Assembly: GCA_000091205.1 (NCBI GenBank) | Contig: AP006496.2 | From: Cyanidioschyzon merolae | Lineage: Eukaryota | DNA: 64,000 nucleotides | Strand: one strand, 5' to 3' | Shown here: positions 1 through 64,000 of the stretch, piece after piece | How the letters are laid out: each line of letters starts with the position of its first letter | Position numbering within the stretch: the first letter of the stretch is position 1 | The notes under the pieces: generated by a model | Databases searched by the model: none | What the model was told of the DNA's origin: nothing | The model's input: only the letters and a program-made list of their open reading frames with translations | Translations under genes and position numbers: made by a program

Positions 1-1379
1 CCCCCCCCATTACAGCGATGATCCCAGCTCGAAAGCGTCTGTGATTTTGACGTCTTTCAATCCAGACTCGTTAGGGATTTTCCTTCGGTGGTACGGTCTG
101 AGCTCCTATGCATATGTCATTCTTTCCATCTAGCAAACTAGAGCCAATAGGGAATTATATCTGGCGCTATGATTTTTTTGGTCTTGCGGACTTGCCCACT
201 GGTAAGACCGGCGAAATTGCTGTATCGATACTGGTTTCGGGAAATCGTCCATCCCGCTGACCAGTTTCTTTCCCTTCCTCGCATTTGCTTTATCTCGGCT
301 GTGCTGATCGGTTCGGATATTGAACCCTGCGTCGCGTACCTGCCATGTGCATTCGCAGTGGCGTATCCGTCGCTGCTGCGGATGCAGTTTGGAAAGAGAG
401 CAGCGCTGGCGTACCACGGATTGCGTTGGAAATGGTGTGCTTCATGCAACATAGGTTCAAGGACGTTTATTTTCTAGGGAGCCTTCAAGTTGTTCTTGCA
501 GACCTTTTGCCTGCGGTAGCGGTAAGCGCTATACCATTTGTATACCGCAATCTAGGTGACTCTTTAGCGCAATATACCCACTCCTGGTTCAGAATCTCTA
601 CTTTTGCAGAGGAGGTGCTAAGGTGCGTCACATCACTCGCTACTGTATGGTCTCTCGGATTAGAGGTTGCGAGAGTCTCGCTGCTTGCCGACCCTCCGCC
701 AAAATTTCAGTGCTTGACCATACGCAAAGACTTCTTCCTTATACCGTCTACAGTAGGTGGCGTTAGTACTTGCTATTCCGTTCGTGTATATTATTTTTTT
801 TGTACTTTCCATATCGTGCGCCCTGCTAACGCATTGCGAACTCTGTCCGCCACTTCACTCCACGTTCCTGTTGCCGATCATGGGAAACGCGGTATTGACC
901 TGTTCTGGAGCGACTGCTCTTTCGGGGCCGCCTGCATTTGCGATCGAATTGTATCAAAGTATTGCTTTGGATTCAATGGCGTTTCTAACTTTCAGTATGT
1001 GTATTCTACTGATTTTCGCGTTCAAGGCAGAGGCGTCCGATGAGTTGTTCACTTAAAAAATGTCAGACATTTGTAATTGGAGGTAGTGGGTTTTGGGTGG
1101 CCGGTGTTGCCGGATGTCAGAAGGAAACGCGACATAGTGTCTAGCGAAGACGGTCAGGAAAGTAGAAGAAGCAACATGGTGAGGCCTTACATCGAAGGCT
1201 GCCATAGTGACGTCTGTGCGACGAGATGGTGGTGGAATCCTATATTCTTCAACATATCTATGACCCGTACGACTGATTGTTTCAAGACGCTATTAGAAAC
1301 CGCGTCGATTCGCACTCCAGGAATGCTTGTAAATCTTTTTTAGGAGGGACGCATTTGCAGATCGAGCAGCATCGCGACG

Positions 1380-3300
1380 TAACGCACATCGCAAAAGTGG
1401 TATTTCCGGAATAGTTTTTCAAAGAGAATTCTATCAACCACCTGATTTCTCCGAATAGGGAAGCATCAATGAGAAGAGAGCGGGCGGATGCCTACCTCAA
1501 AATTTACGAGAAATTCCGCGACAACGGTGCTGGACACAGGGGTGACGCAGATATTTACGAATACAGGGCAATGGGTTGCCTCACGAACGCGAGGAACCAA
1601 AAATTCTTAACCGTCATCTTTTCCATGAATGGCGCCCCCTTTGCCCTCTACGCGGGCCCGTTTCGCGAAGGGATGCGGCGAATCATCGATATTATCAGGA
1701 ACGATCGCCAGCATGAACAGGAGACCATATCCGTCGACAAGGTCATATCATGCTGGTTAACGAATGACGCTTCTCTTATCCGCGCCACTAGTTTAAAGCA
1801 TCGTCCGGTCTTGGGGCTTGTCAACCCATGAGAATTATTTTCAGATATGAGTAAAGACGAAGAGATTTGTTACACCCTCCTCATGTCCTACTCCATGCTT
1901 TTGGACCGAGAACTCGAACGCAAGGCCGAAATGGAGCTGAGTATGGATATAATGAATTGCTGGAGAAATGGCACTGAAGAGCTTCTCCTGTTGCGGTTTA
2001 TTTTTCGTCCGGTTATGCGAGTTCAAGTCACATTTTGTGAATATCGACTCTAGATTTCTTTACGCCGTCAAGAAAGAGATTTATCCAGTGCCCGATAGAA
2101 GCAACAAAGAGGTCACTGGCGAAGCCCGGGACACCTACTGGAAGAATAACTTCGATTGCAAGCGTCCGATACCGGCCAAAAGAAGGTATTCACGGGGGCC
2201 ATCGATGACGACGGGGTATACATATTGGTTCACTTTCAGCGGTTGCAGGCACTTCGTCCTATCCCGTCTCCGTTACCGCCCTTGCCAAAGCACGAAAACA
2301 AGACGAAAGGCCACCGGACGTATCGTCTACACGAGAACGACTTCGTCGTCGGCCTTTACTCCTGGAATACTGACGTGATTACCATCGCTGTACCCAAGCG
2401 TTCGGAAGATTTTACTGAATGTAGCTTACGTCAGAAAGACATGCGTCTTTTTCAGGTTCTCGAGATCGAGGTACTACCGAGAAGCGGGAATCATGAATCC
2501 GGGGAAGATAATTGAGACTTTAAATGCAGGAGTGAAAGAGTATCTGGAGGTTATGGGCGAGTTGACGAGCCGACGAGCGGACTCTCAGGCTTTTCGAGAA
2601 TTCATGGAGGTTCGTTTTGTCCACTGGGATTCGCTGTAGAAGAAGTGTAAAAGGCCCCGGTGGGCTAGTCTACCTATGAGTCCTTACTGTGGTAGGAAGC
2701 GTTCATTCGCGAACTTTTTCAATGCATTGAACGCCTCCAGGAGAATGAGAGTCAGTGGCTCATAGTAGCCTATGGGGCATGGAGCTGGGCTCCAAAAAGC
2801 GGACTACGCCAGCTTCGTCGACGAGGACATACAATGTGTGTGCACGGCGTTTTCTTACAATCCCTGTAGATGGGTTCCGAACATTGTGTACACACCATGC
2901 GCTGGGCTGTATACTTCAGAGAGTGGAGATGGAAAAGTGTCATCGCAGCCCTGGGGAATTAGCAAAGTACGGACCGCTGACGGAACTGCTAATGGAAAGA
3001 AGGGCGAAAGTTCCTGGACTACTTGCAATAGCAAGTATAACGAATGAGGGCAAGAAACGGATGGGGTTTGTAAATCGTGCCTTTGATGCCGCACTCAATT
3101 TCAGAAGAAGTGCGGTGCTGGAGAAAATACCTCCAGAGTCGACATGAGAGAACTTTGTTGGACAACCTCTCAAACTCGAACTATATGAGACAAGATTGGA
3201 AGCAGTGTAGGTGGCCGGTCCAAAAAGACGGGGGGCGTCTGCATAGCAATGGGAGACTTTATGCTAGGGCGGGCTTCTCGCCAATACTGTACACCGCTGG
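1380..3300 (+). mobile_element. Degenerate, 5'-truncated copy of the Fanzor/TnpB-like transposon (copy 0); single acidic repeat unit, RuvC-I motif decayed (GLYSWNTD)
   Basis: ORF 1469..1831 (YEYRAMGCLTNARNQ...ASLIRATSLKHRPVLGLVNP) aligns with the N-terminal protein of other copies (YKYRAMKYLTNLKNY...[20 protein letters not shown]). ORF 2156..2515 has KKVFTGAIDDDGV...LHENDFVVG...ITIAVPKR. ORF 2755..3147 has the RuvC C-terminal block (RFLTIPVDGFRT...KKRMGFVNRAFDAALNFRR). The 3' tail (gtcgacatgagagaactttgttgg...cgccaatactgtacaccgctggcg) matches the tails of other copies. Confidence 0.6.
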
Positions 3301-3830
3301 CGTCGTTCGAGTGTAAAAGGCGGTGGTGGCCTGGACGCTCGGACTCGTCGTCGGTGAGCACCAGACGTTTCCGAACAGTAGCCGAACAGTAGCCGAGCGG
3401 TTCCAAAGCACTGCACCAGTTGCCACAGGAGCGACGCCCAGGCACACGACCGGGTCTCGGGAAACGCTGCAGTTGCTGGTGTACGAGCCGGTGCGTACCC
3501 GCCGAGAACGAGCAGGTCATCTTGCGCTGTGATCCCGGCACTCGAAGTGCATTCAGGTCCAGGCAGCTATTACCTCCTGTGCCTGCACGCGCAGTATCGC
3601 CGTCGGAGCGTACGCACTGTCAAGCACGTCAAACGTTCAAAGAGCTAGCTAGTCGGCGAGTAGTTTACCTTCTTCAATCAAGCGCGGAGCAGCAGCGGCA
3701 GCGTCGAGCGCCTGCCTTTGACAGCGGCCTGTCCGCAGTCGACTGTACACGCCTAACCGCTGCCCCTGGTGACCCCCGAGGCGGGACACTTTGGTGATTC
3801 CCGGGCCGGCCGTACTCCCACGGACCTAAA

Positions 3831-5528
3831 ATGGCGCCTGCTGTCAAGCGAAGAGCCGCGGACGCCACCGCCGCTTCGCTACCCGCCTCGTCGCCGTCAG
3901 CTGAGCGTGTGCAGGCGGCAGACTTGGACGTCATGCATCAGGGCCGCACCAAAGAGGACACACCACAGCATGAGCACCCGGGCGCTGACCCGCAGAAACA
4001 ACAGGCATCACCACTCGAACGACTAGTGCTGCGCTCGACTGCGCACGTACGCGCGAACCCGGACGCCTGGCTCACGGGTGCGCTCGTGCTGCTTGGACTG
4101 TGGACGCGCCTCTACCGGATCCGCTGGCCACCCGAATGCGTCTTCGATGAGGTTCACTTTGCGTCGTTCGCACACCACTACCTCAACCGCACCTACTTCT
4201 TTGATATCCACCCGCCTCTGGCGAAGCTCACGCTGGCCGCAGTCGCGAAACTCGCTGGTGACGTCCCGAATCGCGACTGGTACGTCGACAAGGTCTACCC
4301 ACCAGACAGCCGGTACTATGCGATGCGCGCGTGCGCTGGCGTCTTCGGGGCGCTCCTGCCTCCGCTAGGCTTCCGCATCGCCCGCGGGATGGGTATGTCG
4401 CGGATCGCAGCCACTAGTGTGGGCGTGTTTCTGCTCTTCGACATGCTGAACCTGATCGAGGCGCGCCATATCCTCACGGACTCGCAGCTCATCTTCTACG
4501 CTGCGCTATGCATCGATGCGTTCGTGCGGCTGTGGCGCACGCCTCCAGCGAGCCGCGCTCGACGCTGGGCTGCTGTGCGCGCCGGCCTCGCGAGCGGTGC
4601 AGCGCTCTCAGTGAAGTGGACCACGCTCGTGGTGCCCGGCCTCTTCGGCCTCGAGTCGGTTGCCGGCGCTGCGCTCGCCGCCGAGCCGCTCGAGTGGAGC
4701 ACCTGCGCGATCGTCGCCGCAACAGCCCTGCTCTTGTACGTGGCGCTCTGGTACCCGCACTTTCGGATTCTGATCTATAATGGACCAGGCGGTGACTTTA
4801 TGAGCGCCGAGTTCCAGCGGACCCTCATTGGTCGCGACGGCTACGACCCGCAGGCCCGAAAGCCGCCTTTCCTCAAGCTCGTCTGGCAGCTCAACAAGGA
4901 GATGCTGCTGGCGAACGCGCGCATCCTCGATGAGCACCAGTGGCAAGCGCGCTGGCACACATGGCCATACGTAGGCCGTGGCCTCCTTTACTGGAATCGC
5001 TGGCAGGAGGGTACGTTGGATGCTGACGGGCGACCGCTGCGCCCGCATCACGCCATGCAGATCTATCTGATCGGGAATCCGCTGCTGTTCTGGATGTGCT
5101 TGGCAGCGGTGCTTGGTACAGTGGCGGCAATGCCGTTCTTGCTGCGCCTGATTCGCCAGCGGAAAAAGCGTGGAACGAGCACGGACGCATGGGAGCGCTA
5201 CCTGCGGCTGGCAACATTCCTTCTGCTTGGCTATGCGCTCGGCATTCTCCCGTACATGCCGATCCAGCGAAGTACGTTTATCTACCACTACCTGCCGTCG
5301 CTGTTGTTCGCGGAGCTGCTTTTTGCGCACGCGGTCCTCGATCTGCCGGCGCTACCGTCGGTGCTGCAGCTGCCGCTCGCCGGTATCGTCTGGATCGTTG
5401 TCTTCTGGTGCTTCTGGTACTTCCGCGCCTGGGTCTATGGACACATCGCGCTCACCGCCGACGACCATGAGGCCATGCGCTGGATCAAGTACACGTCCAG
5501 CGTAGGCGACAACAAGGGATGGCACTGA
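3831..5528 (+). CDS. Dolichyl-phosphate-mannose--protein O-mannosyltransferase (PMT, GT39 family), lacking the MIR loop
   Basis: 565-aa ORF with the PMT signature ECVFDEVHFASFAHHYLNRTYFFDIHPPLAKL (the DE motif of loop 1) and multiple TM segments. The loop-5-flanking motifs DFMSAEFQRTL and WHTWPYVGRGLLYW are directly adjacent with about 60 aa between them, so the roughly 190-aa MIR domain is missing. Codon usage is GC3-rich. Confidence 0.85.
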   Translation: MAPAVKRRAADATAASLPASSPSAERVQAADLDVMHQGRTKEDTPQHEHPGADPQKQQASPLERLVLRSTAHVRANPDAWLTGALVLLGLWTRLYRIRWPPECVFDEVHFASFAHHYLNRTYFFDIHPPLAKLTLAAVAKLAGDVPNRDWYVDKVYPPDSRYYAMRACAGVFGALLPPLGFRIARGMGMSRIAATSVGVFLLFDMLNLIEARHILTDSQLIFYAALCIDAFVRLWRTPPASRARRWAAVRAGLASGAALSVKWTTLVVPGLFGLESVAGAALAAEPLEWSTCAIVAATALLLYVALWYPHFRILIYNGPGGDFMSAEFQRTLIGRDGYDPQARKPPFLKLVWQLNKEMLLANARILDEHQWQARWHTWPYVGRGLLYWNRWQEGTLDADGRPLRPHHAMQIYLIGNPLLFWMCLAAVLGTVAAMPFLLRLIRQRKKRGTSTDAWERYLRLATFLLLGYALGILPYMPIQRSTFIYHYLPSLLFAELLFAHAVLDLPALPSVLQLPLAGIVWIVVFWCFWYFRAWVYGHIALTADDHEAMRWIKYTSSVGDNKGWH

Positions 5529-7556
5529 AAACGACGTTATGGGAATATGCAGGCGACACAGCTCAGCAGCGTGCCCTCGAAGGAGCGCCTCGAGTGCGCA
5601 GCGGCGTTGCCAGCGGGAAATTAACCGAGGCGCACGCATCGCGCGCGCCCATGCGTGTCACGGGCACGCACCTCGATGCGTGCATCGACACCCTTGACGC
5701 CTCCATGTGATCGAATCCGCTGGGGATGCGCATGTGTGCATGCTCCAAGTGCATTTGTGACGTGCGTGCCTCGAACGATCCTTGTTTGTGACGCCTGGTT
5801 GTGCATGTAACCGCTGGGAACGCATACGTGTTGTTCTTCCAAAGACATCCACTAGACGCAGGCCTGGAAAACGCATTTCCTAGGACTTGTAGGCAGCAAA
5901 GTGGCGTACTGTCGAGCACGTCGGCACTGGGAGCGTGCTCAGCGCACGCAATAGAGCGCACAGTCTCGACTGAGGTGAAGAGGCTTGCGTCATAGATTAG
6001 TTTGTGAACTCGAATCTCTTGGCGACTGGATGCGTGGACTTTACTGACTGGCAGCTGTCGCCCGTATGGGGGGCCACAGCGGGGTGCAAGCGTGACGCTA
6101 GAGTCGCTCGCTGAGAATGGACGCTACTGTATGCTCATCAGCAGGGCTCAGTGCGCCACGACTGGTGTGCAACGCCACCGAACGCGTTTTTCGTCATAAA
6201 GGGGCGGTGTCCGTGCATTGGTGTCTCGGATATAGCACCATCCGCAAGATGCATCGCGCGCGCTCCTCCGCATTCGGATGAGCAATCGCTTCTAGCCATG
6301 CTGTAGCAGCTGATGCGCTCGGTGAATGCACGGGAGTGCCGTCCATGCCAGCGCCATCTAGGTGTCCGCGCACGTCGGGGCCGATTCGCACTGCGATACC
6401 AGGTGGCTCCGTGGCTTCGCGTCCATCGGCCCGCCATCCAAACCACTGCACCTATAGACGACTCGGCATCGCTCCGCTTCTAGCACACCGCCACCTGCTC
6501 GTGCACCCACGTTCTTGGCTGATTCGATATGACCGCGCCACCTCCGGCTATGCTGTCCAGTACGCGCAATCTGATTCCGTTACAGCGCCGTGCGCTCAAG
6601 GGTAACGCACATAGACTCCGCCCGGACCCGGCATTGACATCGACGATGCCCTCACTCCGGAGCTGGATGGCGTCTGCGGCCAGGGCCGACACGCCATGGG
6701 TGCCGGCACCTGGAGGCGGCAGCCGTGTTCCCCGTTGAGCGTCACCTGCAATGCGTGCGGCCGTGCGGCATACGTATTCGAATGATGCAACAATCCCGCA
6801 GTCGGCAATTCCCGTCTAGTGGAAAGCATTCTAAATCCTATCAATTCCAGAGATGCGCAGGCGCCGAGTGCGCCCAGAATCCATACGCAAACGCATACAA
6901 AGCGTGATGCACGGCAATAGACGCCAAACGAATGTTCTAAGCCCTCTGCCGTTCAAACGTATGCTGCGCGGATCGCACAGACCGCAGCGGGCAGCGCCAG
7001 CAGTGCAGCCGCAGTGCAGCGACATCACTGCCGAGAGATAATGAACGCGATCAAGAGTCCTACGAGAACACCGCCAACCGTCGCTACACCCGTCAGCAAC
7101 ATAGTGACGTCAACCTGGTGCAGTGGGCCCACGTCCAGGAGGACCGGCTCACGTGCGCCTATCACGAGGAAGCCCGCTTGAGCCAAGGACATACCTGCCA
7201 GTGCGCTGCGGTCAAGCGACGCCCGCAGCTGCACAATCGCAGCCTGCGGGCGCCCAACACGGGACCCTTGCAGAGCACTCGAGCTCCGGTGTCTCTGCAG
7301 GACTTGCCCGAGCACCCACGCTCGTTTGCGATCTTGCAGGCTCGCCGGGTGCAGCGGTGTCCAGCGCCGAGGCAGCACCTGCGACAGCGGCGTTCGTTCG
7401 GCACCCGAAGCGAGCCTCTCGCCAACTACAGAGAAAGCATGCAGTTGCACAAAGGCCACGTCCACGGGCAGTACCCCGAGGCAACAGGACGCACTCGCTT
7501 CCCGACCCTTGCCGGCCGAGCAGCTCGTTGGCGCTGCCATAACAGAGGCCTCAGCA

Positions 7557-7603
7557 CGGTATCGGTATCGGCACTGGCACTGGCACCGGCACCGGCACCG
7601 CTG
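7557..7603. repeat. Compound microsatellite (CGGTAT)2(GGCACT)2(GGCACC)3
   Basis: Direct reading: cggtatcggtatcggcactggcactggcaccggcaccggcaccg. Followed at about 7690-7728 by a CATGCA-rich tract (gcatgcacgcatgcacgcacgcatgcatgcat). Confidence 0.8.
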
Positions 7604-8878
7604 CACACGCTTCACGGCAGTGTCCTATTCTGGGCCTGTTGTCGATCTGCGGGCGTAGCGCAGCACGCGTTGGCGACGCGCTGCACGGAGCGCATGCACG
7701 CATGCACGCACGCATGCATGCATACTGCGATCCATGCACTTGGGTGATGTTTCCAAGTTCAGCGCCCGTACCCGTAGTCTACGGGGTGTATCCATAGATA
7801 GATGCATGCGCAGGCATAGGCGCGTGCGTGTTCGTATGCGGATGGGCAACGGCTGTGTAAAGCACAGATCAGTGTCTAGCGCTGATTCGCATCTGTTTGC
7901 ATGTGCGGAACGCAATCGTTGGTGCCGCAGTCAACATCAACGCCGTCGCCGTGGATGCTTCGGTTACAGGTGCGTCGATCGCAGCGAGCCTTTATAAGGG
8001 CTGCCTTGCATCTCCGCGAAACGCAATTCACATGCCGCAGTAGTGTCATGGGAGCACGCATCGCGCGTGTGTGTGGATACAGTGACGTGTGGCGCTGCTA
8101 GAGGCTGCCTAGCCAACTGCCGCCAAATCCAATGGAATGCTGCATCATTGGGCAATGTCGCGTACACCATTCTGTCATTCCAGCAACAAGGTGCCTCATA
8201 GAATCTGCGGAACGTTCTGCTTCTGAATCCTGCTGCGCACACAGATGCACCGGTAGATACCCTGCACACTGCACACGCATCGTGCATGCACTTCTACCAG
8301 CGGATACGAGCAGCGTCGGCATTCACCGCCGAACCGGAGCATATTCTATGTGAATAAAGCGCCCACACCCTGATCACGAATCAGAGGCTGCAGCGCCACC
8401 CAGGTCGGCCGGGTCCAGCGTGACGCATTCGCTAGCCGATACGCGACTCGTGCTGCTCAGTTGCAGCTGCTCGTTGTGCAGCCCGCCTGCGCAAGTGCAA
8501 GTGCTGCACACTGTTGCGCTCACCGCCAGCACAGAGCGTCGCATCCGAGGGCGTCCGCGCAAGGCACACGACCCGTAGCGGCCGCCTGTCCCGACAAGGA
8601 CAGTCGCAAACCGCACGCTCGCCGATACTGATCTGTGAGCAATCACACAAGTGCAGGCTGTACAGTCTCGCAACGATCAGTCGATTGATGCGTGCCTCCA
8701 CGAGTCAGCGCAGAAGATTCTATCCACTTTCAGCAGTTTTATAGAGGATAGCACGATGCTCCAGGTGCGAGTCTATGGGATATCCGCATTATTATAGGCA
8801 ATGGCACGTATCTATACAGTTTACTCTGCATAAAACTTGAGTTTCTATTCCAGGTAACCCGAGCTCGCCCACTCGAGT

Positions 8879-9868
8879 TTATCTACCACCACCATGCCGT
8901 GATTCTGGCGCTGGGCCCTCAGAACGACTGCGCGCAGACTCCTCAGCGCGAAGGCGCAGCGCCTCTAGCAGCGCCTCCAGATCGTGCCGCCAGTCGCCCG
9001 CTGGTGGTGGCTCGATGCCAAACGCTGCGAACAGGGGACCAGCATCGCCGCGGCTGCGTCTCAGCGCAGTCGAAAGCGCCTCCAGCTGCTGCCGAAACGC
9101 GGCAGATTGCAGCACGCTCTCCAGGTCGATGCTGGATGGCAGGTACTCGCGGCACAGGGCAGCGGATGCAGGTCCGAGGCCCGGCTCGCGGAGAAGCCGC
9201 TCCAGCGCGGGGCCCCAGCGCAGAAGCGCCCCGAGGTCAGGCGTATCATCGGCGCGCGCCTGCGGCTGTCGACTTGCGTCATCCGCAGCATGCACAGCAT
9301 CGGAAGCAGCGCTGGCCCCCAGACGCTGCAGCGCGTCTACGAGCGACTGCCCAAGCGCGGCGGACGACGGACGCGTCGCGCCGTCAGGTACCTGCGAGCT
9401 GAGGCCTGGCCCAGGTCGGGACTCTGCGTCGCTGAGCCGCACCTCATCTGCGTGATCCAAGCCAGCAGGGTCGTCCAGGGGACGACACTCGAGCGCGTTG
9501 CGCAGCCGCTGTGCCAGCCGCACGTCCGCGTCGCAGCGAGGCTCTTGCAGCCAAAAGAACAGCTGTAGATCCGACGACGCAAAGCCCAAGACGAACATTC
9601 TACCAGTCCGGCAGGCGTGCACGCGCCGCCAGTTCGCGTCGCCGGGGAACACGATCAGGTCCTCCTCGATTGCACGGGTTGCGCGGTCGAGCCACTGGAA
9701 GTGCACGAGGCCGTCCGCGGCTCGCACGACACGGACGCAGCCCTTGCGGCCGTCCGAGTGCACCAAACCACTGTCCAGGTACGCGCGACCTGCGCGGAAC
9801 TCCACCAGTACCTGCTCTGGAAGTTCGTCCATCTGGCGTTCCAAGCTTGAAACACGGCCGTCCCGCAC
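8879..9868 (-). CDS. RPN13: Proteasome ubiquitin receptor Rpn13/ADRM1 (Pru domain plus C-terminal DEUBAD-like helical region)
   Basis: LVEFRAGRAYLDSG...LVHFQWLDRATRAIEEDLIVFPGDANWRRVHACRTGRMFVLGFASSDLQLFFWLQEP matches the Pru domain of ADRM1 (LVEFRAGKM...HFCWKDR...EDDLIIFPDDCEFKRV...[23 protein letters not shown]). The true start may be the Met of MDELPEQVLVEF at about 9832. Confidence 0.85.
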   Translation of the reverse strand: MRDGRVSSLERQMDELPEQVLVEFRAGRAYLDSGLVHSDGRKGCVRVVRAADGLVHFQWLDRATRAIEEDLIVFPGDANWRRVHACRTGRMFVLGFASSDLQLFFWLQEPRCDADVRLAQRLRNALECRPLDDPAGLDHADEVRLSDAESRPGPGLSSQVPDGATRPSSAALGQSLVDALQRLGASAASDAVHAADDASRQPQARADDTPDLGALLRWGPALERLLREPGLGPASAALCREYLPSSIDLESVLQSAAFRQQLEALSTALRRSRGDAGPLFAAFGIEPPPAGDWRHDLEALLEALRLRAEESARSRSEGPAPESRHGGGR

Positions 9869-10927
9869 ACCAAAGTCACACTCACTCCGAGCAGCAAGGC
9901 TCGACAGTCAGCCACGCGAAAGCCGGTGTAGCGCTCACGGCTTGTCCGGTCATGGACGCCGCACTAAAACGGCGGCAGTGGCACCAAGACCGAAACTGAT
10001 AATAAAAGCTACTCCACCGACAATGAAGTACACGCTAGACGGTGCAGCAGCTTGCACCGATACGAAACGTTCAGAAGTACTAGTAGAGGCGACACACGCC
10101 GCGCACGAACGAGGTCAGGCGCTCTGAATGCCGCTCCGGGCATCGAGCTGGGAGGCGCTGGCGCCGCCACTGGTGACTGCAACCCACGAAGGGCGCAGTT
10201 CACTCATGGGGCGCGTCTCGGGCCCCCCTGTGTGCCGTTGCACTGATGCCCGCACGTTGCAGCGCAAGACTTGGCGAAGCTGTATGACGAGCCGTGCATG
10301 ACACCTGACGGCGAGCATAGCGCAGCGGTCAAGCGGCTGCAGATTCCCGATACCAGAGCGCTCCGTCCAGGTCCCTGGTGTGTATCACAGCGACATGCTG
10401 CCCCCGAGGCTCTCGTAGACGCAGCGTGTGCGTGTCCGGTGCCTCTCGCATCCATGCGCATCACAGAGAAGCGCGAGTGATTGCCAGCGCACGCACATAG
10501 TACACGTGTCCAGTGCGTTGCTTCCGTATGCACACATCCCGAAAGCACCCCGAAAGGAAATCCAATTGTACCACGTGAACCGGTCTCGTTCACCGATACG
10601 CTCTGTTCGATACGCGAATGTATGAGCAGTACAGCGAACAACCACGAAATCAATGTGCTGTTACCAGCGATGTGGCATGAAAGCATCAGCGAGCACATTG
10701 ACCCCTGTGGAATCGCTTTGTCGGAATATTGCCCTGCACGGCTTGGCAGGATCGTCCACCACAGGAATCGCACCGTGCATGACGCTGGCGTTCCGTCGCC
10801 ATCGAACGCACCTGGTGTACTGCGAAACCACCTGCCTGGCATGTCTCTGTCGTATCAAGCAGCGCATCCATCAATGAGTGCGCAGCTATTCATCTGAAAC
10901 TCGCTGCCAGCAGGCCGGCATGCACGC

Positions 10928-11005
10928 CCCGTGCCGATCCCGTGCCGATCCCGTGCCGATCCCGTGCCGATCCCGTGCCGATCCCGTGCCAGTCCAGTGC
11001 CGATT
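10928..11005. repeat. 12-bp tandem repeat (CCCGTGCCGATC) x5 plus degenerate units, followed by an (AGC)n tract at about 11050-11090
   Basis: Direct reading: cccgtgccgatc repeated five times, then ccgtgccagtccagtgccgatt. About 250 bp upstream of the FTR1 start. Confidence 0.85.
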
Positions 11006-11260
11006 GGCGGCTGGCGTGCAGCATGCGCGTGCGCCATCAATATCGGAGGAAGCAGCACGAGCAGCAGCAGCAGTAGCGGTAGTCGTAGCGTCGTGGAACC
11101 CGCCAACTTGTTCTCCCGCTCATTCTTGCCCGTTGCAGAGGCACGTAGGCGTAGAGACTCACGTTAGGTCGTTTTCTGCAAAAGAACACACTCGGTGTTC
11201 TTAAAGTACTCTCACGGGCTTTTGCATACCATCCCCGACCGTGCTAGTCCTTGCTTTATC

Positions 11261-12841
11261 ATGGTACAGCTCTTCTCACTGGCAGGCTTTATCATTACGT
11301 TTCGCGAGATCCTCGAGGCCTGCATCGTGGTCTCGATCTGTCTGGCATAACTGCGGCGCACCAAGAATGAGCGCTACCTCAGAGACGTCTGGCTGGGCGT
11401 TGCAGCCGGCGTCGGTGTGCTCATCGTCATTGGAATCGCATTCGGCATCGTTTTCTGGACGCGCGGCCAGAAGCTGTATACGGGTCTCACTGAGCTGCTC
11501 TTCGAGGCCATTGTCCGACTGGTGGCGGTAGTGCTCATCACGTGGATGATCTTCTGGATGCTCAACACGGCCGCGCACATGCGCCGCGACCTCGAGGGCG
11601 GGATAGCGCGGGCGCTGTCGAGGCGCGGCCGATGGGGCGTTGCGCTGCTCGTCTTCACGTCCGTGCTGCGTGAGGGCGTCGAGCTCATCGTATTCCTGTT
11701 CGGAATCACGGGCGGTGTCTCGTGGAGCTCGATTCCCATCGCCGCAGCCGTCGGCGTGGCCGTTGCGCTGGTCGTCGCCTGGGCAATCTACCGCGGGGCG
11801 CTCGCCTTCGATCTGCGCCTCTTCTTCGCGCTCTCGTCGCTGCTGCTGATCGCATTCGCTGCGGGCTTCCTGTCGACGGCCTTCCTGGACCTCCAGAAAG
11901 CGAACCTGTTCGGGGCATTCACGCGCAACGGCAACGAGGACGAGTCGATTCCATCCACGCAGCGGCCGTGGTGGAATGCCGCGCTCTGGTCCACCGAGGC
12001 CTGCTGCGCGGACGACGGGAACGAGTTCTTCAACCTGCTGCACGAGCTCTTCGGATACGTGGATGCGCCGACCTTCGTCTCCACTGTCGTCTACTTCGGT
12101 TACTGGACCCTGGCTGGCGTGCTCTGGATCATCGTTGAGCGACGCACCCTGGAGCGCAAACTCTGCCAAATGCACACCGGGTACCTCGTATCGACTGCGT
12201 TCCTGGCGGTAGCTGCCGTGGTGGGGCTCGTCGTCGCCGCTCGCAGCCCGACATGGAACGGCATCCTGGTGACGTGCCTGACTCTGGTGCTGGCGATCAT
12301 CGGTGTAGGTGCCGCCAGCGCACCCCATGCAGCGCTACCGCCGCGTGCGCGTTTCGCCCTCCAGGGCTCCTGCTGGATAGGCCTCGTGCTGGTAGCGTGC
12401 CTGGCGCTGGCGCTGCAGGTTGCACAGGCGATCTGCTCGCCGCAGATTGGCGCGTCGCAGTACTGCTCTATCTCCGATTTCTACTATTGGTTCGTCATCT
12501 TCTCCCCGGACTGGATCGCAAAGACACGGGACGATAACAGCTTCCACGCGCTCGCGGTGCTTACCGTGTCGATATGCTTCACGATGCTGTTCTGCCTCGG
12601 ACAGGGCCTGGTCGGCTTCTACGAGTGGAAGCGTTCAGCGCTGGCGATGCAGCGTGCTGGACAAGCGCCAGCGGCTCTCGCCAAACAGGCGAATACATCC
12701 TCGGATCTGGAAGGCGGGAAATCCACGCCGCTCGATGACTCCTCGATCGATGAGCTTACCTGGGAAGCGCTCGATTCGACGCAGCCTCCGCAGCACGCGT
12801 CGCAGATCGAGATCTCGGCGAGACGGATGCTGGCGGATTGA
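11261..12841 (+). CDS. FTR1: FTR1-family high-affinity iron permease, interrupted by an in-frame TAA at 11348-11350 (codon 30); candidate pseudogene, readthrough or sequence error
   Basis: The ATG at 11261 gives MVQLFSLAGFIITFREILEACIVVSICLA*LRRTKNERYL... The same frame continues unbroken to 12841. It contains both FTR1 RExxE motifs (REILEAC in TM1, REGVELIVFLFGITGG in TM4) and about 7 TM segments. The TAA sits where FTR1 homologues have an aromatic or hydrophobic residue (TAT or TAC would give LAYLRRTK). The first in-frame ATG downstream is at about 11546, which would remove TM1. Confidence 0.75.
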
Positions 12842-13506
12842 ATCAGGGCGCAGCGCGGCACCAGGTCACCGCCGACGACTAGGCGGTACTCATAACAGCG
12901 AGCGCAATCCATGTGCAACGCGACGTATCGCACTTGCCGATTCAAAGAGAATGACAGCGCCTGTGGTTACCCGTCGCGGAGCCGTTCGCATGGTGATAGC
13001 GTCGGCATCACCTGACACCCACTCCGTGGCGCTATGGTGCTTTGCCAAGAACGCGCCCCTGGTTGCCACAGCGTTGCGTACCAGCGAATGGATCATGCGT
13101 CGAGCGCTGCTCTGGTGCGATCATAGACAAGTTCACGTCGAATACTTTGCGCACCGCTGTACCGCATACCGATGACTCGTCTAGCATGCACTGCTACCGT
13201 ACAGTAAAGAACGCTCGTGCAATGCGTATCCCGTTTCTCGCTATCCTGAAAGACAACGGCTCCTCGAGCACACAATATCTCAGCATGCAGGAGTCGAGAC
13301 GCTCTCATCAAGCAGCGCAGCGGCTCCAGCGCCCTGCACGATTGCCCGACGAAACGCCTGGGGCGCGCCCCGATCAAATACCCGAGACACGCCATGCGCG
13401 GGAAACCTGGGGCAGTACTGTTTCGCCTGCAAGTAGGAGGGTGCACTCAAGTGATATCCAGAACTTCCCGCAGCGTGGACACGAGTGCCAACAGGTCGCT
13501 TCAAGT

Positions 13507-14421
13507 ATGCCAGACGAGATCGCTCAAGTTCGTTTTCTGATAGTCGGACGCACCGGTTGGATCGCCAACATGGTTGCAGAGCTACTTGAGCAGCGCGGTG
13601 AGCGGTACGCGTTTGCGAGCTTCCGTCTCGAGCAGCGCGAGGCCTGTGAGCGCGAACTGGACGCGCTGCGCCCACAGCGGGTCCTGAACTGTGCTGGGGT
13701 CACTGGGCGTCCGAACGTCGACTGGTGCGAGGACCACCGGCGCGAGACCGTCCGCAGTAACGTACTGGGCGTGCTGAACCTGGCGGACTGCTGCGCGTCG
13801 CGCGGGATCCACCTCACCAACTTTGCTACCGGCTGTCTATACCACTACGACGACGGCGAGCACCGGCCGACGGCTGAGGGCGGCAGACCCTTCACGGAGG
13901 ACGATCCGCCGAACTTTTTCGGTAGCTACTACAGTCGCACCAAGGCCATGGTGGAGGAGCTGCTGCGCAGCGCTTTTGACAATGTGCTCATCCTGCGACT
14001 GCGCATGCCCGTGAGCGACGACCTGTCGCCGCGCAGCTTTGTCACGAAAATCGCACGCTACGAAAAGGTTGTGAATATCCCCAACAGCATGACGGTTTTG
14101 ACGGAGCTGCTGCTAGTGGCACTGGATATGAGCGAGCGCGGCCTTACGGGCGTGTACAACTTTACCAATCCGGGTAGCATCTCGCATAACGAGGTCCTGG
14201 AGCTTTACAGAAAATATATCGATCCAAAGTTCCAATGGAAGAACTTTACGCTCGAGGAGCAGGCAAAAATCCTCAAGGCCGGCCGCTCCAACTGCGAGCT
14301 CGACGTCCGCAAACTGCTGCGGGACAATCCCGGTGCCCAGATCCGCGAGGTCCACGCCGCCATGGAGGAGGTCTTTCGGCGCATGCAGGCGAAGGGTGTC
14401 AAGCCGCTGGCTGCGCCCTAG
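13507..14421 (+). CDS. UDP-4-keto-6-deoxy-D-glucose 3,5-epimerase/4-reductase (NRS/ER, UER1-type; second half of UDP-L-rhamnose synthesis)
   Basis: FLIVGRTGWIANMVAELL (N-terminal Rossmann GxxGxxG-like motif) and NCAGVTGRPNVDWCEDHRRETVRSNVLGVLNLADCC...YSRTKAMVEELL (the YxxxK of the SDR extended family). Overall collinear with plant NRS/ER and the RHM C-terminal domain. The longer ORF 13042..14421 has a non-homologous N-terminal extension, so the start is placed at the ATG at 13507. Confidence 0.85.
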   Translation: MPDEIAQVRFLIVGRTGWIANMVAELLEQRGERYAFASFRLEQREACERELDALRPQRVLNCAGVTGRPNVDWCEDHRRETVRSNVLGVLNLADCCASRGIHLTNFATGCLYHYDDGEHRPTAEGGRPFTEDDPPNFFGSYYSRTKAMVEELLRSAFDNVLILRLRMPVSDDLSPRSFVTKIARYEKVVNIPNSMTVLTELLLVALDMSERGLTGVYNFTNPGSISHNEVLELYRKYIDPKFQWKNFTLEEQAKILKAGRSNCELDVRKLLRDNPGAQIREVHAAMEEVFRRMQAKGVKPLAAP

Positions 14422-15631
14422 TATAGCACCGCAGGTGGCGTACTTTGCGGCAAAACGGTTACGCACCGAGTGACGGGTCGATGGCGTGCGCTCCCAGGGA
14501 CGACTCGCTTTGCGTGCAGGGAAGCGACTGCGACTGCAGGCGCGCTAGCACAATCCTGCACTGGGCGAAAGGAACGGAAGCGTCATTGGCACCAGGGCAC
14601 TTATTGCCGTGTAAGGCACCTTTCGACGCGGACCTCAAGGCTGACTGCGAGGCGTTCTGGAAAGACTTGCTCCGATAGGCTAGCTCCGCTGTGGCATCCG
14701 CTACAGGCGAAATCGGATACCGGGATGATCCAACTGCAGCGCCCTTCTAATAGTGATCCGTGTAAATGACGCAAGCTTCTGAAGAGAGTACATCAAAGTG
14801 GCGCAGGCATTTGTTCCTGGCGTTCATGTGTGCCTTCGAATGCAGCATCCAGGGGCCTGCAGGCATTGGCTGGACGACTGCCTGCTAGCAGCGGTCAGGA
14901 TTACAGGGATCCAAGGGACTCGATACGTGCATACGTGCATTACTGCATTCGTGCATGCTTCCATACGTAAAAACGTGTGAATGCTGGTGAGCACTGCGCG
15001 AATATGTGCACGCGCGCACGCTGCAGCATGGGAACACAGCGTTCTCGCCACGCTCTGGCTGGGATGTCTGAGCGATGGGAACGTGCTGTCGATGCTGCCA
15101 CATAAGCAGAGTCCGTCAAGGCCGACACGCTCGAGACAGCGCTCATGAATTGCATAGTGGAGCGGATTCACGTGCGCGAACACAGGAACGAACACACAAA
15201 CAAGTCCTAGTGGCAAGGCGAGTTTCAACAGATCCCCGAAAGCGCCCACACTCCGTACCTGCCAGCAACATCACTGTCGGTCGCTATCGCGCTGCTGCCC
15301 ACAGCGCGAATGATGCACACATATCTCCTTGGATTCATGCCGCCAGCCTCTGTGTTGATCCTTCTGCCCTACACCATGATGGAAGCGCGCGATCCACAGA
15401 GTGCGCGCGCAATCGCCGCCCGCCGCATCAGCGATGCGTGCGCGGTGGCGACGCTGCTGCCGCCATCATCGGTCGCATACCTGGGACACGTGTCTCGCTA
15501 GAGATGGATCCTGTTGAAACAGAAACGCGCGCCACGATCGTGGCGTTACCGCCTGTGCAGGCAGAGCGCGGAAGTAGCCGGTGCGTGTGGTTGTGTGTGT
15601 CCGAGTCGAAAGGCGCACGTTGGCAAAATAA

Positions 15632-16762
15632 ATGTCCTCGCAGAGCACGGCGCTTTCGAACGGTGCCAAGTCGGTAACCGGTGGACAGCCCGACGGGAAC
15701 TCGGACGCGCTGGTCGTCTACGGCGACCGTCTGCGCTTCGTGCCGCGGAATATCCTTGTGACTGGCGGTGCCGGCTTTATTGCCTCGCACGTTGTCGAAC
15801 GGCTCGTGAGTCGATATCCCCATTACCGCGTGACGGTACTGGACAAGCTCGACTACTGCTCGTCGCTGAGCAACCTCGCGCAGGTGGCAAACCGACCAAA
15901 CTTCAAGTTTATTCGCGGCGATATCCGCTCGCATGACCTGGTGCTCTACGTGCTCCAGGAGGAGTGCATCGATACAGTGCTCCACTTTGCGGCGTGCACG
16001 CACGTCGACAACTCGTTCACGTCCTCGATCCTGTTTACGGAGAACAACGTGCTGGGAACGCACGTCCTCCTGGAGTGCGCACGCCAGTACGGCAAAGTGC
16101 GGCGCTTCATTCACGTCAGCACCGATGAGGTGTACGGCGGCGAGAGCAACATGGAGACAGAGTCATCGATCCTGGCACCCACGAACCCGTACGCATGTAG
16201 CAAGGCCGCCGCCGAATTCATTTGCCGCGGCTACGTCAAGTCGTTCGGATTGCCGGTGATCATCACACGCGGCAACAACGTGTACGGGCCGCACCAGTTC
16301 CCCGACAAGCTCATTCCCAAGAGTATCTGTCTGCTGGCGCAACGCCGGCCCTGCTTTGTACACGGCTCTGGTGAGCATGCACGCAACTTTTTGTACGTCG
16401 AGGACGCGGCGAGCGCCTTTGACACCATCCTGCATTGTGGCGAGACCGATGAGGTCTACAATGTAGGCTCTGAGATCGAGAAACGCAACATTGACGTTGT
16501 GCACGACATTATCGATCTCTTCGGCCTGTCTGCCGAGGCGAACCGCCACATCGAGTTTGTCAAAGATCGCACCCTCAACGATATGCGCTACAGGATCGAC
16601 TCGTCGAAGCTGCATGCGCTTGGCTGGAGGCCGCAGGTGTCCTGGGAAGAGGGCCTGCGCCGAACCAAGACCTGGTACTGTGATCCGAATAACCTGAAGC
16701 GCTGGCCGAATTATCTCAGTGGCCTCGTACCGCATCCGAGTCTCACCGAGGAGAAGCACTAG
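15632..16762 (+). CDS. UDP-glucose 4,6-dehydratase (RHM N-terminal-domain type; first step of UDP-L-rhamnose synthesis)
   Basis: ILVTGGAGFIASHVVERL (GxxGxxG), YRVTVLDKLDYCSSLSNL, HFAACTHVDNSF, STDEVYG and YACSKAAAEFICRGY (YxxxK) are the dTDP/UDP-glucose 4,6-dehydratase hallmarks. Same strand as NRS/ER, 1.2 kb downstream. Confidence 0.9.
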   Translation: MSSQSTALSNGAKSVTGGQPDGNSDALVVYGDRLRFVPRNILVTGGAGFIASHVVERLVSRYPHYRVTVLDKLDYCSSLSNLAQVANRPNFKFIRGDIRSHDLVLYVLQEECIDTVLHFAACTHVDNSFTSSILFTENNVLGTHVLLECARQYGKVRRFIHVSTDEVYGGESNMETESSILAPTNPYACSKAAAEFICRGYVKSFGLPVIITRGNNVYGPHQFPDKLIPKSICLLAQRRPCFVHGSGEHARNFLYVEDAASAFDTILHCGETDEVYNVGSEIEKRNIDVVHDIIDLFGLSAEANRHIEFVKDRTLNDMRYRIDSSKLHALGWRPQVSWEEGLRRTKTWYCDPNNLKRWPNYLSGLVPHPSLTEEKH

Positions 16763-17259
16763 GACGGCATTCATCGCGTACGCATTGAGCATGCGGCAGG
16801 CGAGAATTCGAGCGACACTGCCGCTGGTCTGTGCATCGCAGACGGCGATCCGCAGAGCAGCGTGGCATAGGATCGCCAGCGGATGCGCCTTTTGTACATG
16901 TATGACGGTTCCAAGCGTGTCTCAGGTGCGCCTCTCTCGACAAGTCTGTAATACGAGGCGCTTTCGTGTCGCCTGCAACACAGGACGCATCTGAAGCGAT
17001 GCGCACCGACGAAAGCGCGCATACTCTATCGACCGAGGGTCGTGGGCTTGCGACCTCATGATCTTGTGCCGGTTGCAGAGCGTATGTTACAACACACGAC
17101 AGCAGCAGGGCAGTTGACGCAGCACAGGTTCGCGCGCGGCAGGTACAGCGAGCTCTGGGCGGCGTCGGTTGCACCGATACGCTCTGCGCTCGACGCGCTT
17201 CTGTTGCATAAACGTGTACTGAGGCTGTGCTCCAATAACCTGCAAGACGCCTATGTCCC

Positions 17260-17904
17260 ATGCCACGCGGTTTGCAGAGGTATGCTTTCGTCGAGTTTGC
17301 GTCTGGAAGCGCGTTGTTACGGGTGCGGCGGGTGAAGCATTCGGCGTCAAGAACTAGCCGCACACCGGCACGCTGTGCTGTGTCAGAGCCGTCGCCAGCG
17401 TCACCGTCCAGTGGCGACCAGCCGACCCAGACAGTGCGTGTACGACCTGGTGAGCGGTCGCTGCGGCTGAATGCGCTACAGCGCTGGTTGCTCGGCCGAC
17501 TGAGGCGAAGCCTCGAGCGCCTCTCCCCCGGCAACGTGCCCAACCTGCTTAGGAGCGCCGTCGCGCGGGCGCGTGGTGCCCCCGCGGACCCACCGCCCTT
17601 GGACGATGACTACCTCGACAGTGTGCTGCTCCCAGAGTCAGATGAGCGGCACTTTATATCGCCGGCACTCCGACGCGTCCTGCGCGACGCGCCTGCGCAG
17701 CCTGCCAAGGGCGTTTACACAAGCGACCCGTCGCGGACGTTCTGGGAGCAACTGATCCTCTGGGCAGGCGTGGTGCTCGTCGCTCTCGCCGTCCTGCGCG
17801 TCCTTTGGCTCTTTATCAGTGCTATCCTGGGAATTTCGCTGAGTCTCATCGTCATCGCCGTCGTCACCGTGTTCGTTTTCGTGGCGTTCACAGTACTCGG
17901 CTAG
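17260..17904 (+). CDS. Hypothetical tail-anchored/C-terminal TM protein
   Basis: 214-aa ORF ending in a strongly hydrophobic stretch (WAGVVLVALAVLRVLWLFISAILGISLSLIVIAVVTVFVFVAFTVLG). No recognisable domain. Ends 15 bp from the convergent ORF 17919..19052. Confidence 0.3.
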   Translation: MPRGLQRYAFVEFASGSALLRVRRVKHSASRTSRTPARCAVSEPSPASPSSGDQPTQTVRVRPGERSLRLNALQRWLLGRLRRSLERLSPGNVPNLLRSAVARARGAPADPPPLDDDYLDSVLLPESDERHFISPALRRVLRDAPAQPAKGVYTSDPSRTFWEQLILWAGVVLVALAVLRVLWLFISAILGISLSLIVIAVVTVFVFVAFTVLG

Positions 17905-17918
17905 AGAATTGGGAACTA

Positions 17919-19052
17919 TCAGGGAACCGTACCGCTCCCAAACACATCCACGGGCTCATCGCAGAGCTGCCGACGAAGCAGGTGCAGCTGCGTACGCAGC
18001 CGGTAACCCCGCGGCTCCGGCACCGTACGCGCAACCTGCGTCCAAGCAGCAAGCACCGTGCGAAGCTGTTGCAAGACATGCCGACGCATCGAATGTATCG
18101 CCGCGGCAATGTCGGGAACGACATTCCAATCCAGCAGGAGCAAGTGCATCGCATCCACCATCCACTCTAGATCACTCGCATCGGAAGCGCGTCCCGACGT
18201 GCGGCCGGCCTCATAGCGTGGCAGGCACAGCGCGCCAGCGACACGTGCAAGTAGCATAACCGACGCGTGCCCTGCATCCGCCTCGGACGCACCATCATCG
18301 ATGCGGGCAACTGCAGACTCCAGTGCCTCAACCTGCAATTCAGTACGACGCGATACCCAGCTCTCCAGGAGACGCGCACATAGACACTTTTGAAGCCAAC
18401 GCGAGCGCCCTCGTGGTGGAATCACCCAAATCAAGGCAACGAGCGCCGGCAGCCAGCATCGTGTCAAGTGATCGTGCCCACAGAGGCGGCAATGCGGCAC
18501 GTCGTCGCGCACGCATCGGCACCAGCACGCAATCGCCGCATCAGTGGACACGCGATCCGCTGCGATGCCGATGACCTCTGCCAGCTGCGTGCGCCAATGA
18601 CGTGCCATCGCTGCTTGGCATGTGTAGATCGCCAGCACGTCGTCGATAAACGCCAGGAGCTGCTCGTCATTCCATGCTGCGGCGCGCAGGTTGCGTTTCA
18701 GCAGGTGCCAGAACGGCTCGAGGGTGCTGCGTATCTGCGTTAGCGCAGGCTCCGCAGCCGGGTTTTGTGTCGTCACCGCGGCTGCTGCTGTCTCCAGCAG
18801 CTGGTGCACGAACGCGCCCGGAAGCGTCAGAACGCGCTTCAAGCGGTGAGCGTGGCGATAGGCTGGGCATAGGGTCGACACTCGTGAGCTCGAGGCGCGT
18901 TTCGAATGGACAGGCTCGTCCAGCGCGCACACATCGCACCAGCCCAGGAGGCCGAGAGGAGAACGCGCGAGGGCCATGCAACCCAAGCGTCGCAGCGTCA
19001 CGTGCAGAGCGCCCATGGCTAGCATGTGTTGATCCCGGGGGGTATCACACAT
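17919..19052 (-). CDS. Hypothetical protein (377 aa, predicted helical), no recognisable family
   Basis: Long ORF with GC3-rich codon usage in an otherwise ORF-poor stretch. No motif I recognise. Confidence 0.4.
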   Translation of the reverse strand: MCDTPRDQHMLAMGALHVTLRRLGCMALARSPLGLLGWCDVCALDEPVHSKRASSSRVSTLCPAYRHAHRLKRVLTLPGAFVHQLLETAAAAVTTQNPAAEPALTQIRSTLEPFWHLLKRNLRAAAWNDEQLLAFIDDVLAIYTCQAAMARHWRTQLAEVIGIAADRVSTDAAIACWCRCVRDDVPHCRLCGHDHLTRCWLPALVALIWVIPPRGRSRWLQKCLCARLLESWVSRRTELQVEALESAVARIDDGASEADAGHASVMLLARVAGALCLPRYEAGRTSGRASDASDLEWMVDAMHLLLLDWNVVPDIAAAIHSMRRHVLQQLRTVLAAWTQVARTVPEPRGYRLRTQLHLLRRQLCDEPVDVFGSGTVP

Positions 19053-20823
19053 CTGCTGAGCGGCTCACTCAAACGGACGGTGACTTGACGTCCGAATTCT
19101 AATCATTCTAGCATGGCCCCATCTATGCTAGAAAACAAGTTCATCTGGTTCTAGCGAGCATGCTAAACTTCGATGCGCTTTTCACCTCTATCAATATCAA
19201 GCTTTGAGGCTCGTTCTGCAACCGCTTCGCTTTCTTCCCCCTCATTGTCGGTTTTGAGTACGCGAGTCTTTCGATTTCCATAGGCTCCTGCATATGGAGT
19301 CGGAGCAAGTAAAATCCAGGGTACCTGTCTGTTATCTCTGTCCCAGAGTAGCGCTGAGCGCAACGTATCGCAAGCTAGGGCGCCCACCCAATGAAACTGT
19401 GCTTGAAGGCGTTCTGTCAGGGAATGGCGCCCCTTGGTGGGAGCGGAGTGCACCTTTTTCCGAGATGCTGCAGAATATCTTTGGTACTCCGACGGGATAC
19501 ATCCCAAGGCGTAGCTGGTGCACATGAGCGTGCTGTGGCTTGTTTGATGAACAAGAAGTATATATAATATTTACGATTTATGCTTCGGTCATCTTTATTC
19601 TTCACGTTTCGCCGGAACTCGGCGATCCACAAATATACGAAGCCTACGAAACGAGCACCAACCCGCACGGCAATTTCAGTGACAGCGCTATCACCATCGA
19701 GCACCAGCTCGTAACGAGGACGACTTCAGGGATAGAAACGTGCATTCACTTCCATGAATCTGTTCTTCAAGGCCCCGCATGACGTGCTCAATCGCGGTTG
19801 ACACACGAAGAAGAGCTTTGGTTATCTAGCAGGACTTTCCTCTGTTTTTTTATTTTCTTCGGATAGAAGCCTTCGATCGGGGTCTTTTCTGTGATCAAAC
19901 AAGTACCGGAAGGCAATTCAAGTTTGAGAAAATGTACAGGAATTTCAATCTGCCCATATTCCTTTCGTGCAAATCGGCAATAAACGCCCCACACGTGGCC
20001 GTCGCTGTGAGTACTCGAGTCCGATTCCAGTATTCTTCGCCGAGCTGAATGAAAAGACGAGAGCCTCTGGAAGCCAATCCCGCGAGAATAATGATGCTTC
20101 TGTGGAATGCCGTTTCGCGTGTTGCCCCTCGGCGAAAAGGTATCGTTCTTCGAACGAGATCTGTTTTGTATCATAAAAGGTTAAACAAGCTTTCGGAATG
20201 AGCTGGTGAATTTTGCGCTAATATACGACATGGAAGTCCTATTCTTTGTCAATCAAACTGCACGGATTTTTGCAATAAGGAGTTCTTTCTGCATAAAAAT
20301 CAAAAACTTGAAGAATGCGTCTGATTTGCAGACAACATCTAAGGAGACCAGAATTATGTACCCTTGTGTTGAGGAATTGGATAATTGTGAGGTTAGCTTT
20401 GTAGACCGTCGTCCGAAGATCCGCGATAATCATGATTCTGCAGATTCAACGGATTTCGGTGGGAAAGATTCGAAAGTGACGCACCAAACCGACCCCGGAG
20501 GAACCTCTTTCTACCAACGAATCTGCAATCAAATATTGTGGTGCATGCGTTGCGTAAACCGTATAGGTAGAAATTGGAAAACGGATCGAAAAGCAACAAC
20601 AGAACGAGCAATTCAAAGTCTCATTGTTGTCGGACACGGGTCAAGTACTCTGTGACCGTGGCAATCGACGTCGTCCAAACCCGCGCGCACAAAGAATCTT
20701 GGATTCTGAAGGGAATGCTCTCAACTGGAGATAATTCTTATGTTATATTGAGCTCTGGCTCGCAGGCAGAGTACGTTGAGATTACGTCAGTCAATGTACA
20801 ATTTACGAATAGGTAAATAAATA

Positions 20824-21612
20824 CTACAAACCGAAGTCATCTATTCCGGTGTCGGCCGTTTCAGCGTCTGTCTGATCCTCTTGCGCTTCGCTCTCCGCGG
20901 CATGTCGTCGTTTCCGACGACGCACCGCGAATACAAGAAGCGCACAGCAACTAGACAGTAATAGAGTTCCAAGCACCACTATGATAACGATCACCCAGAC
21001 AGGGAGCGGACTCGAGCTCGAAGTGACCAATCCGGCTATAGTTACTGTTCCATTCGGCGCTACACAGACTGGAGAGCCGTAAAACTTGGATAGTTCAGCG
21101 CTGAGTGTGCCATTTTTCAACGCTTCGCGAAGTTCCGATGCGATCTGCAAAGCCGTTGAACCATCGGCATCCCAGACGCTCGTCGTATTATAAAGTATCA
21201 GAGATTGCGCACTGCCAATGCAACTTACAAACTCGTCTGCGTCCAACCTGAAGTCCGACTCACGAATACTTGACTTAGTGATCTCACGCGTACTATTCAC
21301 AATAAAACTCAGTGGAGTAATACCGAAGAGTACCTCCATGGCATGGCGAAGCGCGTCAGCCAACGCAGACTCAGAGGCAACACCCGTGAAAAACGCCTCA
21401 TTCAGTATCAGATGTACAGGATTGCCGGTTGTAGTACTCGAAACAGACACACTAGAAGAAGCAGATGCACTCAAAGAACTGGAGAAAGAAACGGACGCGC
21501 TCACAGACGCACTTGCATATTGGCTAGATGTGACCGAGACCGACGCAGATGCTAATGCTGACGCGGAGGCAGTGATGCTGAGGCTGTGGCTGACGCTACT
21601 CTGCGATTGTTG
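20824..21612 (-). CDS. Ser-rich type-I membrane protein segment (mucin-like stalk, single TM, acidic cytoplasmic tail); open frame extends upstream to 21612 without an ATG
   Basis: SASVSVTSSQYASASVSASVSFSSSLSASASSSVSVSSTTTG ... NGT sites ... TM VWVIVIIVVLGTLLLSSCCALLVFAV followed by RRRKRRH. The ORF track starts it at a GTG. The frame stays open to 21612 and overlaps the end of the upstream ORF in another frame. Confidence 0.5.
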   Translation of the reverse strand, partial: QQSQSSVSHSLSITASASALASASVSVTSSQYASASVSASVSFSSSLSASASSSVSVSSTTTGNPVHLILNEAFFTGVASESALADALRHAMEVLFGITPLSFIVNSTREITKSSIRESDFRLDADEFVSCIGSAQSLILYNTTSVWDADGSTALQIASELREALKNGTLSAELSKFYGSPVCVAPNGTVTIAGLVTSSSSPLPVWVIVIIVVLGTLLLSSCCALLVFAVRRRKRRHAAESEAQEDQTDAETADTGIDDFGL

Positions 21613-22358
21613 CTAACAAGCCCGGCAGTTATATGTGGATCGCCTTTTTTGAGCCGTTTCAAGCCTAGAGTCTTGGTAGCTCCCGAAGCTTTCATTACCA
21701 GTCTCCCTCTTTCGGGATTGCATGGTTTCACTACCTGCCTTGCAGGCTGGCTTGAATAAGTACCTTCATGAGATCCCAGTTCGTCCGCGGCTCTTTCCGC
21801 AGGACTTTCACTCCGCTCGATTTCCGCGGCAGGCGATAACACGTTGAACCCCTGTCCATCGGGTAAAATACAATATTTCCCGTTTTCTACGTTAACGGGA
21901 ATGCTGTTGCCTTTCAGCGAACCGTGGACACAGTCCATTCTTTTCCAGTGCGTTGGAACGTTCGAGAAACGCAACACTTCCCCGTGTCCCGCTACTTTCT
22001 TCCCCGGTATTTGAGACCGTCGCTCGAGTTCGGAGGATGGGCTAACGCATACTCCTGAAATGCCGCAGCTGTCAGATTCCCCGTCGACGCTCACCAGTTC
22101 TCTGTCCGTCACACGGCAGCGAGCGCAAGTTTCCCCATGGCAAACGACACTTCGCCATCCCCGCGCCCAAGAACCCTTTATGCGTCTGAACGAAGAACAA
22201 TCATCCCATAGCTCATGGCGAGCAGTGGAACGTATTAAAGCCTCAGCTTCACCGTCCCTCACGGTTGTTGTTAAAAGCGTCTGCGAAAGTCTCGCAAGAA
22301 GGAACAGCACAAGCCCGAGAGCAAAAATATTCCATAATCGTTGCATATTCGACTGCAT
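21552..22358 (-). CDS. Hypothetical secreted/signal-anchored Cys-containing protein; possibly the N-terminal part of the same gene as 20824..21612, separated by a frameshift
   Basis: N-terminal signal/anchor MQSNMQRLWNIFALGLVLFLLARLSQT. The 3' end overlaps the open upstream frame of the Ser-rich ORF by about 60 nt in a different frame. Confidence 0.4.
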   Translation of the reverse strand: MQSNMQRLWNIFALGLVLFLLARLSQTLLTTTVRDGEAEALIRSTARHELWDDCSSFRRIKGSWARGWRSVVCHGETCARCRVTDRELVSVDGESDSCGISGVCVSPSSELERRSQIPGKKVAGHGEVLRFSNVPTHWKRMDCVHGSLKGNSIPVNVENGKYCILPDGQGFNVLSPAAEIERSESPAERAADELGSHEGTYSSQPARQVVKPCNPERGRLVMKASGATKTLGLKRLKKGDPHITAGLVSNNRRVASATASASLPPRQH

Positions 22359-24592
22359 GATTGGCCTATTAAGTGGTATATGAAATCACATAAGTGCGTT
22401 TCCTAGCTATAGAAGACAGCGAGTGACTTCTATTCTCCAGTAGCGTCCAAAGTGACGAGACAACCAAAAGCCGCTTTCGTCCACTGCACAAGCAGAAAGC
22501 GCTCCGCACTCCCAAACACAACACGCCAGGAAAACGCTGGATCTTGACCTGTCCCTCCAAAAAGAGAGCAGACTGGTCCGAATAGACGAGGTTCCCTCCG
22601 TGAAAACTCTAACGCCCTGTCTAAACTGGATTGAAGCAGGAAAACGCCAAGGTCTGGAGAAGGCGTCAGTGAATAAACCGTCGCCGTCGTAACTTGGTAT
22701 CCTTTCGATCGGTTGCATACCTGATTTACGCCACGTATTACGCATCGATGGTCGTCTGTTGATTTCGCGGGGCCGCTCGAGGGGACTGCTCGTGCGTCCC
22801 CGTTCGCGGGGTCTGGGTGCCCAGATCCCCGGGGCGGTACCCGCACCGGCGCGGGGACGCGTCCCCATCCGACGGGAACGGGCGTCGCGTATGCCCTACG
22901 TTTCGAATCGAATGGTGCAACGACGCGGAGGCGGTTCCATCCGCAGCCAATGAAACGCCGCCATGATCGCACGGCCGTGGTCTATGGAACGTTCTTCGTA
23001 ACCAAAAAAGAGAAATCGTCGTGCGGAAAAAAACAAAAAAAAAAACAACAAAACAGACTAGTCGCAAACTATTTATGAAAGAACAACTATCTTAAAGACC
23101 CACACACCACGCGCGCCCATGGGGTCTAGTTTTTCCGAAGAAGCTCTGAAAGTGGGTTAAACCGGGGTGCTTGGGCGACGACGAAGCAAGCCCACGACAC
23201 GGACCTTGACCGCAACGAACGGAGGGGCGGAGGCAGTGGCAGCAGATTATATTGACGAGAATTTTGAGTAGTTATCCGCTGCTCCCGAAACAACGCTGCA
23301 GGTTCGTGCACAAATCTTGGACCCATCCTCGAACTCGGGCTCAGGAGTACCTCCTACCATGGGTACCTGCCTAAACTTTGGAAACAGTCTCGGCGGATAC
23401 TTTGGAAGACGGCTGGCGGTATGTTCGCGGTCGAAGCTGGAGTAAGCGACTTGCCCGCCTATGTGTTTGGGCAGCGGATACGTAGCCACTGAAAGGGTGG
23501 TTTGCAGACTGTTCCCAGTGGTTGAGGGGAGGTTAAAGCGTCGGGTAATATAAGGGTCGCATTCGAATCGACCTTGACTAACGTACTTCTGATTCTACGC
23601 CAGCGCTGCGGCAAGCACTCAATGAACGACTGGAATGCGGGAGGCGCTGGTGGCATGTGCGCTCACACACCCCGTGGAGGCTGCGTCTAAATCGACGTTC
23701 CACGCGAAAGGTCCAGCGAATCGGATGCGCACACGGGCTCAGTGCGCTTTCCGCGCCTACCAACTGTTGGGTGTCAAGCACAAACCCGCATTGCCAACCG
23801 ACAACAACGCATTCCATGCATGGTCACGAAGGAGAGAGGCATCTCCTAGGATATATCCTAACAACCAAGTGTCTCCAGCGTGTCGTGCAGCGAAGGCAAG
23901 CCTCCATCCGCAGACTGTCCGAGCACAAAGAGACGACGAGACCCGATTCTACGGCGGGTGAACCACGCCTCGAGCCGACGCCCTCTGTGGTAATGCAACG
24001 CCGTTCTATCTCCGTGATGCATCTGCACCAATGGTAAGGACGCTACTGCGGACAATTAGGGCAGGCATCAGGCACAAGGTAGAACGAATGAAACGACCAG
24101 AATATACAAGAAGAGGTGCAGGCAATGTAACTTGGAAGTAGAGAGTTTCATGGATACCTCACCGCGCATTGGAAAAAACATACAAAAAAGAATGAAAAGG
24201 AAAAGCGTAAAATCGGAGAATGCTGGCACAAGTAAACGTATCGTCCATGAAAAAAAGAATCGCGCTCGGTGAGCGCTCCTCGGAGATCGGCCAGTCAACT
24301 GACAAGCTGCGCGTGGCGTTGTTGAAGGGAAACGCGATCCTGACCAGGAGCGTGCTGTTCTACCGGAAAAAAAGGTAGATTTCCGTTGATGTCATAACCA
24401 AGTACAGTTTTTCAATTCGTTTTTGTTTCAAACTTCAAACAAGTCTAGTCAAGTGTTTTTCGCAGTATATAACAGAAGGGTTCAAAGAGCGTTGTTTTTC
24501 AAAAAAAAACAAAAAAAGGAAAGCTATGAAAAAGCAAGTCCACGATCCCGGAGGCCCGGGGTCGCAGGCTGCCAGAAAAAAACAAAAAAACA

Positions 24593-25375
24593 GTGCCGAG
24601 TCCAGAAGAAAAGGAAGAGAGAAAGAAGAAGGACAGAAAGGGGGAGGTCCTACTTCGAAGGCGGCAAGAAAGACGGCTGTACGACGAGAAGGTGGTGAAA
24701 ACCTTCCTTCTTGGACATATCAAGGATTCCTACAGGGAAAAGTTGCGAGACGCTATCGAAAAACGTGTCGACTCGCACACCAAGAGTATTGTGAAGGCGT
24801 CGTCAGGACTGATGCATTTAGCGAGGGAGATGTATCGCGACGTGACGCAAATGGAAACGGTCGAGATTCCGGACGATTTTTTCGACAAGACCTTTCTTCG
24901 TCAGCTGATGCTTGGGACAGGTGAATCGCGGAGGGAAACTCAGCTAGGGCATGCCCTCCACGAAAACTTCGCGGAATTCCACTTCGAGGGTAATCGATAC
25001 AGGGGTGACTGGCGTATTTACAAATATAGGGCAATGAAGTACCTCACGAACCTGAAGAACTATTTGACAACGAACCTCGAACGTTTCGTGATACGCGCCG
25101 TGGTTGCACTCTACCCGGGCCTGTCTCGCAAAAGAATATGGGCCATCATCGATGGTATCACGAAAGATCGCAAGCATGAAGATGAGGTCGAATTTGTCGA
25201 CAAGAAGGCGTCAAAAGTGAGAACGAATGAAGCTTCTCTGATCCGTGCGGCTATTCAAGAGCACCGTGCAGTCTTAGGGCTGGTGACTCCAACAGACAAG
25301 ATATCAGAGTTGAAAAAAGATAAGGAAAGATACTATCGCCTCGTCCTGCGGTACCTCGTGTTTCTGGACCGATAG
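24593..25375 (+). pseudogene. Copy A, N-terminal segment of the Fanzor-like protein (lysine-rich NLS-like start, then a helical region); ends at a TAG where the copy at 47323..47763 has GAG
   Basis: Aligns along its length with 59161..60318(-) (the MKKQVDDPGGPGS...ERFMIRAVFALYPGLSRK region). Here LDR*LERKAEM versus [11 protein letters not shown] in copy 5. Confidence 0.65.
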
Positions 25376-26090
25376 CTCGAACGCAAGGCGGAGATGAAGC
25401 TGAGAGGCGAAAAAATGAAGAGTGGGAGAGACGGAAGGCTGTCCTAATGGGTAAGCGCTTCAACGGCGTTCCAGTGTGCAACCTCAAGTCACATTTTGTG
25501 AGTATCGACTCCAGAGTCCTTGACGCCGCATGAAAGAGATCAGTCCCGAGTTCGATGTTAGCAGGGAGGAGTTCTCCGGCGAAAACCGGGAGACCCACTG
25601 GAAGAATATCTTCGATTTCAAACGTCTGAGAGTGAGCAAGCAAACGGTATTCACTGGTTTGATCGAAACCGATGGAGTAGCCTTGTGTGTACACTATCGG
25701 CGGTTGAAGAAAGATCGGCCAGTTCCGCCCTCGGCTGCGCCCGTGACGAAGGATGGAGAAAAGGAGGAGTCGGATCCTGCGATGCAGGAGGTGGAGGATA
25801 ACGACTTTGTCGTTGACGTGGCGAAGGATGAAGATGAGAAGGAGGCGGATCCCACGACGCAGGAGGTGCAAGATAATGACCTTGTCGTCGACGCTGCGAG
25901 GCATGAAGATGAGAAGAAGGCGGATCCTGTGATGCAGGAGGTAGAGGATGACAACCTTGTCGTTGACGCGGCGGAGCATGAAGAAAACAAGAAGGCGGGT
26001 TCTGAGAAGCAGAAAGTGCAGGAAAACGACTTTGTCGTTGATGTGACGAAGCATGAAGTTGAGAAGGAGGCGGAACCTGCGACGTAGGAG

Positions 26091-26981
26091 GTGGAGGGTA
26101 ACGACTTTATCGTTGACGCGGCGAAGAATGAAGAAAAGAAGGCGGCGGGTCCTGTGACGCAGAAAGTGCATGAGAATGACTTTGTCGTTGGCGCAGACCC
26201 TGGAAACACAAATATCATAACCATCGCTGCACCGAAGCGTGCGGAACTTGGTATTGACGGCAACTTGCGTCAGAAAGACATGCGTCTTTTGGGGTTCTCG
26301 AGAGCGAGATACTATCGAGAATCGGGAATGATGAATGCGAGGAAGAAAATTGAGACTTGGAATTCAGGAATGAAGGATCACCTGGAAGCCTTGAGCGAGG
26401 TCATGAGCCGGGGAGCGGACTTTCGGGCTTTTCGGGAATTCATGGAAGTTCGTGTTACCCATTGGGATGCGCTGTGGGAGGAGTATACCAAGCTCCGGTG
26501 GGCTCGTTTGCGTAAGAATCTATACGGTGGGAAACAGCGGGCGTTTGCCAACTTTTTCAGTCAGTTGAGTGCCTTGAAGGAGGATGAGAGTCAGAGGCTG
26601 GTAGTGGCATACGGAGCAGGGCGCTGGGCGCCCAAGAAAGGCACTGCGCCAGCTCCAACGACAAGATCATACAAGGAGTGCGCATGGCGTTTCGTCACGA
26701 TACCTGTAGATGAGTTTCGAACGTCCTATACACACCATGAACTGGGGTGTACACTGCAGAGAGTGGAGATTGAAAAGTGTCAGCGGAGTCCTGAGGAAAT
26801 AGCAAAGTACGGACCGCTGACGGAAGAGCAAATGGGAAGGAAGGCGAAAGTGCGAGGGCTACATGCACTAGGGAGTACAACTCACAACGGCAAGAAACGG
26901 ATGGAATTCTTGAACCGAGACTTTAACGTCGCTATGAATATACGGAGATGTGCGGTGCTGGAGACGAGACCTCCAGCGTAG
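26091..26981 (+). pseudogene. Copy A, RuvC nuclease segment of the Fanzor/TnpB-like protein
   Basis: [15 protein letters not shown] (RuvC-I Asp), RAFANFFSQLSALKEDESQRLVVAYGAGRW (RuvC-II region), FRTSYTHHELGCTLQRVEIEKCQRS (ZnF-like), KKRMEFLNRDFNVAMNIRRC (RuvC-III, RD.N.A.NI). It is preceded by a TAG that aligns with CAG (Gln) in the repeat consensus. Confidence 0.7.
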
Positions 26982-27166
26982 ACATGAGAGAACTTTGCTG
27001 GACAGCCTCTGAAAGTTGAACTATATGAGAACAAGTTGTAAGCAGTAGTGGGTGGCCGGTCCAAAAAGTCTGGGAGGCGTCTACACGTCAGTTAAAGATT
27101 TTTTGTCGAGGGCGCGGTTGCCGCCACTACTTTTTCTGCCGACCGCAGCGCAATTAAAACTACTCT

Positions 27167-28612
27167 GTGTTTACAAAGCACCTACGATATTCAGCAGGTT
27201 TGCCCTTAAACGAAATTCATATGTGGACTGCTGCCTGGTACCGGGACTTTGGACGTCACGGTCTCCAGCGCGCAAGTCTAGCGAAGCACTTACCGTTGAG
27301 AACGCTCGTGCAGCGGTCCAGGTCACGCACGACAGGGACGCAGCGCTTGGTACGGCGCCTGTCAGATCTGCGTCTTGCTTCAGTTCCAAATCCTAGCTAC
27401 CGGCAAGCACAGTCGACCACACGTATCGAAAGATACCGCTTATCACCCCTGCAGGCGGTTCGTTGTGGGGTAAGCCTTGTGAAGTACGCAACCGGCACTG
27501 CTCTCCGTAGTGCCTTTTTCCTGCTCTTTCGGTTTGCTATGTTGCAGCTAGTTGCGTCTGGAAGCCAATGGTCCTCGAACCTAAATACGCAGCAAGTCGT
27601 TTTCTTCTCACGAGACTGGAGGGCGCAGCTGGAGTTTGTGAACTTCTTCTTCGGGGAGCTTTCTCTGCTTGCGAGCAAGGAGTGGCGTCACATCCAGGCG
27701 GGAACGTATATCATGCCAGCAGTGCCCACACGCCACTCACTGGACCTTGTGCCCAGACTGGTGGATTTCATTCAGAACCTGGGCGACTCGATGAAACTAC
27801 GAGAGGCGGGTATCGTCGACGCTGTTCCGGAGGCATTTCGTCTGAATTCCTTTTACCCTGAGTACTACAAACAAAACTTTCACTACCAAACGGACGGTTA
27901 CCTCAGCGCTGAATCAGCGGCCCGATACGATTTTCAGGTCGAGGTCCTTTTCGGAGGTCTCGCAGACATGATGCGTCGACAAGCACTGGTCCCTCTACTG
28001 GGTTTCTTGCGCGCAGAGGTCTCAAAACGTACACCGAGTAGCAACGGCCATCCGACCCTGAGCGTCTTGAATGTGCCCTGCGGCCCGGGTGGCTTTCTCC
28101 TCGACCTCATGGATAACCTTGCTGCAGATGAGCGTTTGCGCAACGTGAAGGTGACCAGCTTGGACTTGAGTCCGTTTTATCTACAAAGAGCGCAGACTCG
28201 TGTGCAGGCACTCCCAGAGAGTACCCCGCGCAGAAACGCAGCGTTTGTCCATGCTAATGCAGAATCACTGCCTTTCCCCGATGCATCCTTTGACGCGATC
28301 GTCAGCATATACCTCTTTCACGAGTTACCGATGTCGGCACGCGAGCGCGTTATCGCCGAATGGACGCGCGTTCTGCGACCCGGTGGAAGAATCGTTTTCG
28401 CGGATTCCATCCAGACCGGGGACAATCCACGGATGGAAGCCGCCATGAATCGATTTCGAGTGAACTACCATGAACCGTACTACCTAGAATACATAGAAAC
28501 CAACTTGCCCCAGCTTTTCAAGCAAGCCAGCGGCGGCCAGCTGTCCAATCGTGAGCAAGACATTTCGTTTCTTACAAAGGTTTGTGTGTTTGAAAAACAA
28601 GGTGGTATTTGA
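27167..28612 (+). CDS. Class I SAM-dependent methyltransferase (start codon uncertain)
   Basis: LNVPCGPGGFLLDLMDNL (motif I, GxGxG-like), VTSLDLSPFYLQRAQ (motif II), FDAIVSIYLFHELP and LRPGGRIVFADS (motif post-II/III). Lies immediately 3' of TE copy A. Confidence 0.7.
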   Translation: MFTKHLRYSAGLPLNEIHMWTAAWYRDFGRHGLQRASLAKHLPLRTLVQRSRSRTTGTQRLVRRLSDLRLASVPNPSYRQAQSTTRIERYRLSPLQAVRCGVSLVKYATGTALRSAFFLLFRFAMLQLVASGSQWSSNLNTQQVVFFSRDWRAQLEFVNFFFGELSLLASKEWRHIQAGTYIMPAVPTRHSLDLVPRLVDFIQNLGDSMKLREAGIVDAVPEAFRLNSFYPEYYKQNFHYQTDGYLSAESAARYDFQVEVLFGGLADMMRRQALVPLLGFLRAEVSKRTPSSNGHPTLSVLNVPCGPGGFLLDLMDNLAADERLRNVKVTSLDLSPFYLQRAQTRVQALPESTPRRNAAFVHANAESLPFPDASFDAIVSIYLFHELPMSARERVIAEWTRVLRPGGRIVFADSIQTGDNPRMEAAMNRFRVNYHEPYYLEYIETNLPQLFKQASGGQLSNREQDISFLTKVCVFEKQGGI

Positions 28613-29259
28613 TCCTCATTTCAGTGGTTTTTGTGAAGGTTTCCTGTGAAAGAATCTCAAGAATAAGTCCTTATGTCTTTCATAAAAAGAAGCAGTTGAG
28701 TGGTATTCTGCCCTACCAAATAGGCCGTCTGCATCGGTACAGCCCAGTCGCTGAACAGGCAACTGCGTCTATCCAGCAGCTACACCAGATTCGCCGGTCC
28801 ACAGACCCTAAATGAACAAAGAGACTTGCTTTTCTAAGGATCTCGTTGAGAACACTGCACCATGGGGTAAAAAATGCACCCAAACTTGTTCCACAGACCA
28901 CTTGGCGACCTCGCTGCCGCTGTCCTCAACCGAGAAGCCTCAGAACTCGCCGTGCATCCGCACCGGAAAGAAAACGCGGTCTACGTAACCGAATCCGTCG
29001 CTTTGCGCTCTTTCCAGAGAGAAGGTGCTGTCTTCCGGAGGCAGTATGACGCACAAGTCCCTCCTTCGAAACAAGGAAGCGCTTCACCGCGCCACTGTGA
29101 CTCTTACCAGGCACTCCAGCGAACCAGCGGTTGTACTGCCAAGCAAACCCCAAAGCTGAGCTCCTATATAAGCACAAGCTTTTCAGCCAAAGAGATCCAG
29201 GGTGAAGCAAGACGGGTATCCGTAAAAAGTTCATGCGTTTGACCTGGGAACACGAATAT

Positions 29260-29830
29260 TGTAACTAAAGTAGCACACGAGCGTGCGGCAGACATTTTTC
29301 GGACGACAAAACGTTTAGATTGACCATGCATCCCAGAATTCGGGACGGATAATGGCTTTCGGGAAAGCGTCCATCGTGAAGCACCTACCTTCAGGTTCCA
29401 TTACCCATACTTCCTCTCGGATATACTTGTCGTTTCGTATGTTCTATCGTGCGCCAAGTGCCTGCAGTGAGCACCCGCCATAGCGCTTATATACCGCTGA
29501 AGCAGATGCTGCACGGAGACAGAACGGCTTTGCCATACCACTGAGGGCGTCGATTCGATGCTTGGTTCATCCGACACGGGATCGGAGTACTTAATCATTA
29601 TGAAAGCCTGCGAAAGCGCGAACCGATCTACGAGGAGTTCACTGCGACCAGGGTGACGCCCAGACGCAGCATACGCGCTCCTTGTCCCAGAATGAATTGC
29701 GTTGCAGACGAGCTGCGCAGGTCTCGCCATACTACCTGCCACTGGAGAAAGCATGAAGCACTAGCCGCGCAGACTCGTCCGGCTCACTGGATCTTCCGCC
29801 TAGAAGGTAAACTTTCGAAGATACGGAAAA
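29260..29830 (-). repeat. Solo copy of the transposon 5' module (variant X'), in inverse orientation to the adjacent truncated copy 3
   Basis: The minus strand reads taccttctaggcggaagatccagtgagccgg...atcgacgccctcagtggtatggcaaagccgttctgtctccgtgcagc...gatggacgctttcccgaaagcc. This matches the 5' module of copy 6 (61135 downward) and the module at 47964-48400. Confidence 0.5.
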
Positions 29831-29984
29831 TTTTCCCCATTTCAGTGCTTACTATCAAGGTAGAAAGAAACTGTTATCGAGTTGCCTGTCAGAGGTTAGT
29901 TTCTGTTCTTTTCTCTCTGGGAGAATGCTCGCTGCTCACGGGCGGACACAATTAGAGGGCAAGCCTGTGTGAGGAAGTTGGTAA

Positions 29985-30876
29985 CGAGGGCAACTTATGT
30001 CAGAAAGACATGCGTGTTTTGAAGTTCTCGAGAGCGAGATATTACCGAGAATCGGAAATAATGAATGCGAGGAAACAAAGTGAGGTGTGCAACGCAGGAA
30101 TGAGGGAGCATCTGAAAGCGATCCACCAAGTGACAAGCCGTGGGGCGGACTTTAAAGCTTTCCGGGAGTTCATGCAAGTTCGCGTGGCTCATGACGAGAC
30201 GCTGTGAAAAGAGTATACCAAGCCCCGGTGGGCTGGTCTGCGTATGAGCTTGTATTGTGGGAAGCGGCGTGCATTCGCGAATTTTTTCAATGAGTTGAGC
30301 GCCCTAAAGGAGGATGAAAGTCAGAGGCTTGTAGTAGCGCACGGAGCAGGGCGCTGGAAGACTCAAAAAGGGACTACGCCAGCTCCAACGACACGAACGT
30401 TCAAGGAGTGCGCACGGCGTTTTGTTACGATACCGATAGATGAGTTTCGAACATCGTATACAAACCATGAACTGGGGTGCACACTTCAAAGGGTCGAGAT
30501 GGAAAAGCGTCGGAGGAGCCCTGATGATATACGAAAGTACGGAGCGCTGACGGAAGAGCAAATGGAAAGGAGAGCGAAAGTTCGAGGACTAGGTGCACTA
30601 GTAAGTACAACTACCAACGGGAAGAAACGGATGGAGTTCGTGAACCGAGATTTTGACGCAGCAATCTATATAAGGAGATATGCGGTGATGGAAAGAAGAC
30701 CTCCAGAGTTGAGAAGAGAGAACTTTGTGGGGCAACCTCTCAACGTGGAATTATATGAGAAAAAGTTGAAACCAGTAGTAGGTGGCCAGTCCAAAAAAAT
30801 GCTGGGAGACGTCTGAACGTCAGTTGGAGACTTTTTGTCTAGGGCGCGTTTGCCACTACTGGACACTGCCGGCGAC
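29985..30876 (+). mobile_element. 5'-truncated Fanzor/TnpB-like transposon fragment (copy 3): RuvC C-terminal half plus conserved 3' tail
   Basis: ORF 30010..30207 ([25 protein letters not shown]) and ORF 30244..30816 (KRRAFANFFNELSALKEDESQRLVVAHGAGRW...FRTSYTNHELGCTLQRVEMEKRRRS...KKRMEFVNRDFDAAIYIRRY). Tail ...gtctgaacgtcagttggagactttttgtctagggcgcgtttgccactactggacactgccggcg. Confidence 0.7.
30244..30816 (+). pseudogene. Copy 3, RuvC-II/ZnF/RuvC-III segment of the Fanzor/TnpB-like protein
   Basis: See copy 3. RuvC-III NRDFDAAIYIRR. Confidence 0.65.
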
Positions 30877-31243
30877 AACGTTTTTCTTTTGAAAGGCGTT
30901 TGTTGTCCCAGCCGTCGCTCCGAGTGACCTCCAGCAGCACCAGCTCGGAAACCTCGCTCTATTTTCGACGCTACTCTATCAAAATATTCTTATCACAAAA
31001 TCGATCGTCTCCGAGGAAGTTGGGAAACGCAAAACGCTTCGCTAGAGTCGGGCTATCGTGGGGCGATAGTACCAGATGCGGCTTTTCCTACTGATTCTGA
31101 ATCGGGCGCTTCAAGGTGCTTCGGCACTGCTTCCGTTGCGTCATTGGGGACACGACACCAAACGCCCGGGTCAGTTCTTGCTCTTCGCGCTTCACTCGTG
31201 CGCTGTTCAGTCCACAGATGACGCACCATCAACGACCTCTTCA

Positions 31244-33160
31244 TTACTGCTCACTTTTTACAGCACTGAGCATGCTATCCAGAACTCTGCTGATGGTGTG
31301 CCCCGACTGGACCAACTCCGAAGGCTCGTGACTGGCGCTGACATGCAGCACTAGTGCGGGTGGCAGTCTCAGGTGCTCGGTCAAGACCTGGCCGGGCACA
31401 GATGCCCAGATTCCGTGGCGGATTAAGCGCTCTCGAGCTAGTACCCAGAAGCGTTCCGTCACGAGTTCTTCGAAAGCCCCGGCCTGGTACATGCCTGGGA
31501 TGACCATCTCGTGCGCTGTGGCAGCTGCAGCCACCGCAGAGGCATGGTTGATTTGCCGAATAGCTGCATCGGTTACCATGGAGCCGAGCTCCTCCGTTGC
31601 TTCCGCGGAGATGGACGAGCCCGAATCCGATAGGCTGTCGGCGTCACCGTCCTCGTTCATCTCAGTTGAACGAAGCTGATCAGCACGATTCCGAAGTTGT
31701 TTTTCAGTTGCCTGCACCAGCTGGAGCACTCGGGCCAGAAGCGACTGCACTCCTCGGCTACTGAGCCGCAGATAGATCAGCGGCGATTCGTCAACGTTGC
31801 CTTCGACAAGCACATTCGCGGGTAGATGCTCTCGCAGTGTACGGCGCAACAAAGCGGCGTTTGAGCGCACGCGCTCAGACCGATTCGGCTCTTCGCACAA
31901 CAGCTGGATACCGACACTTACTGCCTCCGCTAGGAACGGCGGCTGAGATGCACTGAAACAATACCCCGCACTGCTCAAACGTTGATGATCTACCACAGAA
32001 AGTTCGGCTCCGACACAGAATCCACCAACAGAGGCGAGCGAAAACGCCACATCGACGACAACGATGTCGACATCACGACCGAGCTGGAGACCGAAATGTT
32101 CGCAAGCACCTCGCCCGGTTGCACCAAGAACACCCATAGAGTGGCTTTCGTCCACAAATAGACGCAAGTTGCTGTGCCGACGCCTCACCGCAGCAAACTC
32201 GTCCAATCGAGCAACCATCCCTGTATTTTGATAAATGCCTTCAACGATGATGAACTGACGATGCAGAAGATTTGATCTGCTTTTCGGCTGTGTTGACTCA
32301 ATGGCCACAATTTTGCGTTCCAGATCAGCGGGATCATTGTGGTGGAACCAAACAATCATTGCCCGGCTTAACTGCATGCCGTTCTGGAGAGCATAGTGTA
32401 AACATTCATCAGCGAAGATAATGTCGCCCTTTTTCGCAAAGGCATTAACAATACTAGTGGAGGTGGCTGACCCGAAACTGTAAAGAATGGCCTCATGTGT
32501 ACCCATGAACTTTGCAATTTCGTACTCGCAGCGTAAATGGACATCCATCGTTCCATAAAAACCGCGAGGCCCGCAAGCACCGCAGCCATACTTGAGTAGT
32601 ATGCGTCTGCATGCCTCTTCGATTCGTGGTTCCCTCTGGAAGCCCAAATAATTTGCAGACGCAAAGTTCAGACATCGTTTCAGGCCGTGGTCACCGATCT
32701 GGACGACACAGTACCCACCGGGCTCGTAGGCATGAACGGTGGGCGCCTCTAGCAGGTCAGATGTCTCGGTGTCTGCGAGTTCACCGCTGCCAAGGGCAAT
32801 GGAAACACTCGTACGAACCAGACTTAGAGTCGCTTCGGTCGACGCGCCGTTACGTGGACTCAAAATTGCGGACTCAGTACTCGGAGGAACCAGCGCCTCG
32901 GGCGTCCATTCGTCGCAGAGCGCATCGATTTCCTCTTCCGTGAGATCATCCGCGCGCGATTTCAGAGCGAACCGTGCAGCCGCGCGACTCGGCGTGCCAC
33001 GTTCGCGTCGCTGACCCGGTGCATACGCTTTTTGCAGAAAAAAATAGGCAAGAAGCAATGCAAGGCTAATTTCCAAAGCAACGTGAAAGAGAAGAAAGGA
33101 TGTAACCTTTCCCCTGAGCTCGGAGAGAACCGATGAGAGCCATGTGGGAAGCTCCATCAT
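31244..33160 (-). CDS. LCB1: Serine palmitoyltransferase subunit 1 (LCB1/SPTLC1-type alpha-oxoamine synthase lacking the PLP lysine)
   Basis: Class-II aminotransferase/AOS fold: GSATSTSIVNAFAKKGDIIFADECLHYALQNG, FIIVEGIYQNTGMVARLDEFAAVRRRHSNLRLFVDESHSMGVLGATGRGACEHFG. The PLP-binding position reads DVAFSLASVGGFCVG (no Lys), which is typical of LCB1 rather than LCB2. N-terminal TM segment. Confidence 0.85.
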   Translation of the reverse strand: MMELPTWLSSVLSELRGKVTSFLLFHVALEISLALLLAYFFLQKAYAPGQRRERGTPSRAAARFALKSRADDLTEEEIDALCDEWTPEALVPPSTESAILSPRNGASTEATLSLVRTSVSIALGSGELADTETSDLLEAPTVHAYEPGGYCVVQIGDHGLKRCLNFASANYLGFQREPRIEEACRRILLKYGCGACGPRGFYGTMDVHLRCEYEIAKFMGTHEAILYSFGSATSTSIVNAFAKKGDIIFADECLHYALQNGMQLSRAMIVWFHHNDPADLERKIVAIESTQPKSRSNLLHRQFIIVEGIYQNTGMVARLDEFAAVRRRHSNLRLFVDESHSMGVLGATGRGACEHFGLQLGRDVDIVVVDVAFSLASVGGFCVGAELSVVDHQRLSSAGYCFSASQPPFLAEAVSVGIQLLCEEPNRSERVRSNAALLRRTLREHLPANVLVEGNVDESPLIYLRLSSRGVQSLLARVLQLVQATEKQLRNRADQLRSTEMNEDGDADSLSDSGSSISAEATEELGSMVTDAAIRQINHASAVAAAATAHEMVIPGMYQAGAFEELVTERFWVLARERLIRHGIWASVPGQVLTEHLRLPPALVLHVSASHEPSELVQSGHTISRVLDSMLSAVKSEQ

Positions 33161-34642
33161 CCAAGAGAGACCGGGCTAACTGAGAGGCTGCCTGAGCCCA
33201 AAAGCCTCGTCGTCGGGGGCCCGCCTGTGCACCGTGAAAGCAGCGCAGTCGTGCCACTAGCACAACCAAAGGCCGACTCGGCAACACGCGTCACGCAAAG
33301 ACGCCACTGAAACTCTGAAGAAATGCCAATGCCTCTTCGCTATTTCTGTTTCCAGTGAAGAAACTAGAACGTTGTGTGCAACGTTGTGCCGCCACTACCA
33401 GTGAGACTCAGAGTTCCCGCCTCGCCATCCGAACCCTGAGACGCATCCAGACGTGTCAAGCCAGAAAACAGCGACGTAGTCATACTTTGTACTGAAAAGT
33501 GTCCTTTGAATCCACGCACCATCACCCGCCGCGTATCGGGTCTGAGCGCTAAAGTCTGACGGTGCTCGGCGCAACGGCAACAGATGCGTGGTCATGGCGC
33601 CGGGAGCGGCACGCCTAGTGGCGAGTCGTGCATCCGCTAATCTTGGTACCGAGCAAATGCCACTTATGAACGGGCGATCGAGTCGGTGACCACTGTAGGC
33701 CGCGCGAGCGCAGTGTTTCGGCAACAGCAGAGATAACCTCAGTTTTCAATCGGGGGATACGTGCCGGACAGGTTTGGTTGGGGTTGATTTGGGCAATTTT
33801 CGCAGAAAAGTTGGCAAGGAACACATTTCATCTGCGTGCGTTGCAGTAAACTGCAGATCGAGACAAGTCCATGCATCAGACGAGCTCTCCGGAAAGGAAA
33901 GCGATTGCAGGTAGAATCTCGTGTAGAACGATTCGCTGTGCATGCTGAGGCCGAGGACCCGCATTCGAGCCTGTGCAGGGTACGGTGCATATCGAGACGA
34001 CGATCCTGTGCGGTGTGCTCCAGGACAAGTCGGTTTCCCGTGAAGACGTACGAGCGTGATACAGTTTTACCACTCACGCACAAGATCCTATTATTGGTTA
34101 CTCCGCGAACAAATCCATACGAGACTCGGCGACCTGATCTCAGAGCCGTTTCTCATAGTGTGCAGGCAGCTAGAAATCGGCCATATATAGCGAGAGCGCA
34201 GCGAAACGGGAAATGGCCCCAGACAGGTACAATGGGTTGAGTATACGAGCTCGCTGCAGCGCAGCGTGGATCAAACGGATCTTGCGAGAAATAATATTCA
34301 TGCCACAAATCGGAAGTACAATCCGTGAATATTAATATTAGACATGGGGCATAGCATGTGCAACAGATGATGCCAAGCGCCCAGAGTTCGGAATGCGCAA
34401 GCACGGCGTTTCGCTGGGTATCCAATGCATCGAAACCTCTGGTAGGATTCGTTTACAGATCGAATTGGCGTCAGGAAGCAGAGCGCTTGCCGCCCATCAG
34501 GCCGATTTGCGAGGCGTACGACGATGGATCTGCGGGTGCTGTGCCTCTCCTGGTTCGGGGCTCCCGTTCTACTCAGAGCAGCGAATTCTGGACAAGTGTA
34601 CCATGATCCCATCTTGTTGTTGTTTGTTTTCTAGCAGGTATT

Positions 34643-37330
34643 GAACGCCGGCAGTGTAGAGGATTGGCGAGTGACCTGCCCCAGACGAAACGTCTCCAAC
34701 TGACGTGCCGACGCCTCCGCGTCGATTTGGACCGGCCACCCACTACTGCTTTCAACTTCTTCTCATATAGTTCCACTTTGAGCGGTTATCCAACAAAGCC
34801 CTCTCGTGTCAACTCCGGGCGTCTTCGTTCCACCAGCGCATATCGCCTTAGATAGATAGCGGCGTCAAAGTCTCGGTTCACGAATTCCATCCGTTTCTTG
34901 CCATTGATTGCATACGCCAGTGCAAGCAATCCACGAACTTTTGCCCTCCTTTCCATTTGCTCCTCCGTCAGCGCTCGGTACTTTTTTATATTCTCAGGGC
35001 TCCGCTGACACTTTTCCATCTCCACTCTCTGAAGTGCACACCCCGGTTCGTGGTGTGTATACATTGTTCGGAACTCGTCTACAGGCATCGTAACAATACG
35101 CCGTGCGCACTCCTTGCACGCTCTCGTTGTTGGAGCTGGCGTAGTTCCTTTTTTGGACGCCCAGCGCCCTGCCGCATACGCTCCTACGAGCCTCTGACTC
35201 GCGTCCTATTTGAGGGCGCTCAACTCATTGAAAACGTTCGCGAATGCCCGCTGCCTCCCACAGTATAGATTCATTCGCAAACAATCACACCGGGGCTTGG
35301 TATACTCCTCCCACAGCGCATCCCAATGGGCAACATGAACTTCCATGAATTTCCGAAAAGCTCGAAAGTCCGCTCCCCGGCTCATGACCTCGCTCAAGGC
35401 TTCCAGGTGATCCTTCATTCCTGAATTCCAAGTCTCGATTTTCTTCCTTTTATCATTGTACCGGATTCGCGGTAGTATCTCGCTCGCGAGAATCTCAAGA
35501 GACGCATGTCTTTCTTACGTAAGTTACCGTCAGTACCGTCTTCCGCACGTCTGGGTGCAGCAATGGTGATGATATTCGTATTGCCAGGGTCCGCGCCAAC
35601 GACAAAGTCGTTATCCTGCACTTTCTGCGTGGCAGGATCCGCCTCCTTCTTTTCTTTCTCCTTCGTCATGTCAACGACAAGGTCGTTATCCTCCACCTCC
35701 TGCGTCGCAAGACCCGCCTCCTTCTTTTCTTCATGCTTCGTCGTGCCAACGACAAGGTCGTCATCCTGCATTTTCTGTGTCAAAGGATCCGCCTCCTTCT
35801 CATCTTCATCCTTCGCCACGTCAACGACAAAGTCGTTATCCTCCACCTCCTGCATCGCAGGATCCGACTCCTCCTTTTCTCCATCCTTCGTCACGGGCGC
35901 AGCCGAGGGCGGAACTGGCCGATCTTTCTTCAACCGCCGATAGTGTACACACAAGGCTACTCCATCGGTTTCGATCAACCCAGTGAATACCGTTTGCTTG
36001 CTCACTCTCAGACGTTTGAAATCGAAGATATTCTTCCAGTGGGTCTCCCGGTTTTCGCCGGAGAACTCCTCCCTGCTAACATCGAACTCGGGACTGATCT
36101 CTTTCATGCGGCGTCAAGGACTCTGGAGTCGATACTCACAAAATGTGACTTGAGGTTGCACACTGGAACGCCGTTGAAGCGCTTCCCCATTAGGACAGCC
36201 TTCCGTCTCTCCCACTCTTCATTTTTTCGCCTCTCAGCTTCATCTCCGCCTTGCGTTCGAGTTCTAGATCCAAAAACAAGAAATAGCGCAGAATGTGGCG
36301 ATACCATCTTTCCTTATCTTTTTTCAACTCTGATATCTTTTCTATTGGGTTCGCCAACCCCAGAACCGCACGGCGCTCTTGAATAGCCGCGCGGATTATA
36401 GAATCTTCATTCGTGCTCTCTTTTGACACCTTCTTGTCAACGAATTCGACCTCATTTTCACGCTTGCAATCGTTCGTGATGCCACTGATAATCACCCATT
36501 TTCCTTTGCGAGACAGGCCCGTGTAGAGCGCAAACACGGCGCGTATCATAAAACGTTCCAGGGTCATTGTAGAATGGTTCTTCAGATTCTTGAGGTATTT
36601 CATCGCTCCGTGTGTGTAAATATCCCGGTCACCCTTGTATCGAGTACCGTTGAAGCTCTAGAAGGGGTATGTTTTTGTGGAGGGCATGCACTAGCTCATT
36701 TTCCCGCCGCGCTTCCCCTGTACAAAGCGTCAGGCGTCGAATAAAGGTCATGTGGAAAAACCAGTCCGGAACCTCGCCTATTTTGATGTCCGTAACGTCA
36801 TCGTACATCTCCCTCGCCGCATGCATCAGTTCTAAAAAAGCCTTACGAACAGTCCTGGATTACAATTCGACACTGTTTCTGATGGCCTCTTGCAACTTTT
36901 GCCTGCACGGATCCTTGATGTGGCGTAGAAAACAGGCTTTCATCATCCTCTCATCTTACTGGTGTCTCACTTCTAGCTCCTTCTCGCCATGCCATGCCGT
37001 ACTCGTGCATGGAACAAGGCCCCCAGCGATTGTAGACGCTCCGAAAGCAGCATCGCGTGTTTCTAAGCATGTCAAGTTATGGCCTGGATCGCGTTTCCCA
37101 GCAACGGCGAGATGCGCGTTTTGTCCGGTTGTTGCCAGATCTCCAGGCGCCAAGAACAAGACACTTCGACGGACAGCGCATCGCAACGACGATTCCGCGC
37201 TCGATGCATCAACGGCGACGAGAACAGCAGCTGCGGCGGCGGCGGAGGCGGCGCGACGGCGACACAGCGCGATCGGCTCAGATGGTTAATACGAGCTGCA
37301 GGATCAATTCTGACAAGTTGAAGGGAACAC
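34643..37330 (-). mobile_element. Fanzor/TnpB-like transposon copy 4 (internal deletion of the N-terminal NLS region, 1-nt frameshift; 3' half near-identical to copy 5)
   Basis: Minus-strand ORFs 36629..36826, 36190..36603 (N-terminal segment), 35415..36107 (acidic repeats plus Ruv[19 protein letters not shown]), 35206..35418, 34786..35088 (ZnF/RuvC-III: FRTMYTHHEPGCALQRVEMEKCQRS...KKRMEFVNRDFDAAIYLRRY). Tail ends at about 34643 (revcomp ...cgccaatcctctacactgccggcgttcaa). Confidence 0.7.
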
Positions 37331-37383
37331 TCTCTATCACCAATCACAGAGGCAAAACCCATAACAAGATAAAGTCTTAGTCA

Positions 37384-38304
37384 ATGCAATATATATTGAA
37401 AGCACTCCTGTGCATACTCACGGTTATTGCCGTCGTAAGCAGTTGCAGCAACGGATTTCTGATCCCTCGGGCGGCCAGAGACGCAGCGGTGCGGGAGGAC
37501 GGCGCACCACGGCAAGCTGCTTTCGCTGGATATCGCTGGCTCCCCGAAGAGGAGCACAGTCTTCAGCACCTGGTGGAACGTGGACAGGTCTATGTCACGC
37601 AGTCGAAACCCCAAGCCACAAAGACTGTCGAGCCTTTGGTAACACCGAAGGCCACCGCGCTAGCAATAGCTACAAAAAAGGCAACGAAGAAACCAGAAAA
37701 AGTGCAGAAGGTCAAGAAAACAGTCGTCGTGACAGCTCCCCCGAAAGTCATTGTCAAGCCGACCGAGGTCGTCGTGACAGTTACAGCGGTTGCTACGGTC
37801 ACGAAGACACCGACGCCGACTCCCGTGCATGTCACAGTGACGGCTCTCGCAACTGAGGCTGTTACGGTGACCGCGTCCGTAGCAGTCGCAGCAGTATCAG
37901 TGACGCAAACACCCATACCGCAAAAAGTTATCTGCCGTTTTTGGATGAAAAATTGTAATATTCAGGAAATCAATCGGCAGATATGCTTCACGGGCGAGAA
38001 CATTGACCAGTTTACGTGTGAACAGATTGGTTGCTGCTGGCAACCTATCAAGTCGCAGAAGGCGCCCACGTGCTATCGAGCGATCTGGGCTCCGGTCTGC
38101 AATCTCCAATGTAACTTTCAGGCCTATCTTACCGGCGGCCAGGGCGTCTCTGAGACGCCGCTCGTTAAAGCAACGAGCGCGAAGACGGACTCCACGAGCG
38201 ATGCGCCGTCTGGCAGCTCGAATACAACCCAGACCAGCCAGTTGAGCAGTGGGAACGTGTTTTCTGGACTGCAGAATGCACTCAGCGGTCTTCCATCGTC
38301 ATAG
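37384..38304 (+). CDS. Secreted Thr/Val-rich (mucin-like) protein with a trefoil (P-domain)-like cysteine module
   Basis: Signal peptide MQYILKALLCILTVIAVVSSCSNG. TV/TP-rich low-complexity stalk (TVTAVATVTKTPTPTPVHVTVTALATEAVTVTASVA). Then CNIQEINRQICFTGENIDQFTCEQIGCCWQPIKSQKAPTCYR, which matches the trefoil spacing C-x(9-10)-C-G/F-x(8-9)-C-x4-CC-[FW]-x(8-9)-[W/T]C[FY]. Confidence 0.55.
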   Translation: MQYILKALLCILTVIAVVSSCSNGFLIPRAARDAAVREDGAPRQAAFAGYRWLPEEEHSLQHLVERGQVYVTQSKPQATKTVEPLVTPKATALAIATKKATKKPEKVQKVKKTVVVTAPPKVIVKPTEVVVTVTAVATVTKTPTPTPVHVTVTALATEAVTVTASVAVAAVSVTQTPIPQKVICRFWMKNCNIQEINRQICFTGENIDQFTCEQIGCCWQPIKSQKAPTCYRAIWAPVCNLQCNFQAYLTGGQGVSETPLVKATSAKTDSTSDAPSGSSNTTQTSQLSSGNVFSGLQNALSGLPSS

Positions 38305-38921
38305 AGCATGTGAGGTGGAGCGCCGCCTGCTCGATGGATAGATCAGTGCACACAAGGCAATAGCGGGTAGGGATCCACAGGAGGCGACGGCTGGGCGCCA
38401 CTTGCGGTGTGTTACCCCGGGCACCAGCAGATTGGGTAGTGACCTTTCCGTAAAACCAGCGTTTCGGAACAATCCAACCGACGCATTGGCATAATCTTTG
38501 GCTTTAGGACGTCTCGAATGAGGTTTAAATTTGTGTTTAGCAGTACCTTGGTACGAAATAAGCATGCATCCTCCGCGGACGAGTGCTCTCGTTCACGACT
38601 AGCTTGTTCGTTGAGTGGTATGGACGCATTTTTCGTCCAACTTTATAACTTTGCCTGCATTGCTCTTGAACCTGTCCTGCCTATTGAACTTCATGAAAGC
38701 AAGTTGCGTTACGAGCACAGCAACGCGGCGCTCGCACTGGCCCCGGTTCAGCGTTGCCGCTGGCAATAGAGCCGCACCATTGCGGGCAGGGTACGCGGCG
38801 CTGCGGCCCGCGTCACGATACCCACCGTTCTCCTCCGAAACGAAACACCGTCCAGGGACAGTACACGACGCTTCACGAACGTCTCCGCGAAAAGCGTCCC
38901 TGTGTGTGCAATCTTTCGACG

Positions 38922-40382
38922 ATGAGTGCTCAGATCCTTGCCCGAGTTGCTCGATCGGTGCATGTGCTATCGAAATCAGGTCAATGGTGGTACCTCGAAG
39001 CCCTCGTACCGCAGCGTCACTTTCGGAGGTGCTTTGCTGCAGCGAGCGCAGAGCTTCCGCCTCACATCAAGCTCCGTATGCCGGCTCTATCACCGACGAT
39101 GAAAGAGGGAAACCTGGTAAACTGGGTGAAAAAGGAGGGCGAACAGGTCTCGGCGGGCGACGTTCTTGCCGAAATTGAAACGGACAAGGCTACAGTGGAG
39201 TTTGAGTCTCAGGACGAAGGCATTCTGGCCAAGATTTTGGTGCCTGCTGGAACACAGAACGTTCCAGTGGGAACTCTTATTGCACTGCTGGCGGAAGAAG
39301 AAGCCGACGTTGCAAAACTTAGGGAAGCGCCTATTGAACCTGGAGAGAGCGAAGCGGCTTCTGTGAAGAAGCTGGAAACGCCGGCGCCGGAACAGCAGCC
39401 GGCTGAGGAAACCCCCCGAGCACCCGCAGAGGCGCGTACGGTTACCGCTCACGGGGGTGGCCCAGCTAAGCCTCGCACTGAGGCATCCAGAAACGAGACA
39501 TCGAGTGCTCCCAGTCGAGCCACGCCTGAGCCAGACTCGCGTCGTGCGCAGGTAGACGCGAGTCGGCATGCCGCGGATTCGACGGCGGCTCAGCGGCTCA
39601 AGGCTTCACCGTATGCACGGAAGCTTGCAGAGGAAAGCGGTGTTGATCTGTCCAGGGTGCAGGGATCGGGGCCCGACGGCCGCATTGTGGCTGCTGACCT
39701 CGAAGCCGCGCTCCGAACAGCAACACGACAAACCGTGCAGCAGCTACCCCTGGATCTGTTCGTTGAATCGAAGCGTACGATTCCGCACTACCAACTCGTG
39801 TCTGAAGTTCGACTGGACAGCGCGCAAGCTTGGCTGACTGCGCTCCAGAAGAAGCAAGAGCGTTCCACGGACGATGCTCTCGAACTGGAGGATTTCCTTG
39901 TCAAAGCACTGGCGACGGCTGCGCAACGTGTACCGTCGGTGAATGCGTCCTTTATGGGATCGAGCATCCGCGAGTATGCAAATGTCAATGTGCTGGTGCT
40001 CCCGAGCGACCCGAATTCGATGTACCGCGTGATACCAAATGCGCAAGCGATCGGTCTACGGGAAATTCACCGCATACGAACTGGTGGAGGTTCGGAACAA
40101 ACCCGCGAGAATGATGCCACCGATCTGGGCACCATCGGGTTTTCGCTGAATACCCACGTCTTACAAGAGATGGCAATCATTATCCCCCCGCATGCTGCGA
40201 TAGTGGTCTTCGGGAAACCAGATCAACGTGTGATCGCCGGCTCAAATGGAACGTTCGAAATCGGGACCTTCGCCCTGGTGACGGCTTCTTTTGATCACCG
40301 CGTTGTCGATGGTGCTGTTGGCGCTCAGTTCATGGCGCATCTCGCGGAGTATACGCGAGATCCCCTGTCGATGCTCGAGTAG
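38922..40382 (+). CDS. Dihydrolipoamide acyltransferase (E2) of a 2-oxoacid (pyruvate-type) dehydrogenase complex, mitochondrial
   Basis: Lipoyl domain LSPTMKEGNLVNWVKKEGEQVSAGDVLAEIETDKATVEFES (lipoyl-Lys in ETDKA). E3-binding domain ASPYARKLAEESGVDLSRVQGSGPDGRIVAADLE. Catalytic domain with SFDHRVVDGAVGAQF (DHRxxDG active site). The ORF is open from 38754; the start is placed at the Met of MSAQILARV (38922), preceding a presequence-like region. Confidence 0.85.
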   Translation: MSAQILARVARSVHVLSKSGQWWYLEALVPQRHFRRCFAAASAELPPHIKLRMPALSPTMKEGNLVNWVKKEGEQVSAGDVLAEIETDKATVEFESQDEGILAKILVPAGTQNVPVGTLIALLAEEEADVAKLREAPIEPGESEAASVKKLETPAPEQQPAEETPRAPAEARTVTAHGGGPAKPRTEASRNETSSAPSRATPEPDSRRAQVDASRHAADSTAAQRLKASPYARKLAEESGVDLSRVQGSGPDGRIVAADLEAALRTATRQTVQQLPLDLFVESKRTIPHYQLVSEVRLDSAQAWLTALQKKQERSTDDALELEDFLVKALATAAQRVPSVNASFMGSSIREYANVNVLVLPSDPNSMYRVIPNAQAIGLREIHRIRTGGGSEQTRENDATDLGTIGFSLNTHVLQEMAIIIPPHAAIVVFGKPDQRVIAGSNGTFEIGTFALVTASFDHRVVDGAVGAQFMAHLAEYTRDPLSMLE

Positions 40383-41333
40383 ATCGTGCGGGGACTCGCA
40401 CACGAGGACTACCACCCTCTCCACGGCATTCACAGCGGCGTATTCGCGCCTTGCATGGGTTCAGAGTGCCAGCTGCCGGGGCCGGTGTACATGATCCGAT
40501 CCTAGGCGAAGTACTCGGCCATCGGTACATCACGATGAACCGGTCGAGTGCGAGCTGCGCGGCTATGTCCATCGAAGGCACGGTGGCAAGCAGGTGTTCT
40601 CACGGTGTCGATTCGAGGCGTCAAAAGAGCTGCGCTCGGGTGTGCGAGTGCTGCCTTTACTCACGGAAGGGATGAACGCTATCTCCAATTGTGGCCACGT
40701 TCAAGAAAAAAACTCCACGGCAGTGTTCACGTCATGACTGCAAAAAAGATCGATTCAGCGGGTTTGGGGGTGCTGGTCACGAAGGATCGGCGCTGGGTAC
40801 AGTACGCGCGGGGCATATTGCTGGAGATCTGCTCAAAGGCCGATTGGTATCCAGCCCCAAGAAGATGGTGCATGTGTGCGCATAGCGCGTCCGCTGCGTG
40901 TCGCTACGCGGATTCACGACGGATAGCTGAACAAGCCCAGTGCTACTCTTATATTAGATCTCTATCTCTGGTGGTGTTGGAAGTGTGCATTGAAAGTTCG
41001 ACCCGTCGCCACGCTGATCGATATACCGAGTCTGTAGCTAGAGCTCGCATGCCGAAGGGTCGCCAGATCCCGGAAAATGCCCCGGAAACCGCGGAATCAA
41101 TACAGAATGAGGTAGGCGACCATCAGGCACTGCTGCTTTATCCTGCCGAACACGGACGATGTTCGCGCGAGACGGCATGCTGCAACAAGTAATCTGGTAT
41201 GGTTCGCAGCGTACCGGATTGGATTCTGGATTCATAGCATGAGCGACGCCGGCTGCCGCGGTACTCGGGGGAACAACGCGTACCACGCGGTGCCACAGGT
41301 TCCCAAAGCGCTCATTCATCCGCGAGCATTGAT

Positions 41334-42626
41334 TTACAGTGTGGTATCGAATGCGTGAACGCGGAGGTCTTTTCGACGATCGCGCTGCGCAGCCGCTTCG
41401 ATAAAGGACGCCCAGGTGTCCACCATTCGTAAAGCGTCCTGCAGAACGACGCCCAAAGAATCGGGCGGAAGCACTTTGTCTCCGTGCCCGATAAAACCGG
41501 TAATACAAAGCGCTGTGTCCATGCCCGCTGCTCGCAATTTGGCGTACAAAAGCTCGGCTTCCGATACCGGGACGACTTCGTCAAATTTTCCGTGCACGAG
41601 AACAACTCGACTACAACGCAAATCGTGGACATACTCGACTGGACTCAGGATGCGCATCAGATGCGCGGTCTCCGCCATGACGCGCTCGGCGATGTGCATC
41701 CGGTACGGGACGTCATTCTGGAGGCGCCAGTACGTGGACGCCACCTCTGCATCGACCTGTGCGAGGTATCCGGGGAGCGCCTCGGCAGCAGTGCCCCTTC
41801 GCAAAAAGTGATTGTCATGAATAGCTAAATAGAAAGCATGTTTCAGGGCATCGTTCGGACCCAGAGCGTATTCCACAAAGTTATAGAACATGACGTTGCG
41901 CCCGTAATCGTCCGCATCGGGCGGAAGCTTGAGGATTTCCTCGCTCACCGTGGCGGTGCTCGCGAAACCGCCCACAATGCAGATAGCTTTAATCCTGTCT
42001 CGGATGCTCGGACGCGTCGCAGCAATCAAGGACATGGCACCGCTTATGGACGCGCCAAAGAGACTCAGTCGACCATCGGGGCAGAGTTCACGCTGCCGTG
42101 TCAGGTTCAGAACGAGCTGCTCGATCTGGTCGACTCCCGATGGCTGTACGAGCAGCTGTTCCAATGCCGGAACGTTCGGCATAAACACATCGAAGCCAAT
42201 AGCCGCGAACGCCTTGGCGACGTGTTCCAGACGAGGGTCGAATGCGCCTCGCGGATTAATGCCGTGGACGACAACCAGCGTACCACGCGTGCTTTTCAAG
42301 CGCCGGAACCGTCGGACGAGGCTATTCAGCTGGAGCTTCGTCTCCACGACCTGAGGAAAGCGCTCGAGCGCGAGGCGTGCAAACAGTTCTGCGGATAACA
42401 GACGCGCAGACCAGTCCTGCCAGAGGCGCCTCGTAGCTTGTGGCAACGGCACCAGGCGCGTGCTTGCAGACCTCAGTGATAGTGCGCGAAGACGCGGCGC
42501 TTGTACTGGAGGTCTTTGTGGTTTGCCCGCACACCAAGCGCTCCGGCGCTTTCGGCGTAAATTTGGCACCGCTGGTACAAACATGAAGCTTTTCCCTGCA
42601 GACCAATACCGACAATACCGTCTCAA
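41334..42626 (-). CDS. Alpha/beta-hydrolase fold protein (serine hydrolase; GxSxG = GASISG)
   Basis: VVVHGINPRGAF (oxyanion region), LSLFGASISGAMSLIAA (nucleophile elbow), VVLVHGKFDEVVP (acid), ITGFIGHGDKV (His). No finer family call is possible from sequence alone. Confidence 0.65.
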   Translation of the reverse strand: MRRYCRYWSAGKSFMFVPAVPNLRRKRRSAWCAGKPQRPPVQAPRLRALSLRSASTRLVPLPQATRRLWQDWSARLLSAELFARLALERFPQVVETKLQLNSLVRRFRRLKSTRGTLVVVHGINPRGAFDPRLEHVAKAFAAIGFDVFMPNVPALEQLLVQPSGVDQIEQLVLNLTRQRELCPDGRLSLFGASISGAMSLIAATRPSIRDRIKAICIVGGFASTATVSEEILKLPPDADDYGRNVMFYNFVEYALGPNDALKHAFYLAIHDNHFLRRGTAAEALPGYLAQVDAEVASTYWRLQNDVPYRMHIAERVMAETAHLMRILSPVEYVHDLRCSRVVLVHGKFDEVVPVSEAELLYAKLRAAGMDTALCITGFIGHGDKVLPPDSLGVVLQDALRMVDTWASFIEAAAQRDRRKDLRVHAFDTTL

Positions 42627-43751
42627 ACAACGAAATTAACGTCCAGGGGCATTTGTATACTATAGAGCGTGAATGCCCTATGTGCTGATTGCGCGATCGA
42701 GGGCGCGCGCACGATACGAACGGATTCGGGAGCGCGCCGCATCCGGGCTCGTCCAGTCAGGGATATTCTGTGGCGCAGCGCGTGGGTATATTTTATACAT
42801 ATATGTTCTAATAGGATCATAGAGGCCTACTTGGCGAACTTGGGTGTCCACGCTCAGAACTTGGTCTCTTCGGAATCGTATGCAGTCCAGCTTTTGCAAA
42901 TGCTTCGGCTTCCCCGTGCTCAAAATTCGTTTTTTAAATACGCTGAGCTATTGGTCTAGACCAGTTGTCAATTGTCGAAGGAGGCTACTGGTAACGCTAG
43001 CATCCAGAGTTCGGAACTATCGGCCGCTCGTGAAATACGTGACCAACAACAGCGGGAAGCATCTGAGCCCGGACTTTAGCCCAGCCAACAACATCCTTCG
43101 CCCATTGACAATGAAGGTCGAGAGCAGGCGAAGAATGGCGTGTTCAAAGCCGAGGATAATTGAGAGGGTATGGAAGCAGTCGCAGAAAATGCCCGCAAAG
43201 GCTGGTGTTGATGTATTCTGGGAGCGAGCCAGGCTGCAGGCTTCTCACTCGAGTTACCCATGCATACTCCTTGGATTATAGCCTATCATGGGTGTAACCT
43301 TGCGCACCCGTGCGGCATATCGCGCGTTCCGCCTCGAGCGCAACATTCTATAGAGAAGCACGTCAGCACATGCGCCATGGATGCCAGGTCGCGCAGTGGG
43401 GCGTGCGCGCCCGCCCCTGTGTCGCTCTTGCCGGCCAGCAGCATGTCCCAGGGTGACGCGCTCAGGCAAGCGGGCATCCCTGGAAAGCGACTAGGCACGG
43501 TTATCGCCGAGACATGCAGCTCACACCTCGAGCAGGCAGCACATAGACTAGATTCAGGACTAACCTTTAAAAAATAGTCGTTCCTTCAATATCCTCGCTG
43601 GCAACGAATCTCGAGCTGCAAATCTCCGCCAATAGCCCGATTCTTCTCATCCAATGGTCAAAAGATCCGCCGAGACACAAACCTGGTACTGCTGTGACGA
43701 AGTAAGACATGATCAACATGGAAACTGCCTGGCTGCCGCCAGGCAGCCATC

Positions 43752-45668
43752 TTAGACACTCTTTCCACCCCGCTGGAGCTCCTCGTTGCGGAAACGTACC
43801 AACCAGCCCGGCTGATAATTCTTACCGCGGCCAGTCCAACGCTCGAACCGCGAGAGATGCTTCGGATTGATGCCCTCGCCGCCATACTCATTCAGCCGAC
43901 CACTAATGAGAAGCTCCCACTGTAAATCATACTCGTACAGCGAAAGGTTCGTCGTGTCCGGCAGAAAGACCCAGGTGAACACGGCGCCAAAAACACAGAG
44001 TGCGGCATTCACCCAGAACACTGTCCTGATATCGTTCGTGGTCTTTGTTTTGAACGCTGCAGTCGAGATGAGGGCACCGGCCTTACCGCTGAATGACGAC
44101 ATGCCGTGACACGTGCTGCGAATAACAGTCGGATACAGCTCTGCCGACACAATATAGGTCGTCACGTTTGGGCCCATCTGCGTGAAGAGGCTCGTCATGA
44201 TGTAGCAGAAGAGCAGCGCGCGCGGAGAGTGCTCTTGCATTTGGACGTAGGCACCGGCCGTGATGAAGAAGAACACCGCCTCCCAGAAGAATCCAAAGAT
44301 CTGAAGGCGAACGCGGCCGCACCACTTGCGATCGATGATGAAAGCAGAAATGAAGTATCCAATGAGCGCAACCGTATTCTTCAGCAGGATATAGCCGTTG
44401 ATGACGATGAGATTCTTGTCGGGAACTAACGCGGTGAAAATGGGTCCCGAGTAGAGTCCGTTTCCATAGAAGGAAATATCATTGATGAACCATCCCAAGC
44501 ATGTCGCCAGTAAACGAGACCAATAGAACCTAAAGATGTAGCCGAAATGACGTCTCATGCGTCCAGTTACGGAAAGGCCCTCTGCGCTCTCGTTCGTGTC
44601 ACGCCGCCGCTTGGCACTCAAATAGATCTCGTTTTCACGAAGGATCAGGAAACGATATAGGAGTATGAGCAGAATCAGAAATGCTCCAATCCCGTAGTAT
44701 GATCGCCAAACGTAGCCCAGTGCCTGGGTGGAATACCCCGCGCAGTTGTTCACATTGGTCGCAATCAAGGCCGTATCCGTGTTTGGCGAGGTCTGCTTCG
44801 AGATCGCAAACTCGATCAAAAGGAGCACGCTGCCAAACACGATACCCACGCCCTGCATGGCGAACGCCAGCGCTATCGTTTCTCCGCGACGCGCGGTGCG
44901 GGCTCGCTCGTCAGCACGTGCACGCTGGCGTGCAAGCGCGTCTGTGAAGTAGATCGTTGACTCGCCCTCGCCACCCGTCTCCTGCATGATGCGTGTCGCG
45001 CGCTTCTCCGATGCAACTGACGCGGTCAACGGGTACTCGCCGCCGATGCCGAAGCCAGTAAGCGCGTAGAAAATTGCAAATAGAACGAATATCGTATCCG
45101 CACTCTCCGAAATTGAGAAAGTAATGATGATCGCGCTGATAAAATACGTCGAAACCGTGAACAGCATCGAAAAGCGACGACCGATTCGATCGCCTAGCAG
45201 GCCAAAGAACAGCATACCGACAATTAACCCGGCGAATATTGAATACGTATTTGCCTTTTGGGTTCCTTTCGTGCAGCTAGACGCTGCAAGTCCTTGGCAG
45301 GTCGTCCCTGATATGGGTTTTGTGCCAAAACAGGTCGGATACGCATTCGTCCAGGCTGTCTTCACCTGGCCCGTGTTGACTGTAAAGTATCCCTCGATAA
45401 AGATACCAATGCCTGTGAACAAAGAAGCAGCCAAGTACTGGATAAAACCGGAAATACCGTTCTCCGACCGTGGTGGAATATCTTTCGGGGTCGAGGCGAT
45501 GGGTTTTCCGGTGTCGTCTGTTTCCATGTCAGTGTCGTACGCCAAGATCACGCCGGATCCGAACATGATTGGTGCGTACGCTGCAGACTCGCGGAAACTG
45601 GTACGCACAGCCGTAGCGTACTGCTGCCGCTCCTCCTCAGCCACGCCGTATTCTTCAGCATCAGCCAT
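43752..45668 (-). CDS. PHO84: Major-facilitator phosphate:H+ symporter, PHO84-like
   Basis: 12-TM MFS. The signature GLLGDRIGRRFSMLFTVSTYFISAIII matches the PHO84/PiPT motif G(x)3GDRxGRK. Second half: WFINDISFYGNGLYSGPIF and FVPETKG-like C-terminus (VFLPDTTNLSLYEYD). Start placed at MADAEEYG. Confidence 0.85.
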   Translation of the reverse strand: MADAEEYGVAEEERQQYATAVRTSFRESAAYAPIMFGSGVILAYDTDMETDDTGKPIASTPKDIPPRSENGISGFIQYLAASLFTGIGIFIEGYFTVNTGQVKTAWTNAYPTCFGTKPISGTTCQGLAASSCTKGTQKANTYSIFAGLIVGMLFFGLLGDRIGRRFSMLFTVSTYFISAIIITFSISESADTIFVLFAIFYALTGFGIGGEYPLTASVASEKRATRIMQETGGEGESTIYFTDALARQRARADERARTARRGETIALAFAMQGVGIVFGSVLLLIEFAISKQTSPNTDTALIATNVNNCAGYSTQALGYVWRSYYGIGAFLILLILLYRFLILRENEIYLSAKRRRDTNESAEGLSVTGRMRRHFGYIFRFYWSRLLATCLGWFINDISFYGNGLYSGPIFTALVPDKNLIVINGYILLKNTVALIGYFISAFIIDRKWCGRVRLQIFGFFWEAVFFFITAGAYVQMQEHSPRALLFCYIMTSLFTQMGPNVTTYIVSAELYPTVIRSTCHGMSSFSGKAGALISTAAFKTKTTNDIRTVFWVNAALCVFGAVFTWVFLPDTTNLSLYEYDLQWELLISGRLNEYGGEGINPKHLSRFERWTGRGKNYQPGWLVRFRNEELQRGGKSV

Positions 45669-45932
45669 TTTATCCGCGGTGCACTGCGTTCGGAACACAC
45701 ACGAGCTAGAGAAACGTGATCCGCCAAGCGTGCAAAGTTAATCGACGCCACGAGCCTGCGCAGCGACGTTGCAAATAAGGCTTTTCGACTAAAAACAAAA
45801 ACAGGAAACGTATTATACAAGATATAGAAAAACAGAAGCCGACGGAGGGTGCACCGTCGACGTACCGAGCTCAAGATTCCAGCGCACGATCGCATCTCGC
45901 GAATCTTGTCACCACCGCCTATCTAAAGACGC

Positions 45933-47830
45933 GTCGCCGGCGGTGCGCAGTACTGGTGGCGAACGCGCCTTAGACAAATCGTCTCCAACTGACGTGCCGA
46001 CGCCTCCGCGTCTATTTGGACCGGCCACCCACTACTGCTTTCAACTTCTTCTCATATAGTTCCACTTTGAGCGGTTATCCAACAAAGCCCTCTCGTGTCA
46101 ACTCCGGGCGTCTTCGTTCCACCAGCGCATATCGCCTTAGATAGATAGCGGCGTCAAAGTCTCGGTTCACGAATTCCATCCGTCTCTTGCCATTGATTGT
46201 ATACGCCAGTGCAAGCAATCCACGAACTTTTGCCCTCCTTTCCATTTGCTCCTCCGTCAGCGCTCGGTACTTTTTTATATTCTCAGGGCTCCGCTGACAC
46301 TTTTCCATCTCCACTCTCTGAAGTGCACACCCCGGTTCGTGGTGTGTATACATTGTTCGGAACTCGTCTACAGGCATCGTAACAATACGCCGTGCGCACT
46401 CCTTGCACGCTCTCTTTGTTGGAGATGGCGTCATTCCTTTTTTGGACGCCAAGCGCCCTGCCGCATACGCTCCTACGAGCCTCTGACTCGCGTCCTATTT
46501 GAGGGCGCTCAACTCATTGAAAACGTTCGCGAATGCCCGCTGCCTCCCACAGTATAGATTCATTCGCAAACAATCACACCGGGGCTTGGTATACTCCTCC
46601 CACAGCGCATCCCAATGGGCAACATGAACTTCCATGAATTTCCGAAAAGCTCGAAAGTCCGCTCCCCGGCTCATGACCTCGCTCAAGGCTTCCAGGTGAT
46701 CTTTCATTCCTGAATTCCAAGTCTCGATTTTCTTCCTTTTATCATTATACCGGATTCGCGGTAGTATCTCGCTCTCGAGAATCTCAAGAGACGCATGTCT
46801 TTCTTACGTAAGTTACCGTCAGTACCGTCTTCCGCACGTCTGGGTGCAGCAATGGTGATGATCTTCGTATTGCCAGGGTCCGCGCCAACGACAAAGTCGT
46901 TATCCTGCACTTTCTGCGTGGCAGGATCCGCCTCCTTCTTTTCTTCCTCCTTCGTCATGTCAACGACAAGGTCGTTATCCTCCACCTCCTGCGTCGCAAG
47001 ACCCGCCTCCTTCTCATCTTCCTGCTTCGACGCGCCATCGACAAGGTCGTTATGCTGCACTTTCTGTTCTGTGTGGCAGGATCCTCCTCAATGTTTTCTT
47101 CATCCTTCGTCACGGACGCAGCCGAGGGATGGACTGGCCGATCTTTCTTCAACCGCCGATAGTGTATACACAAGGCTACTCCATCGGTTTCGATCAACCC
47201 AGTGAATACCGTTTGCTTGCTCACTCTCAGACGTTTGGAATCGAAGATATTCTTCCAGTGGGTCTCCAGGTTTTCGCCGGTGAAGTCCTCCCTGCTAACA
47301 TCGAACTCGGGACTGATCTCTTTCATGCGGCGTCAAGGACTCTGGAGTCGATACTCACAAAATGTGACTTGAGGTTGCACATTGGAACGCCGTTGAAGCG
47401 CTTCCCCATTAGGAAATCCTTCCGTCTCTCCCACTCTTCATTTGCCTCTTCACTCAGCTTCATTTCTGCCTTGCGTTCGAGCTCTCGGTCCAGAAACGCG
47501 AGGTACCGCAGGACGAGGCGATAGTATCTTTCCTTATCTTCTTTCAACTCTGATATCTTGTCTGTCGAATCCGCCAACCCCAGAACCGCAGGGCGCTCTT
47601 GAATAGCCGCGCGGATTACAGAATCTTCATTCGTGCTCTCGTTTGACGACCTCTTGTCAAAGAATTCAATCTTATCTTCATGCTTACGATGGTTCGTGAT
47701 GCCGTTGATAATCGCCCATAGCCACTTGCAAGAGATACCCTGGGTACAGTGCAAACACGGCACGTATCATAAAACGCTCCAGGTTCACGATCATATGATT
47801 CTTCAGATTCGTGATGTGCGTACTCGGCCT
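45933..47830 (-). mobile_element. Fanzor/TnpB-like transposon copy 5 (5'-truncated within the N-terminal protein; multiple frameshifts; 3' half about 98-99% identical to copy 4)
   Basis: Minus-strand ORFs 47323..47763, 46955..47326, 46704..47060 ([17 protein letters not shown]), 46495..46707, 46075..46452 (FRTMYTHHEPGCALQRVEMEKCQRS...NRDFDAAIYLRRY). Tail ends at about 45933 (revcomp ...ccaccagtactgcgcaccgccggcgac). Confidence 0.7.
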
Positions 47831-47963
47831 GTCACAATTTACTCTGGCATTAAGAGCGGGCGGCCTGCGTCATGGCGTCGCCCTGGTCCTAACAGACTCC
47901 TAGCACGTCGCTTCACGCTGTTGCAGGCAGCAGATCTGGCTGCCCAGTTGTCAGGCTCCCAGA

Positions 47964-48400
47964 ATGATTACGTATTCCGACTCCGTATCAGGTGAAACCT
48001 TCCTCGATACGACGCCCTCAGTGGTATCGCAAAGCCGTTCTGTGTCCGTTCAGCATTGGCATCAGCGCTACAGGCGCTTTCGCTGGAGCTCAAATCAGAC
48101 ACTCGGGGCACAACAGGACGTACAAAACTACCGGTGTATCCAAAATGATGCATTAGTAATGGGCTTTGATGGTAGATGCGTCATGATGGACGCTTTTTCG
48201 ACTACCAATATCCATCTCGCCGGCTGAGATCCCCGGTCAATGTAAACGAATTTCGCCATCGAAAGAGAATCGATCGCAGCGCCCTGCGGATGCCGCCCCC
48301 CTCCCCTGCGAAATAACATCCAGACAAACATTACGTCTTTTCCCTTCAAAGGGAACACTGGTCCAAGATGCCGACCCTATGCTGATCGCAGAGCAAGCGT
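47964..48400 (+). repeat. Transposon 5' module (variant X') adjacent to copy 5 but in the opposite orientation; terminal palindrome ttcccttcaaagggaa
   Basis: The plus strand reads cgatacgacgccctcagtggtatcgcaaagccgttctgtgtccgttcagc...gatggacgctttttcgactacc...cttttcccttcaaagggaacactgg. It is homologous to 29260-29830(-) and to the 5' modules of copies A and 6. It abuts the start of the nucleotide-sugar transporter gene. Confidence 0.5.
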
Positions 48401-48415
48401 CGAAGGTCTTTGCAT

Positions 48416-49351
48416 ATGACACTCGCGCCGTGGGCTAGTGCGGCGCTTTATACGCTCACTTCTCTGCTAGGAGTGATTGTTAACAAGGCAGTTTTCTCGT
48501 CTTTTGACTTCGCGTACCCACTGGTAATCCTGCTGGCCCAGCTCGTTGTCACGAGCACAGCGTTACTACTCGTGTGGCGCAGATTTCCACCACTACCCGC
48601 AAACTGGGTCCCGTTGCTTCTCGTGGCAGCAACTTTCGTTCTGAACGTCTTCACCGGCCTCGTGGCGCTCGAGACTGCGAACCTGCCCATGTTCAGCGCG
48701 TTCCGTCGCCTCTCCGCTGTGGCAGTCATGATATTCGAGGCCATCTTCTTGGGCCGGCGAGAGACGGCTGCGGTAGAAAAGGCAGTCGCTGTGATGACGG
48801 TTGGGTCGGTGCTGGCGGCGATCGGAGAGATCAACGCCGACTGGCTAGGTTACAGCTACGTGATACTCAACAACTGCGCCACGGCCCTGTACCTGGTGGC
48901 GCTGAAACGTGCAACCCCGCGGCTGGGGCGTCGGCAACTGGACAGTCTGGTGATCACCTTCTACACCAACCTGTTCGCGATTCCAATGGCGCTGGTCGCT
49001 GCCTGGTTTCTGGAGATGCGGCGCACTGCCGATGCACCCAGTGCCCTGGACGCCCTGGCAACACAGCTGGAACGACGCGGTTTGGCGTTCGCCGCTGCAC
49101 TGCTCTTGTCCTCGGCGTCGGCGCTGGCGGTGAACGTTACGACACTCTGGTGCACCGCAACGAATACGCCACTGGTGACAGCGATCGCCGGTCAGACCAA
49201 GAACCTTCTCCAAACCGCATTAGGTTTTATCCTGTGGGAATATCACTTTACGGCTTTGAACGCTTTCGGATTAGCGCTCGCCGCTATCGGTTCCACGATG
49301 TTCGTCCATGCCAAGTTCATGAAAACACCGAAACCTTTCCAGAATACGTAA
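48416..49351 (+). CDS. Nucleotide-sugar transporter (TPT/NST family of the DMT superfamily)
   Basis: About 10 TM segments. GVIVNKAVFSSFDFAYPLVILLAQLVVTS and LAVNVTTLWCTATNTPLVTAIAGQTKNLLQTALGFILW resemble GDP-sugar/UDP-sugar transporters of the TPT clan. Substrate cannot be inferred. Confidence 0.7.
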   Translation: MTLAPWASAALYTLTSLLGVIVNKAVFSSFDFAYPLVILLAQLVVTSTALLLVWRRFPPLPANWVPLLLVAATFVLNVFTGLVALETANLPMFSAFRRLSAVAVMIFEAIFLGRRETAAVEKAVAVMTVGSVLAAIGEINADWLGYSYVILNNCATALYLVALKRATPRLGRRQLDSLVITFYTNLFAIPMALVAAWFLEMRRTADAPSALDALATQLERRGLAFAAALLLSSASALAVNVTTLWCTATNTPLVTAIAGQTKNLLQTALGFILWEYHFTALNAFGLALAAIGSTMFVHAKFMKTPKPFQNT

Positions 49352-50630
49352 CGCCGGCCCCACCGAACGCCTTCAAGTGCATATGATACGCCCAATAGCT
49401 GCGCCACATCATTTCAGAGAACGTGTAGCCCTCGTAGGAGCCCTGGTAGACCTCGGCGATACGCTTCAGAACTTGCCTCACTGAGATGCAACCGAGATCA
49501 AGTGCCGATTTCAGGACGAGGCTCAGCTCGGCATGATCCGAGCGCGCTAGACGCTCAGTGACCGATTCGTTGCGCTGTCGCACGATAGCCTGCAGTGTGC
49601 GCGTCGCCTCGGCCTCGCTGGGGCATCGGTGTGTCCCGTGCTCCATACCTGTTCCGATTTGTCGCCAGCTGTCAGCCGCCAGCGCGCAGAGTGCCTCGGG
49701 GCAACTAAGGCGCTCGGGAGCAGGCTCCAGCTTAATGGAGACTTCTTTCCCTGTGCGTCTCTGACGGATGGTGCCCGCTACCGCTAGGAAGGACACGTTG
49801 CGCTTGCCGGCCTGGGCGGAAAGCTCCTGCACCATACCTTCGTCGAGGAGCGTGTTGCCTGCCCAGTAACCCTGGAGAGTCAACGCTAGCTCGTTTGCCT
49901 GTTCGACTGCTTCAACCATCGCTCGCTCGGCAAGGGCCCCGTCCCAGTTGACTGCGTGATTGAAAACGATGCGATCAATCTGGATCTGGAACTCGTTCCG
50001 CAGACGGGAAAGTAACGCCACCAGAGCGGCTCCACCGCCTTCGGGAATGACCAACAATTCGCTGCCTAATGCAACAAGTCTTTCGCGAAGGTCACGCAGC
50101 GCACAACGCGTCTCGCACGAGCGCACACTGCCGGTGTACACCGCAAGCAGCAAACCGCCACGTGCACGGTCCCGAGTCGCTCGCGCGGCTTCCGCTAAAG
50201 CAACGTTATCCGTAACGCGCTGGTCCTGATTCACCCACCAGATAACGCGAGCGTTGCCGGCACCACTGCCGACTTGGGGAAGAGGTGCGAAACTCGGTGG
50301 TGCAACCTGTAGCCAGTCCCGCAGCCGCAGCGCCGGGTCGCCGCCCGTGCGAACACCACTCGTTGTCGCCGTGCAGCCGCTCGACGCTACCAGCTGAAAC
50401 CAGTCTAGCGGCAAACGGCGGCTTACGGCAACGTCCGCACGCCTGCGACCGCCACGAGCCTTGTGCGGCCTGAAGCGAGTGCGTGTCGGGGTGTCGTTCC
50501 CGTGCGCTCCCAAGCAGGGCGTCGTCAGACGCGCCCCAGTGCTTGCACCCACAAAAGTCAGTTGTAGTTTGCTGATTGAGCAAGTAAGAAACATCCTATC
50601 GTGTGTGAAGCCGCCTTGAATTCGTAACAC
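49317..50630 (-). CDS. Photolyase/cryptochrome-like protein (N-terminal alpha/beta domain and start of helical domain only; C-terminal FAD-binding half absent)
   Basis: VIWWVNQDQRVTDNVALAEAAR matches the photolyase N-terminal motif (hhWFRrDLRl.DN.AL.aA). EAEATRTLQAIV...SDHAELSLVLKSALDLGCISVRQVLKRI...YTFSEMMWRSYWAY is collinear with E. coli Phr E(KAAIAQLRQF)...SRLS.L.GGLSPRQ...ELIWREFY. The ORF stops about 20 aa after the WR.Y block, and its 3' end overlaps the convergent transporter gene. An Arg-rich 130-aa N-terminal extension precedes the domain. Confidence 0.55.
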   Translation of the reverse strand: MLRIQGGFTHDRMFLTCSISKLQLTFVGASTGARLTTPCLGAHGNDTPTRTRFRPHKARGGRRRADVAVSRRLPLDWFQLVASSGCTATTSGVRTGGDPALRLRDWLQVAPPSFAPLPQVGSGAGNARVIWWVNQDQRVTDNVALAEAARATRDRARGGLLLAVYTGSVRSCETRCALRDLRERLVALGSELLVIPEGGGAALVALLSRLRNEFQIQIDRIVFNHAVNWDGALAERAMVEAVEQANELALTLQGYWAGNTLLDEGMVQELSAQAGKRNVSFLAVAGTIRQRRTGKEVSIKLEPAPERLSCPEALCALAADSWRQIGTGMEHGTHRCPSEAEATRTLQAIVRQRNESVTERLARSDHAELSLVLKSALDLGCISVRQVLKRIAEVYQGSYEGYTFSEMMWRSYWAYHMHLKAFGGAGVTYSGKVSVFS

Positions 50631-51144
50631 CTGTAGACGTCAACACTGAGCACTGCACCGTACTGCACTGCACCGCACCGCACCGGCACAAACGTGTTGC
50701 GAGCGCTGGTCCACGAGAAGCCCAGAGAATGCGAGTCGCCACCACGAGCTCTCCGCCGATGCTGCCCACTGGCGCATGCAGATCAACTGGATCGATCGCC
50801 AAGTGGCGGTGCCTCCAGCAGTGCGGCATGGCTGCGGCGCGATGCGCGCATCGATGCTCCTCAGCGGCGCGCGCACGTACATGTGCGCACCGCAAGCGCT
50901 GGTATCTGGCGCTGGGTGCCTCGCATATACCCCGGGTACGGGGCCGGCGCCGCTGCACAGCACAGTAGCGAGCTGCGGCGGCTGCGGCGGCTGCGGCGGC
51001 TGCCATCGCCGGCGAGCGCTTGCCCCGCCTCCCGCAGTCGGAGCGTGCGCCTCGCGATCCGCCGTAGCGGTAGCGATCGGACTCGTGAGGCACGTTGTTG
51101 TTGTGCAGCTCGTCCAGTGTCTGCAGTGCAGTTGTGCAAGTATC

Positions 51145-51819
51145 ATGTCGTTCGCGCTACCCAGTCTGCTTTATGACTATGCGGCCTTGGAGCCACATAT
51201 TGATGCGTTGACGATGCAGATTCACCACACGAAGCATCATGGCACGTACATCAACAACTTGAACGGAGCTATCCAGGGTGAGCACGGCGGCTCGCTGAAA
51301 GGTCTCTCCCTGGAGGCCATCTGCCGGAACGTGAATTCGGCTCCAGAGGCAGTCCGGACTACGGTCCGTAACAACAGTGGCGGGCACTGGAACCACACCT
51401 TCTTCTGGACTATTATGGCACCAAGCGGCACAGCGGCGTCGGCGCCCAGCGGGGCACTCAAGAACGCCATCGAGTCGCAGTTTGGGAGCGTGGATTCATT
51501 CAAGGATCAGTTCAACAAGGCGGCTGCAGGACGTTTTGGATCCGGATGGGCCTGGCTCTGCATGAACCAGAATAAGCAGTTGTTCATCACGAGCACCCCG
51601 AACCAGGACAACCCGCTCATGAGCGGTATTGCGGAGAAACCCGGCTTGCCTATCCTGGGTCTCGATGTCTGGGAACACGCCTATTACCTCAAGTACCAGA
51701 ACCGTCGACCGGAATACATCGCTGCTTGGTGGAACGTTGTGAACTGGGACACTGTAGCCAAGTACTATGACGAAGCGTCTTCCGGGAAAGCGCCGGTACT
51801 CGATGTGCCTCTGCAGTGA
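51145..51819 (+). CDS. SOD: Iron/manganese superoxide dismutase
   Basis: [40 protein letters not shown] (metal ligands His in HHTKHH), [10 protein letters not shown], and GSGWAWL...[19 protein letters not shown] (D-x-W-E-H-A-Y-Y metal-binding motif). The start is placed at the ATG at 51145, in frame within the longer ORF 50776..51819. Confidence 0.9.
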
Positions 51820-52017
51820 CTAGACAGCGTCACATCTTACCCTATGGCGTTCCGTGGGCGTCTTTAGGTCTGATAAGGAATGTCTTAAAAGGAATGCGTA
51901 TTGGTCGTTTGGTCCATGCGTCTCCAGAAGCAGGTTATTCGCCCGAAGTACCAGCAGCGCTTCGTTTTCAGCGCAGCAGCAGCAGCAGAAGCAGAAGCAG
52001 AAGCAGAAGCACTGCAG

Positions 52018-52245
52018 TGCTGCACATTTGCGCGGCGCCGAAGGATCACCTGCAAACACGCTCGTTTCGTCAAGGCGTTCAGCATCTAGGTACTGCCGCA
52101 GCGACAACGTCATACGAACAGGTGTTTGGTGTGCTGCACATTTGCGCGGCGCCGAAGGATCACCTGCAAACACGCTCGTTTCGTCAAGGCGTTCAGCATC
52201 TAGGTACTGCCGCAGCGACAACGTCATACGAACAGGTGTTTGGTA
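52018..52245. repeat. Perfect tandem duplication, 2 x 114 bp, preceded by an (AAGCAG)n/(CAG)n tract at 51962-52014
   Basis: Unit gtgctgcacatttgcgcggcgccgaaggatcacctgcaaacacgctcgtttcgtcaaggcgttcagcatctaggtactgccgcagcgacaacgtcatacgaacaggtgtttggt occurs at 52018-52131 and again at 52132-52245 with no mismatch. It lies in the convergent intergenic space between SOD and the helicase gene. Confidence 0.9.
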
Positions 52246-52557
52246 TGGTGTCGAGCGCTCGTTGCTCCGAACAGCGCGCGCATCCCGATAGCAGCCACTG
52301 CACGCGCACAACGAGGAAACTGTTGTCTAGGCGCTTCGGATACGCCGCTTACTAGCCGCACTGATACCTCTGCAGTGTCTGACTGAATAGCCGAACCATC
52401 ACCGATACGGATTCGGTGTCTACTGTGCGACGTATGCCAAACAGGCCGTCGCTCATCGGCCCTGAAAAAAAGACGACACAAATCTTTTGCCGAATACTCT
52501 GGGCGGGGAGCAAACACAAGTCCCGCTGCTCGCACTCGGAGACACTACCAGGCCTTC

Positions 52558-55500
52558 TTACAGCCGCGACGGGCCATGTGTCGACGACGCGCTACTGAAC
52601 TGCACATCGGCAACGTCCTCCTCCAGCATCCATGGCTCCGCCTCGGCACGCAAACGCAGGAAAAGGTTCATCGCCTTCATTGCCTGTACATCGTCAACCG
52701 TTCCGAGTCCCAGATGACGCTCACCAACGACAACTGCCAGACACTGCGCCCGAGAGAGCGCCACATTCAAGCGTCGGGCGTCCAGGATGAAGGCAATACC
52801 CTCGTGGCTCGCGCGTGTGCGCATCTCAGCGTCGCCTCCAGATGCCGCGGTGCGATCCTGCTCGGGTGCGCAGAGACTCATTATGACAATGGGACGCTCT
52901 TGGCCCTGAAACTTATCGACGGTACCGATACGCGGTATATTGCTCGAAGCTGCATCTGCGCCCGTCTGTGGAGTGCGCGATGCAGCCCAGAGCGTAAAGG
53001 CAGTTTTCAGGGCATTCACCTGTTCGTTGTAGGGTGCCACAATCAGAATGTCGTCCACGGATACATGGCGCGGTGCCGCTGACTGCTCCGTTGCCGCCTG
53101 CGGACCGAGACGCAGTTCGAAGCGCGTCCCTTGCACCAGCATCGCAACCAGTCGCAGGACTGTAGCGACTTCCCGCTTCCAGCGCGAGCGCACGGTAGCA
53201 CTACCAGGGAACGTCGCTGTCGACGACGACGACGACGACGACACATCTACTGCGAGGAAGCCAAGCCCAGAGCGCGCTCGCCCCAGATGGTGATCCCAGA
53301 CCTGATGCTGCTCGGTACGGGCATGCCAGCGCAGCCGCCCCTGGTAAAAGGTCGTACCGATGAAGCGGCAGAGCTCAGGACAGAGGCGGTGCGTCGTCGG
53401 CAAGAACCAGCCCCAGGCGGGCCCAGCGACCGACGTGTCAGCTCCGAGCAGGTACGTCAGCGAAGACTCGCCACCGACGAGGGGTCGCCCGCTCGGCAGC
53501 AGCGAGTTATTCGCCGATACCGCCGCCAACTGCATCTGATCACCAACCAGCACCGCAGCACGCCGAACGTTCGGCAGCATGGCAACGAAATACGCTCGTG
53601 CCATCTGACCAGCTTCGTCTACGAAGAGGTAGTCGAGCCGCTCCCGCAGGTGCTCGTGTGAGAGCGCGAATGCCGTACCCGCGAGCACACTGAACGGGGG
53701 ATCCGCTTCCGACGACGTCGGCGCCATTCTCGGAACCCGAGTGGTTACGTGAACGGCGCCCGTCGGTAAACTGCACTGCTTGTGCTGGCCAATACGCCAA
53801 ATCAGCGCTGCGGTATGCGTACATCCGCGAATTCGAAGACGTTGCACCAGGGCGCCCAGTGCCTGGTCGATGGCCGCGTGGCTACTCGCACATACGCCAA
53901 TACAAAAGCGATGGCGACCAGTCGGCTGTGGCCCCAGCACCAGTTCCGCGATACACTCGGCGATGGTATGCGTTTTGCCGCAACCAGGCGGTCCCTGTAT
54001 CACCAGAACGCGCCCATCCGTGATCTGACGAAGCGATTCGACAACCTGTGGTACCTGCTCGGCAGTTCGAAAAGGTTCGTCAGACGCCACCAGAGAAGGA
54101 AATGGGCACTCGCGTCGCAAGTAGCGCGCAACCAGCGGTGTCTGTCGCGAGTGCATCGCTGCTGCACAGAGACCCAGAATGGACGACAGACGACGAAAGA
54201 AGGGCGGTCGTCGAACGATGCGCGGCAGACGCGTGCCCGCAGGGAGAAAGCGCTCGGCTGTCGCCCGGTCCACTTGAATGGATGCCGAATCGGGACCTGT
54301 GAACCGCAGACGCGCCAGCGGTACCATGAGGTAGCGCTCACCGATGAGCAAACAAGCCTGCCATTCGCCGGAATCCGAGTAGATTCGCTGCTCAGCGGGG
54401 AAGCATACGCGCAAGTTGACACGATCCGGTCGTGCGGGAGTCTCAGCGGGCGGACCGTTCATCGAAGATGCCTGCAGTTTTTTGCGCTGTGGGCGCGTCG
54501 CTTTCGATGCACTGGAATGCGTCGGCAGATCGGGCCCCTGATCCGCATACTGGACTCGAGGAGCGGCTCCTGGCGACCCAGACAGGTCACTGGATGCCTG
54601 CATCGTCGATATGGAACTGCCTTGGACATGCACGCCGCTCCCAGCCGACCCGTTGTCGTCGTGGTGCATACCCGCGATGCTGTCGACCGAGTCGCCACCC
54701 GCAACCCCCATCGGTTGTTCCAGTCGTGCTGGTGGTGTCAGCGCAGCGGATGGCGCTGTTTGGGATCGGGTTGTACTCGCCAGGCGCTCTGCAGCATCAA
54801 CGTCTCGTCCAGAGACGATAGATGTCTTTTGGGAGCTGGTACGTCGCCGCCGATCGCCAGCAGAGGCGTCGCTCGCGGACAAGGACGTTTCCGGGGACGC
54901 TGCATCCCAGTCAACTACGATCGCGTCCACAATCACATCAGGATGATCGTAGAGGTCGCGATCCAGCGCTACCTGCGGCCGCTGGCGCCATGCCAAATGC
55001 TGCAACTCTATTTTGGACTCTCGAAGGATGTAATCGACCAGATCCCGCATGGGATCATCGACCGGCAGCCGTTGCCGCACGTGCAGGGACAGCAGCATCG
55101 CGTCCCGCTCCGGTATCCCTGCAGCTCGTTCCGTGCGTAGCATCTCTATCATGGTAGCGTACGGTGTACTCGGCGCCACAGCGTGCCGAAATCGCGCAGA
55201 TCCCGAGGCATCCTCGTCGTTGTCCTCGTCGTCAGCATCACTATCACCACCATTACCACCAGCAGTAGCAGCAGCAGCAGCAGCACCAGCACCAGCATCG
55301 CTGCTGTTGACGTTCACGCAACGCCGCGCACCCGATTCCGATGATCCCGCAGCAGCACGCCACTCGCGGTGATCAGCGAGCTCCACATCTGAACCTGTTT
55401 GAACAGATTCGTTCGATAAGGTATCATTCGAATCCTGCGACGCTGCTGCTGCTGCTGATGCTGATGCTGATGCTGCCGATGATGATAAAAGCACTGGTGC

Positions 55501-57873
55501 ACGCATCCCAGCGCACGCAGCGCTGTAGACGTGGTCGTGCGTGCGCAGCCAGCCGGCGAGTGCGTGCAACGATCTGCAGATCGAGCCGCTCAGCGCCAGC
55601 AGGCGATTGCGCACGATACGCGCACGCTCAGCGTTGTTGTATCGACTGGCGATTCGATAGCGCTCATAGAGTTCTGTTGCTTCTGCTTGGGGCGCCATAA
55701 CTATAGTGCTGCAGGCGATAGCGCTACCACGAATGAGACTGTTCAGTGATCGCAAGTTGTACGGGTCGTGGTCACCGATGAGGAAGCTGGCCCGTACAAC
55801 CTGCCGCAAGTCGACTAGCGGTAACTGATCCACGGTTGCCTGCACGCCGGCATCGTGCGTCGCGAGCGCTACCTCCATCAGGGCGTGCCGATCCAGTTCG
55901 CCAAAGTGGTAGACGTGCAGCTGGGGATCCTCAAATAGCGCCGCGCGAACGTGGACCAGGAAACGCCGGAGGATGGATGTGGCTTCTTCTGGTGTGTATG
56001 CCCAGAAGGAGGTCGGCCGCGCGTACTGCCCCGGGCACCATATTCCGAGCAGAAAATACGAACCATCGTATGAAGTCATGTAGGCGATGTACATATCGTA
56101 AGGCGAAGCTGGTGGCAACAGTCGAGCAGGCTCGGCGTTCGCATGCGGCCGTGGCTCATAGGGCAGTCGGCTCGCATCGCCATGGCGATAACGCTGCAGT
56201 AAAAGGCGCGCTTGCAGCATGTACTCCGAAAGTCGCCATGGGGGAATGTCGGCAAGCTGGAGCTGCTCTGCGGCAGGCAGGCTCGCCAGCTGCTCGAGGT
56301 TGCGGAACCCTCTTTCCCATAACTGGCGCATGTCATGCAGGCGCATCTCGGTAACGAGCAACGGGCTCTGATGATAGCGCTCCAGGGCGCATGCTGCGTA
56401 GGCGTTCTGTGTGAGTCGGCGGCGGCACTCACGCATGGCAATGAGCATGTCCAAGCTGGAAGCGCTTTCCGCAATGCGCAGCGAAAGCTCCGCGAGGTTG
56501 GTCTTCAGTAGACGTGCGCCCTCACGACGAACCACGGACAGTAACTCCTCCAGTTTCGCTTCAAAGTAAAACGAGCAATCCGCTGTACGCCAACACTGAA
56601 CCTGCGCAACAACCGCATCCGATTCGCTGTCCAGACACAGATAGAAACGAGGCCAGTAGCCAAGGGTCTGCTCCTGACGTCGCTCCAAAGCCCGAACGAT
56701 CCACAGATACGCCATCGCCTGCATTGTAAACTGCGGCTGTGCTTTGCGAGCTAGTTTGCATTCAGCGACAGTGTAGCGGTACAGACGATATCGATCCCAC
56801 TGCGCCGCAGGTACGGAGGCAATCCAGCGCGCTTCAGGTGGTAGTGCAGTTGAGGGCAAACTGGCTTCTTCCCACGGATTCCACGGCGAGTCCGCAGGAC
56901 AGATTCCGCGCTGGTCGCCGAGCTGGACCCATTCTCGAACCAGCAAGTCACTGCGACCATGCAAGGTTCCGTGTTCAAGGGGCGCTTGCGCGATGATCGC
57001 AACCCCAGCTTCCATTGCTCGCAGCGTTTCCGCCACCGAGTGACAGCAGACAACCTCATGACCATGTTGTCGCAGCGCCTCAAGGAGCGTTTGCTCAAAC
57101 TCACGCCCACCCGCAATAAGGCCTTTCAAAATGGGCGCTCGGGGGCGTAAGCTCGACAAGCACGGCACCGACGCCTGCTGCGTCGAGTCCGACGGCGTGC
57201 CCCGCTGGAGGCGGCTTTGCAGGTACGCAGAGAGGCGAATCGCTCGATCCCAAGCGATGTCGCTGGGGTGCGCATTCGGCTCTTGCAAGACGAGACGTCT
57301 TGCATGGCGACGCTTGTATCCAAAACGAAAATTCATTACTCGATCTACGAGCATCATATGGAACTCGAAAGACGATTCGGTGAATCTGGCAAGCATCGTT
57401 GGTGGTAATGGCAGCAGCTGCTGCCACACGTCCGTGGACTCATCTCGCTGAATAGCTGGCGCGCCTGGCACGTCCGGAGGTGCTTCCGCTGCTGGAAGCG
57501 GCTCCTCTGGCGCCGACGCTTCCAGGCTAGCCACCAGTCGTATGCAGGACCCAGTAGCAGCACCTTTCCTACGTACAGATCGCACGAGCGATAAACTGGA
57601 CTTCTCAGGCGCCCTGTCCAGGCACTGCCTCCAAAGAAGCAGAACCGAATCGTTCCTACGGCGACGACACAGAGTGGCGTGACACCTGCCGCTGCTGTCG
57701 GAGGTGCCAAGTGTGCAGAAGATGAAGCCGCTCTGGCGGCTTGCAGACGAACTGCGGGGCGGAGCTCCGCTTCCGCGCACAGGCGCGACTGCTAGCAGCG
57801 GGATCCATCCGTCGTCTTTGCCTCCGAAAGACTCGATTAGAGACGAGTGAAGGGAGGAGGTCGCCATGGTCAA
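52558..57873 (-). CDS. Large SF1 (Upf1/Dna2-like, AAA_11/AAA_12) helicase with N-terminal PD-(D/E)xK-like nuclease motif and long Ala/Ser-rich low-complexity inserts
   Basis: 1771-aa uninterrupted ORF. Walker A LVIQGPPGCGKTHTIAECIA; motif II-like LFVDEAGQMARAYFVA; VGDQMQLAAV; C-terminal GTVDKFQGQERPIVIMSL (motif V/VI region). N-terminal third: GRSDLLVREW ... YRYTVAECKLARKAQPQFTMQAMAYLW resembles RecB/Cas4 nuclease motifs (hDhh ... E.K ... Q..Y). A second conserved-looking block is HVYHFGELDRHALMEVA...GDHDPYNLRSL. Contains (GAC)n-encoded poly-Asp and Ala/Ser runs. Confidence 0.75.
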   Translation of the reverse strand: MTMATSSLHSSLIESFGGKDDGWIPLLAVAPVRGSGAPPRSSSASRQSGFIFCTLGTSDSSGRCHATLCRRRRNDSVLLLWRQCLDRAPEKSSLSLVRSVRRKGAATGSCIRLVASLEASAPEEPLPAAEAPPDVPGAPAIQRDESTDVWQQLLPLPPTMLARFTESSFEFHMMLVDRVMNFRFGYKRRHARRLVLQEPNAHPSDIAWDRAIRLSAYLQSRLQRGTPSDSTQQASVPCLSSLRPRAPILKGLIAGGREFEQTLLEALRQHGHEVVCCHSVAETLRAMEAGVAIIAQAPLEHGTLHGRSDLLVREWVQLGDQRGICPADSPWNPWEEASLPSTALPPEARWIASVPAAQWDRYRLYRYTVAECKLARKAQPQFTMQAMAYLWIVRALERRQEQTLGYWPRFYLCLDSESDAVVAQVQCWRTADCSFYFEAKLEELLSVVRREGARLLKTNLAELSLRIAESASSLDMLIAMRECRRRLTQNAYAACALERYHQSPLLVTEMRLHDMRQLWERGFRNLEQLASLPAAEQLQLADIPPWRLSEYMLQARLLLQRYRHGDASRLPYEPRPHANAEPARLLPPASPYDMYIAYMTSYDGSYFLLGIWCPGQYARPTSFWAYTPEEATSILRRFLVHVRAALFEDPQLHVYHFGELDRHALMEVALATHDAGVQATVDQLPLVDLRQVVRASFLIGDHDPYNLRSLNSLIRGSAIACSTIVMAPQAEATELYERYRIASRYNNAERARIVRNRLLALSGSICRSLHALAGWLRTHDHVYSAACAGMRAPVLLSSSAASASASAAAAASQDSNDTLSNESVQTGSDVELADHREWRAAAGSSESGARRCVNVNSSDAGAGAAAAAATAGGNGGDSDADDEDNDEDASGSARFRHAVAPSTPYATMIEMLRTERAAGIPERDAMLLSLHVRQRLPVDDPMRDLVDYILRESKIELQHLAWRQRPQVALDRDLYDHPDVIVDAIVVDWDAASPETSLSASDASAGDRRRRTSSQKTSIVSGRDVDAAERLASTTRSQTAPSAALTPPARLEQPMGVAGGDSVDSIAGMHHDDNGSAGSGVHVQGSSISTMQASSDLSGSPGAAPRVQYADQGPDLPTHSSASKATRPQRKKLQASSMNGPPAETPARPDRVNLRVCFPAEQRIYSDSGEWQACLLIGERYLMVPLARLRFTGPDSASIQVDRATAERFLPAGTRLPRIVRRPPFFRRLSSILGLCAAAMHSRQTPLVARYLRRECPFPSLVASDEPFRTAEQVPQVVESLRQITDGRVLVIQGPPGCGKTHTIAECIAELVLGPQPTGRHRFCIGVCASSHAAIDQALGALVQRLRIRGCTHTAALIWRIGQHKQCSLPTGAVHVTTRVPRMAPTSSEADPPFSVLAGTAFALSHEHLRERLDYLFVDEAGQMARAYFVAMLPNVRRAAVLVGDQMQLAAVSANNSLLPSGRPLVGGESSLTYLLGADTSVAGPAWGWFLPTTHRLCPELCRFIGTTFYQGRLRWHARTEQHQVWDHHLGRARSGLGFLAVDVSSSSSSSTATFPGSATVRSRWKREVATVLRLVAMLVQGTRFELRLGPQAATEQSAAPRHVSVDDILIVAPYNEQVNALKTAFTLWAASRTPQTGADAASSNIPRIGTVDKFQGQERPIVIMSLCAPEQDRTAASGGDAEMRTRASHEGIAFILDARRLNVALSRAQCLAVVVGERHLGLGTVDDVQAMKAMNLFLRLRAEAEPWMLEEDVADVQFSSASSTHGPSRL

Positions 57874-57963
57874 ACGCGTGCCCGCTTGAGACGACCCGCA
57901 CCATCAACGCCGCTCGAAAGTCGAACGGCGCCAACGGTGTACAGTAGTGGCGGCAACCGCGCC

Positions 57964-58908
57964 CTAGACGAGACGTCTCCAACGGGCGTGCAGACGCCTC
58001 CCAGTTTGTTTGAACCGGAAACCCACTACTGCTTCCAACTTCTTCTCATATTGTCCCACTTTAAGAGGTTGTCCAAGAAAATTCTCTCGTGTCCACTCTG
58101 GAGGTCTTTTCTCCAGGACCGCACATTTCCTTGTATTGATGGCGGCATTCAAATCTCGGTTCACAAACTCCATCCGTTTCTTCCCATTGGTAGTTGTACT
58201 TCCTAGTGCACCTAGTCCTCGCACTTTCACTCTCCTTTCCATTTGCTCTTCCGTCAGCGGTCCGTACTTTTTCATATCCTCAGGGCTCCGTTGGCACGTT
58301 TCCATCTCGACCCTCTGAAGTATACACCCCAGTTCATGGTATGTATAGGACGTTCGGAACTCACCTACAGGTAGTGTAACAAACCGGTGTGCGCACTCCT
58401 TGTACGTTCTTGTCGTTGGAGCTGGTGTACACAATTTTTGGGTCTTCCATCGCCCCGCCCCATACGCTGCTACGAGCCTCTGACTTTCATCCTCCTTCAG
58501 GGCGCTCAACTGATTGAAAAAGTTGGCAAACGCCCGCTGCTTCCCACAATACAAATTCATTCGGAAACGAGCCCACCGGGGCTTGGTATACTCCTCCCAC
58601 GGCGCATCCCAATGGGCAACATGAACTTTCATGAATTTCCGAAAAGCTTCAAAGTCCGCTCCTCGGCTCGCCACCTCGCTCAAAGCTTCTAGGTCATCCT
58701 TCATTCCTGAATTCCGGCTCTCGATTTTCTCCCTCGCATTCATTATACCCGATTCTCGATTGTATCTCGCTATCGAGAACCTCAATAGACGCATGTCTTT
58801 CCGACGTAAACTACCGTCAGTACCATCTTCCGCACACTTCGGTGCTGCGATGGTGATGATATTTGTGTTTCCGGGGTCCGCGCCAACGACAAAGTCGTTA
58901 TCGTGCAC
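57964..58908 (-). pseudogene. Copy 6, RuvC-I/II/ZnF/RuvC-III segment of the Fanzor/TnpB-like nuclease
   Basis: [21 protein letters not shown]; KQRAFANFFNQLSALKEDESQRLVAAYGAGRW; FRTSYTYHELGCILQRVEMETCQRS; KKRMEFVNRDLNAAINTRKCAVLEKRP. Confidence 0.7.
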
Positions 58909-59160
58909 TTTCTACGTCACAGGGCCCGCCTCCTTCTTTTCTTCATGCATCACCGCGTCAACGACAAGCACGTTATCCTCCACCTCCTGCGTCTCAGGAC
59001 CCGCCTGCTTCTTTTCTTCATGCATCGCCGCGTTAACGACAAGGTCGTTATGTTGCACTTTCTGTGTGGCAGGATCCGCCTCCTCCTTTTCTTTATCCAT
59101 TGTCACGGGCACACCCGAGGGCGGGACTAAACGATCTGCCTTCAAACGCCGATTGTGTAC

Positions 59161-60318
59161 TCACGTGGCTACTCCATCAGTTTCGATCAACCCAGTAAAT
59201 ACCGTTTGCTTGCTCACTCTCAGACGTTTGAAATCGAAGATATTCTTCCAGTACGTCTCCCGGTTTTCGCCGGAGAGTTCCTCACTGTTGAAATTAAACT
59301 CGGGACTGATCTCCTTCATGATGCCGTAAAGGACGCCTGAATCGATACTCACCAAATGTGACTTGAGGTTGCACATTGGAACACCGTTGAAGCGCTTCCC
59401 CATTAGGAAAGCCTTCCGTCTCCCCCACTCTTCAGTGTTTTCCTCACTCAGCTTTATCTCCGCCTTGCGTCCAAGTTCTAGATCCAGAAACAAGAAATAG
59501 CGAAGAATGAGGCGATAGTGTCTTTCCTTATCTTTTTTCAACTCTGATATCTTTTCTGCTGGACTCGGCAGCCCCAGTACCCCACGGCGCTCTTGAATAG
59601 CCGCACGGATGACAGAAGTTTTACACCTTCTCCTGCGTGACGCCTTCTCTCCGACGAATTCGATCTCATCTTCATGCTTGTGATCGTTCGTGATGCCATT
59701 GATAATCGACCATACTCCTTTGCGAGACAGGCCCGGGTACAGCGCAAACACGGCGCGTATCATGAAACGTTCGAGGTTCATCGTCAAATGGTTCCTCAGG
59801 TTCGTGAGGTAATTCATTGCCCCGTGTTCGTAAATATCCCGGTTACCAATGTATCGAGTGCCCTCGAAGCGGAATTCCGCGAAGTTTTCGTGGAGGGCGT
59901 GTACCCGCTCATTTTCCCTCCGCGTTTCCCTTGCGCCGAGCATCAAGTGACGAACAAAGATATTGTCGAAAAACTCGTCTGGAATCTCGACTGTTTCCAT
60001 GTGCGTCACATCGCGATACATCTCCCTCGCCATACGCATCAGTCCTGAAGACGCCCTGACAATACTCTTGGAGTACGAATCGAGACGTTTTTTGATAGCG
60101 TCTCGCAACTTTTCCCTGTACGGATCCTTGATATGTTCAAGAAGACCGGCTTTCACCACCATATCGTCGTACAGTTGTCTTTCTTTCCGCCTTCGACGTA
60201 GGGCCTCTCCCCTTTGCTTCTTCTTCTCTTCCTTTTCTACTCGACTCGGCACTGTTTTTTGTTTTTTTCTAGCAGCCGGCGACCCTGGGCCTCCAGGATC
60301 GTCGACTTGCTTTTTCAT
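59161..60318 (-). pseudogene. Copy 6, N-terminal segment of the Fanzor-like protein (NLS-rich; putative REC/WED-equivalent region)
   Basis: 385 aa. KK/RR-rich first 50 aa. Conserved with copy A ORF 24593..25375 plus 25530.. (MKEISPEF...[22 protein letters not shown]). Confidence 0.65.
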
Positions 60319-62386
60319 AGGTTTCCTTTTTTTTTAGTTTTTTGAAAAAGAACGCTCTTTGAACCCTTATGTAATATACTGCGAACAAACACTTGACTAG
60401 ACTTATTTGAGGGTGAAACACAAATGAACTCAAAAACTGTACTTTGCTACGACTTTAACGCAAATAAAACTTGTACAGTAGAGCAGTGCGCTCCTGATCA
60501 GGATCGCGTTTCCCTTCAATGGCGACATGCGCGTCGTGTCAGGTGACTGCCTGATCTCCCGGGTGCGCTCACCGAGCGCGATTTTTAGAATGGACAAAAC
60601 GTTTCCTTGTGCCAGCGTTCTCCGATTGTGCGCATTTTTCTTTTCTTTCTCTCTTTTTGTGTTTTTTTCAGTGCGCGGTGAGGTATCCATCAACCCCCTA
60701 CCTCCATGTTACATTACCGATACTTCATCGCGGATATTCTGGTCGTTTCATACGTCCTATGATGTGTGCCTAGTACCTGCCGTGCCGTACCCGCCTTTGG
60801 ACCTTAACAGCTGGGGCAGATAGTTCATAGAGACAGAACGGCTTTTCCATACCACAGAGGGCGCCGGCTCGAGGCGTGGTTTACCCGACGTAGAATTGGG
60901 TGTCGCCGTCAGTTTGTGCTCAGACAGTCTGCGGATGCAGGTTTGTCTTCGCTGCACGAAACGCTGGAGACACTTGGCTGTTAGGATATATCGTGGGAGC
61001 CGCCTCTCTCTTTCGTGATCATGCATGGAATGCGTTGTTGTCGGTTGGCAATGTGGCTTCGTGCTTGACACCCACCCACCACTGTGGGTAGGCGCAGAAA
61101 GCACTGGGCCCGTGTGCGCATCCGATTCGCTAGACCTTCCGCCTAGAAGGTAGCATGTGAGTTTCTTCGCCACTAATGAGCGCTGAGGCTCGGTTAGCGG
61201 ACCATAAGTTGCCAGTGCTACACTCAGAGTGAGTGTCCGGTCTTCGACTATCACGATGATGCCCAGCTGCTGGTGTCCTCCAAGGAGCTCGCTGCGCTCC
61301 TGCTTCCAGCGCGGGCACTGTAAGCCTAAATATGTCAGCGTCTCGGGGATCTCGTCTCGACAGCAGGGACAGTGTGATTCCCAGTGCGATTCCAGTGTTC
61401 CTATACGGCTTAGAGACGGTGCTGGTAGCCAGAAGCCACCAACGCGGATTTTGGCGAGCCACTGGGTACCTCGAGCAAGTCCCGGGAATTCCAGCGCCTC
61501 CTACCAGTGCCTGCATGTGTATGCTAGGTTGTAGTTCCGGTATAGAGTCAAGCCGGCGTTAAGGGCGCGACTGGTACCGTGTCTACGTTCCCATATTGTT
61601 GTTTGGACCGTTCGCTTCAGGCGGTGGGAGCCTTCTACATTTCTGGGGAACGATTCGAGCGCATTTTCGCCTAAGAGGCGCTTCAACCAAATATGCGTCC
61701 ATTTCATCCTTCTTGCGACGCACCTACCGGTACCGAGTACGTCTCGAGCCTCGTACGCGCTACCGCGGCATATGCCGACCTGCCTCTCTCTCTTCAGTGC
61801 AGAGCGGAGGACTCGACGCTGGACCTCTTAACGACACCGAAAGGCGCTGCTGTTGCTTCTGGGGAAGCACCCGCGACTATCCGTCCAACGGTCCGTACCA
61901 GAGACGTTTGGCACTAGCCCCTAGCGCACTGACAGCTTCGTGCTGCTTGCCGGGTTCGTTATTCGGGCTGCCGAGCGTTTCGGGACGGTAGTCACAGCGA
62001 GCGCCTCCGCTGAGGCAGTTTCACGCTCTTGGGGAAGGGGCGCGCACTTTGCAGGTCGCCAACGTGTCCAGCGTCAAGCCCAACGACTGAACTGCCGTCG
62101 ACTGAGTCGCACACGTACACATGCTCACTGGGACATCAGCGCCTTTCGCCGCTTTGGACTGAGGCTTTGGCGGCGTTTACTACCCGAGTCGGAGAAAAGT
62201 GCGGCGGGTCCGTGAATACTGGGCGGTTTATTGCAGCACTTGACCAGGGAGAAGGGTTGCAGTGAACAGCAGCACGCTACGACTACTGCGCAAAGCTGTT
62301 CGCGCGCGTCTGGTAGCGCTTCCAAGTTGTGTCGAGCGCAGCATAGGCACGAAGCAACGACCCCAAAACGGACGCCCTGAACCTGC

Positions 62387-62701
62387 ATGGAGTCTGAAGA
62401 CGAGCTTCTGCCGAGCGTCCCCGCGGTACTGGTGGACGAGTCGAGCCCCGGCGCGTTCGCGGAACTGGCGAACGAGAAGGCGCGCCTCGAGTCTCGGAGA
62501 GCGCTGCTTCAGCGAGAACTGGAACGACTACAGGCGCCTGTCCTTCAACAAAGCCCCTACTACAGAGAACGTAGAGCTTGTTGCTTGAGAATGCTGGAGA
62601 TCATTGACGTGAGCATCGCACAACTGGATTCTGGGATGCACGCGCCAGCAGCGTTGAATGCTGAACTGGAGACCCTGTTTCAGAGCTTGCATATCGACTG
62701 A
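62387..62701 (+). CDS. Hypothetical small coiled-coil protein
   Basis: 104-aa ORF, MESEDELLPSV...LANEKARLESRRALLQRELERLQAPVLQ. Heptad-like. No homology I recognise. Confidence 0.25.
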   Translation: MESEDELLPSVPAVLVDESSPGAFAELANEKARLESRRALLQRELERLQAPVLQQSPYYRERRACCLRMLEIIDVSIAQLDSGMHAPAALNAELETLFQSLHID

Positions 62702-64000
62702 GCGTTGCGGGCTCGTGCCAGCACACGCCACCTACTCGATAGCGCAGTGAGATGCGCACTTTATCCGGGGTCGCAGTCCTGGAGGCGTCATGCGCGCACA
62801 CACACAACCACACAACACCGGGATACTGTGTGTAGCAGCTACAACCCGTGATCAAAGTCTAGAATACCTGGCATACGGTCATGCCAGAGTATCCATGCGC
62901 TCCAAGTCGGGTTCGTATGGAGCCAGACGCGGCGTCGCTCGCCCTGCAGACAGTGAACGACCAGTATACTGGCTGGAAACGCTGCAAGTCCACGTCGACG
63001 CCGCCGGTGTTCGCCGCACTCGGCACATCGCTGCAGCACCAGAAGGGATTCGCTTTGGTGCGTCCGACGGGGATAGCGCACACGGCGCTCTGGTCTCGAT
63101 CCTGTATCCCTTGGATCAAGGGCAAAAAACGCGGTATGACGTTATCGAGCAGCGCTAGGAGAGCAGCCATGGCGAGTGCGAGCCCCCAGCCGCCCGCAGC
63201 CCGTGAACCTGCCCTGTTGGATCGGGTACGCAAGCACCGCGAGGAGACGGCTTGCCGAGAGCCCCCGCTGCAACATGCTCGATGATCGCGCTACAGAGAG
63301 TGAGCACACACACCTCGTCGATGTGGATGTGCATCGAGCGACGCTCGTACTGTCGTCCGCGCTTCCACGTACATGCGGCTGCCTCGTATCCGGACGATGA
63401 ACGGCGAGCGGTAGGCTTCCCGATCCCCTATCAACCTAAACTGCATCGCTTGGCATTTGTTCTAGGGCGAGTCGCGCACACTCTGGTCGACAGTGCGTGG
63501 TTACAAACTTGACGGTATCGATAGATGATCCGCAGTGCTGGTGCAGGCTTCGGAACGCCAAGCGCAGGGGATGCGTAACCTCCGGACACGGATCCAGAGG
63601 CGGAATCTGGGCACAGCGCAGCTCGGCGTGCTCAACGGAGTAATCAAGGATGAACTGTTCCTCGACATCTGCTGCGTCGTCTGGGTGAAGATTGCGCTCT
63701 GCGTGACGCGCCTGCACCCGGCTATTCGGCGGCGCTGATGCCGGTCCAAGTTGCGCCTCCACGACGAGGCAGCAGGCCAGGATGGTGTCCAGTAACTTGA
63801 CCCAAAGCGCAGGGCGAGCGTCCGCCGTCATAATCATCGCGCAGCATATTGTCTTCCCCATGAGCGGATCACAGAGCACTGGGCTCCGCTCTGGGGCGGC
63901 GAGTTCCGGAACCCAGACCTGCTCGAGGAAATGTTCAAGCAGCGCTGGCTGCAGGGCATCTGCGGCGCGTAAAATCTTCGCAGCACCAAGCCGGACGATA

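What the first reader, a model, noticed from the sequence alone, without database searches (positions are those of the whole stretch)
3831..5528. Eukaryotic-context PMT homologue without the MIR domain
All characterised eukaryotic PMT1, PMT2 and PMT4 subfamily members carry three MIR motifs (about 190 aa) in lumenal loop 5. Here the loop-5 flanking motifs are both present (DFMSAEFQRTLIGRDGY upstream, ARWHTWPYVGRGLLYW downstream) but only about 60 residues separate them, as in actinobacterial Pmt. The gene is otherwise eukaryote-like: a long Ala/Pro-rich N-terminal tail and genomic context between TE and Rpn13. One explanation is a MIR-less PMT lineage in this eukaryote. Another is horizontal acquisition from high-GC bacteria. 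Either would be unusual.
Basis: partly seen in the sequence, partly recalled or inferred. Interest (0 to 1): 0.5.

Follow-up and report, generated by a model that had tools for sequence, protein, structure and literature searches.

The report
Red-alga mannosyltransferase lacking MIR domain
This is the already annotated, multi-copy chromosome-end gene of the red alga Cyanidioschyzon merolae for a protein O-mannosyltransferase that naturally lacks the MIR domain; red algae and several other protists share this form, and it has been reported before, so it is real but not new.

Summary
Window 3831-5528(+) is an intact 565-aa ORF with the Pfam domains PMT and PMT_4TMC and no MIR domain. About 205-216 residues of yeast Pmt1/Pmt4 are replaced by 2-12 residues here.

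The protein is 100% identical to Cyanidioschyzon merolae 10D BAM80644.1/BAM81152.1, annotated [quoted passage not shown]. The window starts at a telomere unit. Its first ~17 kb matches the published subtelomeric element that carries the M, I, R and D genes (Nozaki 2007).

C. merolae has three near-identical copies of this "A-type" gene and one "B-type" paralog, all without MIR. MIR-less homologues occur across red algae, and in Cyanophora, Ancoracysta and Anaeramoeba.

In my neighbour-joining trees the gene falls in a clade of red algal and eukaryote-context sequences (bootstrap 73%). That clade contains none of the 36 bacterial sequences and lies far from Actinobacteria and from the MIR-bearing clade. 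GC3 matches the neighbouring genes, dN/dS is about 0.1, and the catalytic and donor-binding residues are conserved.

Recent transfer from high-GC bacteria and misassembly are therefore not supported. Red-algal GT39 genes (2013) and their MIR-less architecture (2021) are already in the literature. Whether they were retained or anciently transferred is still open. Interest is low.

The parts
1..11 (.). Telomere-type unit CCCCCCCCATT, the reverse complement of AATGGGGGGGG. It shows that the window starts at a chromosome end.
   Evidence: Sequence read. The C. merolae telomere repeat is AATGGGGGG according to PMC1955436.
2401..3206 (.). Degenerate copy of a dispersed repeat family upstream of the gene.
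   Evidence: Repeat families D7 and D9 and inverted pairs I12, I18 and I20 are 68-79% identical to copies at 26.2-26.9, 30.0-30.7, 34.9-35.2, 46.2-46.5 and 58.0-58.4 kb. The ORFs have no Pfam hit. It is probably the 253-copy interspersed element described in PMC1955436; that link is inferred.
3831..5528 (+). Complete CDS of 565 aa plus stop codon: an A-type MIR-less GT39 protein O-mannosyltransferase homologue. It is identical to C. merolae 10D BAM80644.1/BAM81152.1.
   Evidence: dN/dS is 0.09-0.11 against Cyanidiococcus-type orthologues.
3831..4010 (+). N-terminal Ala-rich tail (aa 1-60), predicted disordered and presumably cytosolic.
   Evidence: pLDDT is below 50 for aa 1-41. The tail is poorly conserved in Cyanidiococcus and Cyanidium.
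4083..4649 (+). PMT domain (aa 85-273), covering TM1-TM6 and lumenal loop 1.
   Evidence: Pfam PF02366, E 2.3e-37.
4146..4157 (+). D106-E107-V108-H109. These correspond to the proposed catalytic base D80, to E81 and to the acceptor-positioning H83 of yeast Pmt4.
   Evidence: Alignment to 9e61_A, with residue roles taken from PMC12586580. The positions are nearly invariant among 49 homologues.
4827..4868 (+). The 14-residue linker (aa 333-346) at the position where PMT1/2/4 enzymes carry the MIR beta-trefoil of about 205-216 aa.
   Evidence: alignments to Pmt1, Pmt2 and Pmt4; this segment is 213-328 residues long in MIR-bearing sequences and mostly 12-17 in MIR-less ones.
4869..5489 (+). PMT_4TMC domain (aa 347-553). 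It comprises helix HH4 with H369, a beta-hairpin at aa 385-390 and 407-413 that holds an insertion of about 16 aa, and TM8-TM11 with R480, Y485 and H486.
   Evidence: Pfam PF16192, E 1.4e-35; secondary structure of the model; alignments.
8879..9868 (-). Rpn13/ADRM1 proteasome subunit gene, a eukaryotic neighbour.
   Evidence: Pfam PF04683, E 9e-28.
11417..12841 (+). FTR1 iron permease gene, the 'I' gene of the published subtelomeric element.
   Evidence: Pfam PF03239, E 9e-35; PMC1955436 Figure 3 legend.
13042..14421 (+). RmlD-like reductase gene, the 'R' gene (dTDP-4-dehydrorhamnose reductase).
   Evidence: Pfam PF04321, E 6e-17; PMC1955436.
15632..16762 (+). NDP-sugar 4,6-dehydratase gene, the 'D' gene (dTDP-glucose 4,6-dehydratase).
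   Evidence: Pfam PF16363, E 1e-68; PMC1955436.

Best explanation
The ORF is one of three near-identical subtelomeric copies of the 'A-type' GT39 gene of Cyanidioschyzon merolae 10D. It is native to the red-algal lineage, under purifying selection, and predicted to be catalytically competent.

Inferred mechanism. It is an ER-membrane GT-C enzyme with 11 transmembrane helices. It takes mannose from dolichyl-phosphate-mannose and transfers it with inversion to Ser/Thr hydroxyls of translocating proteins. D106 would act as the base. H109 and H369 would position the acceptor. H127, K262, R480 and H486 would hold the donor phosphate.

Because there is no MIR beta-trefoil, only the groove above the membrane domain (helices HH1-HH4 and the beta-hairpin) can select the acceptor, as proposed for bacterial Pmt. 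The second, MIR-mediated S/T-X-S/T recognition site described for yeast Pmt4 is absent.

What is shown: the domain architecture, fold, residue conservation, lineage placement, copy number and selective constraint.

What is inferred: the enzymatic activity, the donor, the ER location, and any dimer formation (A-A or A-B).
For: - Identity and annotation: 100% identical to BAM80644.1/BAM81152.1. A third copy, BAM82295.1, differs at 8 residues.
- Published context: telomere unit at window position 1 and the gene order M-I-R-D, as in Nozaki 2007.
- Family: PMT plus PMT_4TMC by Pfam. Yeast Pmt2, Pmt1 and Pmt4 match at E about 1e-34.
- Fold: model pLDDT 86.4. Foldseek finds C. thermophilum Pmt4 at E 4e-22 (TM-score 0.72 by query, 0.82 by target), then ScPmt4, Pmt1 and Pmt2.
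- Active site: ScPmt4 D80, E81, H83, H101, K241, H563, R659 and H665 are all conserved, as D106, E107, H109, H127, K262, H369, R480 and H486. Most are invariant or nearly so among 49 homologues.
- Constraint: dN/dS 0.09-0.11 against orthologues.
- Lineage: best hits outside the Cyanidiales A-type are two unnamed sequences (P0005, sister to Porphyridium in the trees, and P0092), Galdieria and the Cyanidium B-type, at 288-292 bits. The best bacterial-type hit scores about 212 bits and the best MIR-type hit about 188 bits.
- Tree: the gene sits in a 43-sequence clade (bootstrap 73%) that holds all named red algal sequences and four contigs with eukaryotic neighbour genes, and none of the 36 bacterial sequences.
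- Profile scores: red-algal 481 bits, bacterial 364 bits, MIR-type 346 bits.
- Composition: GC3 equals that of the neighbouring genes.
Against: - No biochemical evidence for O-mannosylation in any red alga was found in the literature searched. PMC3797821 says explicitly that the activity is unknown.
- One of the five donor-phosphate ligands of ScPmt4, H664, is Tyr here (Y485). This is also the state in almost all of the 49 MIR-less homologues aligned.
- The trees are distance-based (neighbour joining), with 59-73% support at the deciding nodes. Deep relationships among red algal, other eukaryotic, bacterial and MIR-type groups are unresolved. An ancient bacterial origin of the whole red-lineage clade therefore cannot be excluded.
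- Subtelomeric multi-copy genes are sometimes dispensable.
Confidence: 0.75

Rival explanations
1. Recent horizontal acquisition from high-GC (actinobacterial) bacteria. On this view the gene looks bacterial because it is bacterial, and it landed in a plastic subtelomere.
For: The architecture (PMT plus 4TMC, no MIR) is the same as in bacterial Pmt (PMC12331936). The location is subtelomeric. Cyanidiophyceae are known to carry transferred genes that were amplified in subtelomeres (PMC9812998). PMC8147084 favoured independent transfers for MIR-less eukaryotic PMTs.
Against: The best prokaryotic matches reach only 28-35% identity and are mainly Patescibacteria and Dehalococcoidia, not Actinobacteria. 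The Pseudonocardiaceae sequences lie in the bacterial part of the tree, and no bacterial sequence is in the gene's clade. A red-algal profile outscores the bacterial one by 117 bits. GC3 matches the eukaryotic neighbours. Orthologues exist in three Cyanidiales genera with saturated dS of 1.2-1.4, so the gene is old in this lineage.
Confidence: 0.03
2. A single ancient transfer from bacteria into an early red-algal (or Archaeplastida) ancestor, followed by vertical descent, A/B duplication and spread to other algae through endosymbiosis. The MIR-less state is then bacterial by descent, not the ancestral eukaryotic state.
For: PMT genes have a patchy distribution in eukaryotes, and Viridiplantae are reported to lack GT39 (PMC3797821). 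In the trees the red-lineage clade, the other MIR-less eukaryotes, the bacteria and the MIR clade are not resolved relative to each other (bootstraps of 1-20% at those nodes). The clade is monophyletic and contains no bacteria (bootstrap 73%), which fits a single origin.
Against: No bacterial sister group to the red-lineage clade was identified. MIR-less forms are also found in Cyanophora, Ancoracysta and Anaeramoeba, which would need further transfers or an older origin. The published Bayesian PMT tree recovered eukaryotic PMTs as monophyletic (PMC4973528).
Confidence: 0.3
3. A GT39-fold enzyme with a different job: it transfers mannose or another sugar from a polyprenyl phosphate donor to a non-protein acceptor, or to a very narrow protein target. 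It would then not be a general protein O-mannosyltransferase.
For: The activity has never been measured in red algae. H664 is replaced by Tyr. Three of the neighbours in the duplicated block are an iron permease and two NDP-sugar enzymes, which might hint at a specialised surface-glycan function. C. merolae 10D is described as lacking a cell wall (PMC13353863 abstract).
Against: The acceptor-groove histidines and the catalytic DE motif, which contact the peptide in yeast Pmt4, are conserved. Bacterial MIR-less members with the same Tyr are bona fide protein O-mannosyltransferases (PMC12331936).
Confidence: 0.12
4. A misassembly, an internal deletion specific to this assembly, or a decaying subtelomeric pseudogene.
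For: Subtelomeres are prone to assembly errors and to gene decay.
Against: The genome is the finished telomere-to-telomere 10D sequence (PMC1955436). There is an identical second copy and a third copy with 8 differences. The same short loop is seen in Cyanidiococcus, Cyanidium and the metagenome-derived relatives aligned. The ORF is intact, dN/dS is about 0.1, and the model is confident.
Confidence: 0.01

Closest known systems
C. merolae 10D proteins BAM80644.1/BAM81152.1 (XP_005536680.1/XP_005537188.1), 'similar to dolichyl-phosphate-mannose:protein mannosyltransferase'. This is the 'M' gene of the subtelomeric elements in Nozaki et al. 2007.
   Same: Identical over all 565 residues. The telomere-proximal position and the neighbouring I, R and D genes also match.
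   Different: Nothing. It is the same gene.
Red-algal GT39 proteins: the Cyanidiales B-type (C. merolae BAM82455.1, Cyanidiococcus KAF6001784.1, Cyanidium KAK4537800.1), Galdieria, Porphyridium, Chondrus and Gracilariopsis.
   Same: PMT plus PMT_4TMC with no MIR, and the same short linker. They share a clade in the NJ tree (bootstrap 73%).
   Different: Only 34-43% identical to the A-type. The C. merolae B-type is on chromosome 18 (record of 1,253,087 bp) and only one copy was found. Its beta-hairpin insertion is much longer. The A-type was seen only in Cyanidioschyzon, Cyanidiococcus, Cyanidium and close metagenomic relatives.
Bacterial Pmt, for example Mycobacterium tuberculosis MtPMT (Rv1002c) and Corynebacterium glutamicum Pmt.
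   Same: The architecture is the same: a core of 11 transmembrane helices with no MIR in the loop between TM7 and TM8, so acceptor selection must rest on the membrane-domain groove and the C-terminal part of that loop (PMC12331936). The Tyr at the position of ScPmt4 H664 is shared.
   Different: Identity is 28-35%. The gene does not branch with any bacterial group sampled. The genomic context is eukaryotic. The donor is presumably dolichyl phosphate rather than a bacterial polyprenyl phosphate (inferred).
Opisthokont PMT1, PMT2 and PMT4 subfamilies: yeast Pmt1-7 and human POMT1/2 (PDB 6P25, 9E61, 9I5K).
   Same: The transmembrane fold matches (TM-score 0.72-0.74 normalised by the query). The catalytic DE motif, both groove histidines and four of the five phosphate ligands are conserved.
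   Different: There is no MIR beta-trefoil. The gene lies outside the MIR-bearing clade, which has 100% bootstrap. H664 is replaced by Tyr. The cross-protomer dual-site recognition through MIR described for Pmt4 (PMC12586580) cannot operate.

Membership tests
GT39 / PMT family (dolichyl-phosphate-mannose-protein mannosyltransferases in the broad sense) | N-terminal PMT domain (PF02366) above the Pfam gathering score | tested here: met
   129.3 bits against a cut-off of 22.7, aa 85-273.
GT39 / PMT family (dolichyl-phosphate-mannose-protein mannosyltransferases in the broad sense) | C-terminal four-helix PMT_4TMC domain (PF16192) | tested here: met
   123 bits against a cut-off of 32.4, aa 347-553.
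GT39 / PMT family (dolichyl-phosphate-mannose-protein mannosyltransferases in the broad sense) | GT-C fold with 11 transmembrane helices, superposable on solved PMT structures | tested here: met
   AF2 model with pLDDT 86.4. Foldseek matches 9i5k_A at E 4e-22 (TM-score 0.72 by query, 0.82 by target), and also 9e61 and 6p25.
GT39 / PMT family (dolichyl-phosphate-mannose-protein mannosyltransferases in the broad sense) | Asp-Glu motif in lumenal loop 1 (ScPmt4 D80/E81) and the acceptor-groove histidines (H83, H563) | tested here: met
   D106, E107, H109 and H369. Residue roles are from PMC12586580.
GT39 / PMT family (dolichyl-phosphate-mannose-protein mannosyltransferases in the broad sense) | Five basic residues that coordinate the donor phosphate (ScPmt4 H101, K241, R659, H664, H665) | tested here: inconclusive
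   Four are conserved (H127, K262, R480, H486). H664 is Tyr (Y485), as in nearly all of the 49 MIR-less homologues aligned.
GT39 / PMT family (dolichyl-phosphate-mannose-protein mannosyltransferases in the broad sense) | Measured transfer of mannose from Dol-P-Man to Ser/Thr of proteins | not testable with these tools
PMC3797821 states that the activity is unknown in red algae.
Eukaryotic PMT1, PMT2 and PMT4 subfamilies | MIR beta-trefoil domain (PF02815, three MIR motifs) in the lumenal loop between TM7 and TM8 | tested here: not met
   No MIR hit at E<=1. The 205-216 aa stretch is absent in alignments to Pmt1 and Pmt4. No MIR is encoded in the flanking ORFs.
Eukaryotic PMT1, PMT2 and PMT4 subfamilies | Phylogenetic placement inside the PMT1/2/4 clade | tested here: not met
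   The MIR-bearing clade has 100% bootstrap and excludes the window protein.
Eukaryotic PMT1, PMT2 and PMT4 subfamilies | Obligate homo- or heterodimer | not tested
   No multimer model was made. The co-occurrence of A and B paralogs in the three Cyanidiales genera is only suggestive.
Bacterial (actinobacterial-type) Pmt | PMT plus 4TMC architecture without MIR | tested here: met
Bacterial (actinobacterial-type) Pmt | Descent from or within a bacterial clade | tested here: not met
   None of the 36 bacterial sequences is in its clade, and the Pseudonocardiaceae sequences are distant. The bacterial profile scores 117 bits less than the red-algal profile.
C. merolae subtelomeric homologous element carrying the M-I-R-D genes (Nozaki 2007) | Adjacent to a telomere repeat and carrying the genes for the mannosyltransferase, iron permease, dTDP-4-dehydrorhamnose reductase and dTDP-glucose 4,6-dehydratase | tested here: met
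   Telomere unit at positions 1-11. Pfam identifies the four genes in this order. Figure 3 legend of PMC1955436. Copies on other chromosomes are inferred from identical and near-identical proteins on records of 859,119 bp (chromosome 12) and 1,232,258 bp (chromosome 17).

The most novel reading that the evidence does not exclude
MIR-less PMTs are not scattered bacterial imports. On this reading they are an old, vertically inherited eukaryotic family: the ancestral form of the enzyme, retained in red algae, glaucophytes, Ancoracysta, Anaeramoeba and algae with red-derived plastids. The MIR insertion would then be a later novelty of the opisthokont line. In Cyanidiales the family split into A and B paralogs. 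These could act as a heterodimer, analogous to Pmt1-Pmt2 or POMT1-POMT2, with the A partner amplified at chromosome ends.
Probability: 0.25. Interest if true: 0.45.

Novelty: already known. Interest (0 to 1): 0.15.

Why it matters
The finding has little value as a discovery. The gene is annotated, it is drawn in the 2007 chromosome-end map, it was listed as red-algal GT39 in 2013, and the MIR-less architecture in red algae was pointed out in 2021.

Some value remains in the open question stated in those papers: whether red algae retained or acquired these enzymes, and whether protein O-mannosylation exists outside opisthokonts and bacteria.

The data gathered here argue against scattered recent transfers. 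They show one eukaryote-only clade covering all sampled red algal classes, plus further MIR-less forms in three other protist lineages. C. merolae is genetically tractable (PMC13353863, PMC8504449), so it would be a practical organism for testing how a eukaryotic PMT works without a MIR domain.

Tried and rejected
- The exact-sequence look-up of the window protein in the contig index failed twice. The identity came instead from cluster members.
- NCBIfam gave no hit.
- I looked for a transposase or reverse transcriptase in the upstream 'TE' and in the other repeat copies. There was no Pfam hit, so it is called only a dispersed repeat.
- I looked for a separately encoded MIR domain in the ORFs between the gene and Rpn13. 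None was found.
- I considered that the high GC marks a foreign gene. This is rejected because GC3 is equally high in the neighbouring subtelomeric genes.
- I considered a C. merolae-specific deletion of MIR. This is rejected because all orthologues and both paralog types have the short loop.
- A first 190-sequence NJ tree gave only 61% support for the eukaryote-only clade. A better aligned 116-sequence set gave 73%. Deep nodes stayed unresolved. No maximum-likelihood program was available.
- One papers search failed on syntax, and one Pfam call failed on a bad frame.
- The hosts of the unnamed eukaryotic contigs (P0018, P0027 and others) could not be identified.
Full report
**Observation.** Window 3831-5528(+) is an intact ATG-initiated ORF of 565 codons. 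Pfam finds the PMT domain (PF02366, aa 85-273, E 2.3e-37) and PMT_4TMC (PF16192, aa 347-553, E 1.4e-35). Nothing resembling MIR appears even at E<=1, and NCBIfam finds nothing.

They are 34 residues apart, not about 60.

phmmer against solved structures hits yeast Pmt2, Pmt1 and Pmt4 and C. thermophilum Pmt4 at E about 1e-32 to 1e-34, each in two stretches. Query 333 pairs with Pmt1 315 and query 346 with Pmt1 532. Query 332 pairs with Pmt4 322 and query 335 with Pmt4 528. The MIR beta-trefoil of about 205-216 residues is therefore replaced by a linker of 2-12 residues.

An AlphaFold2 model built on 49 homologues (pLDDT 86.4, pTM 0.86) shows 11 transmembrane helices. In the TM7-TM8 loop it has only short horizontal helices and a two-stranded hairpin. 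Foldseek matches it best to Pmt4, Pmt1 and Pmt2 (E 4e-22 to 5e-18, TM-score 0.71-0.74 normalised by the query).

**Source and context.** The protein is identical over all 565 residues to P0076, which is BAM80644.1/BAM81152.1 (XP_005536680.1/XP_005537188.1) of Cyanidioschyzon merolae 10D, annotated [quoted passage not shown]. A third copy, BAM82295.1, differs at 8 positions.

The window begins with CCCCCCCCATT, a unit of the C. merolae telomere repeat AATGGGGGG (PMC1955436). Downstream lie:
- Rpn13 (8879-9868, minus strand),
- an FTR1 iron permease (11417-12841),
- an RmlD-like reductase (13042-14421),
- an NDP-sugar 4,6-dehydratase (15632-16762).

Apart from Rpn13, these genes together with the mannosyltransferase are exactly the set "D, R, I and M" that the Figure 3 legend of Nozaki et al. 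2007 lists for the homologous DNA elements next to the telomeres. The records that carry the copies are 859,119 bp (chromosome 12) and 1,232,258 bp (chromosome 17) long.

It has no recognisable transposase. It is probably the 253-copy interspersed element of Nozaki 2007; that link is inferred.

The orthologues in Cyanidiococcus and in a related metagenomic contig also lie 6.6-6.9 kb from a contig end.

**Is the missing MIR an artefact?** No. Cyanidiococcus (74% identity by BLASTP), Cyanidium (65%), a JGI relative (84%) and the variants in the 53-member cluster that are about 99% identical all have the same short loop. In a 190-sequence alignment the linker segment is mostly 13-15 residues long in the gene's clade. 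It is 213-328 residues long in MIR-bearing proteins.

dN/dS against the Cyanidiococcus-type orthologues is 0.09-0.11, with dS of 1.2-1.4. No MIR is encoded in the ORFs between the gene and Rpn13.

**Paralogs.** C. merolae 10D has a second, divergent GT39 gene, BAM82455.1 (582 aa, on chromosome 18). It too has only PMT plus PMT_4TMC. Cyanidiococcus and Cyanidium each have both types. No MIR-bearing PMT from any red alga appeared in two large searches.

**Distribution and phylogeny.** Named MIR-less relatives come from:
- Galdieria (four species), Porphyridium (two genes), Chondrus, Gracilariopsis and Agarophyton, plus a transcriptome entry whose organism label is cut off after 'Rhod';
- the glaucophyte Cyanophora (three genes);
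- Ancoracysta and Anaeramoeba;
- a record labelled Symbiodinium.

Four unnamed metagenomic relatives sit beside clearly eukaryotic genes such as PRP8, CSN8, Arf, SWIB/DEK and CpeS.

The nearest prokaryotic genes are mainly from Patescibacteria and Dehalococcoidia, with a few from Myxococcota and Pseudonocardiaceae. All are 28-35% identical.

The exhaustive HMMER search ranks two unnamed sequences, Galdieria and the Cyanidium B-type at 288-292 bits (P0005, sister to Porphyridium in the trees, and P0092). Sequences that cluster with bacteria reach about 212 bits at best, and MIR-type sequences about 188 bits.

I built neighbour-joining trees from 116 sequences (L-INS-i alignment, 451 columns, Scoredist and Kimura distances, 200 bootstraps). 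They give:
- 100% support for the Cyanidiales A clade, the Cyanidiales B clade and the MIR-bearing clade;
- 73% support for a 43-sequence clade that unites the A clade with all named red algal sequences and the eukaryote-context contigs. None of the 36 bacterial sequences lies inside it.

Cyanophora, Anaeramoeba and Ancoracysta fall outside that clade, among unresolved deep branches. Profiles built from each group score the window protein at 481 bits (red-algal non-A), 364 (bacterial), 346 (MIR-type) and 335 (other protists).

GC3 of the gene (0.77) is like that of its subtelomeric neighbours (0.71-0.81), while genes further in have 0.56-0.65. Recent acquisition from high-GC bacteria is therefore not supported. 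A single ancient transfer into the red lineage remains possible, because the deep nodes are unresolved and only distance methods were available.

**Mechanism.** I mapped the residues described for yeast Pmt4 (PMC12586580) through the alignment:

| ScPmt4 residue | Role | Window protein |
|---|---|---|
| D80 | proposed catalytic base | D106 |
| E81 | second residue of the Asp-Glu motif | E107 |
| H83, H563 | sandwich the acceptor Thr | H109, H369 |
| H101, K241, R659, H665 | donor phosphate ligands | H127, K262, R480, H486 |
| H664 | donor phosphate ligand | Y485 |

The Tyr at 485 is the state in almost all of the 49 MIR-less homologues aligned.

The most likely function is therefore an inverting, Dol-P-Man-dependent protein O-mannosyltransferase of the ER membrane. 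It would select acceptors only through the groove above the membrane domain, as proposed for M. tuberculosis Pmt (PMC12331936). It cannot use the MIR-mediated second recognition site described for Pmt4.

Relative to yeast Pmt1, the A-type hairpin carries a 16-residue insertion (aa 391-406). The activity, the donor, the location and any dimerisation are all inferred. No red-algal O-mannosylation data were found.

**Comparison with the literature and verdict.**
- The gene is in the 2007 subtelomere map (PMC1955436).
- Ulvskov et al. 2013 reported GT39 orthologues in G. sulphuraria and C. merolae and left open whether they were retained or transferred (PMC3797821). They counted one C. merolae sequence, whereas the protein records show four genes of two types.
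- A 2021 review noted PMT-4TMC proteins without MIR in Galdieria and read them as independent transfers from bacteria (PMC8147084).

The added value here is modest: the gene is identified exactly, the A/B paralog structure and copy number are clarified, the bacterial-donor idea is tested and not supported, and the MIR-less eukaryotic forms prove more widespread and more coherent than "independent LGT" implies.

Noticed in passing
window 1-16762: The window starts at a telomere unit. Its first ~17 kb corresponds to the published C. merolae subtelomeric element with the genes M (3831-5528), I (11417-12841), R (13042-14421) and D (15632-16762). Rpn13 (8879-9868, minus strand) lies between M and I but is not in the gene list of the Nozaki 2007 figure legend.
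   Followed up: partly
window 2401-3206, 24593-27131, 29967-30802, 34646-37147, 45935-47817, 57929-60562: A dispersed repeat family, 68-98% identical between copies and present in both orientations. It occupies the low-GC stretches of the window. Its ORFs (260-385 aa) have no Pfam hit. It is probably the 253-copy, ~3.2 kb interspersed element with a WSV486-like ORF described for C. merolae.
   Followed up: partly
window 25667-26266: A tandem array with a 75-nt period (copies 62-79% identical to the reference) inside one copy of the dispersed repeat. Related sequence is seen at 35597-35971.
   Followed up: no
window 52017-52244: A perfect tandem duplication of 114 nt (2 x 38 codons), just upstream of the 1771-aa ORF at 52558-57873 (minus strand).
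   Followed up: no
window 37384-38304: An ORF of 306 aa with a P-type Trefoil domain (PF00088, E 3e-7). Trefoil-factor genes are another gene class that Nozaki 2007 lists at chromosome ends, but this one is 37 kb from the end and next to a repeat copy.
   Followed up: no
window 3831-19052 compared with 27167-57873: GC3 is higher in the telomere-proximal genes (0.68-0.81) than in genes further in (0.56-0.71). This is a regional composition gradient and is not specific to the PMT gene.
   Followed up: partly
L083 6642-8276 (Cyanidiococcus), L081 6934-8388 (JGI contig): The A-type orthologues also sit 6.6-6.9 kb from a contig end, but the downstream neighbours differ from the window (UFD1, and in L081 also a Gln-synt_C gene, instead of Rpn13 and FTR1). 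The chromosome-end position seems conserved while the flanks are not.
   Followed up: partly
window 5001-5048 (aa 391-406); P0360 aa ~397-443: The beta-hairpin of the TM7-TM8 loop carries a 16-residue insertion relative to yeast Pmt1 in the A-type, conserved in Cyanidiococcus and Cyanidium. The C. merolae B-type has a much longer insertion at the same place. Mycobacterial Pmt is reported to have a 9-residue insertion between the same strands, in a segment implicated in acceptor choice.
   Followed up: no
window 5283-5285 (Y485): ScPmt4 H664, one of the five proposed donor-phosphate ligands, is Tyr here and in nearly all of the 49 MIR-less homologues aligned (consensus FLYHYLP; the yeast Pmt1, Pmt2 and Pmt4 sequences aligned here have HHYLP). 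This may be a sequence marker that separates the two architectures.
   Followed up: partly
L086 8001-10193, L087 3662-5854, L088 2347-4038: A well-supported subclade (bootstrap 99%) of MIR-less PMTs comes from unidentified eukaryotes with compact genomes. The contigs reach 336-406 kb and carry neighbours such as Arf, PRP8 and CSN8. Some members have N-terminal extensions of 150-270 aa, and one cluster contains a record labelled Symbiodinium. The hosts could not be named.
   Followed up: partly

What the first reader, a model, noticed from the sequence alone, without database searches (positions are those of the whole stretch)
11261..12841. FTR1 iron permease with a single in-frame TAA at codon 30, between TM1 (RExxE motif 1) and the rest of an otherwise intact gene
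The reading frame opens with MVQLFSLAGFIITFREILEACIVVSICLA-TAA-LRRTKNERYL... and continues for 474 more codons with no other lesion. The second REGVE motif, all TM segments and the acidic C-terminal tail are conserved, and a normal stop closes the frame at 12841. Homologues have Tyr, Phe or Leu at the TAA position, which is one substitution from TAT or TAC. Three readings are possible. It could be a very young pseudogene. It could be a programmed-readthrough or selenoprotein-unlike recoding site. It could be a base-call error. Because the standard code appears to hold elsewhere in the window, it is not a reassigned codon. Reinitiation at the next in-frame ATG (about 11546) would delete TM1 and the essential first RExxE motif.
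Basis: seen in the sequence. Interest (0 to 1): 0.55.

Follow-up and report, generated by a model that had tools for sequence, protein, structure and literature searches.

The report
Nonsense-mutated subtelomeric iron permease copy
One of four near-identical iron-permease gene copies at chromosome ends of the red alga Cyanidioschyzon merolae has a single base change that creates a stop at codon 30, so it is most likely an ordinary, very young, redundant dead copy and not a recoding site.

Summary
Window 11261-12841 is an FTR1-family ORF whose only lesion is TAA at 11348-11350 (codon 30).

The window is the left end of Cyanidioschyzon merolae 10D chromosome 14; it opens with a telomere unit. 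The gene is CMN003C ("CmFTR4"). GenBank annotates it as a 431-aa protein (BAM81154.1) starting at Met96, identical to the window from that codon on.

[quoted passage not shown] Two paralogs are intact at 526 aa with Tyr30. The chromosome 17 copy is also annotated at 431 aa.

Nine C. merolae-type environmental contigs read TAC at this codon and six Cyanidiococcus-type contigs read TAT. None reads TAA, so the stop is one private C-to-A change.

TAA terminates the neighbouring RPN13 gene. The stop context is not a known leaky one, and no significant downstream RNA structure was found. Met96 lies inside TM3, so a reinitiated product would lack TM1-TM3 and the first RExxE motif.

Best reading: a young nonsense pseudogene in a redundant subtelomeric family (about 0.75). 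A sequencing or PCR error remains possible (about 0.13). Low interest; the useful by-product is an annotation correction.

The parts
1..11 (.). Remnant of the telomere repeat (CCCCCCCCATT, the reverse complement of AATGGGGGG). It marks the window as starting at a chromosome's left end.
   Evidence: sequence. The telomere unit is given in PMC1955436 and in PMC9812998 Supplementary Dataset 2.
6209..19065 (.). The part of the subtelomeric duplicated block shown here to be homologous to other copies: 98.6-98.8% identical to metagenome contigs L001 and L002. The published extent on chromosome 14 is 12-21558.
   Evidence: PMC9812998 Supplementary Dataset 5.
3831..5528 (+). [quoted passage not shown]
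   Evidence: PF02366 at 2.3e-37 and PF16192 at 1.4e-35.
8879..9832 (-). RPN13 (317 aa from its first ATG). It ends in TAA, which shows TAA is a normal terminator here.
11261..12841 (+). Full-length FTR1-family iron permease frame (CMN003C / CmFTR4): 526 codon positions, interrupted only at codon 30.
11261..11350 (+). The 29-codon N-terminal remnant ORF (TM1 with the first RExxE motif), including the TAA.
11303..11317 (+). RExxE motif 1 (REILE, codons 15-19). R15, E16 and E19 are invariant in 16 aligned sequences.
11348..11350 (+). Premature TAA (codon 30). Base 11350 is A here and C in every other C. merolae-type copy (TAC, Tyr).
11367..11531 (+). Out-of-frame (+1) 54-codon ORF whose AUG is the first one downstream of the TAA. 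It would intercept some reinitiating ribosomes before Met96.
11546..12841 (+). The CDS as annotated in GenBank (BAM81154.1 / XP_005537190.1, 431 aa), starting at Met96 inside TM3.
11669..11683 (+). RExxE motif 2 (REGVE, codons 137-141). R137, E138, G139 and E141 are invariant.
13507..14421 (+). RfbD/RmlD-like dTDP-4-dehydrorhamnose reductase (304 aa), an intact block member.
15632..16762 (+). RfbB-like dTDP-glucose 4,6-dehydratase (376 aa), an intact block member.

Best explanation
The TAA is a real, recent C-to-A point mutation (TAC Tyr30 to TAA) in one copy of a four-copy subtelomeric iron-permease family of Cyanidioschyzon merolae 10D. The copy is CMN003C, about 11 kb from the left telomere of chromosome 14. 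Translation from the authentic AUG ends after 29 residues, so this copy makes no functional permease. Two intact 526-aa paralogs on chromosomes 12 and 10 cover the function, so the loss is tolerated. The rest of the ORF still looks perfect because too little time has passed for further lesions, and gene conversion between subtelomeres may also have kept it uniform. Shown: the stop, its uniqueness, the paralog family, the subtelomeric position, and the standard use of TAA. Inferred: that the mutation exists in the organism and not only in the assembly, that the copy is non-functional, and that the chromosome 17 copy carries the same or a similar 5' lesion.
For: The stop is present and is the only lesion. 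The organism and gene are identified by a 99% match to C. merolae 10D proteins, and BAM81154.1 (431 aa) is identical to the window from codon 96. The window starts with a telomere unit, and its gene order PMT, RPN13, FTR1, RfbD, RfbB matches the subtelomeric block reported on chromosomes 10, 12, 14 and 17 (PMC1955436; PMC9812998). Two 10D paralogs are intact at 526 aa with Tyr30. Nine distinct C. merolae-type contigs read TAC and six Cyanidiococcus-type contigs read TAT at codon 30; none reads TAA. The coding sequence diverges 0.38-0.44% from other copies against 1.1-1.8% for the intergenic flanks, and dN/dS is 0.15-0.23, so constraint held until recently. Only Y30* and S102N are private to this copy at protein level. 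Lesions recur in this family: the chromosome 17 paralog is also annotated at 431 aa and shares the otherwise rare Ser405 with the window's copy, and contig L002 has an independent 1-bp deletion at codon 234. TAA terminates RPN13 in the same block.
Against: No independent read or contig confirms the TAA. Exact look-ups for products of a TAA allele found nothing, and scans of other collections found nothing. Chromosome ends of this assembly were finished with Taq-PCR-based methods. A nickel-stress RNA-seq study reports CMN003C as a differentially expressed transcript (PMC12112623), so the locus may still be transcribed, although reads from paralogs about 99.6% identical are hard to assign. Cho et al. 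2023 do not flag this copy as pseudogenised.
Confidence: 0.75

Rival explanations
1. The A at 11350 is a sequencing, PCR or assembly artefact in the Sanger reference, and the real chromosome 14 copy reads TAC and is intact.
For: Every other DNA copy retrieved reads TAC or TAT. The rest of the ORF is flawless, with dN/dS of 0.15-0.23. The region is a four-copy repeat about 98.7% identical, which is hard to assemble. Chromosome ends were completed with Taq-based PCR methods.
Against: The gene lies about 11 kb from the telomere, probably beyond the short PCR-finished termini (inference). The genome is described as finished without gaps or ambiguities. A random single-base error that creates a stop in a 1.6-kb ORF is rare a priori. 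The same copy has a second private change, S102N, consistent with real lineage-specific mutation. The chromosome 17 paralog was independently given the same 431-aa model, which suggests a second locus with a 5' lesion.
Confidence: 0.13
2. The copy remains partly functional. Either low-level near-cognate readthrough of UAA (for example by tRNA-Tyr, which would restore the wild-type residue) yields some full-length permease, or reinitiation after the 29-codon ORF yields the annotated Met96 protein with a regulatory or dominant-negative role.
For: The short ORF of 29 codons is of a length compatible with eukaryotic reinitiation (established knowledge), and Met96 is the next in-frame AUG. The transcript is reported as expressed and regulated. 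The base after the stop is C, the weakest tetranucleotide context for termination (general knowledge).
Against: The stop is not conserved in any of 15 other DNA copies or in the orthologues, whereas a programmed site would be. UAA is the least leaky stop, and UAA-CUG matches no known readthrough motif such as UGA-CUAG or UAG-CARYYA (sequence). The downstream RNA fold is not significant (z = -1.74, 13 of 200 shuffles as good), and intact paralogs share that sequence. An out-of-frame AUG at 11367 opens a 54-codon ORF ending 15 nt before Met96 and would capture reinitiating ribosomes. The Met96 product would start inside TM3 and lack TM1, TM2 and the invariant first RExxE motif. In yeast Ftr1p both RExxE motifs are required for iron transport (established knowledge, not tested here).
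Confidence: 0.05
3. The TAA lies in an intron, is removed by RNA editing, or reflects a variant genetic code.
For: None beyond the presence of the stop.
Against: The frame is colinear with homologues, without any gap, across codon 30, and Ala29 and Leu31 are invariant. C. merolae is listed with only 27 introns. RPN13 in the same block ends in TAA, and PMT, RfbD and RfbB end in TGA, TAG and TAG.
Confidence: 0.01

Closest known systems
[quoted passage not shown]
   Same: It is the same locus. The 431-aa annotated protein is identical to the window's frame from Met96 to the stop.
   Different: The database model hides the lesion by starting at Met96. The window shows a further 95 homologous codons upstream, with one TAA at codon 30.
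CML004C (BAM80647.1, chromosome 12) and BAM80403.1 (chromosome 10), the intact 526-aa paralogs in the same subtelomeric block
   Same: They are about 99% identical in protein sequence, sit in the same five-gene block, and have the same 11 hydrophobic segments and two RExxE motifs.
   Different: They have Tyr at codon 30 and Ser at codon 102. Each also has a few private substitutions: E234, M320 and Q342 in CML004C; S219, S355 and F473 in the chromosome 10 copy.
Subtelomeric gene duplications in Cyanidiales (Nozaki et al. 2007, PMC1955436; Cho et al. 2023, PMC9812998)
   Same: The block M, RPN13, I, R, D at chromosome 14 positions 12-21558 is listed there. That work also marks pseudogenised members of other subtelomeric families (P, T, H) with angle brackets.
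   Different: The iron permease on chromosome 14 is not marked as pseudogenised in that table.
Yeast Ftr1p and bacterial EfeU/FTR1 permeases (Pfam PF03239)
   Same: They share the seven-TM core with two RExxE motifs in TM1 and TM4. The Pfam match is E=6.5e-47, and the nearest non-cyanidialean relatives are bacterial proteins of about 290 aa at 31-38% identity.
   Different: The cyanidialean proteins carry a C-terminal extension of about 240 aa with four more hydrophobic segments. No solved structure matches by sequence.

Membership tests
FTR1/EfeU iron permease family (PF03239) | Significant match to the family profile over the seven-TM core | tested here: met
   160.6 bits against a cutoff of 25.3, E=6.5e-47, residues 7-282 (codon 30 read as Tyr).
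FTR1/EfeU iron permease family (PF03239) | Two RExxE motifs (TM1 and TM4) | tested here: met
   REILE at codons 15-19 and REGVE at codons 137-141. R, E and E are invariant in the 16-sequence alignment.
FTR1/EfeU iron permease family (PF03239) | Uninterrupted ORF able to encode both motifs in one polypeptide | tested here: not met
   TAA at codon 30 separates motif 1 from motif 2.
FTR1/EfeU iron permease family (PF03239) | Iron transport activity with a partner oxidase or P19-type protein | not testable with these tools
   No partner gene lies in the duplicated block. PMC12112623 mentions a P19-type gene, CMG092C, elsewhere in the genome.
Programmed stop-codon readthrough | Stop codon conserved at the same position in orthologues and paralogs | tested here: not met
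   15 of 15 other DNA copies have TAC or TAT. All 12 full-length close proteins have Tyr.
Programmed stop-codon readthrough | Known leaky context (UGA-CUAG, UAG-CARYYA) or a stimulatory 3' RNA structure | tested here: not met
   The context is UAA-CUG-CGG. The fold of the 100 nt after the stop has z = -1.74, with 13 of 200 shuffles as stable.
Selenocysteine or pyrrolysine recoding | UGA (Sec) or UAG (Pyl) codon | tested here: not met
   The codon is TAA.
Stop-codon reassignment (variant nuclear code) | The codon occurs in-frame in conserved genes and is not used as a terminator | tested here: not met
   RPN13 ends with TAA, and the other block genes are intact ORFs under the standard code.
Young nonsense pseudogene in a duplicated family | A disabling lesion absent from paralogs and orthologues, with intact redundant copies present | tested here: met
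Young nonsense pseudogene in a duplicated family | The lesion is real in the organism's DNA (independent reads) | not testable with these tools
   The 10D gene models are not indexed. No TAA-bearing contig was found.
Young nonsense pseudogene in a duplicated family | Relaxed constraint, seen as excess nonsynonymous changes or further lesions | tested here: inconclusive
   Private changes are too few: Y30*, S102N and three synonymous sites relative to environmental copies. This fits a very recent event but lacks statistical power.

The most novel reading that the evidence does not exclude
The chromosome 14 copy, and perhaps the chromosome 17 copy, is kept as a low-output allele. Near-cognate tRNA-Tyr readthrough of UAA would restore the wild-type permease at a few per mille. 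Alternatively, reinitiation at Met96 would give an N-terminally truncated membrane protein that modulates the intact paralogs. Either way, subtelomeric copy number would be converted into graded dosage.
Probability: 0.04. Interest if true: 0.4.

Novelty: new member of a known kind. Interest (0 to 1): 0.12.

Why it matters
Its main value is as an annotation correction. BAM81154.1 (CMN003C), and probably BAM81942.1 on chromosome 17, are modelled as 431-aa "iron permeases" that start inside TM3. Transcriptome papers count them as transporters (CmFTR4), but they are most likely dead copies. That would halve the effective FTR1 gene count of C. merolae from four to two.

It also gives a dated example of gene birth and death in the subtelomeric duplications of a very compact genome. 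Finally, it warns that expression and ribosome-profiling data for this family are confounded by paralogs about 99.6% identical.

Tried and rejected
- **Exact look-up of the four NCBI gene models to fetch paralog DNA:** none was on record. The chromosome 17, 12 and 10 DNA could therefore not be read, and whether chromosome 17 shares the TAA remains inferred.
- **Exact look-up of six products a gene caller would derive from a TAA allele** (GTG starts at codons 53, 88 and 91, on the chromosome 14 and chromosome 17 backgrounds): none is in the collection.
- **Exact-pattern scans for the site with N at the variable base:** no matches in the GTDB genomes or in IMG/VR.
- **Look-up through the neighbouring RPN13 protein:** ten contigs were returned. 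Four reach codon 30, two of them the same contigs as L001 and L081, and all read TAC.
- **Literature searches:** searches for CmFTR1-4 and for the locus tags found only the nickel-stress and ribosome-profiling papers. Neither mentions the stop. The ribosome-profiling supplements are not held.
- **Intron, RNA editing and reassigned code:** rejected, as set out under the rival explanations.
- **Rfam and tRNA scans of the window:** nothing found.
- **Solved structures:** no relative by sequence.

Full report
**Observation.**
Window 11261-12841 (+) opens with ATG, runs for 29 sense codons, hits TAA at 11348-11350, and continues in the same frame for 496 sense codons to TGA at 12839-12841. There is no other stop or frameshift. 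With codon 30 read as Tyr, the protein matches Pfam FTR1 (PF03239) over residues 7-282 at E=6.5e-47. It has REILE at codons 15-19 and REGVE at codons 137-141, and eleven hydrophobic segments.

**What the window is.**
[quoted passage not shown] The 90% cluster holds four 10D entries:
- BAM80647.1: 526 aa, on the 859,119-bp chromosome.
- BAM80403.1: 526 aa, on the 839,707-bp chromosome.
- BAM81154.1: 431 aa, on the 852,727-bp chromosome.
- BAM81942.1: 431 aa, on the 1,232,258-bp chromosome.

BAM81154.1 is identical to the window's frame from Met96 to the end, including the otherwise unique Asn102. The window's first eleven bases are CCCCCCCCATT, the reverse complement of the C. merolae telomere unit AATGGGGGG (unit from PMC1955436). 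So the window is the left end of chromosome 14, and the gene is its third gene, CMN003C, called CmFTR4 in PMC12112623.

**Genomic context.**
Pfam annotation gives this gene order:
- PMT at 3831-5528 (+)
- RPN13 at 8879-9832 (-)
- the permease at 11261-12841 (+)
- RfbD at 13507-14421 (+)
- RfbB at 15632-16762 (+)

This is the subtelomeric block that Nozaki et al. 2007 drew at chromosome ends. Cho et al. 2023 list it on chromosomes 10 (right end), 12, 14 and 17 (left ends), with chromosome 14 coordinates 12-21558. It is also present in two Cyanidiococcus chromosomes. Their table marks pseudogenised genes with angle brackets; the chromosome 14 permease is not marked. Two metagenome contigs are 98.6-98.8% identical to window 6209-19065, which confirms that the duplicated segment spans many kilobases.

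**The lesion.**
Nine distinct C. merolae-type contigs that cover the site all read TAC. These come from JGI and ENA metagenomes and Logan assemblies. Six Cyanidiococcus-type contigs read TAT. All 12 full-length proteins in the cluster have Tyr30. In more distant, mostly bacterial relatives the residue is Tyr, Phe or once Cys, between invariant Ala29 and Leu31. The TAA is thus a single private C-to-A transversion at 11350.

The coding sequence differs from other copies at only 0.38-0.44% of sites, against 1.1-1.8% plus indels in the flanking intergenic DNA. dN/dS against four close copies is 0.15-0.23. So the ORF was constrained, or homogenised with constrained copies, for nearly all of the time since the copies diverged. 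Apart from Y30*, the only protein-level change private to this copy is S102N. The event is therefore recent, and there are too few substitutions to test for relaxed selection.

**Recoding readings.**
- TAA is used as a terminator by RPN13 in the same block.
- The codon is UAA, so selenocysteine and pyrrolysine are excluded.
- The context UAA-CUG matches no known readthrough motif.
- The 100 nt downstream fold no better than 13 of 200 shuffles (z = -1.74), and intact paralogs share that sequence.
- A programmed site should be conserved, and this one is unique.

**Reinitiation.**
The first AUG after the stop is out of frame, at 11367. It opens a 54-codon ORF ending at 11531, 15 nt before the Met96 AUG at 11546. 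Met96 lies inside the third hydrophobic segment, residues 83-101. The annotated 431-aa product would therefore lack TM1, TM2, most of TM3 and the invariant first RExxE motif. From what is established for yeast Ftr1p, where both RExxE motifs are required, such a product should not transport iron. This step is inference, not tested here.

**Real mutation or artefact.**
I could not reach reads or the DNA of the other three 10D paralogs. No TAA-bearing contig or product turned up elsewhere.

Arguments for a real mutation:
- The genome is a finished Sanger assembly.
- The same copy carries a second private substitution.
- The chromosome 17 paralog was independently modelled at 431 aa and shares the rare Ser405 with this copy. 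That is most simply explained by the same 5' lesion at a second locus.

Arguments for caution:
- Chromosome ends were finished with Taq-PCR methods.
- The region is a four-copy repeat.

I put the real mutation at about 0.75, an artefact at about 0.13, a functional readthrough or reinitiation product at about 0.05, and intron, editing or variant-code readings at about 0.01. The remaining few per cent is left unassigned.

**Comparison with what is known, and verdict.**
This is an FTR1/EfeU-family gene by profile and motifs, but it fails the requirement of an uninterrupted ORF. It meets none of the tested criteria for programmed readthrough or codon reassignment. It fits the ordinary pattern of a newly disabled member of a redundant, rapidly exchanging subtelomeric family; contig L002 shows an independent 1-bp deletion in another copy.

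The locus, its truncated model and the duplication are all in the public record. What seems not to be stated there is that the 431-aa models are artefacts of a codon-30 stop, and that these copies are probably dead. Interest is low. The practical value is in correcting the annotation and in interpreting paralog-confounded expression data.

Noticed in passing
window 11261-12841, compared with CML004C (P0001): The ribosome-profiling paper PMC11808204 reports, as unexplained, that footprints on the paralog CML004C are seen only in the middle of the ORF. CML004C's only unique residues (E234, M320, Q342) lie in the middle, and its 5' and 3' parts are identical to the other paralogs. The pattern is probably a unique-mapping artefact and not biology.
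   Followed up: partly
L002 about 1815 (equivalent to window 11960, codon 234): Metagenome contig L002 carries an independent 1-bp deletion in its copy of the permease, giving the 316-aa product P0004. It is either a second pseudogenisation in this family in nature or a metagenome assembly error.
   Followed up: partly
window 12100-12841 (codons about 285-526): The cyanidialean permeases have a C-terminal extension of about 240 aa with four extra hydrophobic segments and an acidic tail. The bacterial relatives of about 290 aa that are their nearest non-cyanidialean hits lack it. Its function is unknown.
   Followed up: no
window 23695-27131, 34645-36967, 45910-47817, 57926-61151 (also 2330-3328, 29967-30866): A family of dispersed repeats 76-97% identical, in both orientations, in lower-GC and strongly skewed stretches. 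They are presumably transposable-element remnants interspersed with unique genes just inside the subtelomere.
   Followed up: no
window 52017-52244: A perfect tandem duplication of a 114-bp unit (100% identity), lying between the Fe/Mn superoxide dismutase gene (50776-51819) and the 3' end of the 1771-aa helicase-like ORF (52558-57873, minus strand).
   Followed up: no
window 37384-38304: An ORF with a trefoil (P-type) domain, a domain typical of the most abundant subtelomeric gene family in Cyanidiales. Here it lies about 37 kb from the telomere, flanked by the dispersed repeats.
   Followed up: no
window 13507-14421: The chromosome 14 RfbD copy differs from the environmental copy L081 at two visible residues: Ile5 versus Ser, and Leu versus Pro in the motif TELLxVALD. 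The ORF also extends upstream to a TTG at 13042, which gene callers on some contigs used to give a 399-aa model.
   Followed up: no

Follow-up and report, generated by a model that had tools for sequence, protein, structure and literature searches.

Two neighbouring genes near the left end of chromosome 14 of Cyanidioschyzon merolae 10D raise the question of whether they together encode a route from UDP-glucose to UDP-L-rhamnose, and whether their pairing has a biological meaning. We analyzed a stretch of 64,000 nucleotides, referred to here as the window, which corresponds to this chromosome end. A sequence-only reading had described two co-oriented open reading frames 1.2 kb apart, a 3,5-epimerase/4-reductase followed by a 4,6-dehydratase, and had seen in them a split form of the plant RHM enzyme. 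Both frames were found on the plus strand: R (CMN004C, BAM81155.1) occupies positions 13507 to 14421 and D (CMN006C, BAM81156.1) positions 15632 to 16762, with a spacer of 1210 bp (14422 to 15631) that contains stop codons. We consider it highly probable that the pair provides a two-enzyme eukaryotic route to UDP-beta-L-rhamnose, with an old R-D linkage, activation in the diploid phase and use in the cell wall.

The window begins with a remnant of the telomere repeat, CCCCCCCCATT (positions 1 to 11), which is the reverse complement of the repeat unit AATGGGGGG given by Nozaki 2007. It continues with a subtelomeric duplicated block of approximately 21.5 kb (12 to 21558) that carries genes for a protein O-mannosyltransferase (PMT), RPN13, an iron permease, R and D, and that was described earlier by Nozaki 2007 and Cho 2023; the latter report it in the main text and in Supplementary Dataset 5, as 'Chromosome 14 S 12-21558 M,RPN13,I,R,D'. 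The adjoining telomere repeat, the same gene order, matching chromosome 14 coordinates and near-identical copies at other chromosome ends all identify this part of the window with the published block, within which the R-D pair lies 13.5–16.8 kb from the telomere. On the basis of accession adjacency and Cho 2023, block copies are located at the right end of chromosome 10 and the left ends of chromosomes 12 and 17, in addition to chromosome 14. In the other three copies, D differs by 1–2 amino acids and R by 2–4, with copy-specific SNPs for example in R codons 5, 49, 55, 180, 203 and 302 and in D codons 17 and 27, and metagenome contigs 98–99% identical to the window span positions 6162 to 21572. 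The papers that describe the block use bacterial dTDP/Rfb names for the two genes, and discuss neither rhamnose nor diploid-specific expression. The chromosome-end location, the multi-copy block, the conservation of R-D in relatives and the published expression data were all absent from the sequence-only reading.

The PMT that had been reported in the window is present as a 565-residue protein of the PMT/GT39 type (3831 to 5528, plus strand; Pfam PMT 129 bits, PMT_4TMC 123 bits), in which Pfam detected no MIR domain. It is followed by the proteasome ubiquitin receptor RPN13 (8879 to 9868, minus strand; Rpn13_ADRM1_Pru 97 bits) and by an FTR1-type iron permease (11261 to 12841, plus strand; FTR1 121 bits), the latter matching from profile position 51 only. 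The chromosome 14 permease carries an in-frame TAA at codon 30 (11348 to 11350), directly after the first REXXE-like motif, where the 99%-identical contig L001 has TAC (tblastn, blastn); because of this stop it is probably a pseudogene. In R, position 203 is a leucine in the chromosome 14 copy and a proline in 247 of 249 homologues. Both changes suggest that decay may be under way in the block on chromosome 14.

R comprises 304 residues, from the ATG at 13507 to the stop codon that ends at 14421. The frame remains open upstream of this ATG and BAM81155.1 begins at the ATG at 13186, giving 411 residues; the 304-residue length agrees with the copies on chromosomes 10 and 17, with metagenome gene calls and with the 302-residue Cyanidium orthologue. 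The protein aligns end to end with Arabidopsis NRS/ER (UER1, 4qqr; 354 bits, E = 7e-105), to which it is 58% identical, as it is to the C-domain of plant RHM, and with the Mimivirus UDP-L-rhamnose synthase L780 (7jid; 222 bits, E = 1e-64, 44% identity). RmlD, in contrast, scored just 35.6 bits (E = 6.6e-08), and no match to GDP-fucose synthase appeared at E ≤ 1e-3; the latter identity was ruled out by the score gap. When the Arabidopsis NRS/ER was used as a query intended for bi-domain plant RHMs, it retrieved single-domain plant UER1 orthologues only. R shares with UER1 and L780 the Rossmann motif (GRTGWI, 14–19), the catalytic Cys and Lys (Cys110, Lys181) and the Tyr-x-x-x-Lys pair (Tyr142/Lys146). 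These four residues correspond to Cys108, Lys175, Tyr136 and Lys140 of L780, whose catalytic residues are as in PMC9614988, and they are unchanged across the 249 homologues. It differs from both enzymes in being a stand-alone red-algal gene and, on chromosome 14, in the Leu203 that replaces a near-invariant proline. Judged from its sequence, R is clearly an NRS/ER-type UDP-4-keto-6-deoxyglucose 3,5-epimerase/4-reductase, and neither an RmlD nor a GDP-fucose synthase, in line with the function first proposed for it.

D (376 residues, identical to BAM81156.1) gave 402 bits and 56% identity against the N-domain of plant RHM, compared to at most 264 bits for characterized RmlB enzymes and approximately 100 bits for UXS. 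Among 1.84 billion representatives searched, a 675-residue plant RHM was the second-best match; a UDP-glucose pyrophosphorylase-dehydratase fusion was 55% identical, and the best solved structure was that of Mimivirus R141 (297 bits). UXS was also considered as an identity for D and was ruled out by the score gap. The key residues are GGAGFI (45–50), STDE (163–166, with Thr164-Asp165-Glu166), YACSK (187–191, with Tyr187/Lys191) and His244. The Thr-Asp-Glu and Tyr-x-x-x-Lys motifs are shared with the UDP-glucose 4,6-dehydratases (RHM N-domain, TvUGD, R141 and fungal UG4,6-Dh), from which D differs as a single-domain protein with a 38-residue N-terminal extension. His244 aligns with Tyr208 of DesIV and Gln206 of R141 (6vlo), so that D and R141 differ at this diagnostic position, while Trichomonas TvUGD, like D, has a His at its ribose-sensing position. 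In UDP-glucose 4,6-dehydratases a His (or Gln) replaces the thymine-stacking Tyr of RmlB, and a His marks the UDP-preferring eukaryotic clade (PMC9741107); the Tyr was present in all five characterized or equivalog RmlB sequences. Sequence comparison places D nearest to the UDP-glucose dehydratases of eukaryotes, among them the N-domain of plant RHM, as had been suggested.

In a neighbour-joining tree, the Tyr-type RmlB clade (100% bootstrap) excluded D, which fell into a red-algal clade (74–80% support). The deeper node that would unite the red-algal sequences with plant RHM received 1% support.

From homology and from the retained catalytic residues, we infer the chemical steps. D, an NAD+-bound short-chain dehydrogenase/reductase (SDR), would oxidise UDP-glucose at C4 and eliminate water across C5-C6, and a final reduction would yield UDP-4-keto-6-deoxyglucose. 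R, as a bifunctional NRS/ER, would then epimerise C3 and C5 and reduce C4 with NADPH, to yield UDP-L-rhamnose.

Published RNA-seq data show the R and D copies of chromosomes 10 and 12 at levels 15 to 60 times higher in diploids, which have a cell wall, than in haploids, which lack one. TPM values in diploid MS1, haploid MS1 Ha3 and haploid 10D were 138, 10 and 7 for CMJ313C (D), 71, 2 and 3 for CMJ314C (R), 196, 6.5 and 3.4 for CML005C (R), and 76, 4 and 6 for CML007C (D), with the proviso that the copies are at least 99% identical and reads cannot be assigned to one of them with certainty. PMT and RPN13 of the same block are flat between phases, and the iron permease behaves differently from R and D. 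The co-regulation that had been proposed from physical pairing is thus borne out by the co-induction of near-identical copies: both genes are on together in the walled diploid phase and almost off in haploids that lack a wall, among them 10D. For the chromosome 14 copy, we infer the same behavior. In the part of the H3K27me3 supplementary data of Mikulski 2017 that was accessible, the R and D genes are not named.

The database labels would instead place both genes in a bacterial-type dTDP-L-rhamnose pathway acting on dTDP-glucose (RfbB/RmlB and RfbD/RmlD), names found in GenBank as well as in Nozaki 2007 and Cho 2023. Against the RmlB equivalog model TIGR01181, D reaches 346 bits, near to but below the cut-off of 365.1, whereas the score of R against the RmlD model TIGR01214 is just 63.7 bits (cut-off 224.05), far less than its score to NRS/ER. 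NRS/ER enzymes carry out epimerisation and reduction within one protein, and an RmlC-type gene is absent nearby. The bacterial rml (rfb) operon, RmlA-B-C-D, resembles the pair in its overall chemistry and in the linkage of genes of one pathway, but it employs three enzymes after activation, a separate cupin epimerase, dTDP-sugars and a dehydratase with Tyr; R and D both fall under the equivalog cut-offs, and D has a His in place of this Tyr and lies outside the fully supported RmlB clade. Since the viral homologues R141 and L780 use dTDP-sugars as well as UDP-sugars in vitro (PMC9614988), which speaks for the bacterial labels to some extent, the choice of UDP as the in vivo nucleotide relies on the signature residue His244 together with family placement. 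Overall, we regard the dTDP pathway as improbable.

D starts 1.2 kb downstream of R on the same strand, and this arrangement of two frames, R then D, differs from the plant-type trifunctional RHM, which is one polypeptide with the dehydratase ahead of the ER part. That the pair arose by recent fission of a fused RHM-type gene could be argued from the 56–58% identity of its members to the plant RHM halves, but every red-algal homologue recovered for R and D is single-domain, and no R was found within 10 kb of D in Galdieria, Porphyridium or Gracilaria. Yin 2011 found RHM-type fusions only in plants and nematodes, separate genes being the rule elsewhere, so that what was called a 'split RHM' is the usual situation in eukaryotes. 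The order R then D and the spacer of 0.3–1.2 kb also oppose fission, although gene order says little because R-then-D fusion proteins occur in environmental data; the earlier case against a recent fission is reasonable, with little weight on its gene-order argument. Such a fission is extremely improbable. A less remote, if still unlikely, explanation is that adjacency has no functional meaning and reflects inherited synteny that was carried passively in chromosome-end copying. Cyanidiales genomes are 86% collinear, such that conserved neighbors are expected, the unrelated RPN13 and iron permease share the block, and a lone D copy exists on chromosome 13 (CMM017C). Against this, no gene of the block other than R and D rises 15- to 60-fold in diploids, two given genes among approximately 4,800, in this case for two steps of a single pathway, would be neighbors by chance with a probability of about 4 in 10,000, and one further relative has R and D still adjacent but divergent rather than in tandem.

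The linkage was also found in Cyanidium caldarium, with the same order and orientation and a 290-bp spacer, and in Cyanidiococcus; it would go back at least to the last ancestor shared by Cyanidium and Cyanidioschyzon. In the lineage of Cyanidioschyzon and Cyanidiococcus, the pair probably joined a chromosome-end block, which spread to four ends in C. merolae. Homology to a D-only copy (contig L003, with a different 714-residue gene upstream) starts at position 15431, 201 bp ahead of the D start codon, and contig L010 begins at the same point. When duplicated alone, D retains approximately 200 bp of the sequence in front of it, and the two genes are likely to be separate transcription units. 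Downstream of D lie two conserved neighbors without a Pfam match: a 214-residue protein with a C-terminal membrane segment (17260 to 17904, plus strand), which belongs to no known family and shows weak but significant similarity to same-position genes in Cyanidium and contig L012, and a 377-residue protein (17919 to 19052, minus strand), whose C-terminal 160 residues are 26% identical to the same-position Cyanidium gene. CMX081C, the chromosome 10 paralogue of the former, is 2–2.7-fold higher in diploids.

Because both genes are on together in cell-walled diploids, the rhamnose is most likely used for the diploid wall or its glycoproteins. In one culture condition, a wall fraction of C. merolae contained rhamnose; in the biomass, the sugar was not a constant component. 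A destination in O-glycans of mucin-like surface proteins, as first proposed, stays conjectural, and the PMT of the block does not rise with R and D. That proposal had also invoked a nucleotide-sugar transporter and two Ser/Thr-rich surface proteins in the window. A TPT/NST-family transporter is indeed encoded (48410 to 49351; Pfam TPT 48.7 bits), but at a distance of 32 kb and beyond the limits of the duplicated block, and a scan of the open reading frames gave only two spurious-looking Ser/Thr-rich ones, so the surface proteins could not be recovered. Elsewhere in the window, TnpB/Fanzor-like frames at 24.6–27 kb had no match in Pfam, NCBIfam or PDB; the literature points to the known CMe-1A Fanzor1 element.

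As a candidate metabolic cluster, the pair has consecutive steps side by side and co-induced copies on chromosomes 10 and 12, but it consists of two genes only, both of the SDR fold. A more ambitious view, which we put forward tentatively and hold to be possible rather than probable, is that R-D is a selected, Cyanidiales-specific rhamnose module switched on as a unit in the walled diploids, and that its spread to four ends serves dosage for a rhamnose-containing, largely proteinaceous wall. The papers in which the data were published make no mention of this.

The initial observation is confirmed as real and correctly read, with its interpretation supported in part, yet already known: earlier work had described the pathway itself, its occurrence as two genes in eukaryotes other than plants, and the subtelomeric block, and the finding is otherwise ordinary. 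What is added is modest, namely UDP-rhamnose as the corrected label in place of dTDP/Rfb, and the tie to the diploid phase. The evidence for a eukaryotic UDP-rhamnose route, set against the labels in GenBank and two genome papers, changes the sugar nucleotide to be sought. Sequence and published RNA-seq together tie rhamnose synthesis to the walled diploids of an alga that serves as a model although little is known of the chemistry of its wall, and the pair offers a simple knock-out target. If it is indeed a selected diploid module, UDP-rhamnose would be a marker of, and a genetic handle on, the newly discovered diploid stage.

The left end of Cyanidioschyzon merolae 10D chromosome 14 opens with CCCCCCCCATT, which is the telomere repeat of this species, AATGGGGGG, read in reverse complement (Nozaki 2007). 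This places the pair formed by the epimerase/reductase gene CMN004C (R) and the 4,6-dehydratase gene CMN006C (D) at a distance of 13.5-16.8 kb from the left telomere. The ORF check recovered R (13507..14421, + strand, 304 aa) and D (15632..16762, + strand, 376 aa), separated by a 1210 bp spacer, exactly where the sequence-only reading had placed them. D is a 100% match to GenBank BAM81156.1 (C. merolae 10D, chromosome 14). R corresponds to BAM81155.1, annotated as 411 aa from an upstream ATG at 13186; the 304-aa form agrees with the copies on chromosomes 10 and 17, with gene calls from metagenomes and with the Cyanidium orthologue (302 aa).

R matched only RmlD_sub_bind and Epimerase in Pfam, and scored 63.7 bits on the RmlD equivalog model, versus a cut-off of 224. 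Its matches to solved structures included Arabidopsis NRS/ER (E = 7e-105) and the Mimivirus UDP-L-rhamnose synthase L780 (1e-64), with RmlD reaching only 6.6e-08 and no GDP-fucose synthase among them. Identity to AtNRS/ER is 58%, and likewise to the C-terminal domain of plant RHM. In R, Cys110 and Lys181 stand where L780 has Cys108 and Lys175, two residues whose catalytic role was confirmed by mutagenesis (PMC9614988), and Tyr142/Lys146 belong to the Tyr-x-x-x-Lys motif; all four are invariant across 249 homologues. Because the NRS/ER matches stand far above RmlD, GDP-fucose synthase is absent and the catalytic residues are kept, R is an NRS/ER-type enzyme and not a GDP-fucose synthase or another SDR.

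Of the solved structures, D matched Mimivirus R141 best (297 bits), ahead of characterised dTDP-glucose dehydratases (at most 264 bits); UDP-glucuronate decarboxylases gave approximately 100 bits, a score that rules out a UXS. When 1.84 billion cluster representatives were searched without filters, the match ranking second overall was a 675-aa protein whose N-terminal domain shares 56% identity with D (402 bits) and whose C-terminal half is near-identical to Arabidopsis NRS/ER; it is therefore a plant RHM. Another strong match, a protein from outside the window (P0392, 854 aa), carries a UDP-glucose pyrophosphorylase-family domain (Pfam UDPGP) fused to a dehydratase with 55% identity to D, an arrangement that points to a UDP-sugar as the probable substrate of the clade. 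The remaining candidate, a dTDP-glucose dehydratase of the RmlB type, could draw on the 346 bits scored by D on the RmlB equivalog model, but this value falls under the 365.1 cut-off. At a diagnostic position, bacterial dTDP-preferring enzymes carry a thymine-stacking Tyr (DesIV Tyr208), UDP-preferring eukaryotic enzymes a His, and Mimivirus Gln206 (Gaglianone et al. 2022, PMC9741107); the aligned residue in D is His244. In a bootstrapped neighbour-joining tree, five Tyr-type RmlB sequences formed one clade with 100% support and D fell outside it, within a red-algal clade (74-80% support); a deeper node joining red algae and plant RHM was recovered without bootstrap support. RmlB is thus ruled out by score, residue and tree. 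Both enzyme identities given by the sequence-only reading are upheld by structure matches, catalytic residues and His244, and the existing dTDP/Rfb labels can usefully be replaced by a UDP-rhamnose route.

RHM and NRS/ER family members were already recorded in C. merolae (Yin et al. 2011), and NRS/ER orthologues in some red algae (Wagstaff et al. 2019). Outside plants and nematodes, dehydratase and epimerase/reductase are normally encoded by separate genes (Yin et al. 2011), so that a 'split RHM' is what eukaryotes ordinarily have. The sequence-only reading had taken the reversed gene order to argue against recent fission of an RHM gene. That argument is weak, as environmental NRS/ER-dehydratase fusions occur in both orders, R-first in at least ten clusters. 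Fission nevertheless fails on other grounds, because the red-algal homologues are single-domain and D usually lies apart from R. Ten proteins from outside the window that join an NRS/ER-like domain to a 4,6-dehydratase domain with R before D, opposite to plant RHM, are P0450, P0491, P0440, P0531, P0478, P0497, P0464, P0453, P0518 and P0409; one of the ten carries an RmlC cupin domain at its N-terminus as well.

In Cyanidium caldarium, R precedes D on the same strand at a distance of 290 bp, followed by weak homologues of the next two genes of the window; beyond these lie genes for V-ATPase subunit E and a RabGAP. Cyanidiococcus chr08 has the same outer neighbours (Cho 2023). In a relative (L012), R and D are adjacent yet divergent. 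No R was found within 10 kb of D in Galdieria partita, Porphyridium purpureum or Gracilaria domingensis, and the orthogroup tables of a 2026 Plant Cell paper list no R member in G. partita. This distribution adds that R-D linkage is, as judged from gene order, a feature specific to Cyanidiales and older than its subtelomeric spread.

The sequence-only reading overlooked that the pair sits in a published multi-copy chromosome-end block; as an annotated gene pair in that block, it is already known. From the telomere, the order is PMT (3831..5528), RPN13 (8879..9868, - strand), an FTR1-type iron permease (11261..12841), R and D, a set drawn at chromosome termini with the letters M, I, R and D (Nozaki 2007). 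The PMT, with PMT and PMT_4TMC domains, is short at 565 aa, and no MIR domain was found between the two. Cho et al. (2023) find the block on four C. merolae chromosomes (10, 12, 14 at coordinates 12-21558, and 17) and on two of Cyanidiococcus. The adjacency of R/D accessions (BAM80402/80401, 80648/80649, 81155/81156 and 81943/81944; solo D, BAM80917) agrees with these locations. The 2026 orthogroups comprise CMJ313C, CML007C, CMM017C, CMN006C and CMQ006C for D, and CMJ314C, CML005C, CMN004C and CMQ005C for R; copies differ by 1-2 residues in D and 2-4 in R. Hot-spring metagenome contigs with 98-99% identity to the window show the same arrangement. One contig, L003, aligns only from 15431 on, with another gene upstream, so that the edge of a D-only copy falls 201 bp upstream of the start codon of D; this locus is probably the chromosome 13-type context of the solo gene CMM017C. 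In place of R, L003 has a 714-aa ORF (570..2714) with no Pfam match.

The chromosome 14 block shows signs of decay, a useful addition to its description. An in-frame TAA interrupts the iron permease gene at 11348..11350 (codon 30), where the 99%-identical metagenome contig L001 reads TAC (Tyr); since this stop falls just past the first REXXE-like motif (FREILEA), the copy is probably a pseudogene or encodes an N-terminally truncated protein. Codon 203 of R (14113..14115) encodes Leu where every other copy in C. merolae has Pro, as do Arabidopsis NRS/ER, L780 and 247 of 249 homologues. The chromosome 17 R has Ala at the near-invariant Thr180. Both substitutions suggest that redundant copies in subtelomeres are under relaxed constraint.

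Farther inward, consecutive + strand ORFs at 24593..26981 and 30244..30816, the second a partial copy, have TnpB/Fanzor-like end motifs by eye and no Pfam, NCBIfam or PDB match. They probably belong to CMe-1A, an approximately 3-kb Fanzor1 element of which C. merolae has about 150 copies (Bao and Jurka 2013).

Co-regulation of R and D, proposed earlier from their pairing, is backed by published TPM values for the chromosome 10 and 12 copies (2026 Plant Cell paper on the cyanidiophycean sexual cycle, Supplementary Data Set 8). In cell-walled diploid MS1, haploid MS1 Ha3 and haploid 10D, respectively, these were ~138, ~10 and ~7 for CMJ313C (D, chromosome 10), ~71, ~2 and ~3 for CMJ314C (R, chromosome 10), ~196, ~6.5 and ~3.4 for CML005C (R, chromosome 12), and ~76, ~4 and ~6 for CML007C (D, chromosome 12), with log2 fold changes of 3.9-6.0. 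Block neighbours were not co-induced in the diploid (PMT CMJ319C: 79, 88 and 77; RPN13 CMJ316C: 101, 163 and 160), and the iron permease CMJ315C followed a different pattern (16, 13 and 131). The subtelomeric permease copies CMJ315C and CML004C, paralogues of 11261..12841, are ~8-14-fold up in 10D versus MS1 diploid or haploid, a difference of strain and not of ploidy. We infer that diploid induction extends to the chromosome 14 pair, near-identical copies making read assignment ambiguous. As a possible destination of the rhamnose, the sequence-only reading had proposed O-glycans of mucin-like surface proteins. Rhamnose is not mentioned in the text of the sexual-cycle paper, and a 2026 preprint reports it in a C. 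merolae wall fraction under one culture condition only. The R-D pair is tied to the cell-walled diploid phase, and diploid induction together with wall-fraction rhamnose suggests that the rhamnose pathway may serve the diploid wall.

Follow-up and report, generated by a model that had tools for sequence, protein, structure and literature searches.

Does the gene that recurs six times in the DNA analysed here (the window, 64 kb in length) belong to a mobile element, as the original prediction of a Fanzor/TnpB-like transposon family held, and are its copies alive or decayed? We conclude with high confidence that the family in question is CMe-1A, a Fanzor1-encoding repeat of the red alga Cyanidioschyzon merolae, and that all six copies have decayed. 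Both the family and its Fanzor1 nature were already known, having been published in 2013 (Bao & Jurka, Mob DNA 4:12, PMC3627910).

A motif scan, self-BLAST and tblastn with an intact relative (P0001) recovered six copies of one repeat family at the predicted places, with slightly revised limits. The copies share 66-85% identity at the DNA level. Since blastn E-values reach 0.0, their similarity is not due to chance. The copies are listed below, with the limits originally predicted in brackets.

1156-3328, plus strand: c0, a divergent dead copy (1380-3300)
23695-27131, plus strand: A, near full length, 3.44 kb (23690-27140)
29969-30908, plus strand: c3, a 0.9-kb 3' fragment (29985-30876)
34646-36967, minus strand: c4, 5' truncated and frameshifted (34643-37330)
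45910-47830, minus strand: c5, 5' truncated and frameshifted, catalytic D/E/D kept (45933-47830)
57899-61151, minus strand: c6, the best-preserved copy (57921-61135)

None of the six is intact; all are pseudogenes or fragments. Several frame changes are needed in each of c4, c5 and c0, the last of which is only 66-76% identical to the other copies. No homology was found for c4 past 36967, though its predicted limit was 37330. Across the 3' 1.1 kb, c4 and c5 are 96.6% identical. All motifs quoted in the original prediction, including [FL]NAA and LVVAYGAGRW, are present in the motif scan. The further statement that each copy carries the hallmarks in order needs correcting. [quoted passage not shown] In c4 the D/E/D residues are kept and the conserved Gly is replaced by Ala. 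The reading frames and catalytic codons of A and c6 are located as follows.

24526, plus strand: ATG of the A ORF, which has frameshifts and one in-frame stop
26196-26198, 26712-26714 and 26919-26921, plus strand: catalytic D, E and D codons of A, all intact
60318..57964, minus strand: c6 ORF, one 785-codon frame with two in-frame stops
59161-59163 (TGA) and 58912-58914 (TAG), minus strand: the two stops within the c6 frame
58876-58878, 58360-58362 and 58153-58155, minus strand: catalytic D, E and D codons of c6, all intact

Reassignment of stop codons was considered for c6 and rejected: one of its stops is a CAG to TAG change where other copies carry Gln, and the frameshifts in other copies also count against it.

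The identity of the protein was addressed by sequence profile and by predicted structure. A single reconstructed protein gave no match in Pfam (OrfB_IS605 and OrfB_Zn_ribbon included), NCBIfam or PDB sequences, and neither did a 10-sequence profile against the PDB. Sequence signal to the PDB came only from a 40-sequence family profile, which matched the Parasitella Fanzor1 (9cf0, E 1.3e-22), SpuFz1 (8gkh, 5.3e-18) and GtFz1 (9cer, 1.9e-11); the alignments pair DPG, DEFRT and RDxNAA with their Fanzor counterparts. The AlphaFold2 model of P0001 (pLDDT 80.1, pTM 0.78) was used for a Foldseek search of the PDB, in which the top seven matches were all Fanzor1 (E 1.3e-17 to 1e-14; target-normalised TM 0.50-0.70) and Cas12 types came next at E ~1e-3 or worse. 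Identity to the solved Fanzor1 proteins is 12-15%. Profile and predicted fold thus support the family as Fanzor1, and the Fanzor/TnpB-like interpretation came through both the HMM and the structural comparison.

In the 40-sequence alignment D484, P485, G486, G623, E656, R724, N727 and N731 are invariant, and the RuvC-III Asp, D725, is at least 90% conserved. The D...E...D positions, on which the predicted nuclease identity hinged, are therefore all invariant or conserved in at least 90% of the sequences. Judging from this alignment, the catalytic triad would be the Asp of DPG, the Glu of DEFRT and the Asp of RDxNAA. The RuvC-II Glu had been called unclear. The position in question is the invariant Gly typical of Fanzors, and the catalytic Glu lies just before the TNB (zinc-ribbon) domain; G623 and E656 are both invariant and 33 residues apart. 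Such a rearranged site, in which an inert Gly or Pro takes the canonical place of the Glu and another Glu lies further downstream, has been described for Fanzors (PMC10530073), and the 'G500 and E536' of the 2013 paper (PMC3627910) match this pair as well.

The family shares with SpuFz1 (8gkh), PpFz1 (9cf0) and GtFz1 (9cer) the bilobed fold, the DPG Asp of RuvC-I and an RDxNAA-like RuvC-III. As in the solved Fanzor1 proteins, a Gly occupies the canonical RuvC-II position and the catalytic Glu stands in 'DE[FY]xT[ST]' just before the TNB. It differs from them in that its TNB zinc ribbon lacks the first CxxC and in the predicted disordered tandem-repeat linker before RuvC-I. Its ωRNA and its DNA cleavage are putative.

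The zinc finger had been described as partly degenerate, and so it is. The defect, however, is common to the sampled relatives and does not reflect decay of the window copies: the first CxxC of the C4 finger is absent from the window copies and from nearly all of the 40 relatives. A lone Cys ('LLWC.ST') is frequent in this region, a single relative (P0170) keeps the Cys pairs, and PF07282 (Cas12f1-like TNB) is matched by 6 of the 40. Profile and fold otherwise place the clade in Fanzor1, and we read the absence as a loss derived within it. Because the C4 zinc finger, which follows the [TS][TS] motif, is listed as strictly conserved in Fanzor/TnpB (PMC3627910), even the intact relatives are at most putative nucleases. 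A second peculiarity is a 75-bp tandem repeat encoding 25 amino acids.

25742-26194, plus strand: tandem repeat of A, 6 units
35597-35893, minus strand: array of c4, ~4 units
46883-47060, minus strand: array of c5, ~2.4 units
58878-59100, minus strand: array of c6, ~3 units

The 25-aa repeat lies directly N-terminal of the RuvC-I strand, and the equivalent region of P0001 is predicted to be disordered; in this model the repeat would form a disordered linker.

The host had been guessed to be a GC-rich, intron-poor microbial eukaryote, which agrees with C. merolae. The window encodes a dTDP-glucose 4,6-dehydratase (ORF 15632-16762), a housekeeping protein that matches its C. merolae 10D counterpart with 100% identity across 376 aa; the next best match is Cyanidium caldarium at 83%. 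For C. merolae, Bao & Jurka report CMe-1A as ~150 copies of ~3 kb, ~80% identical to the consensus, without TIRs, with undetermined TSDs and left unclassified; its 5' 635 bp are shared with a separate repeat, TE-N2_CMe, and some ORFs are intact (PMC3627910). The window family agrees in host, in length (~3 kb), in having many ~80% identical copies, in the lack of TIRs and of determinable TSDs, and in a sole ORF encoding Fanzor1, with intact copies elsewhere (P0001); its 5' part is probably common with a separate short repeat as well. No tested feature contradicts the identity, which is assigned by match to the published description of the family. The clade-wide zinc-finger loss and the 25-aa tandem-repeat linker are not mentioned in the available part of that description (PMC3627910), nor are the alternative 5' modules and their inversion or the strand-biased 3' hairpin described below.

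The predicted 'transposon' stands as a repeat family of putative mobility. We found no transposase domain in the large ORFs of the window, no terminal inverted repeats at the ends of copy A and no TSD for the window copies. The loci do not show the features of an autonomous DNA transposon such as Tc1/mariner, Helitron or IS607 (own transposase plus TIRs/TSDs, or Rep/Hel). No empty site was found in orthologous metagenome contigs, where the orthologous loci L027/L028 and L077 carry the same copies. Comparing the window copies with one another gives Ka/Ks of 0.22-0.41; for the recent pair c4/c5 it is ~1. Values of ~0.25 show that the family diversified with its protein under selection. It might be argued from this selection, and from the missing transposase, TIRs and TSDs, that these are domesticated host genes and not a mobile element. 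We regard this as highly improbable: stops or frameshifts occur in all six window copies, copies are 5' truncated and mosaic, at least 71 further loci are found in closely related metagenome contigs with differing flanks, besides the ~150 genomic copies reported, and a distant relative adjoins a DDE_3 transposase in six contigs. Where the original prediction had left activity against domestication undecided, the window copies are dead. A decayed repeat family remains our reading.

Its relatives extend well beyond the window. P0001 is 69% identical to c6 overall and ~80% identical to the C-terminal ORFs, and the metagenomic clade comprises 2,275 representatives at 50% identity (E<=1e-3). The relative next to DDE_3 is P0025, 32% identical and directly downstream of the transposase in the six contigs. 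This arrangement resembles the Tc1/mariner Fanzor1 elements PGv-1 and PUl-1 as described in PMC3627910, whereas the window copies have neither a DDE gene nor TIRs. Members of the clade are seen in a thermoacidophilic alga and also beside DDE_3 in low-GC contigs that are maybe viral.

The element itself has a core unit of ~2.7-2.9 kb. A leader of ~265 nt, opening with a small GC hairpin, is followed by one ORF of ~750 aa, with a basic N-terminus, a helical REC/WED part, the predicted disordered 25-aa-repeat linker and RuvC with a zinc-less TNB insert. The 3' tail, ~100-190 nt, overlaps the ORF end and closes in a long hairpin. The parts outside the ORF are listed below.

23695-24258, plus strand: 5' module of A, abutting the core
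24259, plus strand: start of the A core, beginning ATCGCGCTCGGTGAGCGC
60582, minus strand: 5' end of the c6 core, with a 5' module upstream
29312-29610, minus strand: solo 5'-module fragment in opposite orientation to neighbouring c3, with homology to A 23955-24141 and to c6 60686-60889
47952-48248, plus strand: second 5'-module fragment, inverted relative to c5
57899-57939, minus strand: hairpin closing the 3' end of c6; its 19-bp stem has 5 G·U pairs when read on the sense strand, and the element stops immediately beyond it
30871-30908, plus strand: terminal hairpin of c3, retained along with the 3' tail
45910-45945, minus strand: remnant of the c5 3' hairpin
3292-3328, plus strand: remnant of the c0 terminal hairpin

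The core opens with the small hairpin GCGCTC-GGT-GAGCGC. Modules of ~0.6 kb abut it, and homology limits lie ~570-650 bp upstream of the core start; in c6 the homology of the 5' module with other loci extends to ~61717. An A-rich run closes one of the upstream modules. Unlike the fixed 3' end, the 5' side has ragged, modular limits. The two solo fragments probably correspond to TE-N2_CMe of Bao & Jurka. Simple 5' truncation or internal deletion was rejected for c3 and c5, as the bits of 5' module upstream of them stand alone and are inverted.

At the other end the terminal hairpin is gone in c4 and in A, where homology stops at 27131. The c6 hairpin folds at -31.4 kcal/mol on the sense strand (z -7.0) versus -19.0 on the antisense strand (z -3.0). 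Stem sequences differ between subfamilies, and 40 of 51 copies have the stabler hairpin on the sense strand. For 49 aligned 3' tails RNAalifold gave only 4 pairs, without covariation or a supported consensus structure; this alignment fails because subfamilies mix hairpin registers, and hairpins were instead folded copy by copy. The tail is conserved and non-periodic, at a level no higher than third codon positions. Rfam and tRNA scans of the window returned no matches. The ωRNAs published for Fz1 overlap with the 3' end of the ORF and extend to the element end, and the 3' hairpin is a candidate for the last stem of an ωRNA scaffold.

The same hairpins can be given another meaning. If CMe-1A were a non-autonomous single-strand (HUH-type) transposon, Helitron2-like or IS200/IS605-like and mobilised in trans, they would be recognition sites of a transposase rather than RNA elements, and the Fanzor a passenger or helper. 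The lack of TIRs speaks for this, as does the small hairpin at the core 5' end with the long one at the 3' end. The ragged modular 5' limits opposite a fixed 3' end recall one-ended transposition, described in PMC3627910 for Helitron2 elements that carry Fanzor1 and have a hairpin at each end. Nonetheless, we consider this unlikely. The window holds no Rep/Hel or Y1 transposase, the 1771-aa helicase adjoining c6 has only Upf1-type AAA_11/AAA_12 domains with no Rep domain match, and Bao & Jurka left the family unclassified. The G·U-rich hairpin, clearly stabler on the sense strand, is more in keeping with RNA than with a signal in DNA.

Had the copies arisen by retroposition of Fanzor mRNAs, with RNA as the intermediate, this would account for shared 3' ends and variable 5' truncation: c3, c4 and c5 retain the 3' end and miss varying amounts of the 5' side, and the A-rich run closing one module might be seen likewise. 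We give this very little credence, as the element ends in a hairpin and not in a poly(A) tail, target-site duplications with A-tails are lacking in the copies seen here, the window yielded no reverse transcriptase, and the 5' fragments near c3 and c5 belong to a separate repeat and lie there alone and inverted, which means that these copies are no simple truncations.

For the Fanzor1 element preferred here, a mechanism can be proposed from the homologous SpuFz1, GtFz1 and PpFz1. The element's 3' end would give rise to a sense-orientation ωRNA to which the protein binds. The DNA just past the terminal hairpin would supply the guide of this ωRNA, and DNA matching that guide would be cut by the RuvC site, made up of the Asp of DPG, the Glu of DEFRT and the Asp of RDxNAA. 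By analogy, we infer the existence of the ωRNA, the nuclease activity and any role in spread. The GtFz1 locus likewise has neither IRs nor an associated transposase. Bacterial TnpB and the IS200-IS605 OMEGA systems also resemble the family in the RuvC core, the absence of TIRs and TSDs, hairpins near the ends, and the expectation that the 3' end yields an RNA whose guide comes from the flank. In contrast, the window family is eukaryotic, its protein is much longer, the Glu is rearranged and TnpA is missing.

In the literature searched, no study of the ωRNA or activity of the C. merolae family was found. Its value as a lead is modest. Fanzor1 proteins are now known as RNA-guided nucleases, the host lives in hot acid springs, and despite the zinc-finger loss selection maintains the catalytic residues of the clade. 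We tentatively suggest, as a possibility with the odds somewhat against it, that the clade is a working Fanzor1 lineage without a TNB zinc ribbon, whose ωRNA has the long G·U-rich terminal hairpin as its last stem. If so, P0001 and other intact members would be RNA-guided nucleases that lack the zinc finger and naturally tolerate heat.

The six copies of one repeat family that had been proposed for the window are recovered by three routes. Scanned for motifs in six frames, the window has GADPGNT[NK] at four loci, FRTSYT.HELGC at three and NRDLNAAIN at a single one; the other loci carry variant forms. Self-BLAST shows a single repeat family, in which the two long copies A and c6 (61151-57921, -) are 83% identical across 2.3 kb, the shorter copies c3, c4 and c5 have a 3' end in common, and c0 is divergent (66-76% identity). 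With an intact relative as query, tblastn returns exactly the same six places. The predicted coordinates are off by no more than tens of bases, except at the 5' ends of c0 and c4. None of the six copies is intact, and the catalytic hallmarks expected in each are complete (D/E/D, the RuvC catalytic residues) in A, c4, c5 and c6 only:

1156-3328 (+), copy c0: several frame changes required; Y/G/A at the three catalytic positions
23695-27131 (+), copy A: two frame changes required, one stop; D/E/D kept
29969-30908 (+), copy c3: 253-codon fragment; E and D kept, RuvC-I region absent
34646-36967 (-), copy c4: several frame changes required; D/E/D kept
45910-47830 (-), copy c5: several frame changes required; D/E/D kept
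57899-61151 (-), copy c6: single frame of 785 codons, interrupted by two in-frame stops; D/E/D kept

Across the C-terminal 240-269 codons, pairwise Ka/Ks is 0.22-0.41 for all pairs except c4/c5 (1.4% different, Ka/Ks ~1), so most of the divergence between copies arose in lineages with the protein under purifying selection. Judging from their sequences, the copies subsequently decayed in place. This agrees with the remark of Bao & Jurka that intact ORFs persist in this old family (~80% identical to consensus; PMC3627910). Separately, c4 and c5 are 96.6% identical across their 3' 1.1 kb (34683-35820 against 45972-47114) but only ~86% across the adjoining 0.9 kb (35672-36596 against 46886-47817), a mosaic suggestive of exchange between copies by gene conversion or recombination.

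Neither the reconstructed c6 protein nor its C-terminal third has a match in Pfam, NCBIfam or the PDB sequences. A word-indexed search yields 25 relatives, all from JGI metagenomes, including P0001 (intact, 752 aa, 69% identical to c6) and P0025 (635 aa, 32% identical). The NCBI annotation of C. merolae 10D contributes none of them, and the reference proteome therefore seems to lack the Fanzor ORFs. Several relatives come with a precomputed, weak match to Pfam PF26935 (DUF8286), not reproduced by our own Pfam scan. With an HMM of the first alignment, an exhaustive search collects 2,275 cluster representatives at E<=1e-3, of which 363 also pass E<=1e-30; their typical length is ~600-650 aa.

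The profile of a 40-sequence alignment matches three solved Fanzor1 proteins, from Parasitella parasitica (9cf0, E 1.3e-22), Spizellomyces punctatus (8gkh, E 5.3e-18) and Guillardia theta (9cer, E 1.9e-11), placing 'DPGR' over 'DPGR/DPNK', 'DEFRT' over 'DEFRTS/DEYKTS' and 'NRDLNAA' over 'NRDQAA/NRDMLS'. Pfam PF07282 (Cas12f1-like TNB domain) is matched by 6 of the 40 members. The AlphaFold2 model of P0001 built from this alignment is confident (pLDDT 80.1, pTM 0.78). Searched against the PDB with Foldseek, it has Fanzor1 structures as its first seven hits (E 1.3e-17 to 1e-14, target-normalised TM up to 0.70), ahead of Cas12 variants at E ~1e-3 or worse. Invariant in the alignment are D484-P485-G486, G623, E656, R724, N727 and N731 (P0001 numbering), and D725 is at least 90% conserved. 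Both tests that the original prediction had set itself, a profile or structural match and conservation of the catalytic triad, thus leave the Fanzor identity standing, and profile and predicted fold support it.

The doubt that had been raised about the RuvC-II Glu can also be explained. 'LVVAYGAGRW' contains the invariant G623; 33 residues beyond it, 'DEFRT' supplies the invariant Glu, immediately ahead of the TNB insert. Fanzors are reported to have such a rearranged site, where the canonical position is taken by an inert Gly/Pro and an essential alternative Glu stands ~45 residues off (PMC10530073), and the 'G500 and E536' that Bao & Jurka call extremely conserved in Fanzor1 fit as well (PMC3627910). 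In solved Fz1 structures the Glu is described on the loop that leads from strand five to the TNB domain (PMC11423790). The zinc finger is degenerate, as anticipated: the first CxxC is absent from the window copies and from almost all 40 sampled relatives. A lone Cys, in 'LLWC.ST', is frequent, and the Cys pairs survive in one relative, P0170. Degeneracy is therefore a trait of the sampled relatives and not decay of the window copies. Here the family formally fails one element of the Fanzor1 motif of Bao & Jurka; on the sequence evidence, the lost finger is the sole formal exception to the Fanzor1 interpretation.

Element anatomy was derived from the window copies and 71 further loci on metagenome contigs, some of them 99.3% identical to the window, so that those samples contain the window's species as well. 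Nearly all copies reach a shared terminal hairpin of 15-19 bp with a G·U-rich sense strand, lost in window copies A and c4. Codon periodicity in c6 (third position least conserved) fades at ~58000; the last ~100 nt and the hairpin show no periodicity and are about as conserved as third positions. Stem sequences differ between hairpin subfamilies (one locus, L034, has a perfect 15-bp palindrome of unrelated sequence), and the 3' arm changes along with the 5' arm and thus belongs to the element. The c6 hairpin folds at -31.4 kcal/mol (z -7.0) in sense against -19.0 (z -3.0) in antisense, with a similar contrast in the three others folded on both strands (c3, L050, L044). Overall the sense strand is more stable in 40 of 51 copies (Wilcoxon p ~1e-6, copies not being independent), and a control segment upstream of the hairpin gives no strand-stability signal. 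An RNA-level role fits best. The main alternative reading, that end hairpins reflect a trans-acting HUH-type mechanism, seems to us improbable. In the RNA-level reading, the hairpin would be a candidate last scaffold stem of an ωRNA, and the flank would serve as guide; published Fz1 ωRNAs (75-150 nt) overlap the ORF end and extend to the element end. RNAalifold on the whole 3' tail returned nothing, and no Rfam match was obtained.

At the 5' end almost all copies start with 'ATCGCGCTCGGTGAGCGC...' (24259 in A, 60582 in c6), ~265 nt before the ATG and followed by several short palindromes. Upstream of this core lie at least three alternative repeated modules, and also unique flanks. One module is precisely inverted between loci L001 and L019, and pieces of it sit inverted beside c3 and c5. 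Bao & Jurka describe 95% identity between the 5' 635 bp of the C. merolae family CMe-1A and TE-N2_CMe, a separate 70-copy repeat (PMC3627910); judged from that description, the inverted module is consistent with TE-N2_CMe. A ~1.25-kb module upstream of c6 (window 61151-61717, -; L001 6413-7667; L019 429-1645) begins 'CTGGCACTCGGAC', ends in an A-rich run, adjoins the core in either orientation and has a ragged 5' truncation in copy A and L036. It may be a separate element.

Of the proposed Fanzor-class transposon the class holds, and 'transposon' is unproven: no sizeable window ORF contains a transposase domain, and no terminal inverted repeats were found. Orthologous contigs include no empty site for defining TSDs. 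On six contigs (L002-L007; for example L002 3194-6048) P0025 immediately follows a DDE_3 (Tc1/mariner-type) transposase; the low GC of these contigs and their kinase-like proteins with SAP-like C-terminal tails suggest a giant-virus or similar genome. Such a pairing is the classic mariner-borne Fanzor1 arrangement, from which the window copies differ; they resemble the GtFz1, NlovFz2 and MmeFz2 loci, without inverted repeats or an associated transposase.

Further features of the window are:

10928-11004: 11-bp unit CCCGTGCCGAT, 7 repeats
20000-23100: low-GC (48%) stretch with minus-strand ORFs at 20824-21504, 21552-22358 and 22407-22868, none with a Pfam match
37384-38304 (+): ORF adjoining c4 with a Trefoil (P-type) domain (E 2.8e-7), unexpected in a red alga
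52017-52244: perfect tandem duplication (114 bp x 2, 100% identical) just downstream of the helicase ORF
52558-57873 (-): 1771-aa ORF; SF1 helicase domains of Upf1 type (AAA_11/AAA_12) and, at the N-terminus, a long region without annotation

The low-GC stretch is polymorphic against the 99%-identical contig L028, which has ~1.8 kb additional at 21572/21597 and lacks 583 bp (22479-23062), and may be another mobile element. The helicase ORF begins 26 bp past the c6 hairpin on the same strand, probably by coincidence, because the flanks of other copies are unrelated.

Outside the repeat copies, the window's ORFs are intronless housekeeping genes of eukaryote type (among them PMT, FTR1, sugar-nucleotide dehydratases, E2 acyltransferase, Fe/Mn SOD, TPT transporter, SF1 helicase). 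One dehydratase (15632-16762) is identical over its full length to a C. merolae 10D protein, the second-best match being Cyanidium caldarium at 83%. The C. merolae genome comprises roughly 16.5 Mb. According to Bao & Jurka (2013) it has one Fanzor1 family, CMe-1A, of ~150 copies each ~80% identical to a ~3-kb consensus, without TIRs, with TSDs not determinable and classified as unknown (PMC3627910). All our measurements fit this description, and the finding is therefore already known. Six copies in 64 kb correspond to roughly ten times the mean density implied by 150 copies in a genome of that size. Interest now attaches to the putative ωRNA, to whether a Fanzor1 that lacks its zinc finger is active in a thermoacidophile, and to the family's means of spread.

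Follow-up and report, generated by a model that had tools for sequence, protein, structure and literature searches.

A stretch of 64,000 nucleotides of Cyanidioschyzon merolae DNA (contig AP006496.2; the window) contains the remnant of a Fanzor-like gene in which a run of acidic repeats stands immediately before the first catalytic motif of the nuclease. The locus raises the question of whether this run is a genuine tandem array, which element and which protein carry it, and whether its changing length reflects selection for a function or the mutational behaviour of the repeat. We favour, with a probability of about 70%, the explanation that the array is a near-neutral coding minisatellite, a 75-bp variable number tandem repeat (VNTR), located at a permissive linker of a Fanzor1 protein and remodelled by unequal recombination.

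The array of copy A is divided into six units that share one phase (Table 1). Tandem Repeats Finder (TRF) reported positions 25747-26194 with a period of 75, 6.0 copies, 76% matches and 0% indels, together with a second, higher-order row with a period of 150. The self-identity of this sequence was 0.757 at lag 75, compared with 0.33-0.46 at neighbouring lags (60-90). Mean pairwise nucleotide identity between the six units was 0.771 (range 72-85%, no indels), and a control in which codons were shuffled within each unit gave 0.386 +/- 0.013, a z of about 30 for the observed value. Since nucleotide identity between the units greatly exceeds this control, the array of copy A is a true tandem duplication and not a product of composition, as the preliminary description had proposed. 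The 75-bp units fit the definition of a minisatellite or VNTR, whose units of 10-100 bp are arranged head to tail and share nucleotide homology. The unit consensus that we computed also agreed with the (A/V)AKxEDEKKEADP-type motif first reported. The array encodes 48 D/E and 17 K/R in 150 codons, a net charge of -31. Every unit ends in ...ND(F/L)VV, and GGC GCA GAC CCT GGA (GADPG), with the catalytic Asp codon at 26196-26198, follows unit 6 directly, so that the array does lie immediately N-terminal to RuvC-I as originally stated.

Assemblies tend to collapse or expand tandem repeats, and GAx and AAx codons are abundant here, both of which could be taken to mean that the array is an assembly artefact or low-complexity composition and not a tandem duplication. 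We give this explanation almost no credence. The nucleotide alignment of the units is far stronger than in the codon-composition control, the six units of copy A, complete with the TAG in unit 5, were recovered in two independent metagenome assemblies (loci L021 and L022), the 3-unit array of copy 5 was reproduced in an independent metagenome assembly (L071), and arrays were present at more than 40 distinct loci. Because independent assemblies reproduce the arrays of both copy A and copy 5, the assembly error that had initially been raised as a concern is unlikely.

Table 1. Positions in the window of the copy A array, its units and neighbouring motifs, and of the related copies.
Feature	Position	Strand	Details
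Copy A element	24261..27131	+	consensus positions 648-3131, 85-89% identity
Copy A codons for last WED strands and linker start	25602..25736	+	align with SpuFz1 'FEGSITTDGASVSVYLKHPEADK-Y345'; tblastn anchor, 8gkh_P alignment, AF2 strands
Copy A array, six in-phase 75-nt (25-codon) units	25740..26189	+	TRF, phased units, shuffle control
Copy A unit 1	25740-25814	+	
Copy A unit 2	25815-25889	+	
Copy A unit 3	25890-25964	+	
Copy A unit 4	25965-26039	+	
Copy A unit 5	26040-26114	+	
Copy A unit 6	26115-26189	+	
In-frame TAG in unit 5 of copy A	26085..26087	+	CAG (Gln16 of unit) in other units
RuvC-I motif G-A-D-P-G, copy A	26190..26204	+	
Copy 0, single diverged unit	2276..2350	+	element 216-3302, 72% identity to consensus
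Copy 3, deletion derivative without array and most of ORF	29302..30898	+	consensus 2-636 joined to 2239-3169
Copy 4 array, four units	35598..35897	-	element 34646-37141
Copy 5 array, three units	46887..47119	-	element 45925-48261, internal deletion
Copy 6 array, three units	58885..59109	-	element 57929-60590

A blastn self-search identified six related elements in the window, and all six matched the 3169-bp CMe-1A consensus, which we took from the supplement of Bao & Jurka 2013 (PMC3627910), at 72-89% identity. The element that hosts the array is multicopy, resembles this published consensus at the DNA level and resides in C. merolae, and on its sequence we assign it to the published Fanzor1 family CMe-1A. 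CMe-1 is the one Fanzor1 family listed for C. merolae, with about 150 copies that are each about 80% identical to a ~3-kb consensus, without TIRs and with TSDs given as undetermined; some genomic copies are stated to be intact (Bao & Jurka 2013, Mob DNA 4:12, PMC3627910). The window copies share family, architecture and the D...E...RD motif with published CMe-1 (Bao & Jurka 2013, PMC3627910), but differ from it in the array. Exactly one 25-codon unit, followed by GADPG, is present in the CMe-1A consensus and in its 734-aa protein, whereas the window copies have 1-6: six in copy A, four in copy 4, three each in copies 5 and 6, and one in copy 0, in agreement with the counts first reported. TRF placed the arrays of copies 4, 5 and 6 at 35597-35893 (4.0 copies), 46883-47060 (2.4 copies) and 58878-59100 (3.0 copies), respectively, and copy 3 consists of the segments 29302-29911 and 29969-30898 joined together. 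The earlier observation that repeat number differs between paralogues while unit phase (75 nt) is kept was accurate.

All six window copies are pseudogenes, and the preliminary description needs correction in one respect, as the ORF in which it placed the array is intact in no window copy. At least two frameshifts break the ORF remnant of copy A (24526-26981), the first close to the 5' end and directly behind the KKQK codons, another near 25375, in addition to its TAG. In copy 0 the GADPG motif has decayed to GLYSW, and in copy 5 the first unit is broken by an indel, which shifts the frame, and by stops. Copy 6 is the best preserved, with a reading frame of 784 codons (60318-57964) that is interrupted by two stops, a TAG inside the array (58912-58914) and a TGA (59161-59163). 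Stop density was 3.1 per 1000 codons in arrays and 5.7 per 1000 in the whole ORF, a comparison that is uninformative. Two in-array stops replace Gln codons, and for this reason we considered an alternative genetic code in which TAG encodes Gln. We rejected it, as the other stop in copy 6 is TGA, the frameshifts differ between copies, and host genes translate normally. Four points were absent from the preliminary description: that the family had already been named, that all window copies are pseudogenes, that the conserved phase is a trivial outcome of change by whole units, and that the array is nearly neutral.

We used profile and structure comparisons to examine the identity of the encoded protein. 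Pfam searches with the copy 6 protein and with the proteins P0001, P0005 and P0025 returned no significant family, and a narrow 13-sequence profile found nothing relevant among PDB sequences. A HMMER scan of 1.84 billion representative proteins identified 2525 relatives at E <= 1e-3, mostly of 600-700 aa, and the profile was widened with distant homologues to a 60-sequence family alignment. D484, E656 and R724-D725 (P0001 numbering) were invariant across this alignment and correspond to a RuvC-like triad in the C-terminal half, D484 being the Asp of GADPG, and the motifs GADPG, DEFRTS and NRDxNAAxN were readable in copies A and 6. Against the PDB, the 60-sequence profile matched PpFz1 (9cf0, 2.2e-22), SpuFz1 (8gkh, 2.7e-14) and GtFz1 (9cer, 1.7e-8) and nothing else, and 14 of the 60 relatives matched Pfam Cas12f1-like_TNB. 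An AlphaFold2 (AF2) model of P0001 built from a shallow alignment was unusable (pLDDT 36), while the model from the 60-sequence alignment reached pLDDT 81.3 and pTM 0.79 and displayed a WED-REC-RuvC-TNB fold. The seven best Foldseek matches of this model in the PDB were all Fanzor1 proteins (E 7e-17 to 6e-14), with target-normalised TM-scores of 0.71-0.73 for SpuFz1 (E from 7e-17), and Cas12f and other Cas12 proteins appeared only at E >= 0.02. Profile and predicted-fold matches thus independently confirm that the array-bearing protein belongs to Fanzor1, and the initial attribution to a TnpB-family Fanzor protein is supported both by these matches to solved structures and by the published family CMe-1. 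A C4 zinc ribbon between RuvC-II and RuvC-III is part of the motif of Bao & Jurka (PMC3627910). Inspection of CMe-1 between EFRTS and NRD revealed two Cys and two His without CxxC pairs, and hence no C4 zinc ribbon. We regard the ribbon as a typical but non-defining feature that has decayed in this lineage, because the original describers keep CMe-1 in Fanzor1 and the protein agrees with the family in fold and profile.

The P0001 model also located the array within the protein. Residues 384-470, which make up most of the array (about 381-480), had pLDDT values of 30-37 and no secondary structure, and were flanked by confident WED strands (351-358 and 362-370) and by RuvC strand 1 (479-485). 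The array therefore lies in the linker from the last WED strands to RuvC strand 1 and is predicted to be disordered. In the HMMER alignment, 'FTGxIETDGVxxCVHxxRxK' matched 'FEGSITTDGASVSVYLKHPEADK' of SpuFz1, which is followed there by Y345; D383 is the catalytic Asp of SpuFz1 (SpuFz1 residue numbers are 8gkh chain numbering minus 394). Y345 belongs to the WED loop, makes a stacking contact with the TAM-proximal base pair and is the point at which unwinding of the DNA begins (Saito 2023, PMC10432273). The alignment places the array between this wedge-loop position and the first RuvC strand, with its start about 10 residues past the position aligned with Y345.

The equivalent WED-RuvC linker of SpuFz1 occupies the homologous place, from the last WED strands ('TDGxxVxV') to the RuvC strand 1 that ends in D383 (PMC10432273; PDB 8GKH). 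It is about 38 aa long, non-repetitive and contains the wedge residue Y345, whereas the linker of CMe-1 is 42-167 aa long, acidic, repetitive and predicted to be disordered. In 98 non-CMe homologues, the WED His and the catalytic Asp were separated by a median of 30 aa (5-95% range 23-53, maximum 89), compared with 42 aa in one-unit and 167 aa in six-unit CMe-1. Array expansion can thus take the CMe-1 linker from about 40 residues to about 170. Of the 175 proteins scanned, none but the CMe-1-like ones had clear tandem repeats, and within this sample the array appears to be restricted to the CMe-1-like lineage. The encoded product would be an acidic disordered loop at a site whose length varies across the wider protein family. 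This variation in length suggests that the loop was tolerated and not required, and we infer that it would be functionally neutral in any active protein. The WED-RuvC stretch of the 98 non-CMe relatives was often charged.

The junctions between units indicated how the repeat arose. In the 42 non-redundant arrays described below, the consensus of the internal junction was GTCGTT on the one side and GACGCGGCGAAG on the other. The first 7 nt of the junction are the same as the sequence that follows the last unit (GGCGCGG, there continuing into ACCCT), and from the 8th nt on the junction is the same as the start of unit 1 (CGAAG, there preceded by CCCGTGA). In copy A, array homology accordingly extends 7 nt (GGCGCRG) into the RuvC-I motif. 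This pattern of matches shows that the duplicated 75-nt segment started within the codon preceding the Lys of 'TK(D/H)E' and that its last nucleotide was the first base of the codon for the catalytic Asp. The unit would then have originated by tandem duplication of the DNA for the WED-RuvC linker and the first half of RuvC strand 1 ('NDFVV-GA'), in a duplication that ended at the catalytic Asp codon. The proposal that the RuvC-I strand itself founded the repeat is consequently correct in part. Each internal unit carries a copy of the start of that strand, 'NDFVV-(G/D)A', but the Asp is not included and the duplicated segment starts in the linker.

We next compared arrays beyond the window. A metagenome scan yielded 71 related loci, and removal of orthologous duplicates left 42 non-redundant arrays, window copies included, from which 123 complete units were compared. 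Anchors flanking the array were spaced 78 + 75n nt, corresponding to 1 to 6 units. Unit number covered this whole range across the 42 arrays and differed between paralogues, whereas the copy A locus and its orthologues L021 and L022 had six units in each. Sister copies also differed in unit number (5/6/1, 4/3, 4/2 and 5/3). L014 (5 units) and L017 (3 units) were colinear over 8 kb at 99% identity, and their difference is either a real polymorphism or short-read collapse of three near-identical units. No clade of copies that would mark a single expansion event emerged; the neighbour-joining tree of the flanks was star-like and unit numbers were scattered over it. For most units the nearest relative was in another array (5-13% divergence), often at the matching position, while units within the same array diverged by 15-25%. 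Recent duplication within an array was clear in only about five cases (L014, L006, L023, L042 and L067).

Recombination could be seen directly in pairs of copies, with gene-conversion tracts that terminate inside the array. Copy A and copy 4 shared a tract of about 100% identity at roughly 25390-25830 that stops in unit 2, with flanks at 70-88%. Between copies 4 and 5, identity was 86% upstream and 96.7% in the stretch that begins inside the array (about 35820) and continues to the 3' end (34683). This switch in identity shows that copy 4 is a mosaic with a crossover in the array, its 5' side through unit 2 resembling copy A and the rest resembling copy 5. Copies 4 and 5 share frameshifts, and segmental duplication of host DNA was considered as the cause and rejected, as self-alignment confined the similarity to the elements. 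Since these copies are alike only within the elements, in a 96.7% tract from the array to the 3' end, gene conversion fits their similarity better than segmental duplication. Copy A was 99% identical to its orthologue L022 over 7 kb, and the differences fell almost only in two patches, 25462-25659 and 25864-25917, the second of which is in units 2-3.

From these comparisons we infer a mutational mechanism that would add, remove and shuffle whole units, at times two together (150 bp). The likely processes are out-of-register ectopic recombination and gene conversion between paralogues, in addition to replication slippage. Gain and loss of whole units would always keep the 25-codon phase, and conservation of phase, being a trivial consequence of such change, is not evidence of selection.

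To examine selection directly, we estimated dN/dS by the method of Nei-Gojobori for the same set of copies in all segments. The ratio was 0.25 in the 71 RuvC codons after the array and 0.52 in the 45 WED codons before it, compared with 0.94 for last units, 0.69 for first units and 0.89 for nearest-neighbour pairs of units. Diversity at the three codon positions was 0.266/0.196/0.231 in units, with no third-position excess, and 0.134/0.120/0.268 in the RuvC segment. The dS of last units (0.24) was lower than that of the flank (0.50), which may reflect conversion or shared ancestry. On the dN/dS and diversity values, the amino-acid sequence of the array is essentially unconstrained. Its acidic bulk character persists, in that all arrays are strongly acidic, and near-neutral dN/dS is compatible with selection on bulk charge, length or disorder.

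The array might also be viewed as a selected functional module, acting as an autoinhibitory mimic of DNA or RNA or as a spacer by the TAM-proximal wedge loop, and tuned by the number of units. Its proximity to the position equivalent to SpuFz1 Y345, the strong net negative charge of all arrays, the high conservation of unit positions that include Q16, V18 and V25, and the dN/dS of 0.25 in the flank, which indicates that the family diverged largely under selection, are all in accord with such a role. However, the array itself has a dN/dS of about 0.9 without third-position excess, unit number shows no preferred value on the tree, the consensus and more divergent relatives have one unit or none, and the units may share conserved positions simply because they diverged recently from one source. 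The window copies and metagenome loci also yielded no intact ORF with several units. We consequently regard this explanation as improbable. A more specific version, in which the acidic repeat is a copy-number-tunable autoinhibitor that competes with DNA or omega-RNA for the basic channel, so that array length sets the activity of a lineage, seems to us more improbable still, and a functional role for an acidic loop beside the wedge has no positive support.

Alternatively, the arrays could have expanded only after each copy had died, in which case a multi-unit linker was never part of a working Fanzor1 and the minisatellite is one of junk DNA. Every window copy and essentially every metagenome copy is a pseudogene, the published consensus has a single unit, and the substitution pattern in the array is neutral, all as this scenario would have it. 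The only long open frame among the metagenome loci, that of L001 (4 units, 819 codons), matches consensus residues 11-699 without interruption, with the consensus ATG out of frame and an end 35 codons early; among window copies and metagenome loci we found no demonstrably intact multi-unit CMe-1 gene. However, expansion after death predicts that the closest relatives of a unit lie within its own array, and this was clear only in the roughly five arrays named above. Copy A, L001, L012 and L034 have specific variant units and unit order in common, and divergence within arrays (15-25%) is as large as that between copies, although gene conversion could mimic part of this signal. The equality of within-array and between-copy divergence suggests that the duplications date to the radiation of the family or earlier. 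Expansion solely after death is thus unlikely.

Coding minisatellites are known from other transposable elements. The length-polymorphism region of mouse L1 ORF1 is one, with in-frame repeats of a few dozen bases whose unit number varies between copies and subfamilies; it differs from the CMe-1 array in protein and in element class. To our knowledge, no TnpB or Fanzor nuclease has been reported to contain one. Bao & Jurka 2013 (PMC3627910) use neither 'tandem' nor 'acidic' (0 occurrences each), and the Fanzor structural papers do not describe such an array, mentioning only an N-terminal disordered region and the FRI insertion of PpFz1. The array itself therefore appears to be undescribed, as had been suspected, within a Fanzor1 family that already has a name. 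The FRI of PpFz1 (2024, PMC11423790) is likewise a lineage-specific Fanzor1 insertion of ~100 aa that the core fold tolerates, but it lies inside RuvC, is folded into helices and sheets, is non-repetitive and binds cyclophilin, whereas the CMe-1 array precedes RuvC strand 1, is repetitive and is predicted to be disordered. The N-terminal NLS-bearing regions of Fanzors (Jiang 2023, PMC10530073; Saito 2023, PMC10432273) are likewise disordered, low-complexity extensions of the TnpB core, but these are basic and non-repetitive, in contrast to the internal, acidic and tandemly repeated array.

An unstable 25-codon repeat in the Fanzor1 gene of this family is masked in the published CMe-1 consensus, which the array corrects in this respect. 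Existing knowledge of how Fanzors work is unchanged by it. If any multi-unit protein is active, the linker would be a natural permissive insertion site beside the DNA-unwinding wedge and could be useful for engineering fusions. The locus, subtelomeric and part of a very compact genome, also offers a small, clean example of how ectopic gene conversion remodels transposon paralogues. The window is located near one end of chromosome 14 of C. merolae 10D, and five host ORFs within it are exact matches to proteins of this strain, including CMN009C and CMN016C.

Copy 4 of the Fanzor1 transposon CMe-1A is a recombinant mosaic of copy A-like and copy 5-like parts. Its 5' side, through unit 2 of the tandem array that precedes the RuvC-I motif GADPG, showed ~100% identity to copy A. 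The remainder, which begins inside the array and extends to the 3' end, showed 96.7% identity to copy 5 and had frameshifts in common with it. This placed the crossover point inside the tandem array.

We compared copy A with its metagenome orthologue (L022), to which it showed 99% identity over 7 kb. The differences fell in two dense patches, and at most of the patch sites copies 4 and 5 agreed with the window sequence. This points to gene conversion after the strains split. Two further metagenome loci, L014 and L017, were orthologous to each other (99% identity, colinear over 8 kb) and differed in unit number, with five units in L014 (4100-4474) and three in L017 (4100-4327). The difference was a 147-bp block holding two near-identical units, which may represent either true VNTR alleles or short-read assembly collapse.

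Copy 3 consisted of the 5' 636 bp of the CMe-1A consensus, a region equated with TE-N2_CMe by Bao & Jurka (PMC3627910), fused directly to consensus 2239-3169, and is a deletion derivative without the array and most of the ORF. Shortly upstream of consensus position ~640, copies A and 6 both carried an inverted fragment of consensus ~85-270, which belongs to the TE-N2_CMe-like 5' region. This suggests that they have a common rearranged 5' end or form a subfamily. Copy 0 had diverged further than any other copy, with 72% identity to the consensus. Its GADPG motif had decayed to GLYSW, with consequent loss of the catalytic Asp.

A CxxC...CxxC zinc ribbon is part of the family motif according to Bao & Jurka (PMC3627910). 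This ribbon was absent from CMe-1 Fanzor1, both in copy A and at residues ~640-700 of the consensus protein, where only two Cys and two His were present between the EFRTS and NRD motifs.

Exact matches of ORFs to C. merolae 10D proteins (BAM81152, BAM81156, BAM81157, BAM81160 and BAM81161, with CMN009C and CMN016C among the gene names) located the window close to one end of chromosome 14. The mannosyltransferase has an identical counterpart with its own accession on another contig, and dTDP-glucose 4,6-dehydratase has paralogues at least 90% identical on other contigs. These duplicates are consistent with subtelomeric gene-family duplication.

Elsewhere in the window, a 114-bp sequence with no relation to the Fanzor elements was perfectly duplicated in tandem (2.0 copies, 100% identity), and the 11-bp unit CCCGTGCCGAT occurred as seven repeats (92% identity).

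Window positions of the features discussed, with example host-gene intervals.
Feature	Position
GLYSW, copy 0	2351-2365
Host genes (examples)	3831-5528, 15632-16762, 21552-22358, 31244-33160, 37384-38304
11-bp repeats	10928-11004
Inverted fragment, copy A	23957-24141
Copy A	24261-27131
Patches differing from L022	25462-25659, 25864-25917
Region without zinc ribbon, copy A	26700-26930
Copy 3	29302-30898
Copy 4	34646-37141
Copy 5	45925-48261
114-bp duplication	52017-52244
Inverted fragment, copy 6	60697-60889
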